Source: a virus | IMG/VR virus record: IMGVR_UViG_3300036831_000067 | Span: 8,082 to 72,081 of that record | DNA length: 64,000 bases | Reading direction: 5' to 3' (one strand) | Shown: one piece after another, positions 1-64,000 of the stretch | Layout: the number at the start of each line of letters is the position of its first letter | How positions within the stretch are numbered: position 1 is the first letter of the stretch | Made by a program: the position numbers and the translations under genes | The notes under the pieces: model-generated | The model's input: the letters and a program-made list of their open reading frames with translations, nothing else | Databases searched by the model: none | What the model was told of the DNA's origin: nothing

Positions 1-250
1 TTACCTGCGCACCGACGGCAGTCAGGCTGACATCGCCGAGGTGGTCGAGTTCGAGGACCTGCGCTGGGGCGGTCGCTACGTCATCCTTCGGACGGCCGGT
101 GAGGCTGTCGCCGTCTACAAGATGGTTGTGCGCTTCGGTGCAGCCAAGCCTGATGGCAAAGGTGCGTTCGTGGTCAACAGCATGAGCGTCGGAGTCAAAC
201 GGATCAAGCGTTGGCCAAAAGGATTGGTGAGCAAGGAAAGGGAGGCATGA
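1..250 (+). CDS. Hypothetical phage protein, 5' truncated by window edge
   Basis: Frame of ORF 41..250 is open back to the window start; its TGA overlaps the next ATG at 247. Confidence 0.6.
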   Translation, partial: YLRTDGSQADIAEVVEFEDLRWGGRYVILRTAGEAVAVYKMVVRFGAAKPDGKGAFVVNSMSVGVKRIKRWPKGLVSKEREA

Positions 251-690
251 TTATGTACAACTTCAACAGCTATGGCGAGGTCGAGAGTGGCCCGGGTACC
301 TACGAGCAGGCCGCGATGGATCTCTATGAGCGCGGGCAAGTCCGGCTCAACTGGGTCGACGGAATGGGCACCCTGCTCAACGTCCTGCTGAGCTTTGACC
401 CGACGGTGGTCGGTGCCCCGGGCGGCCGGATCTCCGGTGGGCCCGGACAGCTCTACGTGAGCGTCGCCGGGATGGGTATGCACGCCTGGACGCTGGGCAG
501 CTCGGACATCTTCTCCGGGTATCTGGCCGAGAAGATCATGAGCGGTCAATACGTGAACACCACCGCGACCAAGCTGGCCGAGTTGGTGTCTGGCGTCCGG
601 CGTGAACTGACCAAGATGGTCACTGCCGACCACAACCCCGGAGAAGAAAAGGAGAGTAATGACACACACATTGGAACGCACGCTCGATGA
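247..690 (+). CDS. Hypothetical phage protein
   Basis: GGAGG RBS before ATG 247; ATGA overlap; GC-rich third positions. Confidence 0.75.
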   Translation: MIMYNFNSYGEVESGPGTYEQAAMDLYERGQVRLNWVDGMGTLLNVLLSFDPTVVGAPGGRISGGPGQLYVSVAGMGMHAWTLGSSDIFSGYLAEKIMSGQYVNTTATKLAELVSGVRRELTKMVTADHNPGEEKESNDTHIGTHAR

Positions 691-940
691 GCGATATCAG
701 GTCGTGCACGAGGCCATTCTGGCCGGGTCCCACGCCGAGGTTCAGGAGTTGATCGATACCGGGATGGCCTGGCGTATGCCGGGCAGTGTCGGGCGGGCCT
801 GCATGGCCGCGCTGCAGTCCGGGGCGGCCGTGCTGGCGCCCGAGCCGAAGCGCGACTACTACGGCAACGTGGTGCCCAGCTACCGTGACGTGCTCGACGG
901 CACGACTGGTTCGGTAGGCAACGCCGAGAAGCAGGACTGA
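659..940 (+). CDS. Hypothetical phage protein
   Basis: AAGGAG RBS upstream; followed by a stem-loop. Confidence 0.75.
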   Translation: MTHTLERTLDERYQVVHEAILAGSHAEVQELIDTGMAWRMPGSVGRACMAALQSGAAVLAPEPKRDYYGNVVPSYRDVLDGTTGSVGNAEKQD

Positions 941-946
941 AAAGCT

Positions 947-990
947 GCCACGGGCGGCAGCCAACCCCCCACCGTGCTGTCGTCCGTGGC
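947..990 (+). terminator. Stem-loop, probable terminator or RNA processing site
   Basis: gccacgggcggcagc (947-961) pairs with gctgtcgtccgtggc (976-990): 15 bp including 2 G-U, then a pyrimidine tract. Confidence 0.6.
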
Positions 991-996
991 CCTTCC

Positions 997-1037
997 TTGT
1001 CCAGGAATACCTAGATCTGCCACAATGTTCATATAAT
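997..1037 (+). promoter_or_regulatory. Candidate host SigA-type early promoter
   Basis: TTGTCC(997)-N18-CACAAT and a perfect TATAAT at 1032-1037 in an AT-rich gap before a small-gene operon. Confidence 0.5.
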
Positions 1038-1053
1038 CGGAAGGGAGAACGAA

Positions 1054-1275
1054 ATGACCACACCGCTGACATCTGCGTTACAGGTGCATTATCCCGACCG
1101 CCGGACACGGGCCTATGCCGAGATGGAGGCGCTGTTGACGCAGCGTCACATCGCAGAGACCCACCCCGAAGAGGTTTCGCTGTATCCGACGATCGAAGAG
1201 TCCTACACCACGGCCACCATGATGTGCGCCGACCTCGACGAGATCGCCGCCGAGATGATGGAGATGATGAAGTGA
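1054..1275 (+). CDS. Hypothetical acidic protein
   Basis: AAGGGAG RBS; stop overlaps next GTG. Confidence 0.7.
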   Translation: MTTPLTSALQVHYPDRRTRAYAEMEALLTQRHIAETHPEEVSLYPTIEESYTTATMMCADLDEIAAEMMEMMK

Positions 1276-1565
1276 CTACCACATACCCCAGCGCTTCGGT
1301 TGTTTCCCGTGCGCTGCGCCGCGACGCCGGGATCATCAGCGTTGCGTACAACCGCCTGGGCTACCGGGTCCGGGGCACCCGTTCCTTTGCCCCCGCGATC
1401 GTGGTGGCGTGCTCTGAGCTTCCACACAGCCGCGCCGATGTCTTTCGGGCGCGGGAGCTTCACGAGCACCTCACCAACTTGGGGTGGGAACTCACCCCCC
1501 TTCCTGAGGGCGACACCATTCTCTACGTCCAGCGCGTCCCAGCGAAGAAGGAGACGAAATCATGA
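1272..1565 (+). CDS. Hypothetical phage protein
   Basis: GTG 1272 overlaps the upstream TGA; stop overlaps ATG 1562. Confidence 0.65.
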   Translation: MTTTYPSASVVSRALRRDAGIISVAYNRLGYRVRGTRSFAPAIVVACSELPHSRADVFRARELHEHLTNLGWELTPLPEGDTILYVQRVPAKKETKS

Positions 1566-1783
1566 CCACCGCAACCCTGAACCAGACCGAGCACGCCTAT
1601 GCCTGCCGCATGGCATTGGCCGAGCTGCTCAACGCTATCGCTGTCACCGGCTCGTCGCGCCATGAAGCGCTATCGGTTGGGCGGCTGTGGTTGGAGCGGG
1701 CTCGCAAGCAGGCCCAGACCGCCGATGAGCGCACGGTCGTGCGTCGTCTGCGCGAGGCGATGAGAGGAGTGGAGCAATCGTGA
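1562..1783 (+). CDS. Hypothetical phage protein
   Basis: AAGGAG RBS; ATGA coupling. Confidence 0.7.
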   Translation: MTTATLNQTEHAYACRMALAELLNAIAVTGSSRHEALSVGRLWLERARKQAQTADERTVVRRLREAMRGVEQS

Positions 1784-1805
1784 CGACTTCCTTCTGGCAG
1801 TCCAC

Positions 1806-2042
1806 ATGAAGGCTGCCCGGACCCGGGGACATATTCACCGGCTGGCCGTCGAGCACGGTTGGCAGGTAGGAACCGTTAACCGAACCGATGTCCTCACGCG
1901 CGGTCAGATCTTGGTTCGGGTGCGTTATGCCCGTAACGGGAGATTGGTGCACGTGGCTCAATACGCGCCTAACGGTCTAAATGAGCACCCCGCCAGGGGC
2001 AAGCAAACCTATGTCCGGCAATGGCTGACGGAGGCATCATGA
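1806..2042 (+). CDS. Hypothetical phage protein (true start may be GTG 1780 with an indel)
   Basis: ORF fills the operon gap; the RBS-preceded GTG at 1780 is out of frame. Confidence 0.55.
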   Translation: MKAARTRGHIHRLAVEHGWQVGTVNRTDVLTRGQILVRVRYARNGRLVHVAQYAPNGLNEHPARGKQTYVRQWLTEAS

Positions 2043-2264
2043 CATATGAGCAGGTTAATACGGTTGCTGAACTGGCTGCACTGCCTGAGTTCTCGGTGGT
2101 GCAGTTTCGGGGGTTACCCCGAGGGTGGACATCCGATGCAGGTGGTCTGGCAGAAGGACGGGGCGTGGTTCCCGGCCGGGGGCACTGATTATCTCAAGGA
2201 CGAGGACGTGCCCGAGGTGGCCCTACCGGCACTGGTGTTGTGGCGTCCAGTGGAGGCATCGTGA
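2039..2264 (+). pseudogene. Small phage gene split by a +1 frameshift at the G5 run 2109-2113
   Basis: ATG 2039 has a GGAGG RBS and ATGA coupling and reads MTYEQVNTVAELAALPEFSVVQFRG. Removing one G joins it to YPEGGHPMQVVWQKDGAWFPAGG...LPALVLWRP, giving one coherent ORF ending at 2264. Confidence 0.6.
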
Positions 2265-2572
2265 TCCTGCACACCGCCTATGTCAACGAGGAAGCGATCC
2301 TGAAGAAGGGTCGTTACGCGGACGGCAGTACCGCTCTGGTGGCCTACAGTGCGCTCGGCGAGGTGCTTTCCAAGTGCACGGTGTGTCTAGACGAATACGG
2401 TGAAAAGCCGCGCGACGCCGAGCACGTGTTCATCAAGGACTACTCGGAGAACGAGGGCATGCTCAAGGCCCTGCAGGACGCGGGCATCGTCGGTGAGGTG
2501 CTGCGCACGGTGCCCTGTGGCTTCTGCACCGCTCATGAGGTCAAGCTGATCGCGGAGGTGGAACCGCTGTGA
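2261..2572 (+). CDS. Hypothetical phage protein with IKDYSENEG motif (DUF4313-like)
   Basis: GGAGG RBS, GTGA coupling; 'GRYADGSTAL...VFIKDYSENEGMLKALQDAGIV' resembles a recurrent small phage/ICE family (recalled, not searched). Confidence 0.7.
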   Translation: MILHTAYVNEEAILKKGRYADGSTALVAYSALGEVLSKCTVCLDEYGEKPRDAEHVFIKDYSENEGMLKALQDAGIVGEVLRTVPCGFCTAHEVKLIAEVEPL

Positions 2573-2598
2573 GTTCCGGCGGCCGACGATTGAAGGGG
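2567..2598 (+). promoter_or_regulatory. Candidate phage late-promoter motif
   Basis: CTGT-N21-GAAGGGG, upstream of gene 2611. Confidence 0.45.
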
Positions 2599-2610
2599 TG
2601 AGGAGGAGCC

Positions 2611-3063
2611 ATGAGGATCAAGAAACAAGCCGAGCAGTGGCCGGACTGGATGACCCCCGAAGAGCGCACCGAGGCGTCTGGGCTGGCCCGTGAGCTACAG
2701 GACCGTGCCGATCGCGGGGAGATCTCTCCGTTGGATGCCCGTAGTCCGCGTTCGGTCAACGACGCCATGCAGGTCAACCGTGAACGGCGCCATCGTTTTC
2801 CGGATCCGCACTACGACGATTACGACAAGGCCTTCAACGACTTCGAGCACCAGCAGGCCTATGAGGAGGCCGGGGTGGATCCCGCCGATACCGCCCGGCT
2901 GGGTTGGGGATCGCAGAAGCCCTCGCCCGAGAAGGTGCCGCCACCGCCGGTGCGCAACGACGATGTCCGGCTGATACAGCCCGAGGAGTCCGGGCTGGAG
3001 TATCCGGCCATTGTGCGGCGTAATCCCAAGGGTGACGGCTGGGATGTGATGAAGCCGCTGTGA
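2611..3063 (+). CDS. Acidic, Pro-rich hypothetical protein with N-terminal MRIKKQA leader (candidate capsid cargo)
   Basis: GAGGAG RBS; late-type motif upstream; K-x-A motif at residues 5-7. Confidence 0.75.
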   Translation: MRIKKQAEQWPDWMTPEERTEASGLARELQDRADRGEISPLDARSPRSVNDAMQVNRERRHRFPDPHYDDYDKAFNDFEHQQAYEEAGVDPADTARLGWGSQKPSPEKVPPPPVRNDDVRLIQPEESGLEYPAIVRRNPKGDGWDVMKPL

Positions 3064-3118
3064 GCGGTCCAGTTTTGCTCTAATCTTGGTATCAGACACA
3101 CACAAAGGAGAATTACCC

Positions 3119-3865
3119 ATGCGACCGTCATTGACCTTCAAAACTCCCCGGGGGATCAGCCGTTCGATCCGGCGCGAAGACATCAAGAAGATCGAGCCCG
3201 ATCCCAAGACCGGCGGGTCTCGGCTCTGTGGACCGAGTGGTTTCTTCACCTTGGTGTGCGAAGACCCCGAGACCGTTCGCAACATGATTACCGAGGACTT
3301 CGTTGCCGAGCAGGAGGAGGAGCGCCAACTGCGCGAGCGTTGCCCGTCGGTTCCCGCCCGGCTGCTCGGTGATCGTGATCGCCCTGAGAAGGGTGATTTC
3401 ATCGCCGTCTACAACAAGGCAGCTCAGCGCTGGCGCTGCTATCAGGTTTGGCGCCGCGTCAACCACCGTGACACCACCTCCACGATCACGATCGTGCGGG
3501 CCTCCCACGTCCCGCAGTCCGGGGACGGATCGGCCTATGCGCACTGGAACCGTGACGCCGGTTTCGCTCAGCCCACCAACTTCCACGGCTGGTGGGTAAT
3601 TCCCGATACGGCCGAGGGGCGCCAGTGGGTGACCGACCAGATAGCCATCGAGAAGCAGGACGTACGCGATGAGGAGGCTGCCAAGCAACGCCAGTACCGC
3701 GAGCCCGGAGCCATCGTGGAGCGAATGCTGCAACGGGCCAAAGAGTGCGAGATCCAGGCCAACGGACTAGAAGCCGACGCCAGGGCAATTCGCAGGCTGG
3801 CCGAGCGGCTGCGCACCGATGCCGATGTGATCAAGCAGAGCGCGTCGGAGCTTGTCGGTGGGTAG
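3119..3865 (+). CDS. Hypothetical protein with C-terminal coiled coil
   Basis: AAAGGAG RBS before ATG 3119. Confidence 0.75.
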   Translation: MRPSLTFKTPRGISRSIRREDIKKIEPDPKTGGSRLCGPSGFFTLVCEDPETVRNMITEDFVAEQEEERQLRERCPSVPARLLGDRDRPEKGDFIAVYNKAAQRWRCYQVWRRVNHRDTTSTITIVRASHVPQSGDGSAYAHWNRDAGFAQPTNFHGWWVIPDTAEGRQWVTDQIAIEKQDVRDEEAAKQRQYREPGAIVERMLQRAKECEIQANGLEADARAIRRLAERLRTDADVIKQSASELVGG

Positions 3866-3892
3866 AGAGAAACTGGGGATGCATCGAGGAAT

Positions 3893-3923
3893 TTGTGTGA
3901 TCCTTAGAGCATTCCTATAGGTA
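3893..3923 (+). promoter_or_regulatory. Candidate host-type promoter
   Basis: TTGTGT(3893)-N17-TATAGG in an AT-rich gap; TATAGGTA recurs at 63588. Confidence 0.4.
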
Positions 3924-3960
3924 AGGGCGCAAGCCCTCAAACAGAAAGAGAGACACACAC

Positions 3961-5154
3961 ATGACAACCACACTCACCCGTGAGCCTCTGGCCCCCCAGC
4001 GGGCCCGCAGCGTCGAACTGGAGGACATGGGCCGACTGCTGGCCCTGCAGCGTCGTCAGTCTGTCGACCTGGTCCTCCCGGCGTCCACCGTGCGCCTGGT
4101 CAACGGCAGACTGGAAGTTGCCGGGGCCGAGCCGATCCTGCGTAAGGACGGCGTGCTGGACCCCAACGGCTCCTACAGCTTGACCGCCATAGCCGATGGC
4201 CAACTCGGTGAGTTGTTCGGGGTTCCGGTCAAGTACGTGCGCAAGCTGCGTGATGAGTTCGTCGAATTGCTCGACGAGAACGTTAACCAGTGGGCCAATC
4301 ACTCCAGCTACGCCGAGAAGAAGATCCTGGCTCGGTTGTTCTGGGCCGATGACCCCGAGCACCCCGAGACCGTCGGCAAGGCCCGGGCCTTCCTGTCCAA
4401 CCGCTACGGTGCCAGAGACAACTTCGACACCCTGGTGAGCACGCTCGACGGCATTCGTGAGGCCGGGCTGGCCGCCAACGAACTGGAGATCCACGGCGAC
4501 ATCACTGACCGCAGGTTCTACGTGGTTGTGCACGCCCCGGAGATCCAGGGCTACGCGCACAAGCTGGTGGAGAACTACCGCAGTCCCTATGCGGGCCACG
4601 GTGGTGCCGACGCGGTCAATCTGCCGATCGTGGATGCCGGGCTGATCATCTCCAACTCCGAGATCGGCTACGGGATGCAGAGCGTGACCCCGCGCCTGCG
4701 GATCCGGATGTGTGGCAACGGTGCCCAGATCACCAAGGACGCGGTGGCCTTCCGGCACACCGGCGCCCGGCTGGACGAGGGGGCGGTCGACTGGTCGAAC
4801 GAGACCCGCGCGGCCGTCAACGAGGTGGCCCGGCTGCAGATCCGCGACGCCGTCAAGTCATTCCTGACCGCCGAGTACGTCCAGAAGACGATCGACGAGC
4901 TGGAACGCGACGCCGACACCCCGGTGGACAACGTCTCCAAGACGATCGAGGCGGTGACCCAGGAGTTCGGTTACACCGAGGAGGAGGCCAACTCGATCCT
5001 GAACTTCTTCATGGACGGCGGCCAGCGCACAGCGGCCGGGGTGATGAACGCCATCACCGCAGCCGTGCAGGAGTTTGATGATGCCGATCGCGCCTACGAG
5101 GTCGAGGCCACCGCGATTCCCGCGATGGCGTTCGCCGCCAAGGCTGCTGGGTAA
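3961..5154 (+). CDS. DUF932-like phage/plasmid protein
   Basis: Motifs 'RAFLSNRY', 'GLIISNSEIGYG', 'PRLRIRMCGNG' and 'RHTG' fit the DUF932 pattern. Confidence 0.75.
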   Translation: MTTTLTREPLAPQRARSVELEDMGRLLALQRRQSVDLVLPASTVRLVNGRLEVAGAEPILRKDGVLDPNGSYSLTAIADGQLGELFGVPVKYVRKLRDEFVELLDENVNQWANHSSYAEKKILARLFWADDPEHPETVGKARAFLSNRYGARDNFDTLVSTLDGIREAGLAANELEIHGDITDRRFYVVVHAPEIQGYAHKLVENYRSPYAGHGGADAVNLPIVDAGLIISNSEIGYGMQSVTPRLRIRMCGNGAQITKDAVAFRHTGARLDEGAVDWSNETRAAVNEVARLQIRDAVKSFLTAEYVQKTIDELERDADTPVDNVSKTIEAVTQEFGYTEEEANSILNFFMDGGQRTAAGVMNAITAAVQEFDDADRAYEVEATAIPAMAFAAKAAG

Positions 5155-5163
5155 TCAGGAAAC

Positions 5164-5187
5164 GGCCGGGGGTTTCGGTCCCCGGCC
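5164..5187 (+). terminator. GC-rich hairpin after the DUF932-like gene
   Basis: ggccgggg / ccccggcc inverted repeat; weak U tail. Confidence 0.5.
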
Positions 5188-5206
5188 CTTACCCATTCAA
5201 GGAGGC

Positions 5207-5446
5207 ATGATGGTCCATGACCTGGACAAGATCACCGACTGGGCCGCCGAGTTCGGCTGGGAGGTCGTCGAGACCGACCCGCCGGTGCTCACTAAGGCCG
5301 GGCGTACGCTACAGCTCAAGTTCAACACCGCCGGAAAACTCAGCAGTTTGACCTGGATCGGCGGTGATGAACATAGCGAGACGATCCCCGGTACGACCAG
5401 CCTCAATAAGCTCCGCGAATGGATGGCCACCGACCTTTCGTCATAA
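5207..5446 (+). CDS. Hypothetical phage protein
   Basis: AAGGAGG RBS before ATG 5207. Confidence 0.7.
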   Translation: MMVHDLDKITDWAAEFGWEVVETDPPVLTKAGRTLQLKFNTAGKLSSLTWIGGDEHSETIPGTTSLNKLREWMATDLSS

Positions 5447-5468
5447 CTGAATCCCACTCCCCTAGACC

Positions 5469-5522
5469 AACCCACCCCCGGAATTCTCTTCCTTCCTTCC
5501 GTCCCGGGGGTGGGTTTTTTTA
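5469..5522 (+). terminator. Rho-independent terminator ending the early-type block
   Basis: aacccacccccgg / ccgggggtgggtt stem followed by a T run. Confidence 0.8.
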
Positions 5523-5549
5523 TGCCCGAAAACAGAGAAGCATCGAGGG

Positions 5550-5581
5550 CTGTAGACCGTCTGCTCTTATGGCCTTAAGGG
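5550..5581 (+). promoter_or_regulatory. Candidate phage late-promoter motif
   Basis: CTGT-N22-TAAGGG just downstream of a terminator. Confidence 0.6.
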
Positions 5582-5593
5582 TAGGAGGCCTTC

Positions 5594-6190
5594 ATGAAGT
5601 TCATCAGTTCCCGGCAACGGGAAACCGAAGCGACCCATCGCCGTTTAGCGGCCGAAGTCAAGAAATTCCGTGCGGGCGAGCAAGGCTGGTTCGATGGCAC
5701 TCCGCAGTCGGTGGACCGGCGCCTGGTGGCCTGTAATCGGGCTCTGGCGGCCGCCAGGGGCGCCCTGGAGCGCGACCCGGTTGATCCGTACCCACTGCAG
5801 ATTGTCGGGCATCTGGAGGATGATCAGCGTGCGCTCGTGGGACTGCGCGAGGATCTGCTCACCGGCTGTGCCGACCGGGATCCGGTGCGTACCGCATCCG
5901 CCCCCGGCGCACCTCCGTTGTCGCGCGAGATGCAGCGCTGGGTGACCCTGACGTCTTCCCAGTTCGTCCAGGCCAATGCCGACTGCGTGCACTATCCCCA
6001 CGAGCTGGCCATCCGGGCCCGCGACTACGCCAGTAGAGCGGCGTCGACTCATTTGCAGTGCCGCGAGGTGACGGCGGCGTTCGTCGATGCGGTGCTGGCC
6101 CGGGCCCGTGATGTTCCGCAGCCACGTCCGCACAACAAGACGGCCGCGCGCGATGTCTGCGATCTCGATGGTGCGGTGATGTTCCTGTAA
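5594..6190 (+). CDS. Hypothetical protein, candidate head-associated
   Basis: AGGAGG RBS; RTA and KTA motifs; C-terminus DLDGAVMFL resembles the scaffold C-terminus INDSAIFM. Confidence 0.75.
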   Translation: MKFISSRQRETEATHRRLAAEVKKFRAGEQGWFDGTPQSVDRRLVACNRALAAARGALERDPVDPYPLQIVGHLEDDQRALVGLREDLLTGCADRDPVRTASAPGAPPLSREMQRWVTLTSSQFVQANADCVHYPHELAIRARDYASRAASTHLQCREVTAAFVDAVLARARDVPQPRPHNKTAARDVCDLDGAVMFL

Positions 6191-6208
6191 CCCTGGAAGG
6201 GGGGTCTG

Positions 6209-6394
6209 ATGCTGAGCTTGGCTGAGCGTGAGGAGATTCGTCAGGTTGCCTATGACGCTATCGCCGAGCTGGAACGTCAGATCTATGAGTGTGCGGGGTC
6301 CTACAGCTACCTGTGCTTGATTGACGGCGCGGTGACTTTTACCCATCACCCGGTGGGACGTGTGTTGCGCTATATTCCGCGCCCGGTGGCCTGA
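6209..6394 (+). CDS. Small hypothetical protein
   Basis: Purine-rich RBS; fills the operon gap. Confidence 0.6.
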   Translation: MLSLAEREEIRQVAYDAIAELERQIYECAGSYSYLCLIDGAVTFTHHPVGRVLRYIPRPVA

Positions 6395-6403
6395 AAGGCG
6401 ATC

Positions 6404-6688
6404 ATGTTCAGTATCGGACCGACGAGCTTTTATCCACTGCTCGATACGCTGCTGCTGCTGATCATCATCGGTTGGCTGATTTGGCGTTACGTCAGTCTCA
6501 ATAAGGCCCGCGACAACGACATCGTCAAGATCACCGACACCATCAATGCCTTGCGTTATCGACAAAAGGCTTTGGAGGCGATTGTTTTACAGCACCATCG
6601 TCATCATCCCGGTGCCGGTGAGTTTCCTCTGGTCGACGACGAGTTTGACGATCTGGAGCCCCCCGGTGCCCAACCAGCTCAGCCTTAA
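6404..6688 (+). CDS. Single-TM membrane protein (possible lysis accessory)
   Basis: Hydrophobic LLDTLLLLIIIGWLIW followed by a coiled coil. Confidence 0.7.
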   Translation: MFSIGPTSFYPLLDTLLLLIIIGWLIWRYVSLNKARDNDIVKITDTINALRYRQKALEAIVLQHHRHHPGAGEFPLVDDEFDDLEPPGAQPAQP

Positions 6689-7055
6689 CGCACTGCAGGC
6701 CGTCGCCTATGCCGGTCTCGGCGGTGGTCTGGGGGCCGTCGGGGCGGCGTGGATCACGGCCCGCGCCGGGCGCGATCACGACAAGGCCGATGCCGCTGCT
6801 CAGCTCACCAAGGCTGCCTCGGCACTGACCGATCGGCTGGTCAAGCGCAATGCCGATTTGTCCGCCGACAACGGTCGGCTGCGGCGCACGTTGCTGGATC
6901 TGATCGAGCGCATCGACGTGGTGGTGCAGCAGTCGCGCCGGGAGGTCACCGACGACAAGGGGCCGCGTCTGATGATTCCGTTGCTGTACGCACTGGAAAA
7001 GGCCAATGACCGGGCCCAGCGGGTGCTAGCCGGGGCCGAGGACAGCCCGGCCTGA
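6666..7055 (+). CDS. Membrane protein, N-terminal TM plus coiled coil (possible lysis accessory)
   Basis: GGAG then GTG 6666; AVAYAGLGGGLGAVGAAWI hydrophobic segment then heptad-rich region. Confidence 0.65.
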   Translation: MPNQLSLNALQAVAYAGLGGGLGAVGAAWITARAGRDHDKADAAAQLTKAASALTDRLVKRNADLSADNGRLRRTLLDLIERIDVVVQQSRREVTDDKGPRLMIPLLYALEKANDRAQRVLAGAEDSPA

Positions 7056-7122
7056 CCTGTAGCGCAGCAGATCCTGGGCAGGAAGAAGTGAGGGGGCCGT
7101 TCCCCGACAAGGAAGGCAAGCC

Positions 7123-7557
7123 ATGACCGATCCGGTCGAGCAGTCCATCTGGACACAAATGGTCAATCCCGCCGACTCCATCAATCTGTATGAGGGCGAG
7201 CAGTGCGTGTCGCCGGTGGTGATCAGGGGCGCCAACGACATGCGCAAGTGGTTGCGGTTTCTGTCCTGGGATCTGTTGCGCTTCGCGGGCGTCACCCTGT
7301 TCAAGGGGCCGTTCAACCCGGCCGGTCTATGGGGGATTCGTGACCAGGTCAACCGCATCCACCTGCTCTCGGAGATGAACGCCATCATGCTGATGCGGAT
7401 ATGCGAAAGCGCTACTCCGCCGATCAACATCAGCGACGTGCTCGGCTATATCGGGCCGCCACCGGCCGCGACGCTGCAGGCCGGAATGCCACCCGATCCG
7501 CTCGACAGCACCGATTTGCACCGCCGGTTCGGCGCCGGTCTGAAGGTCACGATGTAA
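7123..7557 (+). CDS. Hypothetical protein
   Basis: AAGGAAGG RBS; TAATG coupling to the next gene. Confidence 0.7.
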   Translation: MTDPVEQSIWTQMVNPADSINLYEGEQCVSPVVIRGANDMRKWLRFLSWDLLRFAGVTLFKGPFNPAGLWGIRDQVNRIHLLSEMNAIMLMRICESATPPINISDVLGYIGPPPAATLQAGMPPDPLDSTDLHRRFGAGLKVTM

Positions 7558-8420
7558 TGGGCAAGCCCGCCATCATTACCGTCAACGGGACGGGTGTCCC
7601 CGACCCGTTCGGACCCGGGTTCTCCGGTGACATGGGCCGCTACCTCAGCCCGGCGGTGAGTTCCTGGGTGCCCGTCGCGTCTCAGTTCTTCGGGCCCTCC
7701 GTGGTCCCGCCGCCCCCGCCGATCTACTGGCAGCCGACCGGCTATCCGGCTGCCGTGGCACAGATGGGCGCCAGCATGTTGGCCGGTGTTGATGCCATCA
7801 GCGCCAACGTCGACAGGATGGAGCAAGAAGGTATCAATGGCCCGGGTGACCCGCTGAGCCTGAGCGGGTACAGCCAGGGTGCCATGGTCACCGGCTACTG
7901 GGCGGTGAACCTCTGTCTCAATCCCAACGGCAAGTACCACAACCGGCTGGCCGACGTGCAGAAGGGCGGCATCGTTCAATATGGTGACCCGTACCGTTGC
8001 CCTGGTATCGCTCGTGGCAATGACATCTGCGGCGTACCTGTGCCAGGCACTCAGGATGGTGCAGTTACCGGTGGCATATCTGGTCCATTAGACCTCACGC
8101 AGGAACAGACAGATGAACTCAATTTGAAATCATGCGCATTACCCGGAGATTTATATGCCAGTGCGCCGGTGGGTTCCAATCCCTGGACGGCGGAGGCTTC
8201 GGCCGGGAAGGTGGGCACGTCAATTTTCGCCGCAGTACAGAGCTTCACATTTATGAAATTGGTCAGGATTCTTCTGGACGTGTTCACGCCAATCGGCATG
8301 ATCGAAGAGATTTACAACGGTATGCAATTCGCCAGTCAGGGAACAAATGCGCCACATTGGCGATATGAGCCATTCGTGGTTCCCATGAGTAATTGGATAC
8401 TTAAAAACATAGGGGCCTAA
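7557..8420 (+). CDS. lysB: Lysin B-like cutinase-family serine esterase
   Basis: N-terminal TVNGTG; GYPAA; nucleophile elbow GYSQG (7866-7880); YGDPYR; PGDLY (Asp); PHWRY (His). Confidence 0.75.
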   Translation: MGKPAIITVNGTGVPDPFGPGFSGDMGRYLSPAVSSWVPVASQFFGPSVVPPPPPIYWQPTGYPAAVAQMGASMLAGVDAISANVDRMEQEGINGPGDPLSLSGYSQGAMVTGYWAVNLCLNPNGKYHNRLADVQKGGIVQYGDPYRCPGIARGNDICGVPVPGTQDGAVTGGISGPLDLTQEQTDELNLKSCALPGDLYASAPVGSNPWTAEASAGKVGTSIFAAVQSFTFMKLVRILLDVFTPIGMIEEIYNGMQFASQGTNAPHWRYEPFVVPMSNWILKNIGA

Positions 8421-8422
8421 CC

Positions 8423-8857
8423 GTGAGCGTGTTCTCTCCCCTGCAGCATTCGTCGTGGCACTGGCACCCCCGCGTCAAGACCGGTGGCCAGCTTCCGATC
8501 GCCGACCGCGCCGTGGACACGGTGGTGGCCTTCCTCGGATCGTTTCGGTATCTGGCGTGGCAGACGGTCGCCCTGGTGATATGGGTGCTATTGAACGTGC
8601 GTTGGGCGATCCCCCAACTGATGATGCATCCCTGGGACCCGTACCCGTTCATCTTCTTGAACCTGGCGATGAGCGCGCAGGCCGCCTATGCAGCTCCGTT
8701 GATCCTGGCGGCCGGTATCCGCGCGGACGCCAAGCGTGAAGCAGTGGCGGCCGAGACCCATGAGGGTGTGGCGGAGCTGCGCCAGCACGCTCAGGAGAGC
8801 CGCGCGCAACTGCGCGAACTGCAGGACAAGGTTGACCGGTTGGTGGCGCACCTGTAA
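8423..8857 (+). CDS. DUF1003-family membrane protein
   Basis: Signature 'FLGS...WDPYPFIFLNLAMSAQAAYAAPLIL'; two TM segments. Confidence 0.85.
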   Translation: MSVFSPLQHSSWHWHPRVKTGGQLPIADRAVDTVVAFLGSFRYLAWQTVALVIWVLLNVRWAIPQLMMHPWDPYPFIFLNLAMSAQAAYAAPLILAAGIRADAKREAVAAETHEGVAELRQHAQESRAQLRELQDKVDRLVAHL

Positions 8858-8885
8858 CCCGTCTACTTTGCGCACAGATAAAGAG
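8852..8885 (+). promoter_or_regulatory. Candidate phage late-promoter motif (variant)
   Basis: CCTGT-N24-AAAGAG before the 1286-aa gene. Confidence 0.45.
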
Positions 8886-8920
8886 AAAGGGCAGTTATCT
8901 GGCGGAATCAGGGGTCGAAA

Positions 8921-11900
8921 ATGTCCACTTCAGCGAGTCTAGGGATGTTCGAGATCGATGCGGCATCCGGTATCCAGGAACAGATCAACCAGCAGCAGGC
9001 TCTCGACAAGCTAGCCGCTGCCGCTTACGACGTGCGCGAGCGCTTCGGCGAGTTCCTGTTTCAGGCCGCTTCCGTCGAGGAGTTCCGCGACCGGGTGGCC
9101 CTGGTCAAAAACGACGCCATGAAGGTGATCGATAAGCACCTGATGCCGGTGACCGGCGTGGTGCGCCGGGTGATGGGTCGCAACTCTGAGCTGGAGAAGG
9201 AGTTCCGGTCCCAGCTCGGTGTGCTCAAGGGCGCCCCCGACAGCGGCAACACCGACGACGGCCGTTTGCACGGTCCCTTCGCGGGTTATGACGACTGGGA
9301 GGACTGCACCTCCAAGAACTCCGACAAGGGTGACCCGGACGCCTACTGCGGGCAGATTTATCACCAGGTGGAGGAGGGCCGCAAGGACAAGGGCGAGCCC
9401 CTGACCGACTTCCAGGACAAGCAGTCCCGGCGCCGACGCGCCCAGGGCGCCGGGGGTATCGATGACGAAACCTTCCACACCGGTGAGACCCCCGGCAATA
9501 TCGGAATGGATCCCGGGTCGGCCAGCCCTTCGGCGACCGGTCTTCAGGACCAGACCCTGCGATCGGCGCACCGTGTGGCGTATGAGGACAGTGGCCCCAC
9601 CCGGGCGCTGTGGCGCGGCAAGCCGGTCAAGCCCCAGAACGACAAGGGATATCACCCCCACGGTGACGAGTGGGAGAGGGTCCCCAATGCCGGATACCCC
9701 CTCGACGAGGAGGGTCGCGAGATCACTTCGGAGGACCGCCACGATCCCGAATGGGAGAACGTGCTGCACGAGCGCCAGCGCCGGGAGAAGGCCAAGAAGC
9801 CACCGCGCCCTCAGCCCCGTGACCACGGCGAGCAGTACTTCCGCGATCAGACGCGTCGTAGCCAGAAGACGGCGACTGTGGTGCCCGGTGACCGCGTGGA
9901 ACTTCACCCCGCCACCGACGCCTGGATGAGTGGTGACAGGTACGGAGAGGTTCAACACGTCACTCCCACCCACGCGCATGTGCTGATGGACCGCAGTGGG
10001 AAGACGAGAAAAATCCCGCACGAGATGTACAGGTACGTCGACAAGCATGGCGAAAAGGATGTCTATGGCCGCCGTACGGCGCGGCCGTTTGCGGATTTCC
10101 GTGATGCCATCGACGAGGACCGGCCGTTCACTCCCGAGGAGGAGGAGGCTTCGGCTCGGCAATACCGCGAGCGTCCGCCCATCCACTTCGACCCGCGCGC
10201 GGCCCGGCGCCGCCAGGCTGAGGAGGAGGGCCGCCCCCTTCTGGATACTGACGAGACCTTCGAGGATCACCAGGGCGAAGAGTTGGAGCCTGAGGGTGAC
10301 TTCAAGGGTTACCTCAGCGACGTCGACCAGGGCGCCCCGGAGAAGATCGACGATAACTTCGTCGACAATCCCGATGCCCGAGAGCACACCGAGAACCCGG
10401 CCACCAGTGGGGACTTCGCCAAGGCCTCCTCGGTCTATCGCCAGTTCGTCGCCTTTTGCCGACACAACCGGTTGCCTCTTCACCTGGGCACTTTGGAGCG
10501 CCATGGCCGCAGGCTGTCTGATCGGGACTATCTGATCATCGCGCGCCAGATGCAGGCCGAGACATACCAGGGCGAGGGCGACGTTGAAAAGAAGTCGGGT
10601 CCCTTCGCCGGGCCGCACGGTTCCTTTCCGGTAGGTACCCCTGAGGATCTGGATCACGCCAAGGATGTCTGCAATATGCCCTCGGTGAAGTCCAAGCACC
10701 CGGGCACCTGCGAGAGCATCGAGAAGCGGCAGAAACCGGCGCGGCGCCAGAAAGACAGGGGTTCCAGCCGCCGTCGCACCGCTCAGCCCGACTATTTGCA
10801 AAAGGCCGATGAGGCGCTGACGAATCTGCTCAACCAACGTGCCGAGCAGTTCCAGGAGGAGGTCGCCCCCTTCCAGCAGGCGCTACAGACCGTGCAGCAG
10901 GCCGAGCAGGCCGTGCAGGCGCAGAACCCGTTGCAGGTGCAGCCACCGGCCGGGACGGTCAACGTGCTGCCTGACCAGGGTGGCCAGGGTGCAGACCAGG
11001 GTATGCCACCGGCTGACCAGGGTGCCCCGCCACCGGCGGCGGCCGAGCAGGGTGGCTTGCCCCCTGACCAGGGCGCCATGCCTCCTCAGGTGGCCGGTAA
11101 GCAGCGTAAGCGAGGTGGTCAGGGAAAAGGTAAGGCCCGGCGCCGCCGGGCCGACAGCCGCCAGGATCGCCACGGTGGCGTGATCGACCACTTCCAAAAC
11201 TGGCTCAAGCAGCGTGGCGAGCTGGGCCGGGGCGGCTGGCCCGACATCGAGGCCTGGGCCAACGAGAACAACATCGGTGAGCGCGGCAAATCGATGGTGC
11301 ACCAGCATCTCTACGGGCCGCAGACAACGCAGCCAACGGCGGGTCGCCACGATGCTCCGCCCTCCTCCCTCACCGATGAGGACCGCTATCAGCAGTGGGC
11401 GGCCGAGCAGGGCCGTGATCCAGATGACTGGGACACCTTCATTCATCACCAGTTCCAGCCCGGTCGGCATGAGGGAAGACGCAAGCAGGCCTGGCAGGGC
11501 TGGGGACCCGTCCCGCAGAACGATCACCGCCGGGTGGCGGGCTGGGACTGGAACGATTACCTCAATGCCTATACCGCCGGTGCCCCGGCCAGGTTCGCCT
11601 GTGAGTGCGGGGAAGCCTTTGACATACCGAGTGGCTTCCACACCTGTCGGTGCGGCAAGCAGTGGAACTCCTGCGTGATCGGAAGTGGGGGCGCCAATCA
11701 CGAGGCCAGTGCCGAGCAGTACCTGGTGCGTGAGATCCCGGTCAGGCCCGGGGTGGTGGTGGCCAACCGCCGGTCCAAGTTTGTCGGCTACGACGAGGAC
11801 GACGACTTCGATGATGACCGGCCCCCAGAAAGGAAGCGAAACCGCTTCCAGGATGACGCGTGGCGCAATCGTGGCATCGACGACGACCAGCTGGGTAACG

Positions 11901-12781
11901 CGGTGATCCGCCATCACGGGGTTGATTTAGCACAGTACGGGCTCGATCCCGGCACCCTGCACGACTATGGCCCGACCTTTCAGGCGCTGGCCGACCACAT
12001 CACCGGTCTCGGCCACGAGTATTCGGGACACCTCAACGATCTCTACCACGACGTGCACCACGTCTATCACAACTACGGCAAGGACTGGGCGAACCAGGCC
12101 AAGGACTGGACCGACCGCCATGTTCGTCAGTTCGGCAAGCCGCCGTCCACCGAGGACCTGGTATCGCATGCCCGCGACTTCCTGGAACAGCACCCCGGCC
12201 TTGTCCAGGTCCACGCTTCGCGGCGGCATCGCGCCGCGCATCCCCCGCTCTCCGGCAAGGCCAGTTGCCAGCACTGCTGGAACGAGTCGCAGGAGCGCGG
12301 CGCGTCGAACACTCCCTACCTGGACCTGCTCAAGAGCCGCCACCACAGTGAGCTGACACACCAGTTCCACCAGGACCGTTACCTGGAACAGCAGCGCCAG
12401 AACGCCAAGCCTCGGGGCCCGGGCAGGAGACGCGATCGTGCGGCCGGGTATGCCGATGAGCATCCCGAGGCCTTCCCTTACGAGCACCTCAAGCCCGGGG
12501 AGGATCCCTTCGCCGATCGTCCGCGCTTCCCCAAGCAACATCCCCCGCCCGAGTATCTGCCGCACGAGGACGAGGACTATGACCGGGTAGCGCGACGTAA
12601 ACGTCGCCGGGCGGCCGGGGATCACGAGGCCATCGAGGGCGAGGAGGAGGAGCCGTTCAACAACCCACCCCACCGGGTGCCCACCTTCGCCACCCCTGAC
12701 GACTGGCACCGGCGTGACCCGAAGGGCAAGTGGACCCCCAAGAGCCCGGGCCCGCGCAAGAGACACCGGACGATGTCGTGA
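8921..12781 (+). CDS. Large mosaic head-associated protein (candidate protease-processed polyprotein)
   Basis: 1286 aa upstream of the portal. Short modules are separated by about a dozen basic-run/[KR]xA motifs. Includes a Cys pair module (PFAGY..DC..N..DPDAYC), an SH3-like module and a CxC...CxC Zn ribbon. Confidence 0.8.
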   Translation: MSTSASLGMFEIDAASGIQEQINQQQALDKLAAAAYDVRERFGEFLFQAASVEEFRDRVALVKNDAMKVIDKHLMPVTGVVRRVMGRNSELEKEFRSQLGVLKGAPDSGNTDDGRLHGPFAGYDDWEDCTSKNSDKGDPDAYCGQIYHQVEEGRKDKGEPLTDFQDKQSRRRRAQGAGGIDDETFHTGETPGNIGMDPGSASPSATGLQDQTLRSAHRVAYEDSGPTRALWRGKPVKPQNDKGYHPHGDEWERVPNAGYPLDEEGREITSEDRHDPEWENVLHERQRREKAKKPPRPQPRDHGEQYFRDQTRRSQKTATVVPGDRVELHPATDAWMSGDRYGEVQHVTPTHAHVLMDRSGKTRKIPHEMYRYVDKHGEKDVYGRRTARPFADFRDAIDEDRPFTPEEEEASARQYRERPPIHFDPRAARRRQAEEEGRPLLDTDETFEDHQGEELEPEGDFKGYLSDVDQGAPEKIDDNFVDNPDAREHTENPATSGDFAKASSVYRQFVAFCRHNRLPLHLGTLERHGRRLSDRDYLIIARQMQAETYQGEGDVEKKSGPFAGPHGSFPVGTPEDLDHAKDVCNMPSVKSKHPGTCESIEKRQKPARRQKDRGSSRRRTAQPDYLQKADEALTNLLNQRAEQFQEEVAPFQQALQTVQQAEQAVQAQNPLQVQPPAGTVNVLPDQGGQGADQGMPPADQGAPPPAAAEQGGLPPDQGAMPPQVAGKQRKRGGQGKGKARRRRADSRQDRHGGVIDHFQNWLKQRGELGRGGWPDIEAWANENNIGERGKSMVHQHLYGPQTTQPTAGRHDAPPSSLTDEDRYQQWAAEQGRDPDDWDTFIHHQFQPGRHEGRRKQAWQGWGPVPQNDHRRVAGWDWNDYLNAYTAGAPARFACECGEAFDIPSGFHTCRCGKQWNSCVIGSGGANHEASAEQYLVREIPVRPGVVVANRRSKFVGYDEDDDFDDDRPPERKRNRFQDDAWRNRGIDDDQLGNAVIRHHGVDLAQYGLDPGTLHDYGPTFQALADHITGLGHEYSGHLNDLYHDVHHVYHNYGKDWANQAKDWTDRHVRQFGKPPSTEDLVSHARDFLEQHPGLVQVHASRRHRAAHPPLSGKASCQHCWNESQERGASNTPYLDLLKSRHHSELTHQFHQDRYLEQQRQNAKPRGPGRRRDRAAGYADEHPEAFPYEHLKPGEDPFADRPRFPKQHPPPEYLPHEDEDYDRVARRKRRRAAGDHEAIEGEEEEPFNNPPHRVPTFATPDDWHRRDPKGKWTPKSPGPRKRHRTMS

Positions 12782-13149
12782 TCGCCTCGGTGTGTCACAG
12801 CTGTAAGAAGCTGGCCGACGTGGTATATACCGACAGGCTGGGACTGGGGTACTGCGTTCGGTGCCTGCCCAGCCTCCCGGTGACCAGCGAGATGCTGGGC
12901 CTGCAGTACCTGATGACGACAGTGCCGTTCAAGGAGGGCGATCGCGTGCAGTGCCGGACCGGCGGAGTCATCTTCGACGGCGTCGGCACCGTGCAGGAGG
13001 TCTCCTTCGACCTGGAGCATGGCGGCACGCTGATCTTCCCGATGTTCCGGGTGAGCATCGATGAGCCCGCCGACGAGCTGAGCCCGGCCGAGGGTTGGTA
13101 CAGTGAAATTTGTTTAGCTAGGGTAAAAGATGACGCTCACAGTAGCTGA
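12778..13149 (+). CDS. Hypothetical protein (CxxC pairs plus SH3/KOW-like 'FKEGDRV' domain)
   Basis: GTGA coupling at 12778; CHSC and CVRC. Confidence 0.65.
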   Translation: MIASVCHSCKKLADVVYTDRLGLGYCVRCLPSLPVTSEMLGLQYLMTTVPFKEGDRVQCRTGGVIFDGVGTVQEVSFDLEHGGTLIFPMFRVSIDEPADELSPAEGWYSEICLARVKDDAHSS

Positions 13150-13582
13150 ACGGGCGGAATCGTATCGACAGCGGGGATTGAGAATAGGTGCTGTCCAGAA
13201 GGGCATACCTAAGATCCGGTGTCAGCCAGGTTGTCAATGCAATAAGCATCGTGATGGAACCCAAGGCCGACGTTTCAACAAGCAGAAAGGTTACTTTGTT
13301 CTAGTTGGCATCGTTCACCCTTTGACCGGTCGAGGTGAATTAAGTGGTCCTGTTTTCGAACATCGAATGGTTTTGTGGGACAAGCTCGGATGTCGGTCTC
13401 TGGATTGTGTTCATCCGTGTTATTGGTGCGGGAAACCTTTAATCTGGGCAACGATTAAGGCTGATCATCTTGATGGAGACAGGCTCAATAACGATCCTGA
13501 GAATTTAGAGCCTTCCTGTAATTCCTGCAACATTCGACGCGGAAGGGCTGGTAGCCCGATCGACTGGAAGCCCACGCGATGA
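13130..13582 (+). CDS. HNH homing endonuclease, free-standing
   Basis: EHR...CYWCG...DHLDGDRLNNDPENLEPSCNSCN; lower GC than flanks; overlaps both neighbours. Confidence 0.9.
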   Translation: MTLTVAERAESYRQRGLRIGAVQKGIPKIRCQPGCQCNKHRDGTQGRRFNKQKGYFVLVGIVHPLTGRGELSGPVFEHRMVLWDKLGCRSLDCVHPCYWCGKPLIWATIKADHLDGDRLNNDPENLEPSCNSCNIRRGRAGSPIDWKPTR

Positions 13583-16134
13583 CCGCACCCTTCACCGTCA
13601 ACGACCGGCGCGGTACCCGGCGCACCGCCTCCGGGCTCTACGTCGGCAACGCGGACCAGGAGTTCAGCCGGTTACGCCAGGCGGGCTACACGTTGCCCAG
13701 CTCCAGGGTGCAGGCCCGGTTGGAGGCTCGCCGGGTCGCCGACACGGTGACCGGCGGATCGATGGTCGACAGCCACAACCGGGCGATGATGTCGCAGATG
13801 CGCCGGGCCAAGATGGCCAGCCTGCGTACCGGGGCCAATATCCAGCTGGCATTGCCCAAGCTGCGTAGTCCTCTGGGCAGCCTCGAAGACAAGGGCATCC
13901 CGTTCAATGTCGAGGATCCCAAGGAATTATCCGAATGTCGCCGCTGGGCCCGGGCCTTTTACGTCACCCATGACCTGGTGCCGTTACTGGTCGACATCTA
14001 TGCACGATTCCCGTTGGTGGGTCTGGAGTTCAAATCGACGGACTCGCTGATCGAGAAATTCTATACGGCCATGTTCCTGGACAATTTGGACTACGAGAAT
14101 TTTCTTCCCGACTGTCTGGGCCGTGAATACTACATCGCCGGGGAAGTCACCTCGCTGGCTCATTTCAATGAGTCCCTGGGCATCTGGTCCTCCGAGGAGG
14201 TCCTCAACCCCGACTTCGTGCGGGTATCCAAGAGCGTGTTCATCGAGGAGGAGCGTGTCCAGCTGCTCGTCAAATCGATGGTCGAGAGCCTGCGCGACGG
14301 TCCCAAGGGCTCACCGTCTGAAGAGTCGCGCTCCGAGCGCGAGGAGCGCACCTTCGAGTACCGCCAGCTGGTCAAGTACTACCCCGAACTGATCCGCGCC
14401 GCCCAGCAGGACGACGGCCTGGACATCAGCCCGGCGCTGTGGAGCCGCATCGTCAACAAGGCCGCCCCGTGGGAGGACCGGGGAACCCCGTTCCTGCTGC
14501 GCTCTTACCGGACCCTGATGATGGAGGAGAGCCTCAACGCCGCCCAGGACGCGGTAGCCGACCGGCTCTACAGCCCGATGATCCTGGCCACCCTCGGCAT
14601 CGAGAACATGGGCGACGGACTGCCCTGGATTCCCGACCAGGACGATCTCGACGCCCTGCGCGACGACATGCAGAACGCCTTGGCGGCCGATTTCAAGCTG
14701 GTCTGCCACCACATGGGTCTCAACGTCCAGAACGTGTTCGGTCGCGAGAGCGTCCCCCGATTCGACCAGGACTACGAGCGCATCGACCTCAAGCTGATGC
14801 AGGCCTGGGGGATTGGCTCGGCCTTGATCATGGGCGGTACCGCAGCGGCGGGCACCTACGCCTCCAGTGCCCTGAACCGCGAGGTCTGCGAGTTGCTGAT
14901 GAAGTCCTTCCAGAAGAAGGTCATCAAGCACATCAAGCAGCGCATGGAGGTCATCGCCGAGGCCCAGGAGCACTATGCCTACGAGAAGAAGGGCGGCTAC
15001 CGGCGCCCGCTGTACCGCGAGGTGGTGCAGTTCAACGAGGAGACGGGTGAAGAGGAAATCGTGAGGGTGCCCGAACTGCTGACGCCTGACGTGGAGTTCC
15101 GCACCCTCAATCTGCGCGACGAGGCCCAGGAACGCCAGTTCATGATCATGCTCAAGGAGCACGGCCTGCCGATCTCCGATAAGAGCATGGCCATCAACAC
15201 GCCGATCGATTTTGAGCAGGAATTGCCGCGCACCTCCGATGAGACCGTCGACAAGATCGTGGCCCAGGCCGAGGCACTCGGGAAGGCCCAGGAGATCGTC
15301 GACGCCAAGAAGCTGCCCTACCCGCAGGACCTGGCCACCTTCCTCACCAACACCCTGCTGTTGCGCCAGCAGTTGGCGCAGACCCAGATCATGGAGGCCC
15401 AGGCCAAGATGGCTTCCCCGGAGGGTCAGGCCCAGGCCGCGCTGGCACAGGCCGGGGCTGGGGGAGAGCAGCAGGAGGGTGCTCAGCCCGCGCTTCCCCC
15501 CGGAATGCCGATGCCCGGCGCGGGAGCAGAGGAGGGCGGCGCCCCGCCGCAGGGTCCTATGGCTGGACCACCCCCGGCAGGCGCCCCGATGCAGATGGGG
15601 GCGGCGGTCACCAATGGAAAGCCGTCGCCCTTCACGGTGTTCGGGCCGTCGGCGGCCGCGCCCGGTGTGCTGCCACCGGAGATGGAGTTCCCTGACGCCG
15701 ACACCGAGACGGAGACCACCGTGACCCCTTCCAAACGCAACTGGGACCAGCCCATGCGCAACTGGGCCCGGCCCACCGAGAGTGACGATCTGAAGTCCAA
15801 CATGCCGCGACGGGCCAAACGAAATGGCGACGAGATCCGTCCGCTTTCCACGCTGGAGGTGGGCCCCAGCTCCCAGGGCCATTCCCGGCGCGTCACCAGA
15901 GCCCAGGTGCACGCGGCGATTCAGCGCATGGAGGCCCAGGCCTCCCCGCCCTCGGTCGAGGAGCTGGTCAACAGTCCCAAGTTCTATGCGCTGACCAACA
16001 TGGGTGCCTACGAGGGCCAGATCCGGGCGGACTTCGCCGAGATCATGGCCGGTGGCGCCGAGGATTCCCGGGATCTGCTCGAGGACACGCTGGAACGCTA
16101 CGAACATCTGACGGGAGTGAGGCCGGTGTGGTAG
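13579..16134 (+). CDS. Portal protein with C-terminal low-complexity extension
   Basis: Position in head module; portal-like core (RGTPFLLRSYRTL...) and a Pro/Gly-rich tail, as in cluster C-type portals (from synteny and recall). Confidence 0.8.
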   Translation: MTAPFTVNDRRGTRRTASGLYVGNADQEFSRLRQAGYTLPSSRVQARLEARRVADTVTGGSMVDSHNRAMMSQMRRAKMASLRTGANIQLALPKLRSPLGSLEDKGIPFNVEDPKELSECRRWARAFYVTHDLVPLLVDIYARFPLVGLEFKSTDSLIEKFYTAMFLDNLDYENFLPDCLGREYYIAGEVTSLAHFNESLGIWSSEEVLNPDFVRVSKSVFIEEERVQLLVKSMVESLRDGPKGSPSEESRSEREERTFEYRQLVKYYPELIRAAQQDDGLDISPALWSRIVNKAAPWEDRGTPFLLRSYRTLMMEESLNAAQDAVADRLYSPMILATLGIENMGDGLPWIPDQDDLDALRDDMQNALAADFKLVCHHMGLNVQNVFGRESVPRFDQDYERIDLKLMQAWGIGSALIMGGTAAAGTYASSALNREVCELLMKSFQKKVIKHIKQRMEVIAEAQEHYAYEKKGGYRRPLYREVVQFNEETGEEEIVRVPELLTPDVEFRTLNLRDEAQERQFMIMLKEHGLPISDKSMAINTPIDFEQELPRTSDETVDKIVAQAEALGKAQEIVDAKKLPYPQDLATFLTNTLLLRQQLAQTQIMEAQAKMASPEGQAQAALAQAGAGGEQQEGAQPALPPGMPMPGAGAEEGGAPPQGPMAGPPPAGAPMQMGAAVTNGKPSPFTVFGPSAAAPGVLPPEMEFPDADTETETTVTPSKRNWDQPMRNWARPTESDDLKSNMPRRAKRNGDEIRPLSTLEVGPSSQGHSRRVTRAQVHAAIQRMEAQASPPSVEELVNSPKFYALTNMGAYEGQIRADFAEIMAGGAEDSRDLLEDTLERYEHLTGVRPVW

Positions 16135-16601
16135 CCCTACTGCGCGATCTCAAAACGGCGACGATCCGGTCCCTGCGTCTGATCGCCGGGGTGGCCGATC
16201 TAGTGGCCGATGCCTGGGCCCCTCTCGAGACTCCGCCGGTCTCGCTGACCGACGAAGTTCCCGAGATCAAGACGGCCGTCGAGGAGGTGAACCTCCCACG
16301 TGTACAGTTCGGATTGCGGTTGCCCAATGGAGAGATTGTTTGGGACACCGAGCTGTACCAAAACCGAGGACTGGCCACCACCGAGCAACGCGCAGCGTTA
16401 TTGGTGGCACTGCGCCAGACGGCGGTTGATCTAAGTTTTCCCGAGCAAGATTTTCTGGGGTTCTACGGTTGGGCCCGGCGGTTGTGCTGGCCCCGGACTG
16501 GAGAGGTGGGGGAAGAGGTCGACGTGGTTCCGATGTTCGCACCAGACCCGGTGTCGCTGGGAAGTACCAATGGAAATGTTGAAAGCCCGTTGCCCACATA
16601 G
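16128..16601 (+). CDS. Hypothetical protein
   Basis: ORF overlapping the portal stop, GGGAG upstream. Confidence 0.6.
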   Translation: MVALLRDLKTATIRSLRLIAGVADLVADAWAPLETPPVSLTDEVPEIKTAVEEVNLPRVQFGLRLPNGEIVWDTELYQNRGLATTEQRAALLVALRQTAVDLSFPEQDFLGFYGWARRLCWPRTGEVGEEVDVVPMFAPDPVSLGSTNGNVESPLPT

Positions 16602-16653
16602 GGTTCCGGAGTACGGTGTTCATGATCCCCCTCCTACAGAAAGTTGATCCGCG

Positions 16654-16950
16654 ATGCCGCGTACCACAGATGTCTACTATCTGACGCTGCCGGTAGACAG
16701 TATTGACCAGGGCACCAGTCTGGCCGATTACCTCACCAAACATGGTGTGCATGCGGAGGTGGAACTGCCGGACGGCGTGTTGTGTCCCGTCGAGGAGATG
16801 TCGGCCACCGGGTTGATCCAGCAGCTGCACCAACACTGGAAGCTCTACTGGCAACATTCCGATGCCGAGTTGTTCGGTTTGCCGGTGTTCGTCAAGCCGA
16901 CTCAGGAACCGTCCGGTTGTACCGAATGTAACCGGTCGCAATGTGACTGA
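16654..16950 (+). CDS. Hypothetical protein
   Basis: 98-aa ORF overlapping the next gene. Confidence 0.65.
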   Translation: MPRTTDVYYLTLPVDSIDQGTSLADYLTKHGVHAEVELPDGVLCPVEEMSATGLIQQLHQHWKLYWQHSDAELFGLPVFVKPTQEPSGCTECNRSQCD

Positions 16951-17512
16951 TTTCTACCGGAGGGCCGACGCCTCCCAGGCGCAGGCCACCGGAGGCATGG
17001 TGGCCTTGTTCCCCCGGTCGGACTACGCCGAGATGCTGGCTGTGCCCGGTGGCGAGGACATCGATGCGCTGCACTGCACCCTGGCCTTTCTCGGCCAGGA
17101 TGTCACCGACATGTCCGACGGGAACCTGGGAGCGGCCGTGGGCGCCATCGCCGATTCCTACACCTCGATCGAGGCCAACGTCTTCGGGCACGCCATCTTC
17201 AACCCCGACGCACCCGGTGACGGAGACGATCCGGCCGGGGTGTACTTGTTGACCGATTCCCCCGAACTGGACAAGGTCTACAACGAAATCATCGATGCCG
17301 TCGAAGGCGCCTTTCCGATACCCGAGCAGCACGTTCCCTGGATCCCTCACGTGACTTGCAGCTACGGGCGCCCGCCCCTGGTCGGGCAGTACACCGGGCC
17401 GATCATCTTCGACCGGCTGGGCTTCGCGTTCGCCGGTGACACCAGCTTCTACCCCCTGGTGGGGGCAAGCCTTAACGCTTCGGTAGCCAGCTTGACACCC
17501 TGGTCCCTGTAG
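16943..17512 (+). CDS. 2H phosphoesterase (2'-5' RNA ligase/Acb1-like fold)
   Basis: Two HxT motifs, LHCTLAF and PHVTCSY, about 95 aa apart; GTG 16943 start. Confidence 0.8.
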   Translation: MTDFYRRADASQAQATGGMVALFPRSDYAEMLAVPGGEDIDALHCTLAFLGQDVTDMSDGNLGAAVGAIADSYTSIEANVFGHAIFNPDAPGDGDDPAGVYLLTDSPELDKVYNEIIDAVEGAFPIPEQHVPWIPHVTCSYGRPPLVGQYTGPIIFDRLGFAFAGDTSFYPLVGASLNASVASLTPWSL

Positions 17513-17539
17513 ATCGGCCGCCTCCCGCCCAAAAAAGGG
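17507..17539 (+). promoter_or_regulatory. Candidate phage late-promoter motif
   Basis: CCCTGT-N23-AAAGGG then AGGAGG RBS. Confidence 0.6.
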
Positions 17540-17554
17540 TAGGAGGATGCCGCG

Positions 17555-20500
17555 ATGACCCAGCTTTTCACCGCACACGGCCTCGGCGACGTCATCAAGA
17601 CCGATACCGTGCGTGGACGCACCAGTTACCTGGTTAAAGGCACGGGCTTTAAGGTGTGGGTGGACGCGACGAAGTGCCGTGTCGCCACCGAGGAGGGCGG
17701 CGCTGCTCCGGAACAGCTGTTCACCAACACCTTCAGCCCGGAGAAGTATCTCGATCCCGAGACGGCCATTCGCAGCGGCTCCGACGCGTTCTCTTACGAG
17801 CCGCCGATCCACGTCCAGGACAACTCGACGACGCTGCCCTACGATCCCACTCCGCAGTTTCCCGTCGACATGTTCACCGAGCAGACCATCCAGCCCGGTG
17901 AGCAGGAGATCGACCCCGAGAAGCGGTTGTCCCCCAGCGACTCGCGCTCCCAGAGTGATCGGCGCCCAGAACACCCCTGGCCGAGCCCGGACCCTCAGCT
18001 GTTCGCGGGTGCCTATCACCAGGCCCTCGACGAGCGCGAGAGGGGCTTCAGCCCCCAAGGCCCCTCCGGGGGCGATCTCGACCCGTTCACCACGGCCCCC
18101 CGGCTGCGTTCCGAGGACGAGCCGGTCTATCCCTTCGACAAGGTCTCCCCGCGTGGGCTGACCACCCACGAGATGGATCCTGACGAGCAGTACTGGTATC
18201 ACGACCCGGAGGCCGGTGCCTGGCGCAACCCGTATCGCCACTACGAGGACATGCGCCACGTCAAGGTCAATCCGCGCGGGACCGACCGGGAGAACATGTA
18301 CGGCCCGGCCTACATGGGCTCGGTGATCGACCCCAACCTGCCGACCGGCAGCTTCCACGTCGCCGGGCTCTCCGACCGTTACGCCGACATCCCGGCCGCT
18401 CGAGAGGACCCCAACGATCCGGCGGTGGCCTTCCGGGTCAACCCGCTGGCCTTCCTGCAGCGCCACGCCGCCATTCACGAGGCCCTGGATGCGCCTACCG
18501 GTGAGCTGATGGACGCGGTGCTGGCCGACCGCAGGCTGTTCATCTCGGCCTGGCGTGACGTGCACGCCAAGGCCATGCGGCTGCGCCGCGAGGGCCGGGT
18601 CCACATCAAGCAGTCCACCCCGGAGGCGATCTACGCCACCGTCCAGGGTGATCACCACTTCTACGACACGATCATCATCCGGGGCAACGTGTTCGACCTG
18701 GGCGGTCAGTCGGTCACCGCCTGGCGGTGCGGCTGCAAGTGGGGCCAGTGGGCGTTCAAGCGCAAGCTCACCTACGTCGGCCGGTTCTGCAGCCACGCCC
18801 TGGCCACCTATCACGAGATGCAGCACCTGCACAGCCGTGGCAACGGCGGCACCGGTTTCCGCAACCCCTACACCCGCAAGCACACCTCCTCGGTGGTCGA
18901 CGACTTCAAGTCCTGGGCCCGCGACAACGGCCAGCTCATCGACGAGACCAGCCTGCCCAACTTCATCTCCCAGTCCGACACGGACGAGGACGAACGGCTC
19001 ACCAAGGAGCAGGTTGAGCAGCTCTACGACTACGTCGAGGGCAACCAGGAGGAGACCCCAGAACGTAAGTTCGATATCGATTACACGCTGGATCCCGACG
19101 AGGCGTATAAGACAGCCGATGCCTTACGCACCCAGCCGCGCAGCCTGACCCCGGATCTGCAGTTCGTGCCCGAGGGCGAGGACGAGCACTTCGTCGACGT
19201 CGAGAAGGACGATCGCAAGACCACCGGTCCCGGCCAGATCATGCACGGTGGCCAGCACAGGCTGGATGAGGCCACGGGTATCGTTTCCAACCCATATACA
19301 GGAGATGAGAGGGGCAAATTCGAGGGGAACCCCCTCGGGCACGGCCACTGGGTTCCAGGAGACACCACTCCACAAGAGCCCGACATCGAGCACTTCGCGG
19401 CACTGCAGCGTCACTGCGACGACAACTGCCTGCCCTACCCGTCGGAGCTGTCCCGGTTCTTGATGCACGGCGATGTCGAGGAGTTCCGCCCCGATACCGG
19501 TGAGGCTGCCGGACGATTGGACAAGTTGCGTGATCTGATTGCCGAGCCCACCGAGGACCACTTCGGTGACATGCCCGCCTACAACGACAAGATCCGTGAC
19601 CTCGTCGACGAACTGCACGACGAGGGTGTGGGCGCCGACAACCTGGTGGCCAGCCGCCGGTTCGAGGGCGACGGGTCCTTCATGGGCGAGGGTGGCGGCG
19701 ACTGGATGGATCACGGGTTCGCGGGCTCGGGGTACGACCCCAAGGAGTGGTACCAGTCCTCTGATGACCCCGACGGGTACATCGAGAAGCATGAGCGCCC
19801 CCGGTTCCAGGACGTCACCAACCTGCCCGACGGCGACATCATCAAGTACAACGATTCCGACGGCCCGGTGACTAAGCCACGGGAGGCCTGGCGTCAAGCC
19901 GATGCCTGGTCGAACGAGACTTCTTCGGCCACTCCCCCGGCCCAGAACACGGCGCCCGGTGACATGGGGGAGATGAGCGGCGGGCAGCCCCTGGTGCAGG
20001 ATCCCGGGACCGAGGACCCCGGTCTTGTCACGGGCCGTAATTTCTTTGGTGACGACGATGCCGACATGGGTTTGGATGGTGTCGGGAACACTACTCCGTC
20101 GGCCACGGTGACCAATCCCGGCGACATGAGCGCGCAGACCGGCGGGGCCGGGTCGGGTGACTATATGCACCCGCAGTCCTCCGAGAACATTCAGTACTCC
20201 CAGCGGATGCAGCAGCATCGCCGCAAGCGCGCGGATAAGCCGCGCCCGCCTTCGGTGCGCCGCCTGGGCTATGACACCACCACCCTGCCCCCGGGCTGGG
20301 GAGACGTTCCCGAGAGCAGCGATGATGACGACCCGACGTCGGCGATCCCCGGGGCCGACGAACTCAAGAAGCAGATGCCCAAGATGCCCGACCTGCCGGG
20401 CACAGAGCCGGGCGCATCCCCTTCGGGCTCACCCCCGGCCGCCAGTGCGACCTCCGACGTCGCTCCCGAGCTGATGGCGGTGGCGGGCACCGGCGACCAC

Positions 20501-20923
20501 GGCTGGCGTCGCTGTGACCGGCCGCCGGAGAACTTCGGCTATGACGGCCCCTCCGTCGGGTTGTCCATGCACGGGGGCACCGATGACAGCTCTGACGTGG
20601 TTCGTGACTTTCACGCGAGCATGGGTGCCCAAGCCTACGCCCGGGGTGGCGGGGGCGCCGCGCCAGCGAGTTCGCGTCAGGCCGCCATGGCGGCAGCGGG
20701 CGGTGCCCTGATGCCGGTCGGTGCCCGGGGTGGCCGCGAAGCCGGGCGCAATGCCTCCGACGCCGATATTGCGGCACGAGCCAACGAGTTCCTGATGCGT
20801 ACCGCCGGGCGTAACTATCCCCCTCACGAGCAGGCCGAGTTGATGGACGAGCAGCCCGTGGGTGGGTACGGCGCACGTAATCTTGATGGCCTCGATCTTC
20901 GCGGGACTCACTATGTGCAGTAG
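17555..20923 (+). CDS. Large acidic head-associated protein with SWIM-type Zn finger
   Basis: WRCGCKW...FCSHALA (CxC-x(n)-CxH); multiple [KR]xA motifs; lies between portal and protease. Confidence 0.8.
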   Translation: MTQLFTAHGLGDVIKTDTVRGRTSYLVKGTGFKVWVDATKCRVATEEGGAAPEQLFTNTFSPEKYLDPETAIRSGSDAFSYEPPIHVQDNSTTLPYDPTPQFPVDMFTEQTIQPGEQEIDPEKRLSPSDSRSQSDRRPEHPWPSPDPQLFAGAYHQALDERERGFSPQGPSGGDLDPFTTAPRLRSEDEPVYPFDKVSPRGLTTHEMDPDEQYWYHDPEAGAWRNPYRHYEDMRHVKVNPRGTDRENMYGPAYMGSVIDPNLPTGSFHVAGLSDRYADIPAAREDPNDPAVAFRVNPLAFLQRHAAIHEALDAPTGELMDAVLADRRLFISAWRDVHAKAMRLRREGRVHIKQSTPEAIYATVQGDHHFYDTIIIRGNVFDLGGQSVTAWRCGCKWGQWAFKRKLTYVGRFCSHALATYHEMQHLHSRGNGGTGFRNPYTRKHTSSVVDDFKSWARDNGQLIDETSLPNFISQSDTDEDERLTKEQVEQLYDYVEGNQEETPERKFDIDYTLDPDEAYKTADALRTQPRSLTPDLQFVPEGEDEHFVDVEKDDRKTTGPGQIMHGGQHRLDEATGIVSNPYTGDERGKFEGNPLGHGHWVPGDTTPQEPDIEHFAALQRHCDDNCLPYPSELSRFLMHGDVEEFRPDTGEAAGRLDKLRDLIAEPTEDHFGDMPAYNDKIRDLVDELHDEGVGADNLVASRRFEGDGSFMGEGGGDWMDHGFAGSGYDPKEWYQSSDDPDGYIEKHERPRFQDVTNLPDGDIIKYNDSDGPVTKPREAWRQADAWSNETSSATPPAQNTAPGDMGEMSGGQPLVQDPGTEDPGLVTGRNFFGDDDADMGLDGVGNTTPSATVTNPGDMSAQTGGAGSGDYMHPQSSENIQYSQRMQQHRRKRADKPRPPSVRRLGYDTTTLPPGWGDVPESSDDDDPTSAIPGADELKKQMPKMPDLPGTEPGASPSGSPPAASATSDVAPELMAVAGTGDHGWRRCDRPPENFGYDGPSVGLSMHGGTDDSSDVVRDFHASMGAQAYARGGGGAAPASSRQAAMAAAGGALMPVGARGGREAGRNASDADIAARANEFLMRTAGRNYPPHEQAELMDEQPVGGYGARNLDGLDLRGTHYVQ

Positions 20924-20929
20924 CCGCGC

Positions 20930-23797
20930 ATGACGACAACTCTGGCCCCGGCACCACCGCGTCGCTTCGAGGCGTCGGCGGTCCGGCCCGTCTCCCATGA
21001 CGGCGTCAGGCAGCTCCTGCTGGCCTACCGCTCCGCCAAGTACGGCGCCGTGATTCCTCACTTCGAGCTGCTGCCCGGGATGATCTACACCAAGGTGCGC
21101 GCGATCAGTGCCCGGATCAATCAGAATTGGGACGCCTGGCCGTCCGAGGAACTGAAGAAGAGCTACAAGACCTTCCTGGGTAAGCCGGTGTTCGTCAACC
21201 ACAACAACTTTGACCCGACTCGAGCCCGGGGGCGGGTGGTGGCTTCCCAGTACATCGAGAAGGACGCCGACAAGTACATCGAGGTGATCCAAGAGGTCGA
21301 CGGCGTCCGGTTCCCCAAGCTCGCCCACGAGATCCGTACCGGGGGTATGGACAGCGTCAGCATGGGTGTGGAGGCGGGCTTCACCATCTGCAGCTACTGC
21401 GGCAACAGGGCCACCGATGTCTGGGACATGTGTGACCACGTGAAGTTCCACAAGGGCACGCACCTGCCCGATCCTCGCACCGGCCAGCCGAGGCTGGTGT
21501 TCGAGCACTGCTACAAGCTGGGCTTCTTCGAGTTGAGCTATGTCTTCGACCCGGCCGACGAGACGGCGGTGGTCAACCAGGTGGTGGTGGCGAACAAGAA
21601 AGCCTGGAAGCCAATGAGTCCCGGTCTCGACGCGTATATGGATTGGGTGAACGATGCCGGGACGCTGGTGCATCCGGACAGCGCAGAAGAGTATATCCAG
21701 AGCTACCGGCCGGAAAATCCGGACGAGATCAGAGAGTTCGCTCACGGTCAGGGCGGTAAGGCCTATGGGCCGCCGGAGCGTCATCACATGAAAAGACCAG
21801 CACGTCGCAGGCAGGCCTGGGGTGAGACTGAAGCCCCCGAGGACATCGACACACTGCGCGAAGACGACGACGACTCCGACGACGACTATGAGTTCGTCAC
21901 TCCCTATCGTCCGCGCGACGAGGAAGACTCCCCGTTCCAGCACTATCTGGAATCTCCGGAGGAGCTGCAGACCCCCGACTTCGACCAGACCAAGCGGCTC
22001 GACCGTGCCCAGGAGCAGGAAGGCCTGGACGCCGATCGGCTGGTGGAGGACGTCGAAGAGGTCGGGACTCTTGAAGGTCCCGAAGGTCCTGAAGGTCAGG
22101 ATCCCCAAGCAGGTCAGCGTCCGCAGATGGCGCGCAAAACAAGGAGGAACGCCATGGCTCGCAACAGGTATGCGGCTGAGGAGGACGAGGACCGCCGCCC
22201 GCCGTGGCTGCGTGACGATGACTCCGAAGACCGCGACGAAGACCGCGATCACGACGAAGACCGCGACGAAGAGGATGACGATCGCGACGACGACGACGAT
22301 GACCGCGATGAGGATCACGACGATGAAGATCGTGATGACGACCGCGATCACGACGAGGAGGACCGGCGCCCTCCCCAGTTCGAGTCGCGTCGACGGCGCC
22401 CCCGTCAGGGACGGCGCTACTACGCCGACGATGACAAGGACGACGACGATTCCGACGATAAGGATCGCGACGACGACGACAAAGACGACGACGACAAGCC
22501 GCCGTGGCTGAAGGGGAAGGAATCCCGACGTCGGCGCCCTGTTAATCCTCGCTCCTCGCGACAGAAGGGGAGAAAGAAGGGATCACCCATGGGCGCCACT
22601 CTGGCCGAGCGCGGGCAGGTTGTCGCGTCCCGGCAGCGTCGTCATTTCCGTGCCGACGACAGCGGCAACACTGACGGTGGTCCCTACGGGCGCAACGATC
22701 TGGGCGAGCAGGCCGAGACCTTCATCCCGGCGGTGTTCGGCGAGGGTGACGGTGTGCCGCCTGCCGAGAAGGTGGAGGCCCCGGCCGGGGACGAGCCCAA
22801 GGAGTCCAACACCGAGTCCAACCTAGTGGCCTCCATTGCGGCCAAGACCCGCAGCCTGAAGGCCGACCTCAACCGGTACCAGAGGCTCAAAGGCCGTCGT
22901 CTGCACGCCGAGGAGGGCGTCGAGGACCCCAAGGTGGTCAACCCGGAGCTGTCGGGTACCGACGACCAGAGCCTTAAGGGCGATGACTTTCAGGACACCG
23001 GTCTCTCCGACACCGAGACCCATCCCACCGACGGGGACCGCAGTGCGGCACGGGCCCGGGGCGACGACGAGAGCCGCCAGTGGTTCGCCGCGTTCGACTC
23101 CTGGTTGACCCAGGCGACCGGCAAGCCGTGGCAGTACCACACCTCGGCTGCGCTCACGCGCGCGGCCGCGCGGTGGGCCAACGGCACCGGTATCGCGCTC
23201 GACCGGCTCTTCCCGACCCTGGAAACTGCCCTGCGCCAGGCAAGAAAGGGCGAAGCCGAAAGGAAAGCCATGAACCGCACCGCAGAAGGGCTGGATGAAG
23301 CGGCCCCCGACGCCCGTGTGGACGTGGAGAAGCCGGTCAGCGACGAGACGAACGACCGGGCCCAGGCCTCCCAGTTCGACCTCGGCGAGTTCGGCCACAA
23401 CGCCGGTGACGATCTGGCCGATCCGGAGATGTCTTCGGACTCCCAGATTTGGGCGCCGGGCAAGGAAGGCCGCCACGTGCGGATGGCGGACGGGGTGACG
23501 GCGGTTCGTTGTGCCGAGGCCTACATCCGGATGCGCATGGCCAGCCCTGAAGACAAATGGAAACTCGCAGGCTGGTTGCAGACCATCCGCCACGCCACCG
23601 TGGTGGACCGGACCAACCTGCTGGAAGCGGCATTCGAGGCCAACAGAAGGTCTCTTACCGCAAAACGGACTCCCGCCGGAATTTCACGCGGGGCCGTGCG
23701 GTCGATCCCCCCGGGGCTGACCTCGGGCGGACGGACGGCGTCCTTTGAACGTGAGGCCGCCTACGACCGCATCAACGACTCCGCGATCTTTATGTAG
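20930..23797 (+). CDS. Capsid maturation (prohead) protease fused to an acidic scaffold region
   Basis: GKPVFVNH (His), SVSMG (Ser), CSYCG...CDH Zn insert, FFELSYVFDPAD; long D/E-rich C-terminal half; directly upstream of decoration and capsid genes. Confidence 0.85.
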   Translation: MTTTLAPAPPRRFEASAVRPVSHDGVRQLLLAYRSAKYGAVIPHFELLPGMIYTKVRAISARINQNWDAWPSEELKKSYKTFLGKPVFVNHNNFDPTRARGRVVASQYIEKDADKYIEVIQEVDGVRFPKLAHEIRTGGMDSVSMGVEAGFTICSYCGNRATDVWDMCDHVKFHKGTHLPDPRTGQPRLVFEHCYKLGFFELSYVFDPADETAVVNQVVVANKKAWKPMSPGLDAYMDWVNDAGTLVHPDSAEEYIQSYRPENPDEIREFAHGQGGKAYGPPERHHMKRPARRRQAWGETEAPEDIDTLREDDDDSDDDYEFVTPYRPRDEEDSPFQHYLESPEELQTPDFDQTKRLDRAQEQEGLDADRLVEDVEEVGTLEGPEGPEGQDPQAGQRPQMARKTRRNAMARNRYAAEEDEDRRPPWLRDDDSEDRDEDRDHDEDRDEEDDDRDDDDDDRDEDHDDEDRDDDRDHDEEDRRPPQFESRRRRPRQGRRYYADDDKDDDDSDDKDRDDDDKDDDDKPPWLKGKESRRRRPVNPRSSRQKGRKKGSPMGATLAERGQVVASRQRRHFRADDSGNTDGGPYGRNDLGEQAETFIPAVFGEGDGVPPAEKVEAPAGDEPKESNTESNLVASIAAKTRSLKADLNRYQRLKGRRLHAEEGVEDPKVVNPELSGTDDQSLKGDDFQDTGLSDTETHPTDGDRSAARARGDDESRQWFAAFDSWLTQATGKPWQYHTSAALTRAAARWANGTGIALDRLFPTLETALRQARKGEAERKAMNRTAEGLDEAAPDARVDVEKPVSDETNDRAQASQFDLGEFGHNAGDDLADPEMSSDSQIWAPGKEGRHVRMADGVTAVRCAEAYIRMRMASPEDKWKLAGWLQTIRHATVVDRTNLLEAAFEANRRSLTAKRTPAGISRGAVRSIPPGLTSGGRTASFEREAAYDRINDSAIFM
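22180..22510 (+). repeat. Low-complexity D/E/R-encoding tandem repeats
   Basis: Repeated gaccgcga(c/t) and gacgac units encoding DRDEDRDHDED..., flanked by RRPPWL, RRPPQF and KPPWL. Confidence 0.8.
22539..22570 (+). promoter_or_regulatory. Internal late-promoter motif upstream of in-frame ATG 22589 (nested scaffold)
   Basis: CCCTGT-N21-GAAGGGG followed by AAGAAGGGA RBS and in-frame ATG. Confidence 0.55.
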
Positions 23798-23829
23798 ATC
23801 ACCAACGTGTGTGAAAGGAGGCGAGACAC

Positions 23830-24402
23830 ATGCTTCGTGTAACCCTCAGCAACCCCGCGCAGAAGCGCACCCTGTTGCCCAAATATGCACAGACGCAGGC
23901 CACTGCGTACTCGGGTTTCCTTGACCCGGCGTGGCCGCGCACCTATGACATCTACCCAGGTAGTGTCATGGCCCGCGAAAACGACGAGGTGTTCACCTTG
24001 TTCACCGGTGCCACCGGTCAGGTCCCCTTCGGTCTGTCGTCACTGTTCGTCGCGCCCCAGTTGGGGATCGACGAGGTGCTGGCCACCGGCGGCAACGAGT
24101 TCACGGTGTGGACCATCGAGCCCCAGGGCGAGTTCGAGGTCTTGGCTCCGGCCTTCGACCAGAACGCCAACTGGGCCACGGCGGCCACCAGCCACGGCGG
24201 CATCTGCCTGCTGACCGGGACGACCGCTTCGGTCACCCTGTCCAACGGGTTTGTCCAGCCGCCCGGCGTGCTGACCCCCACCGGGGCCAACAACGCCAAC
24301 TCGATCGCTGAACTCATCTCGGTCGAGACCACCAGCAAGATTCTCATCCGAGGCCGACGCTACAACTTCGCGTCGACCGTCGCGCTGGGTACCGGAAGCT
24401 AA
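23830..24402 (+). CDS. Capsid decoration / minor capsid protein
   Basis: 190 aa between protease and major capsid; AAAGGAGG RBS; matches cluster C-type synteny. Confidence 0.7.
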   Translation: MLRVTLSNPAQKRTLLPKYAQTQATAYSGFLDPAWPRTYDIYPGSVMARENDEVFTLFTGATGQVPFGLSSLFVAPQLGIDEVLATGGNEFTVWTIEPQGEFEVLAPAFDQNANWATAATSHGGICLLTGTTASVTLSNGFVQPPGVLTPTGANNANSIAELISVETTSKILIRGRRYNFASTVALGTGS

Positions 24403-24413
24403 GGAGGGACATC

Positions 24414-25427
24414 ATGGGACTCCCAGCTCTAGTAGCCCAGGGTGCCGGTCTGGACCGTTACGGTTCGGCACGCTCCAGCGACGAGTTCGTGGTGCAGATG
24501 GCGGGTCTGCAGCAGCGGATGGGCGGCATGAAGCTGTCCGTGCGCGAAAAGCAGACCCGGATGGCCCACATGCTGCGGGATGCCTCCAACGGCATGCTGC
24601 GGCTCGGCCAGTCGATGATCGGCCCGATCCAGCTCCAGCTGCGATACCAGGGCATTCTGCGCAACGTGCTCTTGGAAGACACGCTCAGTCCTGGTGTGCC
24701 GATCCAGTACGACATCCTCGATGACCTCGGTCAGGCCTATGTCCTGCATGGCAACGAAGGTGAAGTGCGGATCACACCGTTCGAGGGCAAGAGGGTCGAA
24801 GTACAGTTGTTCAGAATTGCGACCTTCCCGATGGTTCGCAAGGAAGACCTGTATTTGCTCCGCGCTAATGTGGTGGAATATCAGCAGGATTTTTCCAAGC
24901 AGGCAGTTATGCGCCAGGAAGACGGGCGTCTGATTAGCTTGCTGGAGACCTCTGCGGCGAACTACCGCCTGGTGGACGCCTCGGCGAACCCCACGTCTGG
25001 TACGTTGCCGAACGAGATCAGCGTTGCTGGGGATATCCTTTCCCCCGACGATCTCTATAACGCGGTGACGTTTACCGACCAACGCCTGCTCGATTCCACG
25101 AGGTTGCTGTGCAACCCCAAAGAATATCGGGATTTTTATCGCTGGGACGTGAACACGACCGGCTGGGCGTTTAAGGACAGCGTGGTCGCGGGCGAGAGGA
25201 TTGTGCAATTCGGCGAATTCCAAATCGGAAAGAGCATCATTATTCCGATGGGGACATCGTACTTAACTCCGGACCCAGAATTTTTAGGGGTATTTCCGGT
25301 AATGTACAGTCTCGACGTCGAGGAGAATAACCTCGTGCAGCAATTCCATAAAGGATGGGTTATGGACGAATTAGTTGGGATGGCTATCCTAAATGCTCGC
25401 GGGATTGTGATCCTCCGCAAGTCCTAA
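24414..25427 (+). CDS. Major capsid protein (HK97 fold)
   Basis: 337 aa; position; 'IGPIQLQLRYQGILRNVL', 'RQEDGRLISLL', 'GWVMDELVGMAILNARG'; followed by a terminator. Confidence 0.9.
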   Translation: MGLPALVAQGAGLDRYGSARSSDEFVVQMAGLQQRMGGMKLSVREKQTRMAHMLRDASNGMLRLGQSMIGPIQLQLRYQGILRNVLLEDTLSPGVPIQYDILDDLGQAYVLHGNEGEVRITPFEGKRVEVQLFRIATFPMVRKEDLYLLRANVVEYQQDFSKQAVMRQEDGRLISLLETSAANYRLVDASANPTSGTLPNEISVAGDILSPDDLYNAVTFTDQRLLDSTRLLCNPKEYRDFYRWDVNTTGWAFKDSVVAGERIVQFGEFQIGKSIIIPMGTSYLTPDPEFLGVFPVMYSLDVEENNLVQQFHKGWVMDELVGMAILNARGIVILRKS

Positions 25428-25451
25428 TCAATCCTCTACCAGTACAGATGG

Positions 25452-25488
25452 CCCCTGGAGCGAATAGACCTCCGGGGGTTTTCTGTTC
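25452..25488 (+). terminator. Rho-independent terminator after major capsid gene
   Basis: cccctggag / ctccggggg stem followed by ttttctgtt. Confidence 0.75.
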
Positions 25489-25519
25489 CTCTAGCAAACA
25501 TCCCATTAGAGGATAAGAA

Positions 25520-25780
25520 ATGGCGAAAAGAATTGTCACGGCGCGCGAGCAATGGGCAATCTTTTTGGATTCCCTGCAGATGAATGAGACTGCCCCTTGG
25601 TTTAAGCCGCTTCAGCCCGGCGAGGAGCTGAAACCACACGACTACGACGAGGAAGACCCCTACAACTTCACGGGCTCACCGGAGACCCAGCACCACCACC
25701 GCACCTTTGACGAGGGCGGCTGGGACGCTATTCGGCGCCGCAAGGAGCAGTACGCGCGCCGGATGCGCGAGAGAGGCTAG
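25520..25780 (+). CDS. Small protein with N-terminal MAKRIVTAREQ leader
   Basis: GAGGA RBS; basic leader then acidic body. Confidence 0.7.
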   Translation: MAKRIVTAREQWAIFLDSLQMNETAPWFKPLQPGEELKPHDYDEEDPYNFTGSPETQHHHRTFDEGGWDAIRRRKEQYARRMRERG

Positions 25781-25820
25781 ATTTCACCATCGGTTCGTTC
25801 GTGTGATCCCCGGGGTATCC

Positions 25821-25852
25821 CTGTAATCGGGCCGCGTCCGCGAAAGAAAAGG
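25821..25852 (+). promoter_or_regulatory. Candidate phage late-promoter motif
   Basis: CCCTGT-N23-AAAGG. Confidence 0.55.
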
Positions 25853-25878
25853 TGGCCAGACTTTTCAGGGAGTAGAGC

Positions 25879-27426
25879 ATGAGCTTGAACACCGATCTCG
25901 AACGACTCTTGGCCGACTTCGTCAAACACGAGCTGGGTGAGCTGGGCGACAAGCTCGTGGGCGCCATCAGTAATTTCAACACTCAATTGGAGGCCGTCAT
26001 GGCTGAACTGACCGATCTGAAGGGCCTGGACGCCAGTTTGCAGGCACTCACCACTTCTCTGACCGGGGTCGTATCTCAGGTCACCGGCCTGCAGAGCCAG
26101 GTCGACAGCCTGCAGGGCCAGGTGAGCACCCTCAACACCCAGCTGGCCGCCAGCCAGGCCCAGGTGGCCTCGGACCAGACCACCATCGCCGCCGATGCCG
26201 CACAGATCGCGGCCGACCAGGCGGCGTCCACGGCCGACGCGGCCGAGATCGCCACTCTGCAGAGCGACATCGCCAACCTGACGAGCACGATCCAGAATCT
26301 GCAGAACCTGCTCAACCCGCCCAAGGCGGCTCCTACGGTGACTTCGATCTCCCCGGCCACCGGCGCCTCCGACAACGGCGGGGACACGGTGACGGTCACC
26401 GGTACCGGTTTCACCGGTGCGACCGGCGTGAACTTCGGCACGGTTGCGGCGACGTCCTTCACGGTGGACTCCGACACCTCGCTCACGGCCGTCTCCCCGG
26501 CAGGGGCGGCGGGCACGGTGGACGTGCTCGTGATCGGGCCGGGCGGTTCCTCGGCGGCCAGCGCGACCGACCAGTTCATCTATCCCACCCCGGTCACCCC
26601 GCCGCCGCCCTCGGCGCCGACGGTCACGGCCGTCTCCCCGGTGGTCGGTACCTCGGTCGGTGGTGGTGACACGGTCGCCGTCACGGGCACCGGGTTCACC
26701 GGTGCCACCGCCGTCAACTTCGGCACTGTTCCGGCCACCTCGTTCACGGTGGTCGATGACAGCGACCTGACGGCCGTTTCTCCGGCCGATTCCGATGCTG
26801 CCGGGGGTAACACCGTCGACATCACCGTCGTGACGCCAGCGGGCACCTCAGCGGCCGGTGCGGCCGATCAGTTCACGTACCCGACAGCCACCACTCCGAC
26901 CCCCACCCCTACTCCCACTCCGACACCCACGGCCCCGACGGTCACGGGTGTGTCTCCGGCCACGGGGACCTCGGCGGCGGGCGGAGACACGGTCGCGGTG
27001 ACAGGCACTGGCTTCACCGGGACCACGGCGGTGAATTTCGGGCCCACACCGGCGGCCTCGTTCACCGTCACCGACGACTCCAACCTGACGGCGGTCTCCC
27101 CGGCCGACACCAATGCCGCCGGTGGTGGCGTGGTGGACGTCACAGTCGTTACTCCGGCGGGCACGTCGGCCGTCTCGGCGGCTGATCAGTTCACGTTTCC
27201 CGCTGCCGCGACTCCTACGCCGACTCCGGCGCCGACTCCGGGAAGCACTCCGGTTCCGGTAGACCCCAACGCTGCTCCGGTGCCCGCAGGCACGGTGCCC
27301 CCGACCACGATGGTGGTCGAGGTTCCGGCCGGGGTGGTTCCGGTGGTGGTGCCCTCTGGGGCCGTGGCCGTGACCGCCGGGTCGTTGCCGCCGGACGCGA
27401 TAGTGACCCCGGTTCAGACGTCATAA
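25879..27426 (+). CDS. Virion surface fibre: coiled coil plus three IPT/TIG Ig-like domains with PT linkers
   Basis: Three repeats of APTVT.VSP..G...GGDTV.VTGTGFTG.T.VNFG...A.SFTV..D..LTAVSPA; heptad N-terminus; alternative start ATG 25999 with GGAGG. Confidence 0.88.
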   Translation: MSLNTDLERLLADFVKHELGELGDKLVGAISNFNTQLEAVMAELTDLKGLDASLQALTTSLTGVVSQVTGLQSQVDSLQGQVSTLNTQLAASQAQVASDQTTIAADAAQIAADQAASTADAAEIATLQSDIANLTSTIQNLQNLLNPPKAAPTVTSISPATGASDNGGDTVTVTGTGFTGATGVNFGTVAATSFTVDSDTSLTAVSPAGAAGTVDVLVIGPGGSSAASATDQFIYPTPVTPPPPSAPTVTAVSPVVGTSVGGGDTVAVTGTGFTGATAVNFGTVPATSFTVVDDSDLTAVSPADSDAAGGNTVDITVVTPAGTSAAGAADQFTYPTATTPTPTPTPTPTPTAPTVTGVSPATGTSAAGGDTVAVTGTGFTGTTAVNFGPTPAASFTVTDDSNLTAVSPADTNAAGGGVVDVTVVTPAGTSAVSAADQFTFPAAATPTPTPAPTPGSTPVPVDPNAAPVPAGTVPPTTMVVEVPAGVVPVVVPSGAVAVTAGSLPPDAIVTPVQTS

Positions 27427-27437
27427 CTCCATGGAAT

Positions 27438-27472
27438 TAACCCGGGGCGCGAATGGATTCGGCCCCGGGTTA
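27438..27472. terminator. Long hairpin, possibly a bidirectional terminator
   Basis: taacccggggc / gccccgggtta with inner cgaat/attcg pairing. Confidence 0.7.
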
Positions 27473-27562
27473 GCCGTGTGTTTATTAAGACAAGGTGACA
27501 AGGTGCGTTATCCTATTGGAGTAAAGCTGGACCCCACCTGGAACACAGAATCGACGGACGCC

Positions 27563-27754
27563 ATGAAGAGCTACCTGGTGACCTTGGTCGACCAGGAAAC
27601 TGGTGACCTGCAGCGCATTGTGGTGCAGTCGGACTGCTCGCACAATATGCAGGAGTTCGTGGATGGCCTGGTTGATCTGAAATTGGCTCACCCGATTGTG
27701 GTCGACATCGATGAGCAGGTCGTTCGCCACCTTCCCTTGGTCAATCCGACGTAG
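27563..27754 (+). CDS. Small hypothetical protein
   Basis: ATG 27563 (MKSYLVTLVD...); coding-like codon usage. Confidence 0.55.
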   Translation: MKSYLVTLVDQETGDLQRIVVQSDCSHNMQEFVDGLVDLKLAHPIVVDIDEQVVRHLPLVNPT

Positions 27755-27762
27755 GAGAGTGC

Positions 27763-28098
27763 GTGGCACGCAAGGATCTGGGGACGCCCCCCGCCGACTT
27801 CGCCGATGACGTCAATCTGGGTTTCTTGATCTCCACGCTCGCCAGTCAGCGCATCACGTTGACCCCGGCCCGGGACTTCACCATCTCGCTTCCCGATCCT
27901 CCGGCGACCGGGGACCTGATGGTCCTTTACGAGATCTATCCGTCGGCCGACGTCGTGGTCATGTTGCCCAGTAGTGTGATTTTGACCTCAGGGCTCAGTG
28001 ACTCCTACGACGTGCAGACCGGGAAGGCCTGCTTCGTGGGACTGTCCTACTCCCCGTTGTCGGGGTGGACCCTGCTCGCCGCGACCACTCAGGTCTGA
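27763..28098 (+). CDS. Hypothetical beta-rich structural protein
   Basis: AGGAG RBS; 111 aa. Confidence 0.65.
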   Translation: MARKDLGTPPADFADDVNLGFLISTLASQRITLTPARDFTISLPDPPATGDLMVLYEIYPSADVVVMLPSSVILTSGLSDSYDVQTGKACFVGLSYSPLSGWTLLAATTQV

Positions 28099-28099
28099 C

Positions 28100-28627
28100 G
28101 TGACAACTCTCGACGAGCTGGCCTTGAAGTATGGCACCGACAAAGCCTCGGGCTTCCACAACTACTGCCCGATCTATGAGCGCTACTTCGCCGAGCTGCG
28201 CCACACCCCGGTGGCACTGTTAGAGCTGGGGGTTTACCGGGGCGCCAGCCTGCGGATGTGGCGGGAGTACTTCGACAATCCATCGAGCTACTTCTGGGGG
28301 GTGGACTACAACACTGGGTGCTGCGTGGGCCAGGAGGACCGCCTGGAGGTCTTCCGCATCGATCAGGAGGATCCCCGCCTGGCCAACGAGCTGCTGGCCG
28401 ACTACCCCCTCAACATCGTCGTCGACGACTGCAGCCACCGGTCCGACCTGACGATCGCGTCCTTCAAAAACCTGTGGCCTCTGGTCGTCGCGGGCGGGTT
28501 CTACGTGGTGGAGGACCTGTGGGTCCAGCCCGAGGCCACCGAGTTCCTGCGCGAGGTCTCCGGGGCCACCATCGAACGCGGCGATGCCAGTGAGATCTGC
28601 TTCATCCGGAAGGAAGCCGATGGCTAG
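28100..28627 (+). CDS. Class I SAM-dependent methyltransferase (sugar O-methyltransferase-like)
   Basis: KYGTDK...HNY..IYE.YF; LLELGVYRGASL (motif I); IVVDDCSH; GGFYVVEDL. Confidence 0.88.
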   Translation: MTTLDELALKYGTDKASGFHNYCPIYERYFAELRHTPVALLELGVYRGASLRMWREYFDNPSSYFWGVDYNTGCCVGQEDRLEVFRIDQEDPRLANELLADYPLNIVVDDCSHRSDLTIASFKNLWPLVVAGGFYVVEDLWVQPEATEFLREVSGATIERGDASEICFIRKEADG

Positions 28628-29357
28628 TCAGTACGCCTGGTACAGCCCGCACAAGGTCGAGGTGCCCGACGGCCAGCGGCTCATGCTCGCGCTGCCGCTC
28701 TATAAGTCGGTCTCGGTGACCTGGCTGCTGAACATGTTCGGCATGGACCAGTCCTCGGTGGTCGGGTCCGTACGCACCAACGGGGTCTATGTCACCAAGG
28801 CGATGCAGATCCTGATCGAGGCCGCGCTGGACCAGAGCGACTGGGACCGGCTGGTCTTTATGGAGCACGACATGATGGTGCCGCAGGACGCCTTCGCGCG
28901 CGTGGCCTCCTACACCAAGCCGGAGTACGACATCGTCGGCTCGGTGTACTTCGAGCACTACCCTCCCCACAAGGCCATCGTGTACGGCGAGAACCATCCG
29001 CCCGAGGAGGCGGGCCAGCCCTGGAAGGCGGTCAACCTCGGTCCCGACGTCGTGGCCAAACTCGTGGAGAGACCGGCCATCTACGAGGTCGCGGCGGTGG
29101 GCTTCGGGTTCACTTCGATCGCGCGTCATGTCTTCGAGAAATGGGACGAGGCCACTCCGATGTTCTCCCTCGACGAGTGCTCCCACGACCTGTTCTTCTG
29201 CCGCAAGGCCAAGGACCAAGGCTTCGGAATCTACGTGGACTCCGCCATCTGCTGCGAGCACCTCACCGAGATCTCGGTGGGCTTCCTGCACAACCAGCGG
29301 GCCCAGGCCGAAGATGCCATGGGCCGTAACTGGATCGATTCCCTGACGCTGGACTGA
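28620..29357 (+). CDS. GT-A fold glycosyltransferase (GT2-like)
   Basis: DRLVFMEHD (DxD position), DIVGSVY, VGFGFTSIARHVF, SHDLFFC..AK..GFGIYVD. Confidence 0.8.
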   Translation: MASQYAWYSPHKVEVPDGQRLMLALPLYKSVSVTWLLNMFGMDQSSVVGSVRTNGVYVTKAMQILIEAALDQSDWDRLVFMEHDMMVPQDAFARVASYTKPEYDIVGSVYFEHYPPHKAIVYGENHPPEEAGQPWKAVNLGPDVVAKLVERPAIYEVAAVGFGFTSIARHVFEKWDEATPMFSLDECSHDLFFCRKAKDQGFGIYVDSAICCEHLTEISVGFLHNQRAQAEDAMGRNWIDSLTLD

Positions 29358-29361
29358 TTCC

Positions 29362-29393
29362 CTGTATCCGACCTGTCGTCGCGTCCTTAAAGG
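29362..29393 (+). promoter_or_regulatory. Candidate phage late-promoter motif
   Basis: CCCTGT-N23-AAAGG. Confidence 0.6.
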
Positions 29394-29420
29394 TAGAGGG
29401 ACCTTCGACAGGGAGGATGC

Positions 29421-29567
29421 ATGACTAATCCAGCCATTCCCGCTGGTTCGGGCCTTCCCAAGGGTGCTCAGCTGATCGGTGGAATCGTGGCCTGGGCCAG
29501 CGCATCCGTGCAGCATGCCGATGGCACCGTCGACTCCGATGAAGAGACCGAAGAGGTGCAGCCGTGA
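29421..29567 (+). CDS. 48-aa protein not in the ORF track
   Basis: GGGAGG RBS; MTNPAIPAGSGLPKGAQLIGGIVAWASASVQHADGTVDSDEETEEVQP; TGA overlaps GTG 29564. Confidence 0.6.
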   Translation: MTNPAIPAGSGLPKGAQLIGGIVAWASASVQHADGTVDSDEETEEVQP

Positions 29568-29965
29568 CCGTTGGATTACACAGTACGAACGTAGCCGAGC
29601 CACTGCTCAACACCTTGCGCGGCACCTCGACGAGCTATGCCTCCACCTGGATCCAGTTACACACGGGCGACCCCTCGAGCGCCGGAACGGCCGCCGTCAG
29701 CGTAGGCAGTACCAACAGATACCAGGCAACCTTTGCGGCGGCCACGTCCTCGGGTGCCAGTGCATCGATCGCCCTGTCGGCCTCCCCCACCGCATGGACC
29801 AACGGCGGCACCAGCGAGACCATCTCCTACATCTCGGTGTGGTCGGCTTCCACGGCGGGCAACCCGCTGTGGACGGCCTCGCTGTCGGTGGCCAAGACCT
29901 GGGCGAGCGCGGACACCCTGACCCTGAACACCTGTGGGCTTTCCCTGACCCCACTGGCCGTTTAA
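29564..29965 (+). CDS. Small virion/fibre-associated structural protein
   Basis: 'WIQLHTGDP..AGT' and 'SVWSASTAGN.LW' motifs typical of phage fibre-associated proteins. Confidence 0.75.
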   Translation: MTVGLHSTNVAEPLLNTLRGTSTSYASTWIQLHTGDPSSAGTAAVSVGSTNRYQATFAAATSSGASASIALSASPTAWTNGGTSETISYISVWSASTAGNPLWTASLSVAKTWASADTLTLNTCGLSLTPLAV

Positions 29966-29980
29966 AGGAAGCTGGAGGAG

Positions 29981-30568
29981 ATGTCCTTCTTCACCGGCAC
30001 CAACGTCGAACTGCTCTACTTCAGCACGGCGACAGGCACCGCCAAGGGCACCTTTACCAGCGAGGTGCAGATCAACGACACGGCAGGGATGGGAGTACAG
30101 GCCCATTTGCCGCCGGATTTCTGGCTGCCGAATCAGACCTCGGTCGGGCGCGGGATTCGTATCGTGGCGCGCGGCATCTTGAGCAGCACTGCCACTCCCA
30201 CGTACACCTTCACCATTCGCTCCGGTGCTGCCGGTTCGACCTCGGCGGCAATCTTGCTCGGCTCTGCGGCGCTGACCACCGGCTCCGGGGTGTCCAACCA
30301 GATGTGGGAGCTGGAAGGGGACTGCGTCTTGACCGCGATAGGGGCGGCGGGCACGAACTCCACCGTGCGCGGTATCGGGTCGATCTTCTGCGGTGGTCTG
30401 GCCAGCCCGTTCCAGTATCCGATCTGGGGCGGTGCGGCGTCACCGGGAACCGTTGCCACGGTGGACACCAGCATCATGAATTTCATCAACTTCAATGTGA
30501 CTTGCAGTGCGTCCAGTGCCAGCAACACGATCACCCTGCAACAGCTCCAGGTGTACGGCCTGAACTAA
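29981..30568 (+). CDS. Ser/Thr/Gly-rich structural protein
   Basis: GGAGGAG RBS; beta-rich composition. Confidence 0.75.
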   Translation: MSFFTGTNVELLYFSTATGTAKGTFTSEVQINDTAGMGVQAHLPPDFWLPNQTSVGRGIRIVARGILSSTATPTYTFTIRSGAAGSTSAAILLGSAALTTGSGVSNQMWELEGDCVLTAIGAAGTNSTVRGIGSIFCGGLASPFQYPIWGGAASPGTVATVDTSIMNFINFNVTCSASSASNTITLQQLQVYGLN

Positions 30569-30596
30569 CACCCTCGCCCGGGTGAGGGGGTAACCG

Positions 30597-33500
30597 ATGG
30601 GTGTCACCTACGACTCGGTTGGCGCTGGCAACGGCCAGCAAGCTGCGACCGTGAGCGAGACGCACACCATTGGCGCGGGCGCCAATGCCCTGGTGCTGGG
30701 TGTCACCGCATGGGGGACAGGCGCTACAGGTAACACGGCCACGGTGGGAACCACCTCCATGACGCTGCTGGGTAACTACACGCCCGACAGCGGCACGATG
30801 TATCTTCTGATCTTCGGGTTGTTGAGCCCACCTACCGGGACGCAGACAATAACCTTCACCAGCGCCACCGGTACCCCGTACGTCAACCTCAATTCTGTTG
30901 CCTACGCGGGAGTTTTAAGTTTCGGAACCGCAGTCAACGCCAGCGGCAGCGGAACGGCGGCGTCGCAAACGGTTTCATCAACCACATCGAATCAGCTTAT
31001 TTTCCAGATGTTCACCGATGACCAAGGGTCAGCCAGCGGTGCACCCACGGGCTACAACCAAACCGCCAGGTGGTCTGGGGATGGCAGCGTCGCGCAACCC
31101 ACGGTGATCGGTGATGCCCCCGGTGGGGGAAACATCACGTTCAGTGCCACGATGCCCTTGTCTGCGACCTGGGGCGGCCTTGCGATCCCGCTTAATGGTG
31201 CTGCTGGTGGTGGTCGCCCAATCCTTCGCATCCCCAACCGCAACGTCGGCCCGATGGCTCAGCGTCATGTGTTCCGTAGACCGACTCCGACGGTTTTTTC
31301 TTTCGGTCAAAATAACTGGATCGCCGATGCATCATTGGCCATCGCCGCGTCGTCGATCGACACGATCAGCCAGGGTCAGGTTCTTGACACGTCGTCTTTG
31401 GCGATTACCACAGGGCTCACCGACACCGCCACCCGAGCTGCGTTCGCCGACACTTCTCTGCCAGTGACCGCCACTATCACCGACAACATCAATGCTGCCT
31501 TCCTGGCTAATGCTTCCCTACCGGTCACGGCGAACCTTGCCAGCCTGCTGAACCTGGAGGCCTATATTGCCGGTCTCCTTCCGATCACGGCCGGGTTCAC
31601 CGAGATACTGAATCTGGCGGGATTGGCCAACACCTCTTTGGGGATCACGGCCGGGCTCACCGACGTGGCCAGCTACGGCGCTGTCGCCAACACCACCCCA
31701 CTGGCAATCACGGCGGGCTTGACGGATGCCGCGCGGTTGGCTGCCAAGGCCAACACCTCACTGGCGATCACCGCCGGGTTCACCGGTCTGGCTAATCAGG
31801 TCATCAACTCGGCCGTTATCTCTTTGCCGATCACGGCGGCATTGACTGCTACGGACACCCGCAATGCGGTCGTTGGCGCCTCTCTCCCGATCACGGTGGG
31901 CAACCTGGCTGGGGCTGTACCCACCTACGACAACTCCGCGTCCAGCAGCTATCAGAGTGGCACCGGCAGCGGAACGGCGGTCACCTGGTCACACACCGTC
32001 GCAGCCGGGGCCTACGCCATCATCGTGGTCTTCGTGCCCTACGCCAGTATGTCGGGGCCGGGCTCCGGCACGACCGCTGTGGTGAAGATGGGCACCGTAA
32101 CCCTGTCCAGCCTGGGTTCGGTGTTCATCAACAACGCTGCCGAAGGGTGGGCCTGGGTCTTCGGCGGCTATACCTCGGGAAGTGGCGCCCAAACCGCGTC
32201 GGTGAAGCTCACCGAATCTGGGCAAACCTTCACCGGCTACGGTGCGTCATTCACCTACAACAACGTCAGTAGTGTCGGGATCCTCCAGACAGCCTATGGA
32301 GGGTCCGCCACCACACAATCGGTGTCGGTCCCCTCGGCCAGTACCAATCTCGTGTGGGGAGCCATCCAGATCGGCACCAGCGGTGCCACTCTCGCGGGAT
32401 TCAGTGCATTCAGCCTCAACCAGCGACAGGAACAGGACTCCAACACGACCTGGGGTGAGTCGTTCATCGCTGGGGATATCGCCGGGAGTTCGAGCGTCTC
32501 GGTAAGTGTCAACACCAGCAGCAGCTTTGACTGGGCGGCTGTGGGCCTCTCGCTGAACGGTCTTGCCGGTCCGACGATTGGCTACTCGGGTGTGGCCAAT
32601 GTTGCTCTGCCGATCACGGCGGGGGGACTGGTCAATGTCATCAGCAAGGGTCAGGCATTGGTGGCCCTTTCCTTGGGCCTCACCGCGACCCCAACGGCCG
32701 TGGCCAGTTACGGAGCCACGGCCAACACCTCGCTTCCGATCACCGCAACACCCTTGGGCTCGGTTCACTGGAATGCGGTAGCCAGTGCTGCCCTGGCACT
32801 CACCGCGACTCCGACAAGCGCCGGGGTCCGTAATGCGGTCGTGGATGCTTTACTGCCGATCACCGCAGGCAATATGACCGGGGCTGTCCCTGCCTATGAC
32901 AATTCCGCGATCAGCAGCCTTCAGAACGGTGTGCCTAGTCCCGCATCATTTACTTGGACACAGACCGTTGCCGCCGGGGCCTATGTGATCATTGCTATTT
33001 TCGAGCCCTACGGCAGCTCTTTCCACATGCAGGGGCCCGGCAACACGACCGCTGTGGTGAAGATGGGCACCGTAACCCTGTCCAGTTTGGGCTACGCCTT
33101 CCTTGGTGGTACCAGCGACAGTAATGGATGGACCTGGGTTTTCGGTGGTTATGTTTCGGGAAGCGGCAGCCAAACCGCCTCGGTGACACTCACCCAATCC
33201 TTTTCCAATTTCTACGGATATGCGGCATCGTTCACCTACACCAATGTGTTTAGCGTCGGGACTCTCCAGACGGCCTACGGGACAACTACCCCGGGCTCGA
33301 TGCCGGTGTCGGTTTCTTCGGCTGCCAGTGCTCTGGTTTGGGGCGCCGTTAACGTGTCTGCCAATTCGACCGTTAATTTAACGTCCATCACCCTAACCCA
33401 ACGGCAGGCCGAAGACATGGGCGTGACTTGGGGCGAGGCTTTCGTCGCCGGGGATATTACTGGTGCTACCACAGTTTCGGTGAGTGCTTACACAGCCAGC

Positions 33501-34949
33501 AGTGACACCTCCGGCTGGGCGGCCGTGGGGCTTTCATTGAACGGCCTGCCCGGACCGGTGGTCCAGTATGCGGGTGTTGTTCAGGGTCTCCTGGCGATCA
33601 CCGCAGGGTTGGTCGACACCCTTAGTCTGGGGCGCGCGATTGCCGCCGCTCTGCCCATCACGGCCACACCGACCGGAACGGCCAGCTATGGCGCCCGTGC
33701 CAATGTGGCGCTACCGATCACCGTGGGATTGCTGGCCAGTTCTGCCCACCTTTGGATGGCCGATGTCGCCCTCGCGATCACGGCCGGGCTTATCGATACG
33801 GCCAGCTACGGTGCTGTTGCTAATGCCTCTTTGCCGATCACGTCCGCCCAGTCCGGAGCGGGGACTCGGGGAGCGCGGGCGGATATTCTTTTGACGGTCA
33901 TCGCAACGCTCACCGACGCCGCGCAACTCGCCGGGCTGATCAATACCTCGCTTCCGGTCACCGCAACACCGATCGACACCGTCAGTCAGGGACAGAACCT
34001 TGATGGCCTATTGCCGATCACGGCCACCCCGACCGGTGCGGCGCGACTGGCGGCACTTGGTAATGCTTTCCTGCTGGTCACGGCGACCCCGACCCAGACG
34101 GGATCGCGTGGCCAGAACCTAGACGCCGTCCTGGGTTTCACGGCCGCCACAACACAGGTCCTTTCCCGGGGTCAGGGCGTGGACAGCACTCTGACCGTCA
34201 CCGCGACACCGACCGGGTTCTTCAGCTGGGGCAGCTTCATGACAGCGCTGTCGGTCATTACCGTGACACCCCAGGGCGCTGGGTCGCGCGGACAAAACAT
34301 GGACGTTTCCCTGCCGTTGACGATCGCGGTGTCCAGCCTGGTGAACTGGGCCGCGAACGCCGACGTCCTGCTTCCCATCACCGTCACCACGGTGTCGGAC
34401 TCCGATCACGGGACCATCATCGATGCCGTCCTGGCGATCACGGCCACTCCCAACCAGGTGCTCAAGCAAGACATGCTTGCCGATGCCTCGCTGGGGATCG
34501 TCTCCGGTCAGTCCGGCTTCGTCTCCAACAGCTCGCTGATCAACTCCCTGCTGAACGTCACGGCCGATTTCTCGGTGACCGCCACCGAGGTCAACGTCAT
34601 CCTCATCGACGTGCAACTGCCGATCATGGCCACCCCGGACACCGCTGTCGCCTATGCGGGGACCCTGGACACCAACCTGACGGTGACCACCACCCCGGTC
34701 AACGTGCTCAACCTCGTCGGGCTCTTCGACGTTCTGCTGAACGCGACCATCGCCTCGGCGCAGGCCACCGGTCAGGGGCAGAATCTCGATACCTCGCTGG
34801 ATGTCACCGCCGTGCCCGAGGTGGACGTCGGCCACAACGCCACCGCCGACGCGGTGCTGGCCGTCATCCTGGAGACCGTCGCGCAGCTCTCCGTGTCGAC
34901 CGGGGGCGGCAACTTCCTGATGTTTTTCCGCAATGCGATGGGTCAGTAG
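30597..34949 (+). CDS. 1450-aa fibre-like virion protein: ~20-aa LPITA repeats with inserted beta-sandwich domains
   Basis: Many A(N/D)xSLPITA repeats; three globular domains each beginning with a YD(S/N) motif, two of them close paralogues. Confidence 0.82.
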   Translation: MGVTYDSVGAGNGQQAATVSETHTIGAGANALVLGVTAWGTGATGNTATVGTTSMTLLGNYTPDSGTMYLLIFGLLSPPTGTQTITFTSATGTPYVNLNSVAYAGVLSFGTAVNASGSGTAASQTVSSTTSNQLIFQMFTDDQGSASGAPTGYNQTARWSGDGSVAQPTVIGDAPGGGNITFSATMPLSATWGGLAIPLNGAAGGGRPILRIPNRNVGPMAQRHVFRRPTPTVFSFGQNNWIADASLAIAASSIDTISQGQVLDTSSLAITTGLTDTATRAAFADTSLPVTATITDNINAAFLANASLPVTANLASLLNLEAYIAGLLPITAGFTEILNLAGLANTSLGITAGLTDVASYGAVANTTPLAITAGLTDAARLAAKANTSLAITAGFTGLANQVINSAVISLPITAALTATDTRNAVVGASLPITVGNLAGAVPTYDNSASSSYQSGTGSGTAVTWSHTVAAGAYAIIVVFVPYASMSGPGSGTTAVVKMGTVTLSSLGSVFINNAAEGWAWVFGGYTSGSGAQTASVKLTESGQTFTGYGASFTYNNVSSVGILQTAYGGSATTQSVSVPSASTNLVWGAIQIGTSGATLAGFSAFSLNQRQEQDSNTTWGESFIAGDIAGSSSVSVSVNTSSSFDWAAVGLSLNGLAGPTIGYSGVANVALPITAGGLVNVISKGQALVALSLGLTATPTAVASYGATANTSLPITATPLGSVHWNAVASAALALTATPTSAGVRNAVVDALLPITAGNMTGAVPAYDNSAISSLQNGVPSPASFTWTQTVAAGAYVIIAIFEPYGSSFHMQGPGNTTAVVKMGTVTLSSLGYAFLGGTSDSNGWTWVFGGYVSGSGSQTASVTLTQSFSNFYGYAASFTYTNVFSVGTLQTAYGTTTPGSMPVSVSSAASALVWGAVNVSANSTVNLTSITLTQRQAEDMGVTWGEAFVAGDITGATTVSVSAYTASSDTSGWAAVGLSLNGLPGPVVQYAGVVQGLLAITAGLVDTLSLGRAIAAALPITATPTGTASYGARANVALPITVGLLASSAHLWMADVALAITAGLIDTASYGAVANASLPITSAQSGAGTRGARADILLTVIATLTDAAQLAGLINTSLPVTATPIDTVSQGQNLDGLLPITATPTGAARLAALGNAFLLVTATPTQTGSRGQNLDAVLGFTAATTQVLSRGQGVDSTLTVTATPTGFFSWGSFMTALSVITVTPQGAGSRGQNMDVSLPLTIAVSSLVNWAANADVLLPITVTTVSDSDHGTIIDAVLAITATPNQVLKQDMLADASLGIVSGQSGFVSNSSLINSLLNVTADFSVTATEVNVILIDVQLPIMATPDTAVAYAGTLDTNLTVTTTPVNVLNLVGLFDVLLNATIASAQATGQGQNLDTSLDVTAVPEVDVGHNATADAVLAVILETVAQLSVSTGGGNFLMFFRNAMGQ
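32069..33085 (+). repeat. 42-bp exact direct repeat (32069-32110 and 33044-33085) within duplicated domains
   Basis: cacgaccgctgtggtgaagatgggcaccgtaaccctgtccag occurs twice. Confidence 0.9.
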
Positions 34950-34952
34950 ATC

Positions 34953-34984
34953 CTGTGATGCCAGAGATTTGGGCACCTAAAGGG
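34953..34984 (+). promoter_or_regulatory. Candidate phage late-promoter motif
   Basis: CCTGT-N22-AAAGGG then TAGGAGG. Confidence 0.6.
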
Positions 34985-34996
34985 TAGGAGGTTGCC

Positions 34997-35779
34997 GTGA
35001 ACCGGGAAGTGGACCCTGGCGGCACATCCTCCCCTACTCGAGAGGATTCCCCGATGAGTGCACCGACCACGCCCAAGAAGGACGCCGCCGAGGCCCGGAT
35101 CGCCGAACTGGAGCGCCAGCTCGAAGAGGCCAAGGCCCGGGTCGCCGACGCCGAGGCGAAGGCCCCCATCCCGGTCACGGTGTCCACCGTGGACCAGGAC
35201 GAGGAGGTCCTAGACAAGGAGCCCGCCCCGACCACGGTCAACCTGCAGCAGTTGCGCAAGTACGAGGGGACCCTCTACATCAAGAACAACGACCCGCAGC
35301 GCGCGTTCAGCTGTCACCAGGCGATCGGTCAGCACCGGGTGGACTTCGACCTGGAACCGGCCGGGTGCTCGGAGTCGGTGACCATCATGCCCAAGCTCGC
35401 GCTGGAGGTCCGTGGACTGCTGCGGGCGTGGCTGCGCGGATCGATCACCATCTCCACCGACGAGAAGCTCGAAGACGAGATGACGCTGCTGATGAACAAG
35501 CACGTGCGGGCGTCTCAGGCCCGGGTGGACTCGTTCATGACGCAACTGACCCCGAGCGCGACTGAGAAGGACCTGGTGGAGAAGGCGTGCCTGCAGTGTG
35601 GCAAGCGCAATCAGTTCGGCGCCATCGAGGGCGGCCGGGTCTTCCAGACCCTGAAGATGATCAAAGAGGGTATCCCCCCGCTGTGCGACCTGCACACGCA
35701 TCTGGCTCACCTGTTCCCAGGAACCCAGATCACCACCGAGAATGGCCAGGAGTGGATGTTCAACTCCCCGGGACGATGA
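34997..35779 (+). CDS. Hypothetical protein with C-terminal CxxC...CxxH Zn finger (alternative start 35054)
   Basis: CLQC and CDLH; RBS-like sequence before both starts. Confidence 0.75.
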   Translation: MNREVDPGGTSSPTREDSPMSAPTTPKKDAAEARIAELERQLEEAKARVADAEAKAPIPVTVSTVDQDEEVLDKEPAPTTVNLQQLRKYEGTLYIKNNDPQRAFSCHQAIGQHRVDFDLEPAGCSESVTIMPKLALEVRGLLRAWLRGSITISTDEKLEDEMTLLMNKHVRASQARVDSFMTQLTPSATEKDLVEKACLQCGKRNQFGAIEGGRVFQTLKMIKEGIPPLCDLHTHLAHLFPGTQITTENGQEWMFNSPGR

Positions 35780-35794
35780 GACAAGGAGACAATC

Positions 35795-36088
35795 ATGACG
35801 GGAACACCGGTACCGGGAATACTGTTCACCGGCACCTACTTGACGAAGAACTACAACCCCGGGGTCCCGGGTCAGCCCACCGTCTTTGACGCCTTGGCCA
35901 ATCCCCCCGCGACCGGGGAAGCCGCTGAGGCCAACGCTGAGGCGGCTACCACGGCTCTTGGGGTGGTGGCCCCACCCGCGCAGGTTCTGGCCCTGCGCAC
36001 GGCCAACAGGGACTACGTGAAGGACTTCTACGACGATGCCAGCGTGCTCAATGCGCTGCACACCGACCCGAACATCCTCGCCCCGTAA
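35795..36088 (+). CDS. Small hypothetical protein with VKDFYD motif
   Basis: AAGGAG RBS. Confidence 0.7.
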   Translation: MTGTPVPGILFTGTYLTKNYNPGVPGQPTVFDALANPPATGEAAEANAEAATTALGVVAPPAQVLALRTANRDYVKDFYDDASVLNALHTDPNILAP

Positions 36089-36097
36089 AGGACTGAG

Positions 36098-36253
36098 ATG
36101 GCTGATCCCGTGCAGAGCGGACAGTGGCCGATGCCACTGTCCGAGATTCAGAAGCTGACCACCTCCAACATCGATCCGGTGAAGGACTTCTACGACAGCG
36201 TGGGCGTTCCGGGCTCACCCCAGCTCGGGAACGCACCGACTCCTGGCCAATGA
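36098..36253 (+). CDS. 51-aa protein with VKDFYD motif, not in the ORF track
   Basis: AAAGGA RBS; MADPVQSGQWPMPLSEIQKLTTSNIDPVKDFYDSVGVPGSPQLGNAPTPGQ; TGA overlaps ATG 36250. Confidence 0.65.
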   Translation: MADPVQSGQWPMPLSEIQKLTTSNIDPVKDFYDSVGVPGSPQLGNAPTPGQ

Positions 36254-36708
36254 CCGGCGTCGTCTCCGGGATGAAGTACGGCTGGGCATCCCAGGCGCGG
36301 CAGTATGCCCCCACGGGTGAGCCGGGCATCCACCTGGAGCAGCACGACGTTCCCGGCGTGCGGGGCCCTACTGTCGTCGACTGCCTGCTCTACCGTGACG
36401 ACGATGGTCAGCTGCTGGGGATCTTCAACCACTACAACGAGAACAACCTGTGGCAGAAGCCCGGCAGCTGCAACCTGTGGGTGCACCCCGACCACCAGCG
36501 CAAGGGGATCGCGACCGACCTGCTGCGTGAGGCCGATAAGCTCTGGGAACTGGCCGACCAGGAGAACTACACCCCGGAGGGTAATGCCTGGATCGAGGGC
36601 CTGGTCAAGAAGGGCAAAATCGATCCGACCAGGACGGGCTCCATCGAGGGAGACCCCTCCTCCATCTCGGGTCGTAAGGTGCCGCGCCCCTGTGATCCTG
36701 GCGGATAG
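36250..36708 (+). CDS. GNAT-family acetyltransferase
   Basis: Motif A: LWVHPDHQRKGIATDLLREA; TPEG; ATGA coupling. Confidence 0.8.
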   Translation: MTGVVSGMKYGWASQARQYAPTGEPGIHLEQHDVPGVRGPTVVDCLLYRDDDGQLLGIFNHYNENNLWQKPGSCNLWVHPDHQRKGIATDLLREADKLWELADQENYTPEGNAWIEGLVKKGKIDPTRTGSIEGDPSSISGRKVPRPCDPGG

Positions 36709-36721
36709 CGATCTTAAAGGG
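36690..36721 (+). promoter_or_regulatory. Candidate phage late-promoter motif
   Basis: CCCTGT-N22-AAAGGG. Confidence 0.6.
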
Positions 36722-36747
36722 TGAAGCCGAAGCACGGAGGGTAGAGG

Positions 36748-38538
36748 ATGCCGATCAATTATCCCAGTGGCAACGACATCTTCACGGTTCCATCGGACCC
36801 CGCTGACACCCCGCTCTCCTCGGCCGGTGACGGCACCCGCAACCTGGTCGAGTCGATCCAGGACATCGGAGGGGCGACCACGGCCCTGGAGATACTGGCG
36901 GCCGTCAAGACCCACGCCCATGCCGGTAGCACCGACGGAACCCATCAACTTCTTCAGGCCAATACGCACGTCAACGCCGACACCGATGTGTCACCGACAT
37001 CGATCCACCACACTCTCGGGACGTCGGGGGATCAGGCGGCACCGGGCAATCACCTCCACGACTACAACGATCTGGTTGACCGGCCGCTGGTCATCTGCAC
37101 CTCGACCACCCGGCCGACGAGCCCGTTTCTGGGGCAGATGATCTGGGAGGTCGACAAGAACCGGTTCCGGATCTGGTCACAGTTCTCGGGCAGCGACGTC
37201 GCGCAGGTGGGCCTGGTCGCCACCATCCCCTTCAACCAGACCAACACCCTCAGCCTGGGCACCGGCTGGAACCAGGTCTACTACCCGATCGACGCCACGC
37301 TGAACCCTGTCGGGACGGCCGGTGGGCTGATGGCGGTTCCGGACGGGGCCAATGCCCAATGGGTGTTCGACTACGCGCCCTACGGCGCCGGGGGCAAGGA
37401 TCTGGTGTGGCCGCCGACCGGTTGGCCGTGGCCCTACGTCCAGGGCCGCTGCCGTGCACAGCGGACCAACACCGTCGATCGCCATACGCTGACCGATGAC
37501 CAGTCCCTGACCTGGGTGGCCGGGCCGACCGTGATGCCGGGCGACAATGCATGGCCGCCCAACCCGTCGGCCAACGATTGCTATCTGCGGATGTCAGATG
37601 ACGGCCAGTCCTACATCCGGGTGTCATACAGTTTTGTGCCCGGAATCGTGCTCAGGTTCTGGGTCCTCACCATTCAGCTCGGGTATCCCTTTTACCCCCC
37701 AACCGAGACGGTCATGGTGTACTACACCACCAGCGGGATCGAGAATGAGCAACTGCTGGGAACGGTGCAGGTACCCAATTTCGATCCCTGGTCGACTTAT
37801 CAGGTGGATATTTCCGGGCGCACGCTGCTTTTCTACAACGACTCGAATTACATCGGGCGAATCACCGACACCCAAAACGTCACCGCGATGGGCTCCAACA
37901 ACCGTGGGTGGGGGATAGGCATGACGGTGGGCCGGGACCCGAGCTGGGCTGATACGGTGGCGTGTCACCCTACCCTGGTGCACAGCGTCACGATCCGCGA
38001 CATCGTCTACTACACCGGTTCCCCGGTCTGGCAGATCCTGCCCGTCGGGCTGGTGCCCATCGTGCGCCTGCAGCAGACCATTCCCCAGACGCTGGATCAC
38101 GCCGGGTCGATCATCGAGTGGAACACCGCCGTCGAGGACAACTTCGGGTTCTTCAACAAGGCCGCTTCGACAACCGACCTCGTGGTCGCCGACGGGTGCG
38201 CGGGTTTGTACGATGTCGAGGCCACCCTGCAGATGGGCACCGACTTCTACCCCGACTCGGGCACCGTCGTCTTCCTGCTCAATGGCCTGGCCACCGACGT
38301 GCGCCAGCAGGCGTCGACGCCGGGGTACGGATCAGGCTCCAAGGGCCAGAACACCAAGGGGGGCGCCCAGAGCATCACCGTCCCGGTGTCGGGCAAGCTG
38401 CGGCTGGCCGACGGGGACGTTCTGCAGGTCCAGGTCTACTACACCTCGGCGCAAAGCGAGTGGGACCAGATCGTCTCCTACTCGGATCCGGCCGCCAACA
38501 TTGTGTCGACTCTCAAGATCAAGTTCCTCTCACCGTAG
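36748..38538 (+). CDS. Minor tail / fibre protein with C-terminal beta-sandwich
   Basis: Fibre motifs 'HHTLG....QAAPGNH.H' and 'TRPTSPFLGQMIWE.D'; C1q-like C-terminus (GLYDV...LRLADGDVLQV). Confidence 0.75.
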   Translation: MPINYPSGNDIFTVPSDPADTPLSSAGDGTRNLVESIQDIGGATTALEILAAVKTHAHAGSTDGTHQLLQANTHVNADTDVSPTSIHHTLGTSGDQAAPGNHLHDYNDLVDRPLVICTSTTRPTSPFLGQMIWEVDKNRFRIWSQFSGSDVAQVGLVATIPFNQTNTLSLGTGWNQVYYPIDATLNPVGTAGGLMAVPDGANAQWVFDYAPYGAGGKDLVWPPTGWPWPYVQGRCRAQRTNTVDRHTLTDDQSLTWVAGPTVMPGDNAWPPNPSANDCYLRMSDDGQSYIRVSYSFVPGIVLRFWVLTIQLGYPFYPPTETVMVYYTTSGIENEQLLGTVQVPNFDPWSTYQVDISGRTLLFYNDSNYIGRITDTQNVTAMGSNNRGWGIGMTVGRDPSWADTVACHPTLVHSVTIRDIVYYTGSPVWQILPVGLVPIVRLQQTIPQTLDHAGSIIEWNTAVEDNFGFFNKAASTTDLVVADGCAGLYDVEATLQMGTDFYPDSGTVVFLLNGLATDVRQQASTPGYGSGSKGQNTKGGAQSITVPVSGKLRLADGDVLQVQVYYTSAQSEWDQIVSYSDPAANIVSTLKIKFLSP

Positions 38539-38540
38539 CC

Positions 38541-39533
38541 ATGGTCAACTACCCCAGCGGGATATCCACCTACACCCCGAAGATCGCCGACTCCGCGCTG
38601 GTGCGCCGGTTCGTTGCGCTCGGCGGGCGCGGCTACGTGGCGCTCACGATCTGGGATGGTTCCACGGCGATCGATCCCGACGCGGGCAGCATGAACCTGC
38701 AGGTGTGGTTCGACGACGTCATCACTCCCCCGCCGACCGGTGACGATCCTCGCGGTACCCGGGTTATCGATGCCAGTGCCGATCAGATCAGCCGTGACGA
38801 CATCGGGCGCTACCACTACGACATCGGACCGCAGTACACCGGCAATCGGGGCGTACTCACTGCGCAGTGGACCTACAACGTGAACGGGACCACGTTCACC
38901 TTCACCGACTATCTGCAGATCCTTGACCAGATGCCGCTCTACGAGAGCCTCAACGACTCCGAGCGCCTGCTGGTGGAGCAGGTCAGTTGGATGATCGGGG
39001 ATTTCTACGACTCCACCGACGGCGGCCCGCACCTCATCGACGAGTTCCAGACCCACTTCGACTACGAGCGTCTGGCCGAGTTGGCCGTGATCGCCACCCA
39101 GCGCTTCAACGTGATCGGCTACCCGTTGACCAGTTACGGCTTCGGGTACGGCGCCAACAATCCTCCGTCGGAGTTCTCGGGACTCATACTGCTGGGCACC
39201 TACCTGGAGGTGGTGCGTCACCTTCGCGACTCCTACGTCGAGATCCCGAATTTCGTGGGGATGAACGTCACCTACACGGACAGAAGGGATTACTTCAACC
39301 GCTGGTCGCAGGTGTTCAGCTCGGAGTGGCCGGACTACAAGCAGATGGTGATGCGGGCCAAGTACAAGCTGCTGAACCTGGGCCGGGGATCGATCCTGCT
39401 GGCCGGTGGGATTTTCGGCAGCACCTCGGGCCGGGGACTGTTCCTGTTCAGTCCGTACAACGCTTGGACCAGGGCTTTCCGGTTTTATCCCGCTGCTCCG
39501 GCGATCTCATTCCCGGCCACCCGGATCCCGTAG
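38541..39533 (+). CDS. Head-to-tail adaptor / neck protein
   Basis: ATG 38541 just after the upstream stop; position before stopper, terminator and sheath. Confidence 0.65.
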   Translation: MVNYPSGISTYTPKIADSALVRRFVALGGRGYVALTIWDGSTAIDPDAGSMNLQVWFDDVITPPPTGDDPRGTRVIDASADQISRDDIGRYHYDIGPQYTGNRGVLTAQWTYNVNGTTFTFTDYLQILDQMPLYESLNDSERLLVEQVSWMIGDFYDSTDGGPHLIDEFQTHFDYERLAELAVIATQRFNVIGYPLTSYGFGYGANNPPSEFSGLILLGTYLEVVRHLRDSYVEIPNFVGMNVTYTDRRDYFNRWSQVFSSEWPDYKQMVMRAKYKLLNLGRGSILLAGGIFGSTSGRGLFLFSPYNAWTRAFRFYPAAPAISFPATRIP

Positions 39534-39543
39534 CTGGTCAGCT

Positions 39544-40404
39544 GTGCCCATCATCAAGCTCCCGGAGCCTTACTCGGTCACCTTGGCCCGGCACTCGGTG
39601 AACGACTCGCTGATGGCCCACGGTGAGGAATGCGTGCTGCTATCCACCTATCACCCCAGCGACGGCGACGGGATGACCTGTCCCAACTGCTCCGACGACA
39701 TCTACGACAGCGGATCCAACACCTGCACTTATTGCTTCGGCACCGGCTACTCCGGTGGGGTGCGCTACGCCCGGCGGGTATGGGGGCTGTTCAGCGATCA
39801 CCGCGCCGACGAGAATTACTCGGCGCGCGGCACCTGGGCGCCCGACGCCCGGGAGTTTCAGACCGAGGCCTTCCCGCTGCTGCTGGAGCACGACTTCGTG
39901 GTACGGGTGCGCCACTGGGACACCAATCACATCCCCTTGGAGTTGGAGGGCTACTACGGCATCGGCCAGGTCATTCGCAACAGCCTGCGTACCGGCAACC
40001 GGTTCGGCCAGTTCTACTGGGACGTGGTGGGCCAGCGGGCCTCGATCACCAAGCTGCAGACCAACGACGCCATCTGCAATTACCCGGTGCTCGGCGTGGC
40101 CTTCCCCGACATCGGCGTCGGCGGCGTATCTACGGTGCTGCCGCCCGTGGTGGCCCCGGACACAAAGGTGATCTACTACACGCCGCCGACCAACGAATAC
40201 AGCGTGGTCATCGGAGATGGCACCACATCGGTCTACCCGGTGGTCCACCACCTCGGCACCACGTCGGTCGTCGTCGCGGTCTACGAGGTATCCACCGGCG
40301 AGTTGGTCGACGTCGACACCTTCGTCACCGACGCCAACACGGTCACGTTCCGGTTCGGGGTCGCCCCGGCCCCGGGCTCCTGTCGAGTGGTTATCCGAGG
40401 TTGA
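39544..40404 (+). CDS. Neck/head-closure protein with Zn finger and C-terminal extra domain
   Basis: CPNC...CTYCFGTGYSGG; C-terminal IGDG....V.HHLGT module. Confidence 0.65.
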   Translation: MPIIKLPEPYSVTLARHSVNDSLMAHGEECVLLSTYHPSDGDGMTCPNCSDDIYDSGSNTCTYCFGTGYSGGVRYARRVWGLFSDHRADENYSARGTWAPDAREFQTEAFPLLLEHDFVVRVRHWDTNHIPLELEGYYGIGQVIRNSLRTGNRFGQFYWDVVGQRASITKLQTNDAICNYPVLGVAFPDIGVGGVSTVLPPVVAPDTKVIYYTPPTNEYSVVIGDGTTSVYPVVHHLGTTSVVVAVYEVSTGELVDVDTFVTDANTVTFRFGVAPAPGSCRVVIRG

Positions 40405-40405
40405 T

Positions 40406-40870
40406 ATGAAAATTCCCGTCCCCCACCGGATCTGTCGAATCGTGTCCGAGCGAGCGGCCAAGAACGCGCGCGAGGATGTGCGCAGTATGGGCTGGTCCGA
40501 CAAGTCGATGGAAGCTCTGGTTCCGCTGGAGTCCGAGGAGAACGGGTTGGTCGGGATCCGCTCCAAGCAGAAGTACCTCATGTATCAGGAGCGCGGCATC
40601 AAACCGTTCCTGATGACCTGGGTGCAGGGGCGCGTCATCCCGATGGGCTGCAAGCAGGGCGACGGTCCGCACTTCGTCACCGGTGGTCACGTCGGGGAGC
40701 CCGGCTACGTCAACATCCCCCATGTCGGCCGGGTCTACCGTGAGCAGCGCTGGCGCCATCCCGGCATCCGGCCCAAGCACTTCATGCAGAGCGCCCTGGA
40801 CAAGGCCATCAAGCAATCACAGCCAGAGATCAAACAGGAACTCCTGCGAATGATGAGAGGAAATCGCTGA
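40406..40870 (+). CDS. Neck/tail completion protein (HK97 gp10-like features)
   Basis: 'YQERGIKPF' and 'HPGIRPKHFMQSAL'. Confidence 0.6.
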   Translation: MKIPVPHRICRIVSERAAKNAREDVRSMGWSDKSMEALVPLESEENGLVGIRSKQKYLMYQERGIKPFLMTWVQGRVIPMGCKQGDGPHFVTGGHVGEPGYVNIPHVGRVYREQRWRHPGIRPKHFMQSALDKAIKQSQPEIKQELLRMMRGNR

Positions 40871-41721
40871 TGAGCACCCCGACCGAGCCGCCCGGTAGCA
40901 CCGATCCTGGGGGCACTGGCCCCTACGGCCCCACTGCCTTCTGGTCCGACGAGCACCCTCCTGTTGATCTGCTCACCCAGGTCAACGACACCCTGCCCGG
41001 GTCCACCCCGGGAGGGCTCATCGAGGCGGTCAAGCGCGCGGTGGTCACCGGCCTGCGCGATGCCGTCACCACTGCCGACCTGCAGGTCAACGGCAGCGGG
41101 ATCTCCATCGATCTGGAGTATCCCCTCGAAGAGGAGCGCTACCCGGGCATCTGGGTGCAGTTCTCCATCACCAAATTCACCCGGGCCGGGATCGGCCAGG
41201 AGGTGGCCTACCAGGACCCCAACACCGGGACCTGGACGCCCATTCAGACGTTCACCTTCAGCGGGCGCGTGACGCTGTCGATCGTGGCGCTGACCAACAA
41301 GGACCGCGACCAGCTCGCCGATTCCGTCATCGCGATGCTGGCCTTCACCCGGACCCCGGAAGTCTGGGTCACCCAGCCTTCCCAGGACACCAAGCAGTAC
41401 CGGGGGCTGCTCGCCTCACTGGACAACAATCCCTTCGTCTCGCTGACGCTGAACACCGACGTCATCAACTGCGGTGGTCAGGGTGTTGAGGTGGGGGTGC
41501 CCTGGCAACCGGACAAACTGGCCTACACCGACAACTACTCGTTTGACCTGCTCGGGCAGACCCAGATCCGGTTCATGCACGACGGCGCTTACACGCTGTC
41601 CAACGTGAACTACGTGCCCATCGTGGTTACTTCGGTTCCCGAACAGGATGTGTTCCCGATTCCGGTCACCTATCCGCCGATCGGCCGGGGCGTTTCCGAG
41701 GAGACCCTGCGGACGCTGTGA
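40870..41721 (+). CDS. Tail terminator / completion protein
   Basis: Directly upstream of the sheath gene; 'EYP...YPGIWVQF'. Confidence 0.6.
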   Translation: MSTPTEPPGSTDPGGTGPYGPTAFWSDEHPPVDLLTQVNDTLPGSTPGGLIEAVKRAVVTGLRDAVTTADLQVNGSGISIDLEYPLEEERYPGIWVQFSITKFTRAGIGQEVAYQDPNTGTWTPIQTFTFSGRVTLSIVALTNKDRDQLADSVIAMLAFTRTPEVWVTQPSQDTKQYRGLLASLDNNPFVSLTLNTDVINCGGQGVEVGVPWQPDKLAYTDNYSFDLLGQTQIRFMHDGAYTLSNVNYVPIVVTSVPEQDVFPIPVTYPPIGRGVSEETLRTL

Positions 41722-41747
41722 AATAACCTTCCGCGCGACAGAAAGGG
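41716..41747 (+). promoter_or_regulatory. Candidate phage late-promoter motif
   Basis: CTGT-N22-AAAGGG upstream of the sheath gene. Confidence 0.6.
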
Positions 41748-41777
41748 GGAGAGAGGTCCTTTGCGCAGGGAGGCTTC

Positions 41778-43367
41778 ATGACCACTCCGGTTATCACCGC
41801 CCCATCCTCGGTGATCGACTTCTCCACCTACAAACCCCCAGGTGTGTACGTCAATCCCGTCCCGGGACCGCAGCTGGCCGTTGCCTCTTCGCTGCCCACG
41901 GCGGTCGGGTTGTTCGGGATGTCGGTGGGTTATCGCCAGTACATCGAGAGCCTGGTCATCAACCCTGACACGAACTCGACCACCCCGGCCATCAACCGGA
42001 CCCTGTCCAACCAGGGCATCCACACCTCGACGATCAAGGTCACCAACCCCAACAGCGGGGCGCAGTACGCACTGGGCACCGACTACACCGTGGTCAATGT
42101 CGGCGGTACCACCGGTACCAGCAATGCCCTGTACACCATCAGCCGGGTGATCGACGGCGGGCACATCACCCAGGGCTCGACCGTGCAGGTCAGCTATCAG
42201 TTCACCAACCCCGCCTACTTCAACCCCACACTGTTCTACACCTACCGCGACATCGTCACGGCCTACGGAGTGCCCTACAACCTGACCACCGGCGCCATTC
42301 AGTCCGAGCTGACTCTGGCTGCCCAGTTCGCCATTCTCAACGGGGCCTATCGGCTCGTCTGCGCCGCCGTGAACCCCGTCACCCCGGGTGCCCCTACCGT
42401 TGGCGACTACAACAATGCCCTGGCCAATCTCGCCAACAACGGCCTGGTCGCGATCGTGGTCTGCTGCAACGGGAGCATGCAGCCGATCCAGCAGCTGGTG
42501 CAGGAACACGTCGATCAACAGAGCAGGTTCCGCTTCGAGCGCCGAGCCATCCTGGGCATGGACGGGACCGGCACGCCGGTGCCCTCCACCCAGCGCATCA
42601 ACAACGCCATGGAGCTTTCCGACCAGCGTGTGATGCTGCTGAGCCCGGCCAGCTTCACCTACTTCTCCACCGAGATCAACCAGACCGTGACGGTGGGTGG
42701 GCAGTACATGGCCGCCAGCCTGGCGGGCATGGCGACCAACATGAGCTGGGCACAGCCGCTCACTCATAAGCTGCCGACCGGCTGGATCGACGTGCCCGAG
42801 GTCGAGCCCGAGTCCCAGAAGGACCTCGAAACCGAGAACGGGCTGTGCGTGATCGAGAAGACCCGGCGCCTGCAGATCTGGGTCCGCCACGGGGTGACCA
42901 CCGACAACATCGACATGGAACACCGTGAATGGTCGATTATCGGTCAGCAAGATGCAATGGTATATCGTTTGCGGGACTATCTTGAGAACGCAAATTTGAT
43001 TGGCCAGCCGATATACGATTACACACTGGTAAATGTCAAGTCATCTGCTGAAGCTGCACTTCAGAGCCTTATTCGTGATGGACTATTGGTCGATTACTAC
43101 GGGTTGGAAGCGCGCCAGCTATTGACCAATCCGGACGTAATTGAAGTTAGCTACAGTTGGCTTCCGGCATTTCCCTTGAATTATATTGTCGTGACGTTCA
43201 ATATCAGCCTCACCTCCGGCAACCTGACTCAGCAGGGCAGCACCGCCAACATCGCCAACACCACCAACTCGTCGGTGTCGAGGACGGCGGGTCTGATCAC
43301 TGCCCCGGCCAGCTCCTCGATCACCGACTTCGGTGGTCCGGCCAACACATTGCAGAGCACCGTTTAA
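41778..43367 (+). CDS. Tail sheath protein
   Basis: N-terminal YKPPGVYV; ERRAILG; RHGVTTD; C-terminal PAFPLNYIVVTF. Confidence 0.92.
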   Translation: MTTPVITAPSSVIDFSTYKPPGVYVNPVPGPQLAVASSLPTAVGLFGMSVGYRQYIESLVINPDTNSTTPAINRTLSNQGIHTSTIKVTNPNSGAQYALGTDYTVVNVGGTTGTSNALYTISRVIDGGHITQGSTVQVSYQFTNPAYFNPTLFYTYRDIVTAYGVPYNLTTGAIQSELTLAAQFAILNGAYRLVCAAVNPVTPGAPTVGDYNNALANLANNGLVAIVVCCNGSMQPIQQLVQEHVDQQSRFRFERRAILGMDGTGTPVPSTQRINNAMELSDQRVMLLSPASFTYFSTEINQTVTVGGQYMAASLAGMATNMSWAQPLTHKLPTGWIDVPEVEPESQKDLETENGLCVIEKTRRLQIWVRHGVTTDNIDMEHREWSIIGQQDAMVYRLRDYLENANLIGQPIYDYTLVNVKSSAEAALQSLIRDGLLVDYYGLEARQLLTNPDVIEVSYSWLPAFPLNYIVVTFNISLTSGNLTQQGSTANIANTTNSSVSRTAGLITAPASSSITDFGGPANTLQSTV

Positions 43368-43386
43368 GGCACTGGGAGGAAACGGA

Positions 43387-43857
43387 ATGGCGCCTACCGT
43401 AACCCGCGTCGGCGGTAGCGGGTTCACTACGATGATGTACAACGGCCAGCGCATGGCCTACTTGCAGATCATCAACGACACCCAACCCACCCCGGTGGCC
43501 CAGGCCGTGGCCGTGCAACCTATCGACGAGCCCGTGCCCCTGGAGATCGTCACCGCGCAGGCCGTTGGCGTTGGTACAATGCGTGGTACATTCTACGAGT
43601 TGTGGAACGCCCCGGTCTGGGCCGACTTGCCGGGACTGCAGGGCACCAACACTCTGCTCGACATACTGCAACGGCAGACCGGTCTGGGTGCCGTCACCCT
43701 GCAGAAGGTCATCAAGGCGCCGCAGGGCATCATGCGTGCCCTGGTCTATCACGCCACCAGCATCACTGACGTCGACGCCGGGGAGAACATCAACATCTCC
43801 ACCATGACGTTGCCGAAGACCATCACCTGGCAGTACTGCTATTCGTCGAACGTCTGA
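43387..43857 (+). CDS. Tail tube protein
   Basis: 156 aa immediately after sheath; GGAGG RBS. Confidence 0.8.
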   Translation: MAPTVTRVGGSGFTTMMYNGQRMAYLQIINDTQPTPVAQAVAVQPIDEPVPLEIVTAQAVGVGTMRGTFYELWNAPVWADLPGLQGTNTLLDILQRQTGLGAVTLQKVIKAPQGIMRALVYHATSITDVDAGENINISTMTLPKTITWQYCYSSNV

Positions 43858-43881
43858 CCAACAGGTAAAAGGAGAACACAC

Positions 43882-44106
43882 ATGTTGTCTGCCCTCAGTA
43901 ACGTACGCAAGGCGATCGTCGCCGCGATCGGTGTCATCCTCTCGGGCCTTACCTTCACCCACAACCTCGACCCGATCCTGAACTGGATTCCGGGCGGCTC
44001 CAAGGTCGAGGCCGTGGTGGGAATCCTGATCGTCATCCTCACCCCGATCGTTACCTGGTGGACGCCGAACGCTCCGGCGTCGTCATCGACGCCCGCAGGT
44101 ACCTGA
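43882..44106 (+). CDS. Small 2-TM membrane protein (holin-like)
   Basis: RKAIVAAIGVIL and VVGILIVILTPIVTWWTPN; AAAGGAG RBS. Confidence 0.65.
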   Translation: MLSALSNVRKAIVAAIGVILSGLTFTHNLDPILNWIPGGSKVEAVVGILIVILTPIVTWWTPNAPASSSTPAGT

Positions 44107-44468
44107 TGCGCCCGATCCTGCGCCAGGCCGAGCAGTACGGCCTGGGCACTCCGTTGCCCGACCCCCGTGTCGCCGAGCACGAGGTGAGTGATCTATTGAG
44201 GGCCCCGGGGATTCCGCGCGGGTCACTGAACCGTCGCGCCGTCGGTCCTACTCTCAAGCCGCCGGTCATCCCCGACATCACGGCCCCCAACGCCCGCTCT
44301 ACGCCCTCTGGTGACCCGAACATGAACCCCCGGCGCCTGGACACCCAGGAGGCGCCGAAAGTGGATGCCGGGCCGCCCCACAAGCTCACACCGATGCCGC
44401 AGATAGCACGCCGGGATTACCGCACCGGCGACGGTGACTATGTCGCGTACTACCCTCCCGGATTCTGA
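44106..44468 (+). CDS. Hypothetical Pro-rich protein
   Basis: TGATG coupling at 44106. Confidence 0.65.
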   Translation: MRPILRQAEQYGLGTPLPDPRVAEHEVSDLLRAPGIPRGSLNRRAVGPTLKPPVIPDITAPNARSTPSGDPNMNPRRLDTQEAPKVDAGPPHKLTPMPQIARRDYRTGDGDYVAYYPPGF

Positions 44469-44481
44469 GAAGGACTGATCT

Positions 44482-45177
44482 ATGGCCGGACGACGCCTGA
44501 CCCCCGATCCCTCCGTGGTGCAGTCGGTGACCGAGATCGTCGACCCCACCCTGGCCCAGCCGATGGCGGGAATGGCCCAGCCGGGTGTGGTCACTCCGAC
44601 GGCGGCGATGATCCCGCCGGGGATGGTGCGGGCCCAGCAGGAGGCGGGACAGGCCCGGGTCGCGGCCTTCTCGGAGTTCGAGCAGGCCGACCAGCCGTTC
44701 GCCACCTTTCATGGTGACGAGGATCAGTCACAAGGCGGGTCTGCACCCGCGCCGCCCGCTCCGGAGGTGGTGACGGAGCTGGATCCCCAGGAACGCCTTG
44801 ATTTGTCCATGCTGATGACGATCGGGCGCCGGGTTAAGAAGATCGACGTGTTCAACCACCCGGTGGTCATCGAGAGCTTGACGGTGGGCGATGACCAGCA
44901 GATCGGCCTGTATTGCAAGGAGTACCAAGGAGCCCCTCCAGCCGATTCGCGCTCCTATCAGATCGCGGTGTGTGCCTGTGGGATTCGCAGCGTCGACGGG
45001 GTGCCGCTGTATCAGCCCCTCTCGACCGAGGAGAGTCCCGGGGCGATCTTTCGCATCAAGGCCGACAAGCTGCAGAAGTGGTACCCGGCGACGATCACCG
45101 AGATCTATCAGGCAATTCTGCAGCTGGACAAGGAGTTCGCGGAGTTGGCTGACAAAGTGGGAAAATCCAACGGCTAG
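44482..45177 (+). CDS. Tail assembly chaperone (short form)
   Basis: Two ORFs upstream of tape measure; slippery G GGA AAA at 45159-45165. Confidence 0.85.
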   Translation: MAGRRLTPDPSVVQSVTEIVDPTLAQPMAGMAQPGVVTPTAAMIPPGMVRAQQEAGQARVAAFSEFEQADQPFATFHGDEDQSQGGSAPAPPAPEVVTELDPQERLDLSMLMTIGRRVKKIDVFNHPVVIESLTVGDDQQIGLYCKEYQGAPPADSRSYQIAVCACGIRSVDGVPLYQPLSTEESPGAIFRIKADKLQKWYPATITEIYQAILQLDKEFAELADKVGKSNG

Positions 45178-45542
45178 ACGCATTGTCGGAGTTGGAAGTG
45201 CGGCTAGCCTACGAAAAGGGACATCTCAGCCAGAAGAACCTCAACCCCTTTCAGCACTGGGCGCTGTTGTACTGGCTCTACCTGAACCGGCGCACCGAGG
45301 TCGAGGACATCCAGGCCGAACTGATCCAGCAGACCTACAACCTGTTCCCCGAACGCTGGGGCGATCTGTACCGCTCTCACGTGCTCAACGAGCTTGGCAT
45401 CGCCGACGAGGCGGCGGAGGACGTCGTGGTTGACGACCTCGACGAACTCAACAAGTTCTACGAGCAGATGGAAAAGAAGCAGTGGATCCGGGGCGGTAAC
45501 CTGCCGGATGCCTTCACGCCGCAACGGGGCGTACGCGTATGA
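44482..45542 (+). CDS. Tail assembly chaperone, -1 frameshifted long form (joins to ORF 45183..45542)
   Basis: The -1 frame is open from 45159 (GKIQRLDALSELEVR...) to 45542; the second ORF has no good RBS. Confidence 0.85.
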
Positions 45543-48001
45543 CTACCGGCGGCGAGGACTTCGTCAGTGCCCGGCTGAATTTCGAGGTGCCCGTCGAGGG
45601 CATCCAGAGCATGCGCGAGATCAACCAGGAACTGGACCGCTTCCGCACCAACACCGAGGCGGCCGCGCGCGGCGCCGAGTCCTTCTCTCGCTACATCCAT
45701 TTGATGAGCGAGGCCCAGGAGCGCGCGATCCAGATGAGCCGCAACCTGACGACCCAGATGGAGCGCATGCTGGCTGTCCAGGAGCGCATGGGTGGCACGC
45801 CCGGGGGAACCGCCGTCCCGCAGGGCCATACCCAGCCCTGGGAGGGGGTCACCACCGGCATGGGAGGCGCCGATCGCCTTCCCGTCGGTGCCACCGGGGG
45901 CCATGTCCCGGCGATGCTGGAGAGCCTGGCGGCCAACGATCCCCGGGCCTACGTCAATGCCCGGGCGGCCTGGGGCGGCCAGCGCCCCGGTGACGTACCA
46001 ACGGTGTCGATCTCCGAGGACACTCTCGACAAGCTCGCCTCGCGTCTGTCCGCGCGTGACAAGCAACAGGCCCACGAGGAGGGCAAGCACCCTCAGACTC
46101 CGCACGCTCCCCGCACCACCAAGACCGGTGCCCCGCCCTGGGAGAGCTGGCATAACCGCGTCTCGGGCTGGACCCAGACAGCCGGATCGATGATGGGTGC
46201 GCTCGGCCCCGGAGGCAGCACCACAGGACTGCTCAGTATGGGCGCGCGCGCGCTGCAGGGCTGGGGAACTCGACTGGCCCAGGATGACCCGTCGGTGCCC
46301 AGCGGACCTGGCGGCACCGCACCGGGTGGTCGAGGGGGAGCGGTGCCCTCGGCAGTTCCCGGTGCCCCGGGAGCACCGGGTCTTCCCGGTGGTGAAGAGC
46401 AACCCGAGCAGGCCGGTGGCAGCGGTGGCCTGGGTTTCGGGTCGGCCATGGGGATAGGTGGCGCGGCCCTGGGTATCGGTCTGGCCGGGCTGGGGCTGTT
46501 CGAGAAGGGCGGCCAGCAGGTCCAGCAGTACCGATCCCTGGGCCAGATCCGGGGTGGGGGCTTCGCCCAAGGCTTCGGGTATGAGATGCAGGCCCGGATG
46601 ATGGCGCTGAATCCGTTCATCACCAATGAGCAGTCCCGTCAGATCATCCAGAGTGCGCTCACCCAGGGTTACACCGGCAAGGAATTCGACACAGTAACTG
46701 GCTTCATGTCGAGCAATCTCAAGGACATGAACCTCTCCGTGGCGGACTCAACCAAGATACTGCAGCAGGGGGTCAAGGGCAGCAACGAATCCATCCAGGA
46801 CCTGACCAAGAATTTGCACGACAATTTGGCCGCGCAGAAAGACTTGTCGAAGACCGGCTACGAAACACTGCCCGCGCGCCAGCAGGAAATGATGCAGACC
46901 TACGGCGGCATGGTAGGGGCCGGGGTTCCTGCAGGACCGGCGGCGACGCTGGGCACGATGGCGGGCCAGTGGTTTGCCAATCAGCCCGGAATGCAGGGAA
47001 TGGGTGGGCAATTAGGCGGGGCTGTCAGCGGGTCCTTGAATTTCCAGCAGATGATGCGCGAGTACGGCGGCCCCGGCGGAACCCGGATGACCAATATCCC
47101 GGGCTTCAACCCGCAGGATCCCGGGTCCTTCATGGAGGCACTGGGCAAGGATCCCGAGCGGGCCCAGGAAGCGATATGGAATACCATGAAGCGTTTGGCG
47201 CAGATGTCCAAGGGCAACATCTTCGTGTTCCAGGGCCTGTTGCAATCCACGTTGGGTCTCAGTCTCAATCGTCAGGACGCCGAAGCCTATTACAAGCAGG
47301 CCATGGCCGTGGGCTCAGGAAGCGATGATGATCCGATAGCCCAGGGGAAGAAGGCCGCGAAGGACGTAGAGGACCAGGCCAACAAGGGTGCTCCTAAGCC
47401 CGGTATGGGTCAACTGTTCGGGCGCGGGGGAATGGGGGCGCTGGGTTTCCTTGCCGGTGGCCTGGGCGGTCTGGGAGCCTTGGGTGCTTTGGGCCTGGGC
47501 GGTTTCGGTCTCGGCCAGACGCTCTCGGGTCTCTTCAGCGGGGGACAGCATCAGAACATCACGACAGATGAGATCTCCAAGAGGGTCGCCGGTCTCTACG
47601 GTAGTGATGCCGAGGTGGGCAGTGGGGAAACCTGGCACGCCTTCAACCCGAACGACAAGCAGCAACTCCAGGATCTGCAGAGCGGCAAGCTGCATGTCCG
47701 GCGCCAGGGCGAGAGCGGTCCCGGTATGACGGTGGACAAGCTGCCGTCGGCGCCCCAGGGAGACACCACGACCGGTACCGGGGCGAACCGAGGGGCTACA
47801 CGTACACATTCGTCCGCCCTCAGTGGCCAGTTGCACATCGTCGTCAAACCCGAGAGCATGCGCAGCGTTCTGGGAGTACCGGCCTACGTGCCGATCTCGG
47901 CCAACGAGCAGCAGGCCAACGCGGGCTACGGGACCGCCACCAAAAACAACTCCCCGCCCGGGGACACCATCACCTCGCGCGGCGCCCGGGGAGCGTTCTG
48001 A
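45539..48001 (+). CDS. Tape measure protein
   Basis: Follows the chaperone pair; Gly/Ala/Gln-rich, helical, with hydrophobic Gly-rich segments. Confidence 0.8.
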   Translation: MTTGGEDFVSARLNFEVPVEGIQSMREINQELDRFRTNTEAAARGAESFSRYIHLMSEAQERAIQMSRNLTTQMERMLAVQERMGGTPGGTAVPQGHTQPWEGVTTGMGGADRLPVGATGGHVPAMLESLAANDPRAYVNARAAWGGQRPGDVPTVSISEDTLDKLASRLSARDKQQAHEEGKHPQTPHAPRTTKTGAPPWESWHNRVSGWTQTAGSMMGALGPGGSTTGLLSMGARALQGWGTRLAQDDPSVPSGPGGTAPGGRGGAVPSAVPGAPGAPGLPGGEEQPEQAGGSGGLGFGSAMGIGGAALGIGLAGLGLFEKGGQQVQQYRSLGQIRGGGFAQGFGYEMQARMMALNPFITNEQSRQIIQSALTQGYTGKEFDTVTGFMSSNLKDMNLSVADSTKILQQGVKGSNESIQDLTKNLHDNLAAQKDLSKTGYETLPARQQEMMQTYGGMVGAGVPAGPAATLGTMAGQWFANQPGMQGMGGQLGGAVSGSLNFQQMMREYGGPGGTRMTNIPGFNPQDPGSFMEALGKDPERAQEAIWNTMKRLAQMSKGNIFVFQGLLQSTLGLSLNRQDAEAYYKQAMAVGSGSDDDPIAQGKKAAKDVEDQANKGAPKPGMGQLFGRGGMGALGFLAGGLGGLGALGALGLGGFGLGQTLSGLFSGGQHQNITTDEISKRVAGLYGSDAEVGSGETWHAFNPNDKQQLQDLQSGKLHVRRQGESGPGMTVDKLPSAPQGDTTTGTGANRGATRTHSSALSGQLHIVVKPESMRSVLGVPAYVPISANEQQANAGYGTATKNNSPPGDTITSRGARGAF

Positions 48002-48918
48002 TGCCGCTGCCCACATTCGTCGGATCAGGTGGTACCGGTACACCTTCCAGTGGTGCCCCGCCCCCGATCGTGCCGAACTTCCCCTACATGCCGGTGGCCG
48101 CACCCTTCGGCTATTCGGGTACAGAGTTCGCCTCTCCGCAGCGCGGGATCGCCTCCCTGACGTTCTCCGGACGCACCTGGCGGTTCCGGACCAACCCCAA
48201 CACCATCACCTGGTCCTACTCCCTGGTCACCAACACTGACCAAACCTACGGGGGCAGGGTCATCCAGATCCTGGCCACCAAGATCGATGACCTGATCGTG
48301 CGGGTGGAGTGTGGTAACGGTGGCTGGGCCTACAACGAGGCGCTGGTCCTGTTCATCCGGGATCTGCTGGTGTCCCAGCGCAATCCGATGGCTCCTCCGG
48401 CGACGTTCGAGTACACCACCCGCAACTGGAAGTTCAACGTCTACGGGTTGAGCATTCCGTTCCAGGACCAGGTCACCGCCACGGTGCGTGAGCTGGAGCT
48501 GCACTTCAAGGTCCAGGAGGACGTCTCCGGAGTGGTCTCGGGTGCGATCCTGGACGCCACCCTGGCGCAGATGCAGGACGGCATCGGCTTCACCCGCAAC
48601 CAGTACAACAGCGTCAATGCACCGTTCAGTTGGAACGGCCAGACCTCCTCGGGAACTCCGCCCCCGGCGGCGGCGCCTCTGCCCGCACCCAAACCGACCG
48701 ACCCGGCCATTACCGGGCCAACGACCACCATTCCGACACCGCCGACAACACCCGCCGTCCCCAATCCCGCGACGAACCCCAGCGCTGGCCAGACATTCCA
48801 GCCCGGCGTGGGTGGCCACGGGCTTCCGGCACTGCCGCCCGGGGCCAGCTGGGTCGAGAACCCCGACGGCACTTACACCATGGTGAACGTGCCTACAGGT
48901 ACAGGACCTTTCATCTAA
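48001..48918 (+). CDS. Baseplate / tube-initiator-type minor tail protein
   Basis: Follows tape measure; 'FRTNPNTITWSY'; Pro-rich C-terminus. Confidence 0.65.
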   Translation: MPLPTFVGSGGTGTPSSGAPPPIVPNFPYMPVAAPFGYSGTEFASPQRGIASLTFSGRTWRFRTNPNTITWSYSLVTNTDQTYGGRVIQILATKIDDLIVRVECGNGGWAYNEALVLFIRDLLVSQRNPMAPPATFEYTTRNWKFNVYGLSIPFQDQVTATVRELELHFKVQEDVSGVVSGAILDATLAQMQDGIGFTRNQYNSVNAPFSWNGQTSSGTPPPAAAPLPAPKPTDPAITGPTTTIPTPPTTPAVPNPATNPSAGQTFQPGVGGHGLPALPPGASWVENPDGTYTMVNVPTGTGPFI

Positions 48919-48937
48919 GAACGAAGGAGACGGTGTC

Positions 48938-49111
48938 TTGAGTGGATACGTCAGTAATGTCCCGATCTCGCGCCCTGTGGTGCTGCCCAATTTCCCGCCC
49001 GACGTCGACCTCAACGGTATCGGGTTCAACTACAACATCGGATTGCTGTACCAGGTGTTCTCTGACCCGCCGTTGATCCGGCTCCCCGCACCCCAACCGC
49101 AGCAGCCATGA
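48938..49111 (+). CDS. 57-aa protein not in the ORF track
   Basis: AAGGAG RBS, TTG start (MSGYVSNVPISRPVVLPNFPP...); TGA overlaps ATG 49108. Confidence 0.6.
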   Translation: MSGYVSNVPISRPVVLPNFPPDVDLNGIGFNYNIGLLYQVFSDPPLIRLPAPQPQQP

Positions 49112-49677
49112 GCCAGCTCTACGTCCGCACCACCTACGCCGGGCAATTCGCTCTGAACGTGCTCAACTTCCAGTCGCCGCTGTTCGGGACGATGATGAGC
49201 GCCCAGACCAAGAGGATGGCGGTGTACTTCCCGATCAAGGCCCAGCAGCCTGAGATCGAGTTCGAGGTCATCTTCGCCAGCGTCGGCGATTACCAGGCCT
49301 TCCAGGACTTCGTGCGCACCACTCAGCTCAACGCCCTGTCCAACGACACCGAGCCCGGAGTCACCTTGTGGTGGCCGCAGCGCAACATCCTGAACTGGTC
49401 GGGGACCATCCGTCAGTTCGCCGGTGGCGGCCAGCGGTTTGTTTATGCCCCCCGTGCCCGGTTCGTCGTTGACCTGGTGGACTCGCTGACGTCTCAGCGC
49501 ACCACTGTCTCCTCGACGGCCCCCATCTTCGACACCGTCTTCGGGTTGGGCAGCCCCGAGGGGGAGATGCAGTTGCCCAACACGTCGGGAGACACCGGGG
49601 GCGCCCCTGGGCTCGTGACGCCACCACCGTCCCCGGCATTACCCGGGCTGGGGCAATCGGCAGGAATACCGGTATGA
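49108..49677 (+). CDS. Minor tail / baseplate protein
   Basis: ATGA coupling on both sides within the baseplate operon. Confidence 0.7.
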   Translation: MSQLYVRTTYAGQFALNVLNFQSPLFGTMMSAQTKRMAVYFPIKAQQPEIEFEVIFASVGDYQAFQDFVRTTQLNALSNDTEPGVTLWWPQRNILNWSGTIRQFAGGGQRFVYAPRARFVVDLVDSLTSQRTTVSSTAPIFDTVFGLGSPEGEMQLPNTSGDTGGAPGLVTPPPSPALPGLGQSAGIPV

Positions 49678-52600
49678 CAGTCACTCCCGGCAGCCCGGGC
49701 AACGATCCCGGCATCGTCGGCAATGTGGGTACGCCCCCCACGGCAACCAATCCGTTCGGCAACAGCTTCGTCCAGACCCCGGTCAACGGAACGCCGGGCA
49801 GTTCGTCAGGGGCCCATCCCGCGCCGCCGTTCTATGTACCGCCGGGTCAGCAGACCCAGATCGGCAACACCACCCCGCCGCCCGAACGCACGTTGGTCTA
49901 TTCGCCGGATGTTCGTATTCTCGTCGCTCACAACGGTCAGCAGATCGACGTCAGCAACGATCTCGTCCGGGGCACCCTGATTCGCAAGGAGAATGCCGCC
50001 TCGACGCTGCTGTGGACCTGTCACAACAAGGGCCTGCGCTACACCAACGGGGGGCTCGGGAACCAGCCCCTGCTTTCCCGGATGGACCGGGTGACCTGCT
50101 ACATGAAGCGGGCGGGCAATTGGGTCCAGACCTTCTCCGGGTACCTGGACAGCATCCCCTACCTGCAGCTCTACCCCGGACTGGTGGACTTCAAGGCCAC
50201 CTGCACGCTCAAGCGATTGTTGTGCAGCTGGTGGAATCCCGGCCTTCCTGAGTCGGCATCTCTGCTGAACCAGTACGCCAACGAAACGCAGGAAACAGCC
50301 GGGGACGGGCAAGTGACCCTCGACGTTGGCATGGGTTCCATGCTGCGCGACATCCTGATCAAGGTGGGCGGGTGGGCACCCCAGAATGTCCACATCCAGA
50401 ACTTCCCGCAGGGTTTCCTGGATCTGCTGGATGCCCAGGAGAAGCAGCAGCCCGCCAACAACCAGCAGGCCACCAACTTCCGCCAGATGCTCGAGGGCAA
50501 CGTCAGCACCCCGGCGCCCGGGCAGATGGCCGGATACAACTCCTCGGCCGGACCTCCCGGGCCCGCCGGTTCACCCGGTCTTGCCGGTGCGGGTCCCGTC
50601 GGGTCGGGGACGATGTTCTATGTCGGTGAGATCATCGCGGCCACCGACCTCGCGGGTATGGGTCCCAATGTCCAGGACCAGAACCTGGCGCGCGGCCTGC
50701 AAACTGTGTCCACGACCGGCGAGGGATCCCGCGACAATGCCACCAAGGAGGCCTTTCAGCAGACCCAGAACGTGGCGACTTACTATGCCGCGTCGACCCG
50801 TAACACCGACGCCGCCATTATCGCGACGGCGACCGCGATGTGGGAAAGCACCAATGGACCCGCGATCAGGAATTTGTATAACCCGGCCCGGCCCGATTCG
50901 CAGCAATACAAGAATGACGGGCCGGGATATGACACCCGTGCGTGCGGGATTTTTCAGCAGGAAGACAATGGTGCGTGGGGCACCACCGCCGAGCAGATGA
51001 ATCCCCGTCAGGCGGCCTCCATGTTTCTCGCGGCGCTCAACAAATTCGACTGGAAGAATATGGACCCCGGGGTGGTGGCCTATGACGTGCAGCAGGCCCT
51101 GAACCCCTCCACGTACTCGGCCGGGGTCGACGGTCTCATCCCCGCCGCGACCACGGCGGTCCAGACCCTCCGCAAGACCCAGGCGGGGGCGACCAGCTCC
51201 GTGGTGCCCGCCGTGTCGAATCCCTTGAGTAATGTGGCGTCCTCGACGGCCCCCGCCTTGGGCATAGGGGGCACCGGCGCGACCAATACCCCGGGGGCCA
51301 CACCGGTTGTGCCCGTTTCCACCGGGAGCTTGGTCGGCAAGCCCAACCCCGATTCGGAGGGGGCGATCAACTGGGCGATCACCCAGCTCGGGAAGCCCTA
51401 TCACTACGGTGCCGCCGGACCTGATTCCTGGGACTGCTCGTCTCTTCTTCAGGGTGCCTTCAGGTCTATCGGCCGGGAGATTGGCCGTGACACTTGGCAC
51501 CAGCAGACCTCCGGCATCCCCATTTCCCCGTCCGCGATCAAACGTGGGGACGCACTGCAGTGTGAGGGCGGTGACCACACCATGCTGTGGCTGGGGGACG
51601 GCACCATCATCGAGGCCTCCACCGACGGAGTTCCGGTGCACCGGGTCAATGCCTATGTGCAGCCCGCGCAGGCCTTCGGGATCTACCGTTACGCCGACAA
51701 CGGTGGTCCCGATCCCAGTGCCCCGTTCGATCACACCGCTTCACCCGGGCCCGGTAATCCTCCCTATACGGGGTATTCCACCACGACGGGTGCGGCGGCC
51801 GGAGCAACTCAGGAGGGCATCGCCCAAAACCTTTTCGCCTACATCTTCGACCCGTCGCGATTCTTGACCTACACGTCGCAGATGTACGCGTCGGTCCCCG
51901 AAAAGGATTTCATCGACGCGCAGCCCCTCATCCAAATGGTGCAGTCGATATCCGGTGCGTGTCTGCGAAATTTCGCCAGCGCACCCAACGGTGATTTCAT
52001 CGCTTACTACCCCGATTTTTTCGGGATGGACGGAAAGCCCGCCGTCTTCACCCTGGAGGACATCGAACTCAAAGACCTGACGATGAACTTCAGCGACGAC
52101 GCGTTGGCCACCCACGTTTATGTCAATGCCGCCGACACCCCGCAGGGTCTGGAGAACCAGACCATGGGGTGGCTGAAGAGCCTGGGCTACGCCACGGTGG
52201 AGAACACGCTGCTTTATCAGCGGATGCGCCTGGTGGCTCCCGGTGACTTGGAGAACATGAGCGGCCAAGACCTGATGAAGCGCTTTGGGGTGCGCCCGCT
52301 GCAGGTCACCTACGGGACGGTCATGGCCGGTGGCGGGCTGGACTTTCTGATGGCGGTGCGCATCTTCATGACCAAGTGGGCCGAGCAGTACCAAAGCTCG
52401 ATCGCCATGACGTTCATGCCGGACCTGTTCCCCAGCATGCGGGTGCAGCTGTCCGGGCATAACATCCAGTTCTACGTCAGCGAGGTCACCCATCACTTCG
52501 ACTTCGAGCAGGGGTTCACCACTTCGGTGGTCGCAACTGCGCCGAGCAACCCCAATGTGCGCAACCTGTGGCCCACCAGCAATTCTCAGGTGCCCCCCGT

Positions 52601-52703
52601 TCAAGGAGGGCTGGGCTCCATAGTGAACGCCGCTGCCGATGCCCTGACCGCAGGGCTGGCCGCCGCCGTGTCTTTGGCCTCCGACATCGCGGCCCCGGGA
52701 TGA
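49674..52703 (+). CDS. Baseplate hub with lysozyme-like and NlpC/P60 peptidoglycan hydrolase domains
   Basis: ATAMWES...GIFQQ...WG (lytic transglycosylase-like); LGKPYHYGAAGPDSWDCSSL...RGD...HT (NlpC/P60 Cys-His); hub-like N- and C-termini. Confidence 0.85.
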   Translation: MTVTPGSPGNDPGIVGNVGTPPTATNPFGNSFVQTPVNGTPGSSSGAHPAPPFYVPPGQQTQIGNTTPPPERTLVYSPDVRILVAHNGQQIDVSNDLVRGTLIRKENAASTLLWTCHNKGLRYTNGGLGNQPLLSRMDRVTCYMKRAGNWVQTFSGYLDSIPYLQLYPGLVDFKATCTLKRLLCSWWNPGLPESASLLNQYANETQETAGDGQVTLDVGMGSMLRDILIKVGGWAPQNVHIQNFPQGFLDLLDAQEKQQPANNQQATNFRQMLEGNVSTPAPGQMAGYNSSAGPPGPAGSPGLAGAGPVGSGTMFYVGEIIAATDLAGMGPNVQDQNLARGLQTVSTTGEGSRDNATKEAFQQTQNVATYYAASTRNTDAAIIATATAMWESTNGPAIRNLYNPARPDSQQYKNDGPGYDTRACGIFQQEDNGAWGTTAEQMNPRQAASMFLAALNKFDWKNMDPGVVAYDVQQALNPSTYSAGVDGLIPAATTAVQTLRKTQAGATSSVVPAVSNPLSNVASSTAPALGIGGTGATNTPGATPVVPVSTGSLVGKPNPDSEGAINWAITQLGKPYHYGAAGPDSWDCSSLLQGAFRSIGREIGRDTWHQQTSGIPISPSAIKRGDALQCEGGDHTMLWLGDGTIIEASTDGVPVHRVNAYVQPAQAFGIYRYADNGGPDPSAPFDHTASPGPGNPPYTGYSTTTGAAAGATQEGIAQNLFAYIFDPSRFLTYTSQMYASVPEKDFIDAQPLIQMVQSISGACLRNFASAPNGDFIAYYPDFFGMDGKPAVFTLEDIELKDLTMNFSDDALATHVYVNAADTPQGLENQTMGWLKSLGYATVENTLLYQRMRLVAPGDLENMSGQDLMKRFGVRPLQVTYGTVMAGGGLDFLMAVRIFMTKWAEQYQSSIAMTFMPDLFPSMRVQLSGHNIQFYVSEVTHHFDFEQGFTTSVVATAPSNPNVRNLWPTSNSQVPPVQGGLGSIVNAAADALTAGLAAAVSLASDIAAPG

Positions 52704-53191
52704 CCAATCCCGGATATTCCCGCGTGCAGCCCACCGCGAACCGGATCCAGCCGGTGGGCATCGTAGCCGTCGACCCGGCCAGTAACACCGCCACGGCGAT
52801 GACCCTTCAGCGCTCACAGCTCTCGGTGGACCTGCGCTGGCATGTGGGCTCGGTGCAGGTCACCCCCTCGGTCGGGGAGCAGTGGCTCATCCGCTACCTG
52901 GTTACCCCGATCGGTTCCTACTGGGTACTGGACTCCAAGATCCCGTTCGGCACCGCCGAAACCCTCACCCCGGTCACCGAGGGTCAACAGCAGATCGGTA
53001 ACGGCCGGGGGCCGATCCAGCTGCTCGGTACCCAGATCAACGTCAACGGCCCGCTGGGGGTCCAGGCGGTGACCACGGCCGAGCGGCCCACCGGCGCCCC
53101 GGCCGGAACTCATCTCTTCGACACCACCCTCAACAAGCCGATCTGGTCCACGGGCACCGGGTGGGTGGATGGGTCAGGGACTGCCGTATAG
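52700..53191 (+). CDS. Baseplate spike-like protein
   Basis: OB-fold-like 'PSVGEQWLI'; C-terminal 'RPT...G..FDTTLNKPIW' fibre motif. Confidence 0.6.
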   Translation: MTNPGYSRVQPTANRIQPVGIVAVDPASNTATAMTLQRSQLSVDLRWHVGSVQVTPSVGEQWLIRYLVTPIGSYWVLDSKIPFGTAETLTPVTEGQQQIGNGRGPIQLLGTQINVNGPLGVQAVTTAERPTGAPAGTHLFDTTLNKPIWSTGTGWVDGSGTAV

Positions 53192-53193
53192 AC

Positions 53194-53225
53194 CTGTAGC
53201 GGTCCAATTTTCCGACCATAAAGGG
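53194..53225 (+). promoter_or_regulatory. Candidate phage late-promoter motif
   Basis: CCTGT-N22-AAAGGG. Confidence 0.6.
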
Positions 53226-53242
53226 AGAGAGGAGACGTTGCG

Positions 53243-53689
53243 GTGACCTTCAGCCTCGCTTTGAAGAATGGCGATCTCGTTTTATCCGGGTCCAATTTGG
53301 CGATCGTCTCGGGATCGGACAAATTACAGCAGGACATGACGTGCTGGCTCGAAGAGCGTCTCGGCGTCGACCGTTTTCATCCCCGCTACGGGTCGATTCT
53401 GCCGAACTTCATCGGTGGAATCGTCAACTTGTCCACCCAGGCGGCCGTGCAGGGTGAGGTGGACCGGGTGCTGGGCAACTATCAGGCCGTGCAGCAGCAG
53501 GCCTTCAAGAACAACCCGCAGCTGTTCAGCCTCGTCGAATTGCTCAGCGGTCTGACCGGGATCGACGTCGGGATCAATTACGACACCGTGAGTGTGGCCG
53601 TTTCGGTGACCACCGGCACCAACTCGTTCGTCTCCATTATCTCCTCGACAAGCACCACCGGGTCGAGCACATCCACATCGAATAGTTAA
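53243..53689 (+). CDS. Baseplate wedge protein (gp25/gpW-like)
   Basis: 'GDL...G.DKLQQD...G.DRFHPRYGS.L'. Confidence 0.8.
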   Translation: MTFSLALKNGDLVLSGSNLAIVSGSDKLQQDMTCWLEERLGVDRFHPRYGSILPNFIGGIVNLSTQAAVQGEVDRVLGNYQAVQQQAFKNNPQLFSLVELLSGLTGIDVGINYDTVSVAVSVTTGTNSFVSIISSTSTTGSSTSTSNS

Positions 53690-53705
53690 CAGAGGGTCGG
53701 CACAA

Positions 53706-54476
53706 GTGGCTATGCCGGTGGGGTTCAAACACAGTGCAGAGACGCGCGTCCGCATGTCGGCTGCTCACAAGGGGAGGGTCAAGACCCCTGAGCATCAGGC
53801 CAAAATCACGGCAACGCTGCGGGCGCTTCCTCCTCGTGGTTTGGAACACCGACGTAAGTTGTCCGAGGTTGGCAGAGGGAGGCGTCACTCGCCCGAAACC
53901 AGGGCCAAGATGTCGGCGACGCACAAGATCCTCGTCAAGACACCCGAACATTGTGCCAACATCTCGAAGGCCAAAAGGGGTGTCCCCCAGCGTGTTCCTC
54001 AATCGGCCGAGCAACGAGAGAAAAATCGATTGGCTCAGTTGGGGAACAAGAGAGCCAGGGGATACAAGAACACCCCAGAGGCTTGTGCTCGCACCAGTGA
54101 GCGCATGAAGAAGATGTGGGCCGAGGGAAAATTTGAGGGGGAGTCACGTCCTTATTGGGGTAAATCTGCTGGTATCCATGCTGGAGTGGAGATGAGATGT
54201 CTTAATTCCGAAGGTGTTTTTGCTCAGGATTGTGAAGCTAATGGAATCGCTTGGCTCTATGAACCTCGGCGCTTCAAGTTGTCCTGGTGTTGCTATACCC
54301 CAGACTTCTATCTTCCTGAGTTCGACATCTGGATAGAGGTTAAGGGCCGTCCCGGGCAACCAGGAAACTGGACTAGGAAAATCGAAACATTTAGGGCTGA
54401 GACAGGCAAGACGTTGATTTTAGTGTTCCAGAACGAATTGTCGTCAGCTAAGTATGTAGGTGATCAAAATTTCTAG
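53706..54476 (+). CDS. Free-standing homing endonuclease: NUMOD3 repeats plus PD-(D/E)xK nuclease
   Basis: HSAETRVRMS and HSPETRAKMS repeats; WLYEP...YTPDFYLP..DIWIEVKG; low GC. Confidence 0.85.
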   Translation: MAMPVGFKHSAETRVRMSAAHKGRVKTPEHQAKITATLRALPPRGLEHRRKLSEVGRGRRHSPETRAKMSATHKILVKTPEHCANISKAKRGVPQRVPQSAEQREKNRLAQLGNKRARGYKNTPEACARTSERMKKMWAEGKFEGESRPYWGKSAGIHAGVEMRCLNSEGVFAQDCEANGIAWLYEPRRFKLSWCCYTPDFYLPEFDIWIEVKGRPGQPGNWTRKIETFRAETGKTLILVFQNELSSAKYVGDQNF

Positions 54477-56211
54477 GACTCCCGATCAGATCGCCGCTCA
54501 GATAATGGCTTCGCTGGCCGTTACGTTGCCCACCCTGTCCTGTGGGATCGGTACCCCGGAGCGCAAGATCATCGACGCCTGTGCCGAGGCGATCAGCGCG
54601 GCCTACATCGACCAGTACCTGGTCGGTTCGTTGCTGGACATCGACACCAAGGCCGGGATCGAGCTGGAACAGTTCGTCGGGATCTTCGGTTACGGCCGCC
54701 TGCAGGGCACTTCTTCCACCGGCACGGTCGTGGTGACCCTGACCGTGGCGTCCAACATCGACTTCACGATTCAGCAGGGCGCCCAGTTCTACACCCCGAC
54801 CGGGATTTCCGGGACGACCACCCAGTTGTACTTCTCCTCCACCTCGACGGTGGTGCTGCCCGCCGGGGACATGACGGTGAGTGTGCCGGTGCAGTGCACC
54901 ACGGTGGGGTCGGTGGGCAACCTACCCCCGGGCTCGATCACCAGCATGGCGGCCACGATCGGATCGGCGAGCGTGACCAACCTGCAGGCCCTAATCGGGG
55001 GCACCGATGTCGAGACCGATGCGGAGTTGAGGCAAAGGTTTAAGGACACCTTCTTGCGCAACGTGGCGGGGACCGCCGACTACTACATCGCGCTGTGCCA
55101 GCAGAACAACAACGTCACCAGATGCGTGGCCTACGGCCCGATCGCGCTCTACACCACGCAGATCGCCGCGCCCGCCACCACCCTGACGCTGCCGGTCACT
55201 CAGGATGTCAAGTACGTATGGCCCGGTGAGTCGAGTTGCTTCTTCGACCTGGGCCAGGCCGACGAGGTGTTCTACTCCGACGTCGACGACTACACCCTGT
55301 CCTCGGGGGCCAGCCCGGTGTTCACCCGGATCTCCACTGGCGCGATCGTTGCGGGCACCATCTTGGATCTGGAGTTCCAGTACACCACCGCCTCCTCGCG
55401 CAACAATCCGTCAGCCGGGATCACCAACAAGGTCGACATCTTCTGCGACGGTGTGGCGCCCTATGCGGTGGCCGAGACCACCGTGCTCACCGCGACGGCG
55501 CTGTCGTCCAGCTCGGCCGACCCCCTCTACACCGGGAACTTCGTGCGGGTGGGTTCTGCGGGCAGCCCGACGGCGGGCAACCGGTTCACCCGGCTGGGCA
55601 ACGTGCCGATAGTGAACTTCCCGACCACCGTCACCGTGGGCTCCACCGTTTATGTAATGGGGACGCACTACTTCCAGCTGCAGGACGTCACTCTGCTGCA
55701 GGGCAGCCGGTTGGAGTCCTCGGGTATCGAGTGGGCCGCTGCAGGACCGGCGAACGGGACCCAGTTGGTGTTGCACTACGTCTACAACCAGGTCCCCGAG
55801 GTGCTCGACGCGGTGATGGGCACCAGCAAGCAGCTGACGACCGACGTGCTGGTGCACCAGGCCGAGTACACCTACCTGCAGCCCTGCCTGAACATCGAGT
55901 ACGACCGTTCCTACTCGGTGTCGGTGGTCAATGCCGCCATCGCCAGCCGTCTGACAAGTTGGATCGGCGCCCTGCCGTTCGGTGCCCAGGTCAAGTTGTC
56001 GTCGCTGACCACCGTGGTCACCCAGGTGCTCGGGGTGATCGATTGCAAGATCACCACCAGCACCGACAATCCCTCGCGGTACGGCGTCCAGATGTTCGCC
56101 AACAGCTCCGATCCCACCCCGGCCACGGTCCAGACCACCGACTTCAAGCTCGACGACAGCATGGTCGCGTACTTCCTGGACGCGAAGATCACAAGAATCG
56201 CGACGCCCTGA
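54460..56211 (+). CDS. Baseplate J-like wedge protein
   Basis: 'GSVGN.PPGSIT' and 'GGTDVETDAELRQR' motifs. Confidence 0.9.
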   Translation: MIKISRTPDQIAAQIMASLAVTLPTLSCGIGTPERKIIDACAEAISAAYIDQYLVGSLLDIDTKAGIELEQFVGIFGYGRLQGTSSTGTVVVTLTVASNIDFTIQQGAQFYTPTGISGTTTQLYFSSTSTVVLPAGDMTVSVPVQCTTVGSVGNLPPGSITSMAATIGSASVTNLQALIGGTDVETDAELRQRFKDTFLRNVAGTADYYIALCQQNNNVTRCVAYGPIALYTTQIAAPATTLTLPVTQDVKYVWPGESSCFFDLGQADEVFYSDVDDYTLSSGASPVFTRISTGAIVAGTILDLEFQYTTASSRNNPSAGITNKVDIFCDGVAPYAVAETTVLTATALSSSSADPLYTGNFVRVGSAGSPTAGNRFTRLGNVPIVNFPTTVTVGSTVYVMGTHYFQLQDVTLLQGSRLESSGIEWAAAGPANGTQLVLHYVYNQVPEVLDAVMGTSKQLTTDVLVHQAEYTYLQPCLNIEYDRSYSVSVVNAAIASRLTSWIGALPFGAQVKLSSLTTVVTQVLGVIDCKITTSTDNPSRYGVQMFANSSDPTPATVQTTDFKLDDSMVAYFLDAKITRIATP

Positions 56212-59105
56212 TGCCCAATCAAGATCCATGGCCCTACATGCCGCCCAAGAGCACCGAGCTGCTCTTGATGCACTGCGACGACACGGTCTATACCGCCACC
56301 CCCGACACGAACCTCTACAAGCTCGTGGACGCCATCTGCGGTACCACCGGCGCCTCGGCACTGATCAACGAAATTTTTCTGGCCCGGCTCAACGGTGCAC
56401 TGGAGACGATCTTCTACAGCGACCTCGACTACGCCTTCTCCAAGATCAACTTCCTGTCGCGCAGCCCCGAGGAGAGCTATCCCTACAACCCGCTGGTCGA
56501 CATGCTCACCGCCGACCAATGGAACGAGGTCCGGATCAAGGACGCGTGGTACCGGGCCAGGATCCGGGACTACTTCACCGCCTGCGGAATGGGCCCCACC
56601 ATCGACGCCATCCGGTTGTGCGTGTTGGCCGGACTCAGTTGCGACTGCGACGTGTACGAGGTGTGGCGCTACATCGACGGTTTCGGGCTCACTTCGTCAC
56701 TGGGACGTTCTCCGAGTTCCGCACGCAACGAACTGGTGATCGCTCCGCACAAGACCTTACTGGCGCCCGACGAGATGCGCCTGATCCGTGACATGCTGTC
56801 GCGGTTCCTCACCCTCGACACCGTCATCACGGTCAATGCCAACGGGCTGGCGGTGCGAACCCCGGTGCCGATCGCCGCCGCCGCCGCCGACAGCAGCTAC
56901 TACGAGGTGCAGAAGGTGGTTCAGCCCACTGCCCTGATGACTCAGCTGCCGCCTCCGGATCTGCTGCCGGTTGACCTGTTGCCCAGCGAGCAGTGGATGT
57001 ACAGCCCGAACCCCACCACGGCGCCCTACGGCGCGTTCAACATGACCCAGGAGTACAGCTACTTCTACCTGGCCGGGGGTGGCCGCAACAGCCCCATCGA
57101 CAGCGTCACCTACGGCGTCATCAACTCCCCGCTGTCGAGCAAGATCTTCGTCTACGAACTGTTCGGCACCTTCAGTGGTGTCACCACGACCGTTCCCTCC
57201 GGCAGTTGGATCGCCGGGGCGCTCAACACCCAGCTGTTCCAGTGGACCCGGGTCAGCTTCCCGGCCGATCAGTACCCCATGGAGGCGGCCGTCGCTACCG
57301 GGGTCACCAACCTGATCAACGCCATCAATGCCAACCCCGGTCAGTTCGTGATCATCGGGTACAACATCGGTGCGATCATCGCCAGCGAGGTCTATGACCA
57401 GATCCGCACCGGGTCGCTGACCAGCCGCCAGAATCAGTTCCTGGGCGGGGTGGTGTTCGGTAATGCGCGCCGCCAGCGCGGGTTCACTTTCCCGGGCAAC
57501 GACTACACCCATGGGCAGGGCATCGACGGCAGTGACCTGCTCAGCGACTGCCAGTCGCTGTGGTATGAGTTCGTGGTCCCCGGCGACGTCGCCGCCGATA
57601 TCGATCTCGGGTACGGGTCCGGAGCCAAAGAGGACCAGGCCGGTCAGTGGGCTGTCAGCATGTTTGAGGCCGTCTACCCCAACTACAGCGGCAATGTCAG
57701 CGCCGTCGTGACATCGCTGCCCCTCCCGACCCCACCCACCGCAAGCCAACTCGTCCAGACCATCGTTGACACGTTCTACGGGGTGCCCCCGGACCCCAAC
57801 ACCGCGCACGGTCAGTACCAGAGCTACCAGCCTCTGCTGGACAAGGGGGACTACCGCAGCTGTATCCAGATCGCCGCCGACTACGTCAACAGCCTGGCCA
57901 CCGCGAGCGGGGCGGCATTGGGCCTGGTCCCCGTGACTTATCCGGTGTTCGTCTACGAGGTGGGCGGCACGGAGCTGACCAGCGCGACCGACAGTTGGTT
58001 CTCGTCGAGTCTGGACTCGCGCATGACGTACTGCTGGGTCAACTGGCCCGCCGCCTCTTATCCCATGGACACCTCGGTGGCCAATGGGGTCAGTAACCTG
58101 ATCACCCTGATCAGCCGCAACCCCGGCAGGTTCGCGCTCATCGGGCGCAACCAGGGGGTCCGGGTCATCTCGGCGCTCTACGCCCAGTTGCAGACCGGGG
58201 GGCTGCTGGCACACCGCCTGGCCGATCTGCAGGGGGTGGTGACCTACGGCAGCCCGGTGCGTCAGGCCGGGAAGATCTTCCCCGGCGGCACCGACCCGGG
58301 CGGACACGGTATCGACGGCACCCGTATGTCGTCGACGCCGTCGCTGTGGTGGGACTTCGCCGATCCTCGTGACTCACTGGCCGTCGTGGGCGATGACACC
58401 AACGGGGTATGGATGACCAACCTGTTCGACGCGATCGCCAGTGGTTACACCGGCAACCTGAGCGCGATCACGGGCCAGTTCCTGTCCGCGCCGGTGAACG
58501 TGACGGTGATGGCGTCCAACCTCATCAACGTCATCTACCACGGCGACGGGTTCAGCTACTCCACCAACACCCCGCTGACCGGGGATGGCCGCACCGCCTA
58601 CGAGATCGGGCGCGACTATCTGAACACCTTCGCCAGCATGAGCGAGACCTACATAGCTGCGCCGTCCAACCCTCTGAGTACCTATCTGCCCGAGGCGAAC
58701 TTCGAGTCCTTCAATGTCGTCGCCACCTACGGTCCGTGGCGGACCTACGAGATCGCCGACAGTCCCGATTCCTATCCCGGCGGGAAATTCGGTATCCACC
58801 CCGCGCAGCCACCCGCCGTCAACCCGGACGGGACCGCTTACAACTTCCCGTGGGCTTCTCAGGCGGCCTACGTCACCTTCAAGCAAAACCAGGTCATCAG
58901 CATCGGCGGGCAGGCCGACAACATCCACTACCGGCTTCCGGCGGCGGTCTCCTCGACGACCAAGGAGGTGTTCCTGCCGGAGTATGCCATTGCCTATTCA
59001 CCCCCGGCCCAGGACACCACCGTCAGTACCTCGCTGACCCGTCGCCGGGGCAAGACGGTGAACCAGTCCGGCAGCAATCAGCGTTTCGTGAGGACTTCAC
59101 CGTGA
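56211..59105 (+). CDS. Baseplate wedge protein carrying two inserted cutinase-like domains lacking the catalytic Ser
   Basis: ATG 56211 coupled to baseplate J; GYNIG (57357-57371) and GRNQG (58143-58157) at the GxSxG position. Confidence 0.8.
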   Translation: MPNQDPWPYMPPKSTELLLMHCDDTVYTATPDTNLYKLVDAICGTTGASALINEIFLARLNGALETIFYSDLDYAFSKINFLSRSPEESYPYNPLVDMLTADQWNEVRIKDAWYRARIRDYFTACGMGPTIDAIRLCVLAGLSCDCDVYEVWRYIDGFGLTSSLGRSPSSARNELVIAPHKTLLAPDEMRLIRDMLSRFLTLDTVITVNANGLAVRTPVPIAAAAADSSYYEVQKVVQPTALMTQLPPPDLLPVDLLPSEQWMYSPNPTTAPYGAFNMTQEYSYFYLAGGGRNSPIDSVTYGVINSPLSSKIFVYELFGTFSGVTTTVPSGSWIAGALNTQLFQWTRVSFPADQYPMEAAVATGVTNLINAINANPGQFVIIGYNIGAIIASEVYDQIRTGSLTSRQNQFLGGVVFGNARRQRGFTFPGNDYTHGQGIDGSDLLSDCQSLWYEFVVPGDVAADIDLGYGSGAKEDQAGQWAVSMFEAVYPNYSGNVSAVVTSLPLPTPPTASQLVQTIVDTFYGVPPDPNTAHGQYQSYQPLLDKGDYRSCIQIAADYVNSLATASGAALGLVPVTYPVFVYEVGGTELTSATDSWFSSSLDSRMTYCWVNWPAASYPMDTSVANGVSNLITLISRNPGRFALIGRNQGVRVISALYAQLQTGGLLAHRLADLQGVVTYGSPVRQAGKIFPGGTDPGGHGIDGTRMSSTPSLWWDFADPRDSLAVVGDDTNGVWMTNLFDAIASGYTGNLSAITGQFLSAPVNVTVMASNLINVIYHGDGFSYSTNTPLTGDGRTAYEIGRDYLNTFASMSETYIAAPSNPLSTYLPEANFESFNVVATYGPWRTYEIADSPDSYPGGKFGIHPAQPPAVNPDGTAYNFPWASQAAYVTFKQNQVISIGGQADNIHYRLPAAVSSTTKEVFLPEYAIAYSPPAQDTTVSTSLTRRRGKTVNQSGSNQRFVRTSP

Positions 59106-62100
59106 CCAGTCCCAGCGCGCTGGACGGAATGTACTACAACTACCACTGGCCTCTGACGCTGGTGAACCTGCTCAACGACCTCATCGGCGCCCAGCAGTCC
59201 TCACCGAACACCCCGGCACCTCCGCTGCTGCCGGTGGTTCGGGTGTGGTTCTCTCAGCCCAGGCCCAGCACGGACCCCTCCGGCGAGATCCTCACCGTGA
59301 ATTTCAAGCTGCCGGTGTCGATCGGGGAGTTCTCCATCGAGATCCTGCGGGTGTCGTGCACGATGCAGGTCTGGTACCAGGACAGGTCCAACAACTGGAT
59401 CCAGATGCCCGACGAGAACTACCAGCCCGTGCAGATCACGCTGTCCTCGTCCCAGAGTGTGGGCTGGTACACGTGGCACGTCTACACCTACCCGATCGTC
59501 GCGAAGGCGATCCAGTTCCGCATCGTCCGCCGGGCCGACCCCACGCTGGGCAACAGGCCCTACAACATCGGGCTGCGTAACGGACTGCTGCGCCGCAACA
59601 TCTACAACCGCTCGGCGGGGACCCAGACCATGGAATCCGAGCAGGATGTGCTGGGCGACACCATCACCAAGTACATCCAGGACTGGGACGCCTCCCAGGC
59701 CATCGATGACAACCCAAACACGTTCTGGCGGTCGGCACCGCAGCCCGATCCCTCGGCGGTGGCCTCGCTCTACCTGAACTTCCTCAACCCCGACAACACC
59801 GGGCAGCTGGTCGACGCGTTGTACATCGATCCGGTCTACACCGGTCAGAACCTCAACGTCTACTACAGCAACGACGACACGGTGGGCACCCTCACGTTGT
59901 CACCGGTCGGCCTGCCGCCCGACACCGACGAGAACACGGCATGGAAGGCCGGGGTGGGACGCTCGGATATCTCCGCTCTGACGGGCACCAGCATCTACCA
60001 GTTCCCGGTGGCCTGGGGACCCCTGGTGAAACAGGACTGCTGGGTAGGGGTGCAGTGGGCTCCGGACTTCTCCCCGGCCGCCTCCAATGCGGTGCAGCAG
60101 ATCACCATCAACGGCAACGTCACCGGCGGGACCCTTCTTCTGTACTTCGAGGGCCACCCCACCCCACCCATCTCCTACACCCCCAGCACCAACGCCAACG
60201 TCATCCAGACGGCCCTGGCCGCCGTGCCCGAGATAGGAACCGGCAACGTCGCGGTCACCGGCCCGGCCGGTGGTCCCTACATCGTGGTCTTCCAGGGGGC
60301 CCTGGGCGGGGTGGCCATCCCCACCATGACCTATGACGACACGGACCTGACCGGAACCTCGATCGTCGTCATTATCCAGACCAACACCGTTGGCGGGGTC
60401 TCCAGCCTGCCCCCGCAGAACCCGGTACTGTTCCAGGTCAGCCCGGGAATGAACGCGGTGCAGACCATCACCATCAACGGCACGGCTACCGGCGGCTCGT
60501 TTCAGCTGAGCCTGGACGGGGTGAACTACACGACCGCGATCCCCTGGTCGGCCACCGGCAGCAACATCCAGACGGACCTGGCCGCCCTGGCGGCGATCGG
60601 TACCGGCAACGTCCTGGTCGTCGGGGATGCCGGGGGGCCGTGGTCGGTGACCTTCCAGGGTGCGCTGGCCCAGCAGAACGTCGCCACCATGGTCGCGACC
60701 AGTGCCCTGACCGGCGGGACCCCGGCGCCCTCGGTGAAGGTGATCACCACCACCACCGGATCACCCCCGCCCAACCCGGGCAGTGCCCAGTACTGGCCGA
60801 GGCTGTACTACGACGTCGGCGCCGGGGAGATCGTCCTGGAACTGACCAACGGCACCACCGCCCAGACCTACTCGGCCGCGCTGTCCCCGATATTCGTCAA
60901 GAATGCTCCGCTGGCGATCGTGGCCGGGTGGAGATATAACCCGTCGACCGTGTTCATTTCGGTGGTACGCGCCGACGGTACCCAGATCGGCACCACCACC
61001 GCCACCCCCAGCAATCTGCCCACCCAAATCACCCTGGACGGCGAGGTGGGGTATCAAGACTTCCGGGGCATCATGACCGCCACCGTCGTCAAGCTGGAGA
61101 ACTGGACGGCCGGGCAGTCGGCCTTTCAGGCCAACCCCACGATGTACGTCAACCCCAACCCGACGCAGCCCAACCCCAACACCGGCGTCGTGCCCAGCAC
61201 CACCCTGGACAACGCCATTTTCGCGGTCGACTGGACACTGCAGGACATGGGGTGCGGCGGCGGACACTCCAGCTTCTACACCTCGAAGATGTGGACTCCG
61301 ATCTTCGCCAATTACATCGCTCAGAAGGGTTGGCTGTACTTCCCCCAGCCGGTGATGCTGAAGTTTTTGCAACTGGAGTTCTCCAATCTGACCGAAGAGA
61401 GCTACCCGGTCTACGACTCGGGCGTACAGGTGATGTACCTGACGTTCCCACTCTCGGTCACCCTGGCCTCACCGACCCCCTCTTCGCTGGCCACCGTGGC
61501 CGGACTGCTCTCCGTTGACGGGCAGGCGCTCGGGGGCGGCATCGGCAGCGTTAACTGGCTGAACTCTTCGTCGATCAACGCGGCGGTCCGGTCGGTGTTC
61601 GGCACCACCGTGCCGCCGCTCACCGTGCAGACCGGCCCGGGCACCGTCTCGACGTCGCTGCCCAACACCGTGGGCTCGACGGCCTCGGGCACCAGCGTCG
61701 AGCAGGGCACCGCGTGGGTGTATCGCCGAGCGCTGCCCAACACCCAGGTGCTGGCCTCCCAGCAGCTCAATGCCATCACCTCCAACACCGGCAGCCAGGG
61801 CGTGGTCCCGGCCACCAACAGCTCCATCCCCAACATCTCCGGGTCGATGACTCCGCTGATCACCTTCTCCCCGGGGTCCACGTCACTGCCTCTGCAGGGG
61901 GCGGACTGGTGGATCGTGCCCGGCCAGACCCTGGCGCTTCCAGCCACCGTGATGAACGGACTGACCCAGAACACCCGGGTGGCCCTGAATCGTAAGGCCA
62001 GCAGCGCCTACCGAATGCGGTTCACCGCCACGTGCATTCACCAGTACGAGACCGCGACTGCCGTGCGCGACGCGGCGATCGCCTACTACGCCGGGGTCCG

Positions 62101-63553
62101 TGAGATCAGTGCGTTCATCACCAACTACATCGCCACCCAGGATCCCCCGGTCTTCTCGTTCAGCCCCTACGATCCCCACCAGTGGACTTTCGTCAACGTG
62201 CGACAGCTCGACACCGGACCGATCTCCACGGCGGGCATCACCTATCAGATCCAAAACCCCCTGTTCGACACCGACCTGAGTAACTGGACCCCGGTGCACG
62301 GCATCTGGTCACTGGATCCCGCCCAGGGCAAGTGGCAGTACGGGGCGGCGACGGTCACCGCCGACGGCACCGAGAAGGAGCTGCTCTCCGAGGAGATGAC
62401 GGCCTGGCCCCAGGTGACTGCGGGCGCCCATTTCTCCGTCAGCGTCTGGGTGCAGTGGTTCGACGCCACCTCGACCGGGCAGCCCGTCATCCTGGCGGCC
62501 AACTACTACACCGACAGCGGGGCGACCTACGTCAGCCAGCAAACCGCGTCGATGGCGGCCACCGGGACCAACCTGTGGGCCACCGGCGGGGAGGGTGGTG
62601 CGCAGCTCACCGGGAGCTTCACGGTGCCCAGTGGGGTGGACACCATCCTGATCAGTCTGATCGTGGGCGCCACCGCCACGGCCGGAAAGTTCTGGTTCGA
62701 CACCGTGCTGCCCGCCTCTACCGACACCGTGGAGGCCACTACCTACATCGACCTGATCACCACCAGCACCTTCGTCAAGGTGGACTGCTCGTTCAGTGAC
62801 TCCGGGCTGGTGCGTTCCGATGACATGTGGGCCGAGGTCGACCTGACCAACACCAATATCTCGGCAACGCAGCTGGCCTGGTACACCACCACCATCCCGT
62901 CCACGATTCCTTCGGGCACCTGGGGGGACACCATCGCGAAGTGGACCGACCCCGTCATCACCTGGGGCGAGCCGTTCTCCGAGGTCGCGATCACCATTGA
63001 CCCCAACATGGTCTACAACGGCAAGCGGGTCCTGCACTTCACCCGGGCGGCCGGGGCTGAAGAGGCCGGGATCCAGGTGCGCCAGGTCACCAACTTCGTC
63101 AGGAACGGTTTATTCCGGCTGTGCATTACCTATCTCAAGCTCACCGCCAGCGCCAACCAGATCGTGTTGCGGTTGCGCCGGGTCAGCGACGGGGTCTACA
63201 TCTACGAGGAGGCCATCACCCCGCAGGTGGGCACGTGGTGGACCTACAAGACCCACTTCCAGGAGATCCCGGACTCACCGGATCAGATCTATACCCTGGA
63301 GGCGGTGCTGCAGGGCGATGCCGCCGACGACATCTACCTCAACGACACCTGGACCGAGATCGCGAACATCCGCTACTTCGCGCGCCTGGGCGGTTCGGGG
63401 GCCTTCCTGCACGATGTCACCGAACTGGCCTACAACGACACCGCGATCGTGTCCACCACCGTGCCGGTCAACGAACTCGTGGTGCAGTCCACCATTCTGT
63501 CGCCGACGGCCTGGGCATACGGTGCGCGGTTAACCCCCAACTACCTGCGCTGA
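59102..63553 (+). CDS. Large baseplate/tail protein with two 'NAVQ.ITING..TGG' domains and CBM-like domains
   Basis: GTGA coupling at 59102; tandem repeat domains at ~60085-60760; NPLFDTDLSNW carbohydrate-binding-like module. Confidence 0.8.
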   Translation: MTSPSALDGMYYNYHWPLTLVNLLNDLIGAQQSSPNTPAPPLLPVVRVWFSQPRPSTDPSGEILTVNFKLPVSIGEFSIEILRVSCTMQVWYQDRSNNWIQMPDENYQPVQITLSSSQSVGWYTWHVYTYPIVAKAIQFRIVRRADPTLGNRPYNIGLRNGLLRRNIYNRSAGTQTMESEQDVLGDTITKYIQDWDASQAIDDNPNTFWRSAPQPDPSAVASLYLNFLNPDNTGQLVDALYIDPVYTGQNLNVYYSNDDTVGTLTLSPVGLPPDTDENTAWKAGVGRSDISALTGTSIYQFPVAWGPLVKQDCWVGVQWAPDFSPAASNAVQQITINGNVTGGTLLLYFEGHPTPPISYTPSTNANVIQTALAAVPEIGTGNVAVTGPAGGPYIVVFQGALGGVAIPTMTYDDTDLTGTSIVVIIQTNTVGGVSSLPPQNPVLFQVSPGMNAVQTITINGTATGGSFQLSLDGVNYTTAIPWSATGSNIQTDLAALAAIGTGNVLVVGDAGGPWSVTFQGALAQQNVATMVATSALTGGTPAPSVKVITTTTGSPPPNPGSAQYWPRLYYDVGAGEIVLELTNGTTAQTYSAALSPIFVKNAPLAIVAGWRYNPSTVFISVVRADGTQIGTTTATPSNLPTQITLDGEVGYQDFRGIMTATVVKLENWTAGQSAFQANPTMYVNPNPTQPNPNTGVVPSTTLDNAIFAVDWTLQDMGCGGGHSSFYTSKMWTPIFANYIAQKGWLYFPQPVMLKFLQLEFSNLTEESYPVYDSGVQVMYLTFPLSVTLASPTPSSLATVAGLLSVDGQALGGGIGSVNWLNSSSINAAVRSVFGTTVPPLTVQTGPGTVSTSLPNTVGSTASGTSVEQGTAWVYRRALPNTQVLASQQLNAITSNTGSQGVVPATNSSIPNISGSMTPLITFSPGSTSLPLQGADWWIVPGQTLALPATVMNGLTQNTRVALNRKASSAYRMRFTATCIHQYETATAVRDAAIAYYAGVREISAFITNYIATQDPPVFSFSPYDPHQWTFVNVRQLDTGPISTAGITYQIQNPLFDTDLSNWTPVHGIWSLDPAQGKWQYGAATVTADGTEKELLSEEMTAWPQVTAGAHFSVSVWVQWFDATSTGQPVILAANYYTDSGATYVSQQTASMAATGTNLWATGGEGGAQLTGSFTVPSGVDTILISLIVGATATAGKFWFDTVLPASTDTVEATTYIDLITTSTFVKVDCSFSDSGLVRSDDMWAEVDLTNTNISATQLAWYTTTIPSTIPSGTWGDTIAKWTDPVITWGEPFSEVAITIDPNMVYNGKRVLHFTRAAGAEEAGIQVRQVTNFVRNGLFRLCITYLKLTASANQIVLRLRRVSDGVYIYEEAITPQVGTWWTYKTHFQEIPDSPDQIYTLEAVLQGDAADDIYLNDTWTEIANIRYFARLGGSGAFLHDVTELAYNDTAIVSTTVPVNELVVQSTILSPTAWAYGARLTPNYLR

Positions 63554-63561
63554 TCAATTTT

Positions 63562-63595
63562 TTGCGCGGAGTTCTTTCGCGTGCCATTATAGGTA
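63562..63595 (+). promoter_or_regulatory. Candidate host-type promoter after the structural operon
   Basis: TTGCGC-N17-CATTAT overlapping TATAGGTA in an AT-rich gap. Confidence 0.45.
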
Positions 63596-63652
63596 CATTG
63601 GAATAAACCTAGTGGTGATCCCGTTCCGATAAACGGAAGGAGGGCCGCCAAG

Positions 63653-63853
63653 ATGAGGATTCACACCGACGACGGTTACGAGTCGGAACTCAAGCGTATG
63701 CAGTTTCGGGCGGCACGCGCCCGCGCGGAGCAGGCCCGTCATGAGCTTGAGCGGGCCGAGGGCTCCGAGATCCCCCAGCGCACTGCCGAGTTGCAGGGCG
63801 CCGAGCGCATGCTCGCCATGCGCGCCAGGGAATTGTGGGGTGAGGCGGCATGA
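63653..63853 (+). CDS. Small hypothetical protein
   Basis: AAGGAGG RBS. Confidence 0.7.
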   Translation: MRIHTDDGYESELKRMQFRAARARAEQARHELERAEGSEIPQRTAELQGAERMLAMRARELWGEAA

Positions 63854-64000
63854 AGCGGATAGTTGCAGGACTGACGCTGGTTGGTGGCAAGGGCCGTTAC
63901 ACCACCGAGGATGGCCGTTACGTCATCGAGCGCGATTACAACGCTATGACCAACTGCGATGGCCCTCATCCGGTCCGTACGGGCCGGGGCCGTGGTTACC
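63850..64000 (+). CDS. Hypothetical protein, 3' truncated by window edge
   Basis: GAGG RBS, ATGA coupling, open to the window end. Confidence 0.6.
   Translation, partial: MKRIVAGLTLVGGKGRYTTEDGRYVIERDYNAMTNCDGPHPVRTGRGRGY

What the first reader, a model, noticed from the sequence alone, without database searches (positions are those of the whole stretch)
8921..23797. Candidate capsid-cargo polyprotein system: head proteins punctuated by basic-run + [K/R]-x-A putative protease sites
Seen: the three giant head-module ORFs are strings of short, mostly acidic modules separated by one motif. In 8921..12781: RRRRA|Q, HRVA|Y, QKTA|T, RRTA|R, RRRQA|E, RRRTA|Q, RRRRA|D, RRKQA|W, RRVA|G, RHRAA|H, RDRAA|G, RRRAA|G. 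In 17555..20923: CRVA|T, YKTA|D, WRQA|D, RRKRA|D, MRTA|G. In the protease/scaffold: RRRQA|W, NRYA|A, NRTA|E, VRMA|D, GRTA|S, plus variants RRYYA|D, HFRA|D and RRLHA|E. The portal N-terminus has RRTA|S and RRVA|D. The motif is not similarly enriched in sheath, tube or baseplate proteins. Established: prohead proteases of T4 (gp21) and phiKZ (gp175) cut many internal head proteins at a short consensus ending in Glu. Inference: the 20930 protease cuts after [K/R]-x-A, so these ORFs are polyproteins that load dozens of peptides and small domains into the head for injection, with new modules able to insert between sites.
Basis: partly seen in the sequence, partly recalled or inferred. Interest (0 to 1): 0.9.

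Follow-up and report, generated by a model that had tools for sequence, protein, structure and literature searches.

The report
Candidate Arg-x-Ala cleavage motif, phage head proteins
The head proteins of this actinobacteriophage-like virus repeatedly carry an arginine-x-alanine motif at the places where a capsid-maturation protease would be expected to cut, which suggests, without yet proving, a cutting rule not described for this protease family.

Summary
The window is the structural module of an uncultured myovirus related to Mycobacterium phages Phrappuccino, Myrna and Bxz1 and Gordonia phage Pupper. Bare [K/R]-x-A is not head-specific in this window: head proteins run 1.47x over local-shuffle expectation and tail proteins 1.35x. 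The basic-run version is head-specific (29 observed vs 11.1 expected in head, 6 vs 4.8 in tail). That signal comes from the 8921 and 20930 ORFs, not from 17555.

Across relatives the signal is stronger. R-x-A is the top or near-top of all 400 a-x-b pairs in all three head-protein families. It sits at conserved positions:
- the major capsid protein N-terminus;
- the junction after the gp21/assemblin-fold protease domain;
- about 18 residues from the scaffold C-terminus;
- about 38 residues from the C-terminus of the 17555 protein;
- both flanks of enzyme domains inserted in homologues.

The best reading (about 0.58) is that the fused protease-scaffold cuts after a small residue with Arg or Lys at P3. 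This resembles herpesvirus assemblin more than the Glu rule of T4. Cleavage itself, "dozens of peptides" and injection are not shown. I rate it a new variant of a known kind.

The parts
8921..12781 (+). Large head-module protein (1286 aa, P0001, PHROG 2922, function unknown). Folded modules alternate with long disordered linkers.
   Evidence: AF2 confident at residues 14-104, 119-154, 499-550, 624-668, 752-800, 819-844 and 868-947, the last a Zn-ribbon-like beta domain. Syntenic with Myrna gp87, Phrappuccino gp44 and Pupper gp86.
10769..10783 (+). RRRTA (residues 617-621): candidate site three residues before the conserved helix PDYLQKADEAL...
   Evidence: Lies in a linker with pLDDT below 50. 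P1 is Ala in 15 of 21 aligned homologues. Conserved as RRRTA / RRYA in 2 of the 3 closest homologues aligned.
11477..11491 (+). RRKQA (residues 853-857): candidate site in the linker before the Zn-ribbon module. RRVA (870-873, nt 11528-11539) lies at the module edge.
   Evidence: The three close homologues aligned have RRKQA, RRKVA and RKQA at this place.
9428..9442 (+). RRRRA (residues 170-174): one of the lineage-specific basic-run sites in disordered linkers. The others are 10067-10081, 10205-10219 and 11138-11152.
   Evidence: These sites are poorly conserved in homologues.
13579..16134 (+). Portal protein (851 aa). N-terminal RRTA (nt 13618-13629) and RRVA (nt 13729-13740).
   Evidence: PHROG 2833, E = 0. 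RTA|SG is shared with Phrappuccino but absent in Myrna, Bxz1 and Pupper. In the portal family R.A is only 1.19x and RR.A 2.43x.
17555..20923 (+). Second large head-module protein (1122 aa, P0002, PHROG 2940), with a CxC...CxH (SWIM-like) segment.
   Evidence: weak lead. No motif enrichment in this ORF alone. The family shows R.A at 1.54x.
20795..20806 (+). MRTA (residues 1081-1084): nearly invariant candidate site. It is followed by a conserved 38-residue C-terminal tail, GRxY..EQ..L....GARNL..LDL.GTHY (nt 20807-20920).
   Evidence: P3 is K/R in 28 of 31 homologues and P1 is Ala in 30 of 31. C-terminal alignments.
20930..23797 (+). Protease-scaffold fusion protein (955 aa, P0003).
   Evidence: PHROG 18299 'head maturation protease', E 1.2e-21 (residues 65-217), and PHROG 2774, E 2e-192. 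AF2 domain map. The family has 440 members at E <= 1e-10.
20993..21595 (+). Protease domain (residues 22-222). H91 and S144 (in DSVSMG) are invariant. It carries an invariant C154/C157/C168/H170 insert.
   Evidence: AF2 is confident over this domain. The top Foldseek PDB hits are T4 gp21 5jbl (probability 1.00, E 3e-3, TM 0.57 on the target), followed by herpesvirus proteases. Invariant residues in 61 sequences.
21596..21604 (+). KKA (residues 223-225): candidate release site directly after the protease domain.
   Evidence: 62 of 110 family members with the anchor have [KR].A within 22 residues of the domain end, against 36% for random windows. P1 lies at +12 to +14 in 51 of them.
21803..21817 (+). 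RRRQA (residues 292-296), followed by WGETEAPEDIDTLRE: the conserved junction site.
   Evidence: In 97 family members with the junction anchor: P1 is A in 78, G in 18, S in 1; P3 is R in 69, K in 17, H in 9; P4 is R in 54; P1' is Y in 69, W in 23, F in 5. Lies in a disordered stretch.
22049..22810 (+). Disordered stretch rich in Asp with interspersed basic runs (residues 374-627). Includes RRYYA (494-499) and RRHFRA (570-575, nt 22637-22654).
   Evidence: GRVA...RRRHxADDSG is conserved in the family (motif column present in 53 of 61).
22142..22156 (+). In-frame AGGAGG-N6-ATG (Met409): candidate internal start for a separate scaffold protein.
   Evidence: Same spacing as the MCP gene's ribosome-binding site. 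The AGG AGG codon pair is conserved in 8 of 31 homologous genes examined. AGG makes up 7% of Arg codons here.
23270..23284 (+). MNRTA (residues 781-785): candidate site at the end of the first scaffold helical domain (residues 706-782).
   Evidence: Motif present in 58 of 61 aligned sequences, and P1' is D, E or N in 57 of those 58. Disorder begins at residue 783.
23729..23740 (+). GRTA (residues 934-937): candidate maturation site 18 residues from the C-terminus. The tail (nt 23741-23794) ends in the family motif R-x-A-A-N-D-P..D..[LF].
   Evidence: P1 is Ala in 18 of 23 homologues and the motif is present in 36 of 61. Lies in a disordered stretch, 914-946.
23830..24402 (+). Cement / minor capsid protein (190 aa).
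   Evidence: PF23968, E 1e-64. In the family R.A is depleted: 3 observed vs 10.0 expected.
24414..25427 (+). Major capsid protein (337 aa). N-terminal candidate site R15-Y16-G17-S18-A19 (nt 24456-24470).
   Evidence: PHROG 2522, E 2e-126. In 110 family members with the anchor, P3 is R in 107, P1 is A in 93 and S in 17, and P1' is K in 65 and R in 44. The window's own subclade has a two-residue insert, R-[YF]-G-[AS]-A.

Best explanation
The 20930 gene encodes a prohead serine protease of the T4 gp21 / herpesvirus assemblin fold, fused to the capsid scaffold. I propose that it cuts after a small residue (Ala, less often Gly or Ser) that has Arg or Lys at P3 and often more basic residues at P4-P5.

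The likely cuts, in decreasing confidence:
1. Removal of about 17-19 N-terminal residues of the major capsid protein.
2. Release of the protease domain at KKA(225) and RRRQA(296).
3. Removal of the 18-residue scaffold C-terminal tail at GRTA(937), and further cuts at scaffold domain boundaries (MNRTA 785, RRHFRA 575).
4. Removal of the conserved 38-residue C-terminal tail of the 17555 protein at MRTA(1084).
5. Cuts in the disordered linkers of the 8921 protein, directly before its conserved modules.

Shown here: the fold and family of the protease, the position and conservation of the motif, its enrichment, and its location in linkers.

Inferred: that these are cleavage sites, that the scissile bond follows the Ala, that the C-terminal tails act as anchors to shell or core, and that released modules stay in the head.
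For: Unbiased scan. Among all 400 a-x-b pairs, scored against shuffles within 20-residue blocks, RxA and KxA rank 1 and 2 in the protease-scaffold family (386 vs 237; 244 vs 138). RxA ranks 2 in the 8921 family, after CxC, and 4 in the 17555 family. It is not in the top 10 for the portal.

Family-level observed/expected for R.A: 1.69, 1.54 and 1.62 in the three head families, 1.17 in 224 other ORFs of the same loci, 1.19 in portal and 0.30 in cement. RR.A is 3.86 and 3.30 in the 8921 and protease-scaffold families, against 1.48 in the other ORFs. Adjacent RA is depleted (0.63-0.68), as are R.G, R.E and R.S.

Motifs of known relatives are not comparably enriched: [SAG].E is 0.94-1.07, [LI].E is 1.02-1.31 and [VLI].A is 0.93-1.33, against 1.51-1.66 for [KR].A.

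Conserved positions:
- MCP N-terminus: R at P3 in 107 of 110, A or S at P1 in 110 of 110. In the smaller set, R-x-A in 16 of 21 and R-x-S in 4 of 21.
- Junction: P1 is A, G or S in 97 of 97, and P3 is K or R in 86 of 97.
- C-terminal site of the 17555 protein: Ala in 30 of 31.
- Scaffold sites.

Inserted domains. In homologues, domains matching the SLT, transglycosylase-like, isochorismatase and L5-gp82-like Pfam families sit between a site directly after the protease domain and the junction site. The distance between these two points ranges from 13 to 873 residues.

Structure and precedent. Basic-run sites lie in low-confidence linkers. The protease fold matches T4 gp21 and then the herpesvirus proteases. 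Herpesvirus proteases cut at Ala: the pseudorabies R-site is YLQA-T and the M-site is VQA-S, which removes a C-terminal capsid-binding tail (PMC4498786, passages read).
Against: There is no proteomic or biochemical evidence for cleavage at any site. My literature searches found none for this phage group.

Characterised phage members of this protease family cut after Glu: T4 gp21, and SPN3US gp245 with its AXE motif (PMC7411985, passages read).

Within this window the bare motif is about as over-represented in tail proteins (1.35x) as in head proteins (1.47x).

Eleven of the 22 bare sites in the protease-scaffold lie inside the confident protease domain or confident helices. They are conserved there, so conservation may reflect structure or binding rather than cutting.

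The 17555 ORF is not enriched on its own.

The window's own MCP lacks the canonical spacing, having R-Y-G-S-A. Bxz1 has LQA, with no basic P3, at the junction.

Family members are related to each other, so the z-scores are inflated.

One RRxA instance (RRNA, 405-408) is better explained by an internal ribosome-binding site.
Confidence: 0.58

Rival explanations
1. The motif is not a cleavage signal. Basic runs followed by a small residue reflect other constraints on internal head proteins, such as DNA or shell contacts, helix capping, or local R/A-rich composition. The protease would then cut at a different motif, for instance after Glu as in T4, phiKZ and SPN3US.
For: Characterised phage relatives cut after Glu (PMC7411985). 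R..A, R...A and A.R are also above expectation in these families. Many conserved [KR].A lie in confident helices. Tail proteins and an endolysin in the window show a similar excess of bare [KR].A. The MCP N-terminal segment is conserved as a whole, including S-[DE]-[DE]-Y just downstream, so that site cannot be assigned to one motif.
Against: The excess survives shuffling within 10- and 20-residue blocks. RxA/KxA is the top pair apart from Cys-containing pairs (and WxD in the 17555 family) in all three head families, and not in portal. Glu-ending motifs are not enriched, and Glu is not conserved at the MCP site (D in Myrna and Bxz1) or at the scaffold C-terminal site. The same short motif recurs at four functionally different places where maturation cuts are known in T4-like or herpes systems.
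Confidence: 0.25
2. Only the few canonical sites are cut: the MCP N-terminus, the junction after the protease, and the scaffold C-terminus. The many basic-run sites in the 8921 protein would be uncut by-products of its Arg-rich disordered linkers, and that protein would stay whole in, or be absent from, the virion.
For: Most basic-run sites of the 8921 protein are poorly conserved in homologues. Its family is very divergent, with a mean column identity of 13-14%. There is no evidence here that the protein is in the head at all, beyond its conserved position next to the portal gene.
Against: RR.A is 3.86x over local expectation across 25 non-redundant members of that family, so each lineage keeps the motif even where positions shift. 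Three sites directly before conserved modules are kept in close homologues.
Confidence: 0.3

Closest known systems
T4 gp21, phiKZ gp175 and SPN3US gp245 prohead proteases with their processed head, core and ejection proteins
   Same: Same protease fold: the top PDB match is T4 gp21, with PHROG and tblastn matches to jumbo-phage 'head maturation protease'. The gene lies in the head module beside the scaffold and MCP genes. One short motif is shared by the MCP N-terminus, the protease's own C-terminal side and several large internal head proteins. In those systems propeptides serve as targeting sequences (PMC7411985, passages).
   Different: The candidate motif ends in Ala/Gly/Ser with Arg/Lys at P3, not in Glu, and Glu-type motifs are not enriched. 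The protease is fused to the scaffold. Conserved candidate sites also remove C-terminal tails, not only N-terminal propeptides. The phiKZ specificity is recalled, not read here.
Herpesvirus assemblin-scaffold polyprotein (pUL26 / pUL26.5)
   Same: An N-terminal protease of the same fold class fused to a C-terminal scaffold. Cuts occur after Ala at a release site following the protease and at a maturation site near the C-terminus, which removes the capsid-binding tail (PMC4498786, passages). Here RRRQA|W lies after the protease and GRTA|S lies 18 residues from the end. A candidate in-frame internal start for a separate scaffold parallels the nested UL26.5 gene.
   Different: P3 is basic here, not hydrophobic. 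A capsid-protein N-terminal site is present. Homologues carry enzyme domains inserted between protease and scaffold. Fold similarity to the herpes enzymes is weaker than to T4 gp21. The catalytic triad was not mapped.
Annotated 'capsid maturation protease' of cluster C, AA and DQ actinobacteriophages (Pupper gp94; Phrappuccino gp53, Myrna gp97 and Bxz1 gp95 are mostly labelled hypothetical)
   Same: Direct homologues in the same gene order: large protein, small gene, portal..., 'RNA ligase', large protein, protease-scaffold, cement, MCP.
   Different: No cleavage motif, release or maturation sites, nested start or cargo inserts are described in the annotations or in the papers I could search.

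Membership tests
gp21-type (assemblin-fold) prohead serine protease | Protease fold shared with T4 gp21 and herpesvirus proteases | tested here: met
   The AF2 model is confident over residues 22-222. Foldseek PDB ranks 1-3 are T4 gp21 5jbl (probability 1.00-0.99, E 3e-3 to 1.5e-2, TM 0.55-0.57 on the target), followed by many herpesvirus proteases. The E-values are weak because the query was the whole 955-residue model.
gp21-type (assemblin-fold) prohead serine protease | Sequence-family match to phage head maturation proteases | tested here: met
   PHROG 18299, E 1.2e-21, residues 65-217. tblastn matches annotated head maturation proteases of Erwinia and Dickeya jumbo phages at 30-34% identity. 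No Pfam hit at E <= 0.01 and no PDB sequence hit.
gp21-type (assemblin-fold) prohead serine protease | Conserved catalytic Ser and His | tested here: inconclusive
   H91 and S144 are invariant, and S142 is at least 90% conserved, in 61 sequences. I could not map them residue by residue onto the catalytic residues of a solved structure.
gp21-type (assemblin-fold) prohead serine protease | Cleavage after Glu in a short x-x-E motif (T4, SPN3US) | tested here: inconclusive
   Only sequence statistics were possible. [SAG].E and [LI].E are not enriched in the head families, apart from [LI].E at 1.31x in the 17555 family. Cleavage itself is not testable here.
Assemblin-scaffold polyprotein architecture (herpes pUL26-like) | Protease and scaffold in one polypeptide | tested here: met
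   The protease domain is followed by disordered and helical scaffold-like regions and a conserved C-terminal tail in one 955-aa ORF. The arrangement is conserved in 120 listed family members.
Assemblin-scaffold polyprotein architecture (herpes pUL26-like) | Release and maturation sites with Ala at P1 | not testable with these tools
   The sequence is consistent: the junction P1 is A in 78 of 97, and the C-terminal R-x-A is present in 36-38 of 61. Cutting is not shown.
Assemblin-scaffold polyprotein architecture (herpes pUL26-like) | Nested in-frame gene giving free scaffold | tested here: inconclusive
   AGGAGG-N6-ATG at 22142-22156. The AGG AGG pair is conserved in 8 of 31 homologous genes. 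No expression data.
Protease-processed internal head / ejection proteins (T4 IPs and Alt; SPN3US E proteins) | Encoded in the head module and carrying the protease's motif at the boundaries of removable peptides | tested here: met
   Conserved position flanking the portal and protease genes. Candidate sites lie at module boundaries and before conserved terminal tails.
Protease-processed internal head / ejection proteins (T4 IPs and Alt; SPN3US E proteins) | Presence in the virion and entry into the host cell | not testable with these tools
   No virion proteome is available for this virus. The Myrna capsid paper I read gives no data on these proteins in the passages seen.

The most novel reading that the evidence does not exclude
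A large clade of actinobacteriophage-like viruses has re-tuned a gp21/assemblin-fold protease to an Arg-x-Ala rule. The clade comprises at least 440 protease-scaffold clusters and 1162 capsid-protein clusters at 90% identity. It uses the rule as a general cargo-loading platform. Head proteins, including the protease-scaffold itself, are true polyproteins. New enzyme modules (matching the SLT, transglycosylase-like and isochorismatase Pfam families, and others) are captured between duplicated sites, carried into the prohead by shared terminal anchor peptides, cut free, and delivered to the host with the DNA.
Probability: 0.3. Interest if true: 0.75.

Novelty: new variant of a known kind. Interest (0 to 1): 0.6.

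Why it matters
Prohead proteases of this fold have two known specificities: Glu at P1 in T4-like and phiKZ-like phages, and Ala at P1 in herpesviruses. A phage clade with an Ala-type rule, a protease-scaffold fusion, release- and maturation-like sites and perhaps a nested scaffold gene would be a closer functional parallel between tailed phages and herpesviruses than T4 is.

It would also give a simple rule for predicting mature virion proteins in hundreds of sequenced actinobacteriophages.

The cargo inserts suggest a route by which phages add enzymes to the particle.

All of this is directly testable with cultivated relatives on Mycobacterium smegmatis or Gordonia terrae.

Tried and rejected
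DNA-level repeat as the cause: rejected, because Arg and Ala codons differ from site to site.

Glu-ending motifs of T4 or phiKZ/SPN3US type, and the herpes-type hydrophobic-x-Ala motif, as the family's shared motif: not enriched to a comparable degree.

Shared targeting modules among the three large proteins: pairwise BLASTP gave only low-complexity matches.

Structure-based function for the 8921 protein: the BFVD fold search returned only uncharacterised homologues from Mycobacterium phage Shifa and Rhodococcus phage Finch.

Function of the 17555 protein: the ESM Atlas gave only a weak SWIM lead, score 0.79.

PDB sequence search with the protease domain: no real hit. With the MCP, the only hit was 6wkk 'Gp27 major capsid protein', aligned from query residue 41. 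The phage G paper I then read in passages gave no cleavage data.

Complex prediction, MCP with scaffold residues 850-955: no verdict (score 0.00, controls not run). I draw nothing from it.

The search for related loci with the single portal protein found nothing. The five-sequence alignment worked.

Literature searches for a described cleavage motif or virion N-termini in cluster C, Phrappuccino or Pupper-type phages found none. These cover only the held library. The supplementary mass-spectrometry tables of PMC7150772 are described in the text as concerning Rosebush, but I could not see them.

Papers actually seen:
- PMC7150772, PMC7411985, PMC4498786 and PMC12484599: matching passages only.
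- All others: search listings only.

The phiKZ gp175 motif, lambda C/Nu3 and P2 gpO are recalled, not read.
Full report
WHAT THE REGION IS

The window is bases 8082-72081 of a 72,081-bp uncultured virus record estimated about 48% complete. G+C is about 63% and all long genes are on the + strand.

Gene content from PHROG and Pfam scans:
- a 1286-aa protein of unknown function (8921-12781)
- an HNH endonuclease ORF (13130-13582)
- portal (13579-16134)
- DUF7316 (16128-16601)
- a 2H-phosphoesterase / 'RNA ligase'-like ORF (16862-17512)
- a 1122-aa protein of unknown function (17555-20923)
- a 955-aa protein whose residues 65-217 match 'head maturation protease' (20930-23797)
- cement protein PF23968 (23830-24402)
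- major capsid protein (24414-25427)
- downstream: sheath, tape measure and baseplate genes

The nearest named relatives are Mycobacterium phages Phrappuccino and Settecandela (75% nucleotide identity over 46% of the portal gene), cluster C phages (Bxz1, Myrna, Tonenili) and Gordonia phages Pupper and Skog. The order of head genes is the same in the four annotated records I fetched.

CHECK OF THE OBSERVATION

With whole-protein shuffles, [KR].A is only mildly high: 8921 ORF 23 vs 15.4, 20930 ORF 22 vs 14.1, 17555 ORF 11 vs 9.1. RR.A is 8 vs 1.0 in the 8921 ORF and absent from all tail proteins.

Arg and Ala cluster locally, so I repeated the test with shuffles confined to 20-residue blocks. 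Results:
- Bare [KR].A is 56 vs 38.1 in the three head ORFs and 48 vs 35.6 in 11 tail proteins. It is therefore not head-specific.
- The basic-run form [KR][KR].{1,2}A is 29 vs 11.1 in head and 6 vs 4.8 in tail.
- The 17555 ORF contributes nothing to this (2 vs 1.8).

Codons at the sites vary, so the motif acts at the protein level.

COMPARATIVE EVIDENCE

I collected 120 listed representatives of 440 protease-scaffold homologues, 71 related viral loci anchored on the portal, and 120 listed of 1162 capsid-protein homologues.

Enrichment in non-redundant family sets, scored against block shuffles:

| Set | R.A obs/exp |
|---|---|
| 8921 family | 1.69 |
| 17555 family | 1.54 |
| protease-scaffold family | 1.62 |
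| portal | 1.19 |
| cement | 0.30 |
| 224 other ORFs of the same loci | 1.17 |

- RR.A is 3.86 and 3.30 in the 8921 and protease-scaffold families, 1.53 in the 17555 family and 1.48 in the other ORFs.
- Adjacent RA and R.G, R.E, R.D and R.S are depleted.
- In an unbiased scan of all 400 a-x-b pairs, RxA and KxA rank first and second in the protease-scaffold family. RxA ranks second in the 8921 family and fourth in the 17555 family, each behind Cys pairs of zinc-binding segments (and WxD in the 17555 family). It does not reach the portal's top ten.
- Motifs of known relatives are not enriched to this degree.
- Caveat: family members are related, so the z-scores overstate significance.

Conserved positions:
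1. Capsid protein N-terminus. In 110 of 120 sequences with the downstream anchor, P3 is Arg in 107, P1 is Ala in 93 and Ser in 17, and P1' is Lys or Arg in 109. The window and its nearest subclade have R-[YF]-G-[AS]-A, which can be read as R-x-G or as a shifted site.
2. Junction after the protease domain. It lies in front of a conserved [YWF]-G-E-x-E-x-P segment. In the 97 sequences with the anchor, P1 is A in 78, G in 18 and S in 1; P3 is R in 69, K in 17 and H in 9; P4 is R in 54.
3. Directly after the protease domain. [KR].A occurs within 22 residues in 62 of 110, against 36% for random windows. P1 is at +12 to +14 in 51.
4. Scaffold.
   - MNRTA-type site: 58 of 61.
   - GRVA...RRRHxA: 53 of 61.
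   - A site about 18 residues from the C-terminus: 36 of 61.
   - An R-x-A-A-N-D-P tail motif follows that site.
5. The 17555 protein. L-R-T-A|G-R lies in front of a conserved 38-residue tail, with Ala in 30 of 31.
6. The 8921 protein. RR-x-A lies directly before the conserved PDYLQKADEAL helix and before the Zn-ribbon module in close homologues.

STRUCTURE

AlphaFold2 of the 955-aa protein:
- a confident protease domain (22-222)
- long low-confidence stretches (223-345, 374-627, 660-705, 783-848, 914-946)
- helical scaffold-like domains (629-659, 706-782, 851-911)

Foldseek ranks T4 gp21 first and then many herpesvirus proteases. H91 and S144 are invariant in 61 sequences.

Ten of 22 bare [KR].A sites lie in low-confidence stretches, one lies at a boundary, and 11 lie inside the confident protease domain or confident helices. 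Not every instance can therefore be a site.

In residues 1-1200 of the 8921 protein, 15 of 20 bare sites and 6 of 7 basic-run sites lie in stretches with pLDDT below 50, which make up 55% of residues.

CARGO INSERTS

The distance between the protease domain and the junction ranges from 13 to 873 residues, with a median of 179. Homologues carry domains there matching the SLT, transglycosylase-like, isochorismatase or L5-gp82-like Pfam families. Each is flanked by [KR].A sites on both sides. Where the distance is only 13 residues, a single site serves both roles.

INTERPRETATION

The simplest account is a protease-scaffold polyprotein whose protease cuts after Ala (or Gly or Ser) with Arg or Lys at P3.

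The layout mirrors herpesvirus pUL26. That protein has a release site after the protease and a maturation site near the C-terminus that frees the scaffold from the capsid protein, both cut at Ala (PMC4498786, passages). The multi-substrate aspect mirrors T4 and SPN3US, where the same protease trims the capsid protein, itself, and internal or ejection proteins (PMC7411985, passages).

I put this at about 0.58. What is missing is any direct evidence of cleavage. The main rival (0.25) is that the motif serves another purpose and the protease cuts elsewhere. A narrower rival (0.30) is that only the few canonical sites are used.

ADDITIONAL FINDING

Inside the 20930 ORF an in-frame AGGAGG-N6-ATG (22142-22156, Met409) has the same spacing as the capsid gene's ribosome-binding site. 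The Arg-Arg pair before the Met is encoded AGG AGG in 8 of 31 homologous genes examined. That count includes Phrappuccino twice, from two collections. AGG makes up only 7% of Arg codons in this window. This suggests a nested scaffold gene, as in herpesviruses. It also shows that the RRNA instance at 405-408 is probably a by-product of that signal, since the Ala is not kept in relatives.

NOVELTY AND SCORE

The protease and the gene order are known from annotated relatives. The candidate specificity, the release- and maturation-like sites, the anchor tails, the cargo inserts and the nested start are not described in anything I could search.

I rate it a new variant of a known kind, with interest 0.6. 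It would moderately surprise a specialist, and it is directly testable in cultivated relatives.

Noticed in passing
window 22142-22156 (inside 20930-23797): In-frame AGGAGG-N6-ATG at Met409, with the same spacing as the MCP gene's ribosome-binding site. The rare AGG AGG codon pair is conserved in 8 of 31 homologous genes. This suggests a nested internal start giving a separate scaffold protein of about 547 aa.
   Followed up: partly
window 21389-21439 (residues 154-170 of the 20930 protein): The protease domain carries an invariant C154-x2-C157 ... C168-x-H170 segment (61 sequences), which looks like a zinc-binding insert. The only PDB sequence hit of the domain was a weak match to a zinc finger (E 0.52).
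   Followed up: no
window 13130-13582: An HNH endonuclease ORF lies directly upstream of, and overlaps, the portal start. The four annotated relatives list no HNH gene at this position (Bxz1 has one downstream of its MCP). It is possibly a mobile homing endonuclease insertion.
   Followed up: no
window 16862-17512: A 2H-phosphoesterase / 'RNA ligase'-like gene sits inside the head module and is conserved there in Phrappuccino, Myrna, Bxz1 and Pupper. It also partly matches a PHROG labelled head maturation protease (phrog_18402, positions 397-556 of 861), which hints at fusions elsewhere.
   Followed up: no
window 18700-18830 (about residues 383-425 of the 17555 protein): A CxC...CxH segment resembling a SWIM zinc finger. 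CxC and CxH are the most enriched pairs in this family. The ESM Atlas gave only a weak SWIM lead (0.79).
   Followed up: partly
loci L049, L062, L064, L075 (portal ORFs) and proteins P0012, P0064, P0069, P0094, P0104, P0110: Some relatives have portal ORFs of 1223-1566 aa, against about 850 here. Some protease-scaffold genes carry precomputed intein or homing-endonuclease Pfam hits (PF05203, PF14528, PF14890). This suggests inteins in head genes of this clade.
   Followed up: no
window 45539-48001: The tape measure protein shows a modest excess of the motif ([KR].A 13 vs 7.2; [KR][KR].A 3 vs 0.7, block shuffles). Unexplained.
   Followed up: no
window 23830-24402 and homologues: The cement protein family is depleted in R.A (3 observed vs 10.0 expected in 14 sequences). 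RA and A.R are equally depleted, so this may be a general feature of the family and not avoidance of the motif.
   Followed up: partly

Follow-up and report, generated by a model that had tools for sequence, protein, structure and literature searches.

The locus lies in a 64,000-nucleotide stretch of viral DNA, here called the window, which corresponds to positions 8,082 to 72,081 of IMG/VR record IMGVR_UViG_3300036831_000067. The features of the window that concern us are as follows.

54460..56211, + strand: baseplate wedge (gp6 / baseplate-J-like) gene, 583 aa; matches phrog_6 'baseplate wedge subunit', E = 2.8e-73
56211..59105, + strand: gene for a DUF7297 virion protein, 964 aa, with an internal tandem LysB-like insertion; uninterrupted ORF
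56211..57125, + strand: N-terminal DUF7297 scaffold, residues 1-305, aligned with insert-less homologues
57126..57926, + strand: D1, the first predicted LysB/cutinase-fold domain, residues 306-572
57927..58667, + strand: D2, the second predicted LysB/cutinase-fold domain, residues 573-819
58668..59105, + strand: C-terminal DUF7297 scaffold, residues 820-964, and stop codon, aligned with insert-less homologues
59102..63553, + strand: giant minor tail protein, about 1483 aa; matches phrog_2840 'minor tail protein', E = 0
7557..8420, + strand: free lysin-B-type esterase of the same phage, a comparator outside the baseplate module; matches phrog_102, E = 2.1e-28

The DUF7297 gene is translationally coupled on both sides: the stop of the baseplate-J-like gene overlaps its start (TGATG), and the gene for the giant minor tail protein is joined to its end by a GTGA overlap. 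The start at 56211 is backed by an N-terminus conserved among homologues. Gene order is that of a baseplate module: genes for tail sheath and tape measure come before the DUF7297 gene, and the one for the minor tail protein comes after it. Pfam family DUF7297 (PF23970) matches the product in two stretches flanking the insertion (E = 3.4e-193; 642.9 bits against a cut-off of 27), and in the best of them residues 1-307 align with positions 1-307 of the 449-position profile. The match to PHROG 2813 ('virion structural protein') has E = 2e-180, and homologues in cluster C phages are labelled 'minor tail protein' or 'virion structural protein' in GenBank. Taken together, gene order with coupling to the phrog_6 neighbour, the PHROG 2813 match and the GenBank annotation indicate that this is probably a baseplate-region virion protein, as the preliminary description had proposed. 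The placement draws only on gene order and annotation, since the predicted model of the scaffold (L016, 22 rows) was too poor for a structure search (mean pLDDT 51.4) and PDB sequences searched with the scaffold profile gave no matches at E up to 10.

The scaffold is homologous to the DUF7297/PHROG 2813 protein of cluster C mycobacteriophages (Catera, Alice, Myrna-type), of Phrappuccino and of Rhodococcus phage Finch, and in cluster C the gene likewise follows a baseplate-J-like gene. Relatives are found in phages of Mycobacterium, Rhodococcus and Gordonia, all of them mycolic-acid hosts. In the cultured phages the protein is about 450 aa long and the insertion is absent, as it is from most of the DUF7297 family. 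With tblastn, cluster C-type phages match in two pieces (query residues 1 to about 310 and about 820 to 961), which cover the N-terminal 305 and C-terminal 145 residues at 53-56% identity. None of the 576 matching records in the phage collection covers at least 80% of the 964-residue query, and the cluster C matches among those listed cover the flanks only. The boundaries of the insertion are correspondingly sharp. The N-terminal scaffold aligns with insert-less homologues of 445-494 aa as far as 'SVTYGVIN' and the C-terminal scaffold aligns with their last third, starting at 'NPLSTYLPEANFESF'. Twelve insert-less and nine insert-bearing homologues align either side of the insertion, whose position is spanned by about 3 to 7 residues in the insert-less ones.

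The 514 inserted residues (57126..58667) are predicted to make up two tandem domains of lysin B/cutinase fold. The resemblance goes well beyond what chance would give. The protein matches the lysin B family, PHROG 102 (label 'endolysin'), in two stretches (E = 1e-54), and D1 and D2 are 34% identical to each other (E = 8e-44). Pfam Cutinase and PE-PPE match only below cut-off, and an NCBIfam search returned Culp6 alone, also sub-threshold (16 bits against a cut-off of 570). By sequence, the insert matches the LysB of mycobacteriophage D29 (chain 3HC7) with E = 1.7e-5, the GYSQG of D29 being aligned on GYNIG in D1. The AF2 model of the insert has a mean pLDDT of 90.5, most of D2 reaching about 90 or higher, although the arrangement of D1 relative to D2 is uncertain (pTM 0.58). 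Foldseek placed 3hc7 first (E = 4e-10). VIA-align superposed D1 (model residues 5-256) on 3HC7 with Z = 22.3 (rmsd 3.1 Å, 222 aligned residues) and D2 (268-504) on cutinase 3dd5_C with Z = 14.0. Structure prediction and overlay thus bear out the esterase folds that had been read earlier from motifs, and each domain is, as modelled, a LysB/cutinase α/β-hydrolase fold. In a BFVD structure search, the named matches at E ≤ 0.001 were free-standing proteins of 211-507 aa named as lysin B, esterase or hydrolase, except for a weak tape-measure match (E = 3.1e-4, TM 0.19) and a giant-virus lipase; several rows were nameless, and a tail protein with a convincing match was not found.

Every motif that the preliminary description had listed for D1, D2 and the free esterase is present where it was placed, as are the codons at the three nucleophile elbows. 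D1 contains FPADQYPM (57258), GYNIG (57357), FGNARR (57456), PGDVA (57579) and AHGQY (57804), and D2 contains WPAASYPM (58044), GRNQG (58143), YGSPVR (58245) and PRDSL (58365). The nucleophile Ser is missing from both elbows, with no other Ser in either pentapeptide: GYNIG has Asn385 (AAC, 57363-57365) and GRNQG has Asn647 (AAC, 58149-58151). The remainder of the triad, placed by alignment, is better preserved. D1 keeps the acid, Asp459 (57585-57587), and His533 (57807-57809), which are both invariant in a five-sequence alignment and present in every insert-bearing row of a larger one. D2 keeps the acid, Asp721 (58371-58373), which like Asp459 is invariant across the aligned insert-bearing homologues. 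The canonical His position of D2 is deleted, here and in the relative P0002, and His777 (58539-58541) lies a few residues upstream. Both domains keep the family loop motifs GNPRRQ..FPG..DPGGHG.

In the free esterase (7557..8420) the GYSQG elbow is intact, with AGC at 7872-7874 coding for Ser, and YPAA, YGDPYR, PGDLY and PHWRY are present; the protein matches Pfam Cutinase below the family cut-off (E = 7e-4). Insert and free esterase are genuinely but only distantly similar (BLASTP E = 3e-5 over 88 residues), which rules out a recent duplication of the phage's own lysB as the origin of the insert. The phage has a stand-alone LysB as well as the D1/D2 module, which sits inside a virion protein rather than in a stand-alone lysis-context gene.

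How general the loss of Ser is can be seen in ten insert-bearing proteins: that of this phage, P0002, P0003, P0004, P0005, P0008, P0009, L003, L006 and L020. At the D1 elbow there is Asn in this phage, Asp in P0002, L003 and L020, Ser in P0003, P0008 and L006, and Gly in P0004, P0005 and P0009. At the D2 elbow nine have Gly and only this phage has Asn, which is thus private to it at either position. Over a broader set of 177 domain instances from 155 proteins, the elbow residue is Ser in 143, Gly in 27, Asn in three, Ala in two, and Asp and Thr in one each. Among the 129 full-length instances, the 25 lacking Ser keep the acid without exception and His in 20, rates not far from those of the Ser-bearing instances (98 and 95 of 104, respectively).

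These counts bear on the earlier suggestion that the same substitution in two diverged copies reflects selection for Asn. The idea that Asn is conserved under selection throughout the family must be rejected, given S, D, G or N in D1 and G or N in D2. Something of the suggestion survives for this phage itself. In the three relatives with DNA sequence, Gly at the D2 elbow is encoded by GGC/GGG, codons from which AAC differs by two nucleotide steps, a distance which suggests that the position matters, and since Asn is rare in the family, two in one protein would not be expected from random decay. Close relatives were sought by DNA and by peptide pattern without success. The nearest protein in a set of 5.8 billion is 53% identical over the insert, a megablast search of the gene (56211..59105) against 50,697 phage records found no match, and neither did a scan of IMG/VR for peptide patterns taken from the insert only.

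The history of the two domains was followed in a quick tree with SH-aLRT support. All ten D2 copies form one clade (SH-aLRT 99) in which Ser occurs nowhere. The D1 clade (SH-aLRT 96) includes a 249-aa protein with GYSQG, and its three Ser-bearing D1 copies are scattered among Ser-less ones. The scaffold tree recovers the same two groups as the domain tree. From these trees we infer three or more independent losses of Ser in D1, in different phage lineages, and a single ancient one in D2, before the ten insert-bearing proteins diverged. The module would then have originated as a virion-borne esterase, D1, accompanied by an anciently inactivated partner, D2.

The Ser-less domains nevertheless appear to be maintained. 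All ten proteins retain an intact reading frame over the 514 codons, at 35-60% identity. For L003 and L020, the sole close pair available, both of them outside this phage's own lineage and with Asp at the D1 elbow and Gly at that of D2, dN/dS is 0.39 in D1 and 0.23 in D2, compared with 0.15 and 0.22 in the scaffold; D1 is therefore the least constrained region of that pair. Measured against an outgroup, Ser-less D1 copies have diverged no further than Ser-bearing ones. Purifying selection in the Ser-less relatives and the lack of extra divergence in Ser-less lineages lead us to favour a retained, non-catalytic role for D1 and D2. With Asp in all of them and His in most, the same selection points to pseudo-esterases that have been kept and that descend from a virion-borne esterase. 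Sequence change is quicker in the insert than in the scaffold (identities of about 0.40-0.60 against 0.6-0.8), which fits a module in contact with the host and fits a loosely constrained decoration equally well. The insert-less protein L015 nests beside one insert-bearing group in the scaffold tree, which suggests that the module can go while the gene stays.

LysB-like modules are not confined to this protein. Ser-bearing or Ser-less, they occur in tail proteins of uncultured actinophages in 17 of the 26 long matches examined, where the carriers belong to phrog_2840, phrog_346, a beta-lactamase-type 'minor tail protein with lysin activity' and Sipho_Gp37. The combination of phrog_2840 with phrog_102 is seen in P0037, P0045, P0048, P0054, P0085, P0105 and P0126, the module being N-terminal in these phrog_2840 relatives; the giant minor tail protein of this phage (59102..63553), unlike some of its uncultured relatives, contains no LysB-like module. 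In P0014 and P0039, LysB-only multi-domain proteins without a tail-family match, a Ser-bearing domain is again paired in tandem with a Ser-less one. The same domain family is fused to virion proteins in uncultured actinophages too, in Ser-bearing and Gly-bearing versions, but there it forms N-terminal or internal parts of fibre-like proteins, whereas here it interrupts DUF7297, and the two domains, both dead, carry Asn rather than Gly at the elbow. Cultured cluster C phages match the LysB-bearing P0054 only from residue 306 on, none of the 779 records covering at least 80% of it. The preliminary description knew of no account of host recognition of this kind. Within the literature searched, mostly as titles and abstracts, a description of a tail-borne LysB domain was indeed not found, but the module itself proves common in tail proteins of uncultured actinophages.

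Among characterized proteins the closest is D29 LysB (gp12, PDB 3HC7), a mycolylarabinogalactan esterase with which D1 and D2 share fold, clear homology, the loops after the elbow, Asp in both domains, His in D1 and a host group, the mycolic-acid actinobacteria. They differ from it in lacking the nucleophile Ser, in being tandem and in being embedded in a baseplate-region virion protein, while LysB is a soluble product of the lysis cassette and this phage has a separate intact one. In the excerpted text of PMC6116114 Ser is described as absolutely conserved among lysis-cassette LysBs, and there and in excerpts of PMC6116005 LysB is treated purely as an enzyme of the lysis stage. Virion-associated tail lysins such as the TM4 tail lysozyme motif also place an enzyme fold on a tail protein, for entry (PMC6116114, in excerpt), although they are active and directed at peptidoglycan, whereas D1 and D2 have an esterase fold that is inactive by the Ser criterion. 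A GxNxG elbow with Asp and His retained, as in D1, is seen in ABHD5 (CGI-58), where Asn153 replaces the Ser of GxSxG and Asp301 and His327 are kept; ABHD5 works on lipid surfaces without lipase activity (PMC9694394, in excerpt). The likeness is one of analogy only, since ABHD5, a cytosolic co-activator of eukaryotes, belongs to another branch of the α/β-hydrolase superfamily and is compared by fold.

What, then, might two inactive esterases do in a baseplate? The repeated loss of Ser in D1, with both domains nonetheless under purifying selection, suggests by extension from the family that the pair in this phage works without ester hydrolysis. We give roughly even chances to the two being modules that hold lipid esters and do not cut them. 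They would keep the lipid-ester cleft of LysB and, on the outer part of the baseplate, may dock it on acyl- or mycolyl-ester glycolipids of the mycolic-acid outer membrane of the host, much as the lipid-droplet protein ABHD5, with its GxNxG elbow, functions without being a lipase. At lysis, the mycolate layer would be cut by the separate, intact lysin B at 7557..8420. Surface glycolipids of the acyl-ester type are already implicated in infection, trehalose polyphleates being required by phages BPs and Muddy (PMC10465359). A broader and distinctly more tentative proposal is that the baseplate and tail-fibre proteins of actinophages with mycolic-acid hosts bear an undescribed virion-borne class of lysin-B modules, in which Ser-bearing copies would cut mycolyl or acyl esters and so open the mycomembrane at entry, while Ser-less copies would serve as receptors holding the same ligands. 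On that proposal selection would have favoured a carboxamide (Asn, in this phage) or a carboxylate (Asp, in three relatives) at the elbow, where it would lie next to the Asp and His that have been kept and bind the ester or a metal ion, and Asn would reflect neither decay nor chance.

Several other explanations deserve consideration. The dead domains could be a folded spacer or strut at the baseplate periphery with no specific lipid ligand, setting, for example, the geometry of the adjacent giant tail protein. Such a role is rather unlikely in our estimation, though well short of far-fetched: the elbow is not tied to one residue (S, G, D, N and T all occur), the scaffold changes more slowly than the insert, and both L015 and the cultured cluster C phages manage without it. 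A pure spacer would, however, hardly be expected to keep Asp in every Ser-less domain and His in four-fifths of them, or the GNPRRQ..FPG..DPGGHG loops in both copies, and the two-step codon change in D2 suggests that the elbow position matters. Recurrent loss of Ser, the absence of the module from most of the DUF7297 family and the relaxed constraint on D1 in the L003/L020 pair could be expected of a neutral relic, its esterase function gone and its decaying domains kept since their deletion would disrupt folding of the host protein. That we consider improbable, since frames remain intact in all ten proteins despite their divergence, dN/dS in Ser-less copies is well below 1, and D2, Ser-less since before the ten diverged, is still confidently folded in the model.

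Asp nucleophiles and chemistry that uses only His and Asp are known in other α/β hydrolases. The module could accordingly still be a weak or altered virion-borne esterase or transferase, either with the Asp-His pair activating water or a substrate hydroxyl or with the elbow Asp of three relatives as nucleophile, and the nearly equal retention of Asp and His in Ser-less and Ser-bearing domains would be in keeping with this. Yet Asn is no nucleophile, D2 here lacks the canonical His position as well, Gly, the commonest replacement (27 of the 34 non-Ser instances), offers no chemistry, and the absolute conservation of Ser in lysis-cassette LysBs described in PMC6116114 again speaks against it. 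Residual catalysis consequently seems very improbable, and the lipid-ester-holding role is the reading we prefer.

Little is understood about how tailed phages recognize the mycolic-acid outer membrane and get across it. A LysB fold in baseplate and tail proteins, apparently active in part of the lineages and in others inactivated again and again without being lost, offers a concrete and testable candidate for the contact between the particle and mycomembrane lipids. The natural series of S, N, D and G at a single position supplies variants with which binding could be separated from cutting. If the dead domains do bind specific ester lipids, they would constitute a new type of receptor-binding module and possibly a source of lipid-specific probes for mycolic-acid bacteria.

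The gene at 56211..59105 (+) is a single uninterrupted frame of 964 codons. Its product matches Pfam DUF7297 (PF23970) with 642.9 bits over two stretches, of which the better pairs residues 1-307 with positions 1-307 of the 449 in the profile, and among PHROGs it matches phrog_2813, 'virion structural protein' (E 2e-180). It is also matched in two stretches by phrog_102 (E 1e-54), the family of lysin B, which bears the label 'endolysin'. The latter stretches form an insert of 514 residues (57126..58667) comprising two tandem domains, D1 (57126..57926) and D2 (57927..58667), which share 34% identity (E 8e-44). All of the motifs quoted for them in the preliminary description were found where it placed them, and its central observation holds: both esterase-fold domains have Asn in place of the nucleophile Ser at the elbow, GYNIG in D1 and GRNQG in D2, each encoded by AAC, against AGC in the phage's own free lysin B (7557..8420). 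The free enzyme resembles the insert only remotely (E 3e-5), so that the insert is not a recent copy of it. Beside the free lysin B region, a 1286-residue ORF (8921..12781, +) abounds in charged and Pro/Gln/Arg low-complexity stretches.

The fold was assessed by prediction and by overlay on D29 LysB, as the preliminary description had proposed, and both domains are predicted to adopt the LysB/cutinase fold. D29 LysB (PDB 3HC7) matches the insert by sequence (E 1.7e-5), its GYSQG aligning on GYNIG. The AlphaFold2 model of the insert, built from a 77-row alignment, has a mean pLDDT of 90.5 and a pTM of 0.58. The best PDB match found for it with Foldseek is again 3hc7 (E 4e-10), followed by the mycobacterial cutinase-like Rv3802c and MSMEG_6394, then by acetyl-xylan esterases and fungal cutinases. 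With VIA-align, D1 superimposes on 3hc7 with Z 22.3 (rmsd 3.1 A over 222 residues) and D2 on Glomerella cutinase with Z 14.0.

The parent virus record is 72,081 bases long, with an estimated completeness of 48%. PHROG matches and gene order show the surrounding region to be the tail module of a contractile-tailed actinophage.

Tail module genes around the DUF7297 gene (window coordinates)
41778..43367, tail sheath (phrog_2839)
45539..48001, tape measure (phrog_2836)
49674..52703 (+), 1009-aa virion protein (phrog_2810)
54460..56211, baseplate wedge (gp6/J-like) protein (phrog_6, E 2.8e-73)
56211..59105 (+), DUF7297 protein with the insert (PF23970, phrog_2813, phrog_102)
59102..63553 (+), giant minor tail protein (phrog_2840, E 0)

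The last three genes are linked by overlaps, TGATG and then GTGA. The 'baseplate' label of the DUF7297 protein comes from gene order and annotation, since the model of the scaffold flanking the insert is poor (pLDDT 51.4) and a search of PDB sequences gave no relative of it. Three neighbours deserve comment. The 1009-residue protein has a weak endolysin-like stretch at residues 375-486 (phrog_700, E 2.8e-5) as well as tail-protein-like stretches, and may be a tail-associated cell-wall hydrolase. A 256-residue ORF at 53706..54476 (+) lies among the baseplate genes, directly ahead of the one for the baseplate-J-like protein, and matches homing-endonuclease and resolvase-like PHROGs (phrog_314, E 5.5e-12; phrog_9019, E 2.6e-10); it may represent a mobile endonuclease that has invaded the structural genes. 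Within the giant minor tail protein are two similar segments of about 100 residues ('...QQITINGNVTGGTLLLYFEG...' and '...VQTITINGTATGGSFQLSLDG...'), and its residues 449-555 match part of the tail-sheath family phrog_2839 (E 9e-19), which looks like a repeat domain common to the sheath and this fibre-like protein.

The scaffold is more widespread than the insert. Using tblastn, the 964-residue protein matched 576 of 50,697 phage records, mostly cluster C mycobacteriophages along with Phrappuccino, Rhodococcus phage Finch and some Gordonia phages, and none of the 576 covered 80% of the query; the matches listed are about 1,350 bases long and take in only residues 1 to about 310 and about 820 to 961. 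When 12 insert-less and 10 insert-bearing proteins are aligned, the insertion falls between 'SVTYGT(I/L)x' and a conserved '..E.NFE.F' block, a site that the insert-less proteins bridge with about 3 to 7 residues. One of the insert-bearing proteins in that alignment, P0072 (698 aa), is a DUF7297 protein with one LysB-like domain at the same point and Thr at its elbow (GHTLG). The first half of P0072 lies against D1 and its final part against the end of D2. It may derive from a D1/D2 deletion or preserve the state before duplication. An insert-less homologue, L015 (2952-4433), carries another insertion of about 40 residues at a different scaffold site (alignment columns 178-216), and the DUF7297 protein therefore tolerates insertions at more than one point.

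A search of 5.8 billion proteins returned the window's own protein and four of the same architecture (P0002-P0005, insert identity 41-53%), together with two Sipho_Gp37 tail proteins whose LysB-like domains retain Ser. Scanning IMG/VR gave 21 loci, with a complete insert-bearing gene in four (L003, L004, L006 and L020, the first two encoding the same protein); L002 and L005 are cut by contig ends and the remainder are insert-less. P0008 and P0009 were added by a search of representative proteins, making ten insert-bearing proteins in all.

Elbow residues of the ten insert-bearing proteins
window: D1 Asn, D2 Asn
P0002: D1 Asp, D2 Gly
L003, L020: D1 Asp, D2 Gly
L006, P0003, P0008: D1 Ser, D2 Gly
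P0004, P0005, P0009: D1 Gly, D2 Gly

The preliminary description had read the same substitution in two diverged copies as a sign of selection. That inference falls because Asn is private to the window phage. The D1 codon is AAC in the window, GAC in L003 and L020 and AGC in L006, and the Asp of sister lineages is one step from Asn; in D2, two nucleotide changes separate the window codon, AAC, from the Gly codons (GGG or GGC) of L003, L006 and L020, the three relatives compared at the DNA level, a distance that still merits attention.

A quick maximum-likelihood analysis of 43 domain sequences groups the ten D2 domains, none of which has Ser, in a single clade (SH-aLRT 99) and the ten D1 domains in another (96), which also takes in a 249-residue protein with GYSQG. 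A tree of the scaffold alone recovers the same two groups of insert-bearing proteins (99 each), with the insert-less L015 beside one. Loss of the nucleophile is thus recurrent in D1 and ancient in D2: if Ser is ancestral in D1, it was lost there at least three times (window and P0002; L003 and L020; P0004 with P0005 and P0009); in D2 its loss precedes the divergence of the ten proteins, so that Asn in the window D2 is derived.

The inserts of the window, L003, L006 and L020 were combined in a profile, which matched 446 of 1.84 billion representative proteins at E <=0.001, 103 of them at E <=1e-30. We aligned 189 domain matches from 155 proteins, the profile relatives being the best 150 of the 446, to a single-domain HMM. 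The elbow column, covered in 177 instances, holds Ser in 143, Gly in 27, Asn in three, Ala in two, and Asp and Thr in one each. Asn is therefore rare, yet it occurs twice in the window protein, the third instance being in P0066. Within the same 155 proteins, non-Ser elbows number 30/111 in proteins longer than 450 residues versus 4/67 in shorter ones (no coverage filter), and DUF7297 proteins supply 13 of the 34.

Of 26 long carriers scanned against PHROGs, a non-random sample of all the long Ser-less proteins and some others, 17 match tail-protein families. Among the 17, two have a beta-lactamase-type domain labelled 'minor tail protein with lysin activity', and seven fall in phrog_2840, to which the product of 59102..63553 is also assigned. 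These seven bear an N-terminal LysB-like module, with Ser in P0045 and P0054 and Gly in P0037, P0048, P0085, P0105 and P0126. Cultured cluster C phages lack this module, aligning to P0054 only from residue 306 onward, and none of 779 records covers 80% or more. Named BFVD matches at E <=0.001 include no convincing tail protein; except for a weak tape-measure match and a giant-virus lipase, all are lysin B, esterase or hydrolase proteins that stand alone. Tail-borne LysB modules therefore seem characteristic of uncultured relatives.

Neutral decay of the Ser-less domains is one rival reading. By pairwise identities, the insert evolves faster than the scaffold, and Ser-less D1 copies have diverged no more than Ser-bearing ones. 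For L003 against L020, whose elbows are Asp (D1) and Gly (D2), the Nei-Gojobori method gives dN/dS values of 0.39 (D1) and 0.23 (D2), beside 0.15 and 0.22 for the N- and C-terminal scaffold; more distant pairs carry little information because synonymous sites are near saturation. Both domains are thus maintained.

Retained chemistry at the Asp-His pair is another rival. Asp459, His533 and Asp721 are invariant in a five-sequence alignment of insert-bearing homologues, and eight of the ten proteins have the canonical D2 His; the window and P0002 show a short deletion there instead, and a His lies just before it. Across 129 full-length domains, whose rows are not phylogenetically independent, the acid is kept in 25/25 Ser-less and 98/104 Ser-bearing instances, and His in 20/25 and 95/104. 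Conservation of the pair without the nucleophile is accounted for by no explanation so far. A third rival is a purely structural role for D1 and D2.

We infer that the module descends from a virion-borne esterase and, in the window phage, works without hydrolysis. The closest analogy is ABHD5, in which, as PMC9694394 describes it, GxSxG carries Asn with Asp and His kept, and which exerts its effect on lipid surfaces without lipase activity. Some mycobacteriophages depend on acyl-ester glycolipids at the cell surface: according to PMC10465359, BPs and Muddy need trehalose polyphleates. By analogy, the most likely mechanism is that the D1-D2 pair would hold ester lipids of the mycomembrane, the hosts of the relatives being mycolic-acid bacteria, and would help to dock the baseplate on the host.
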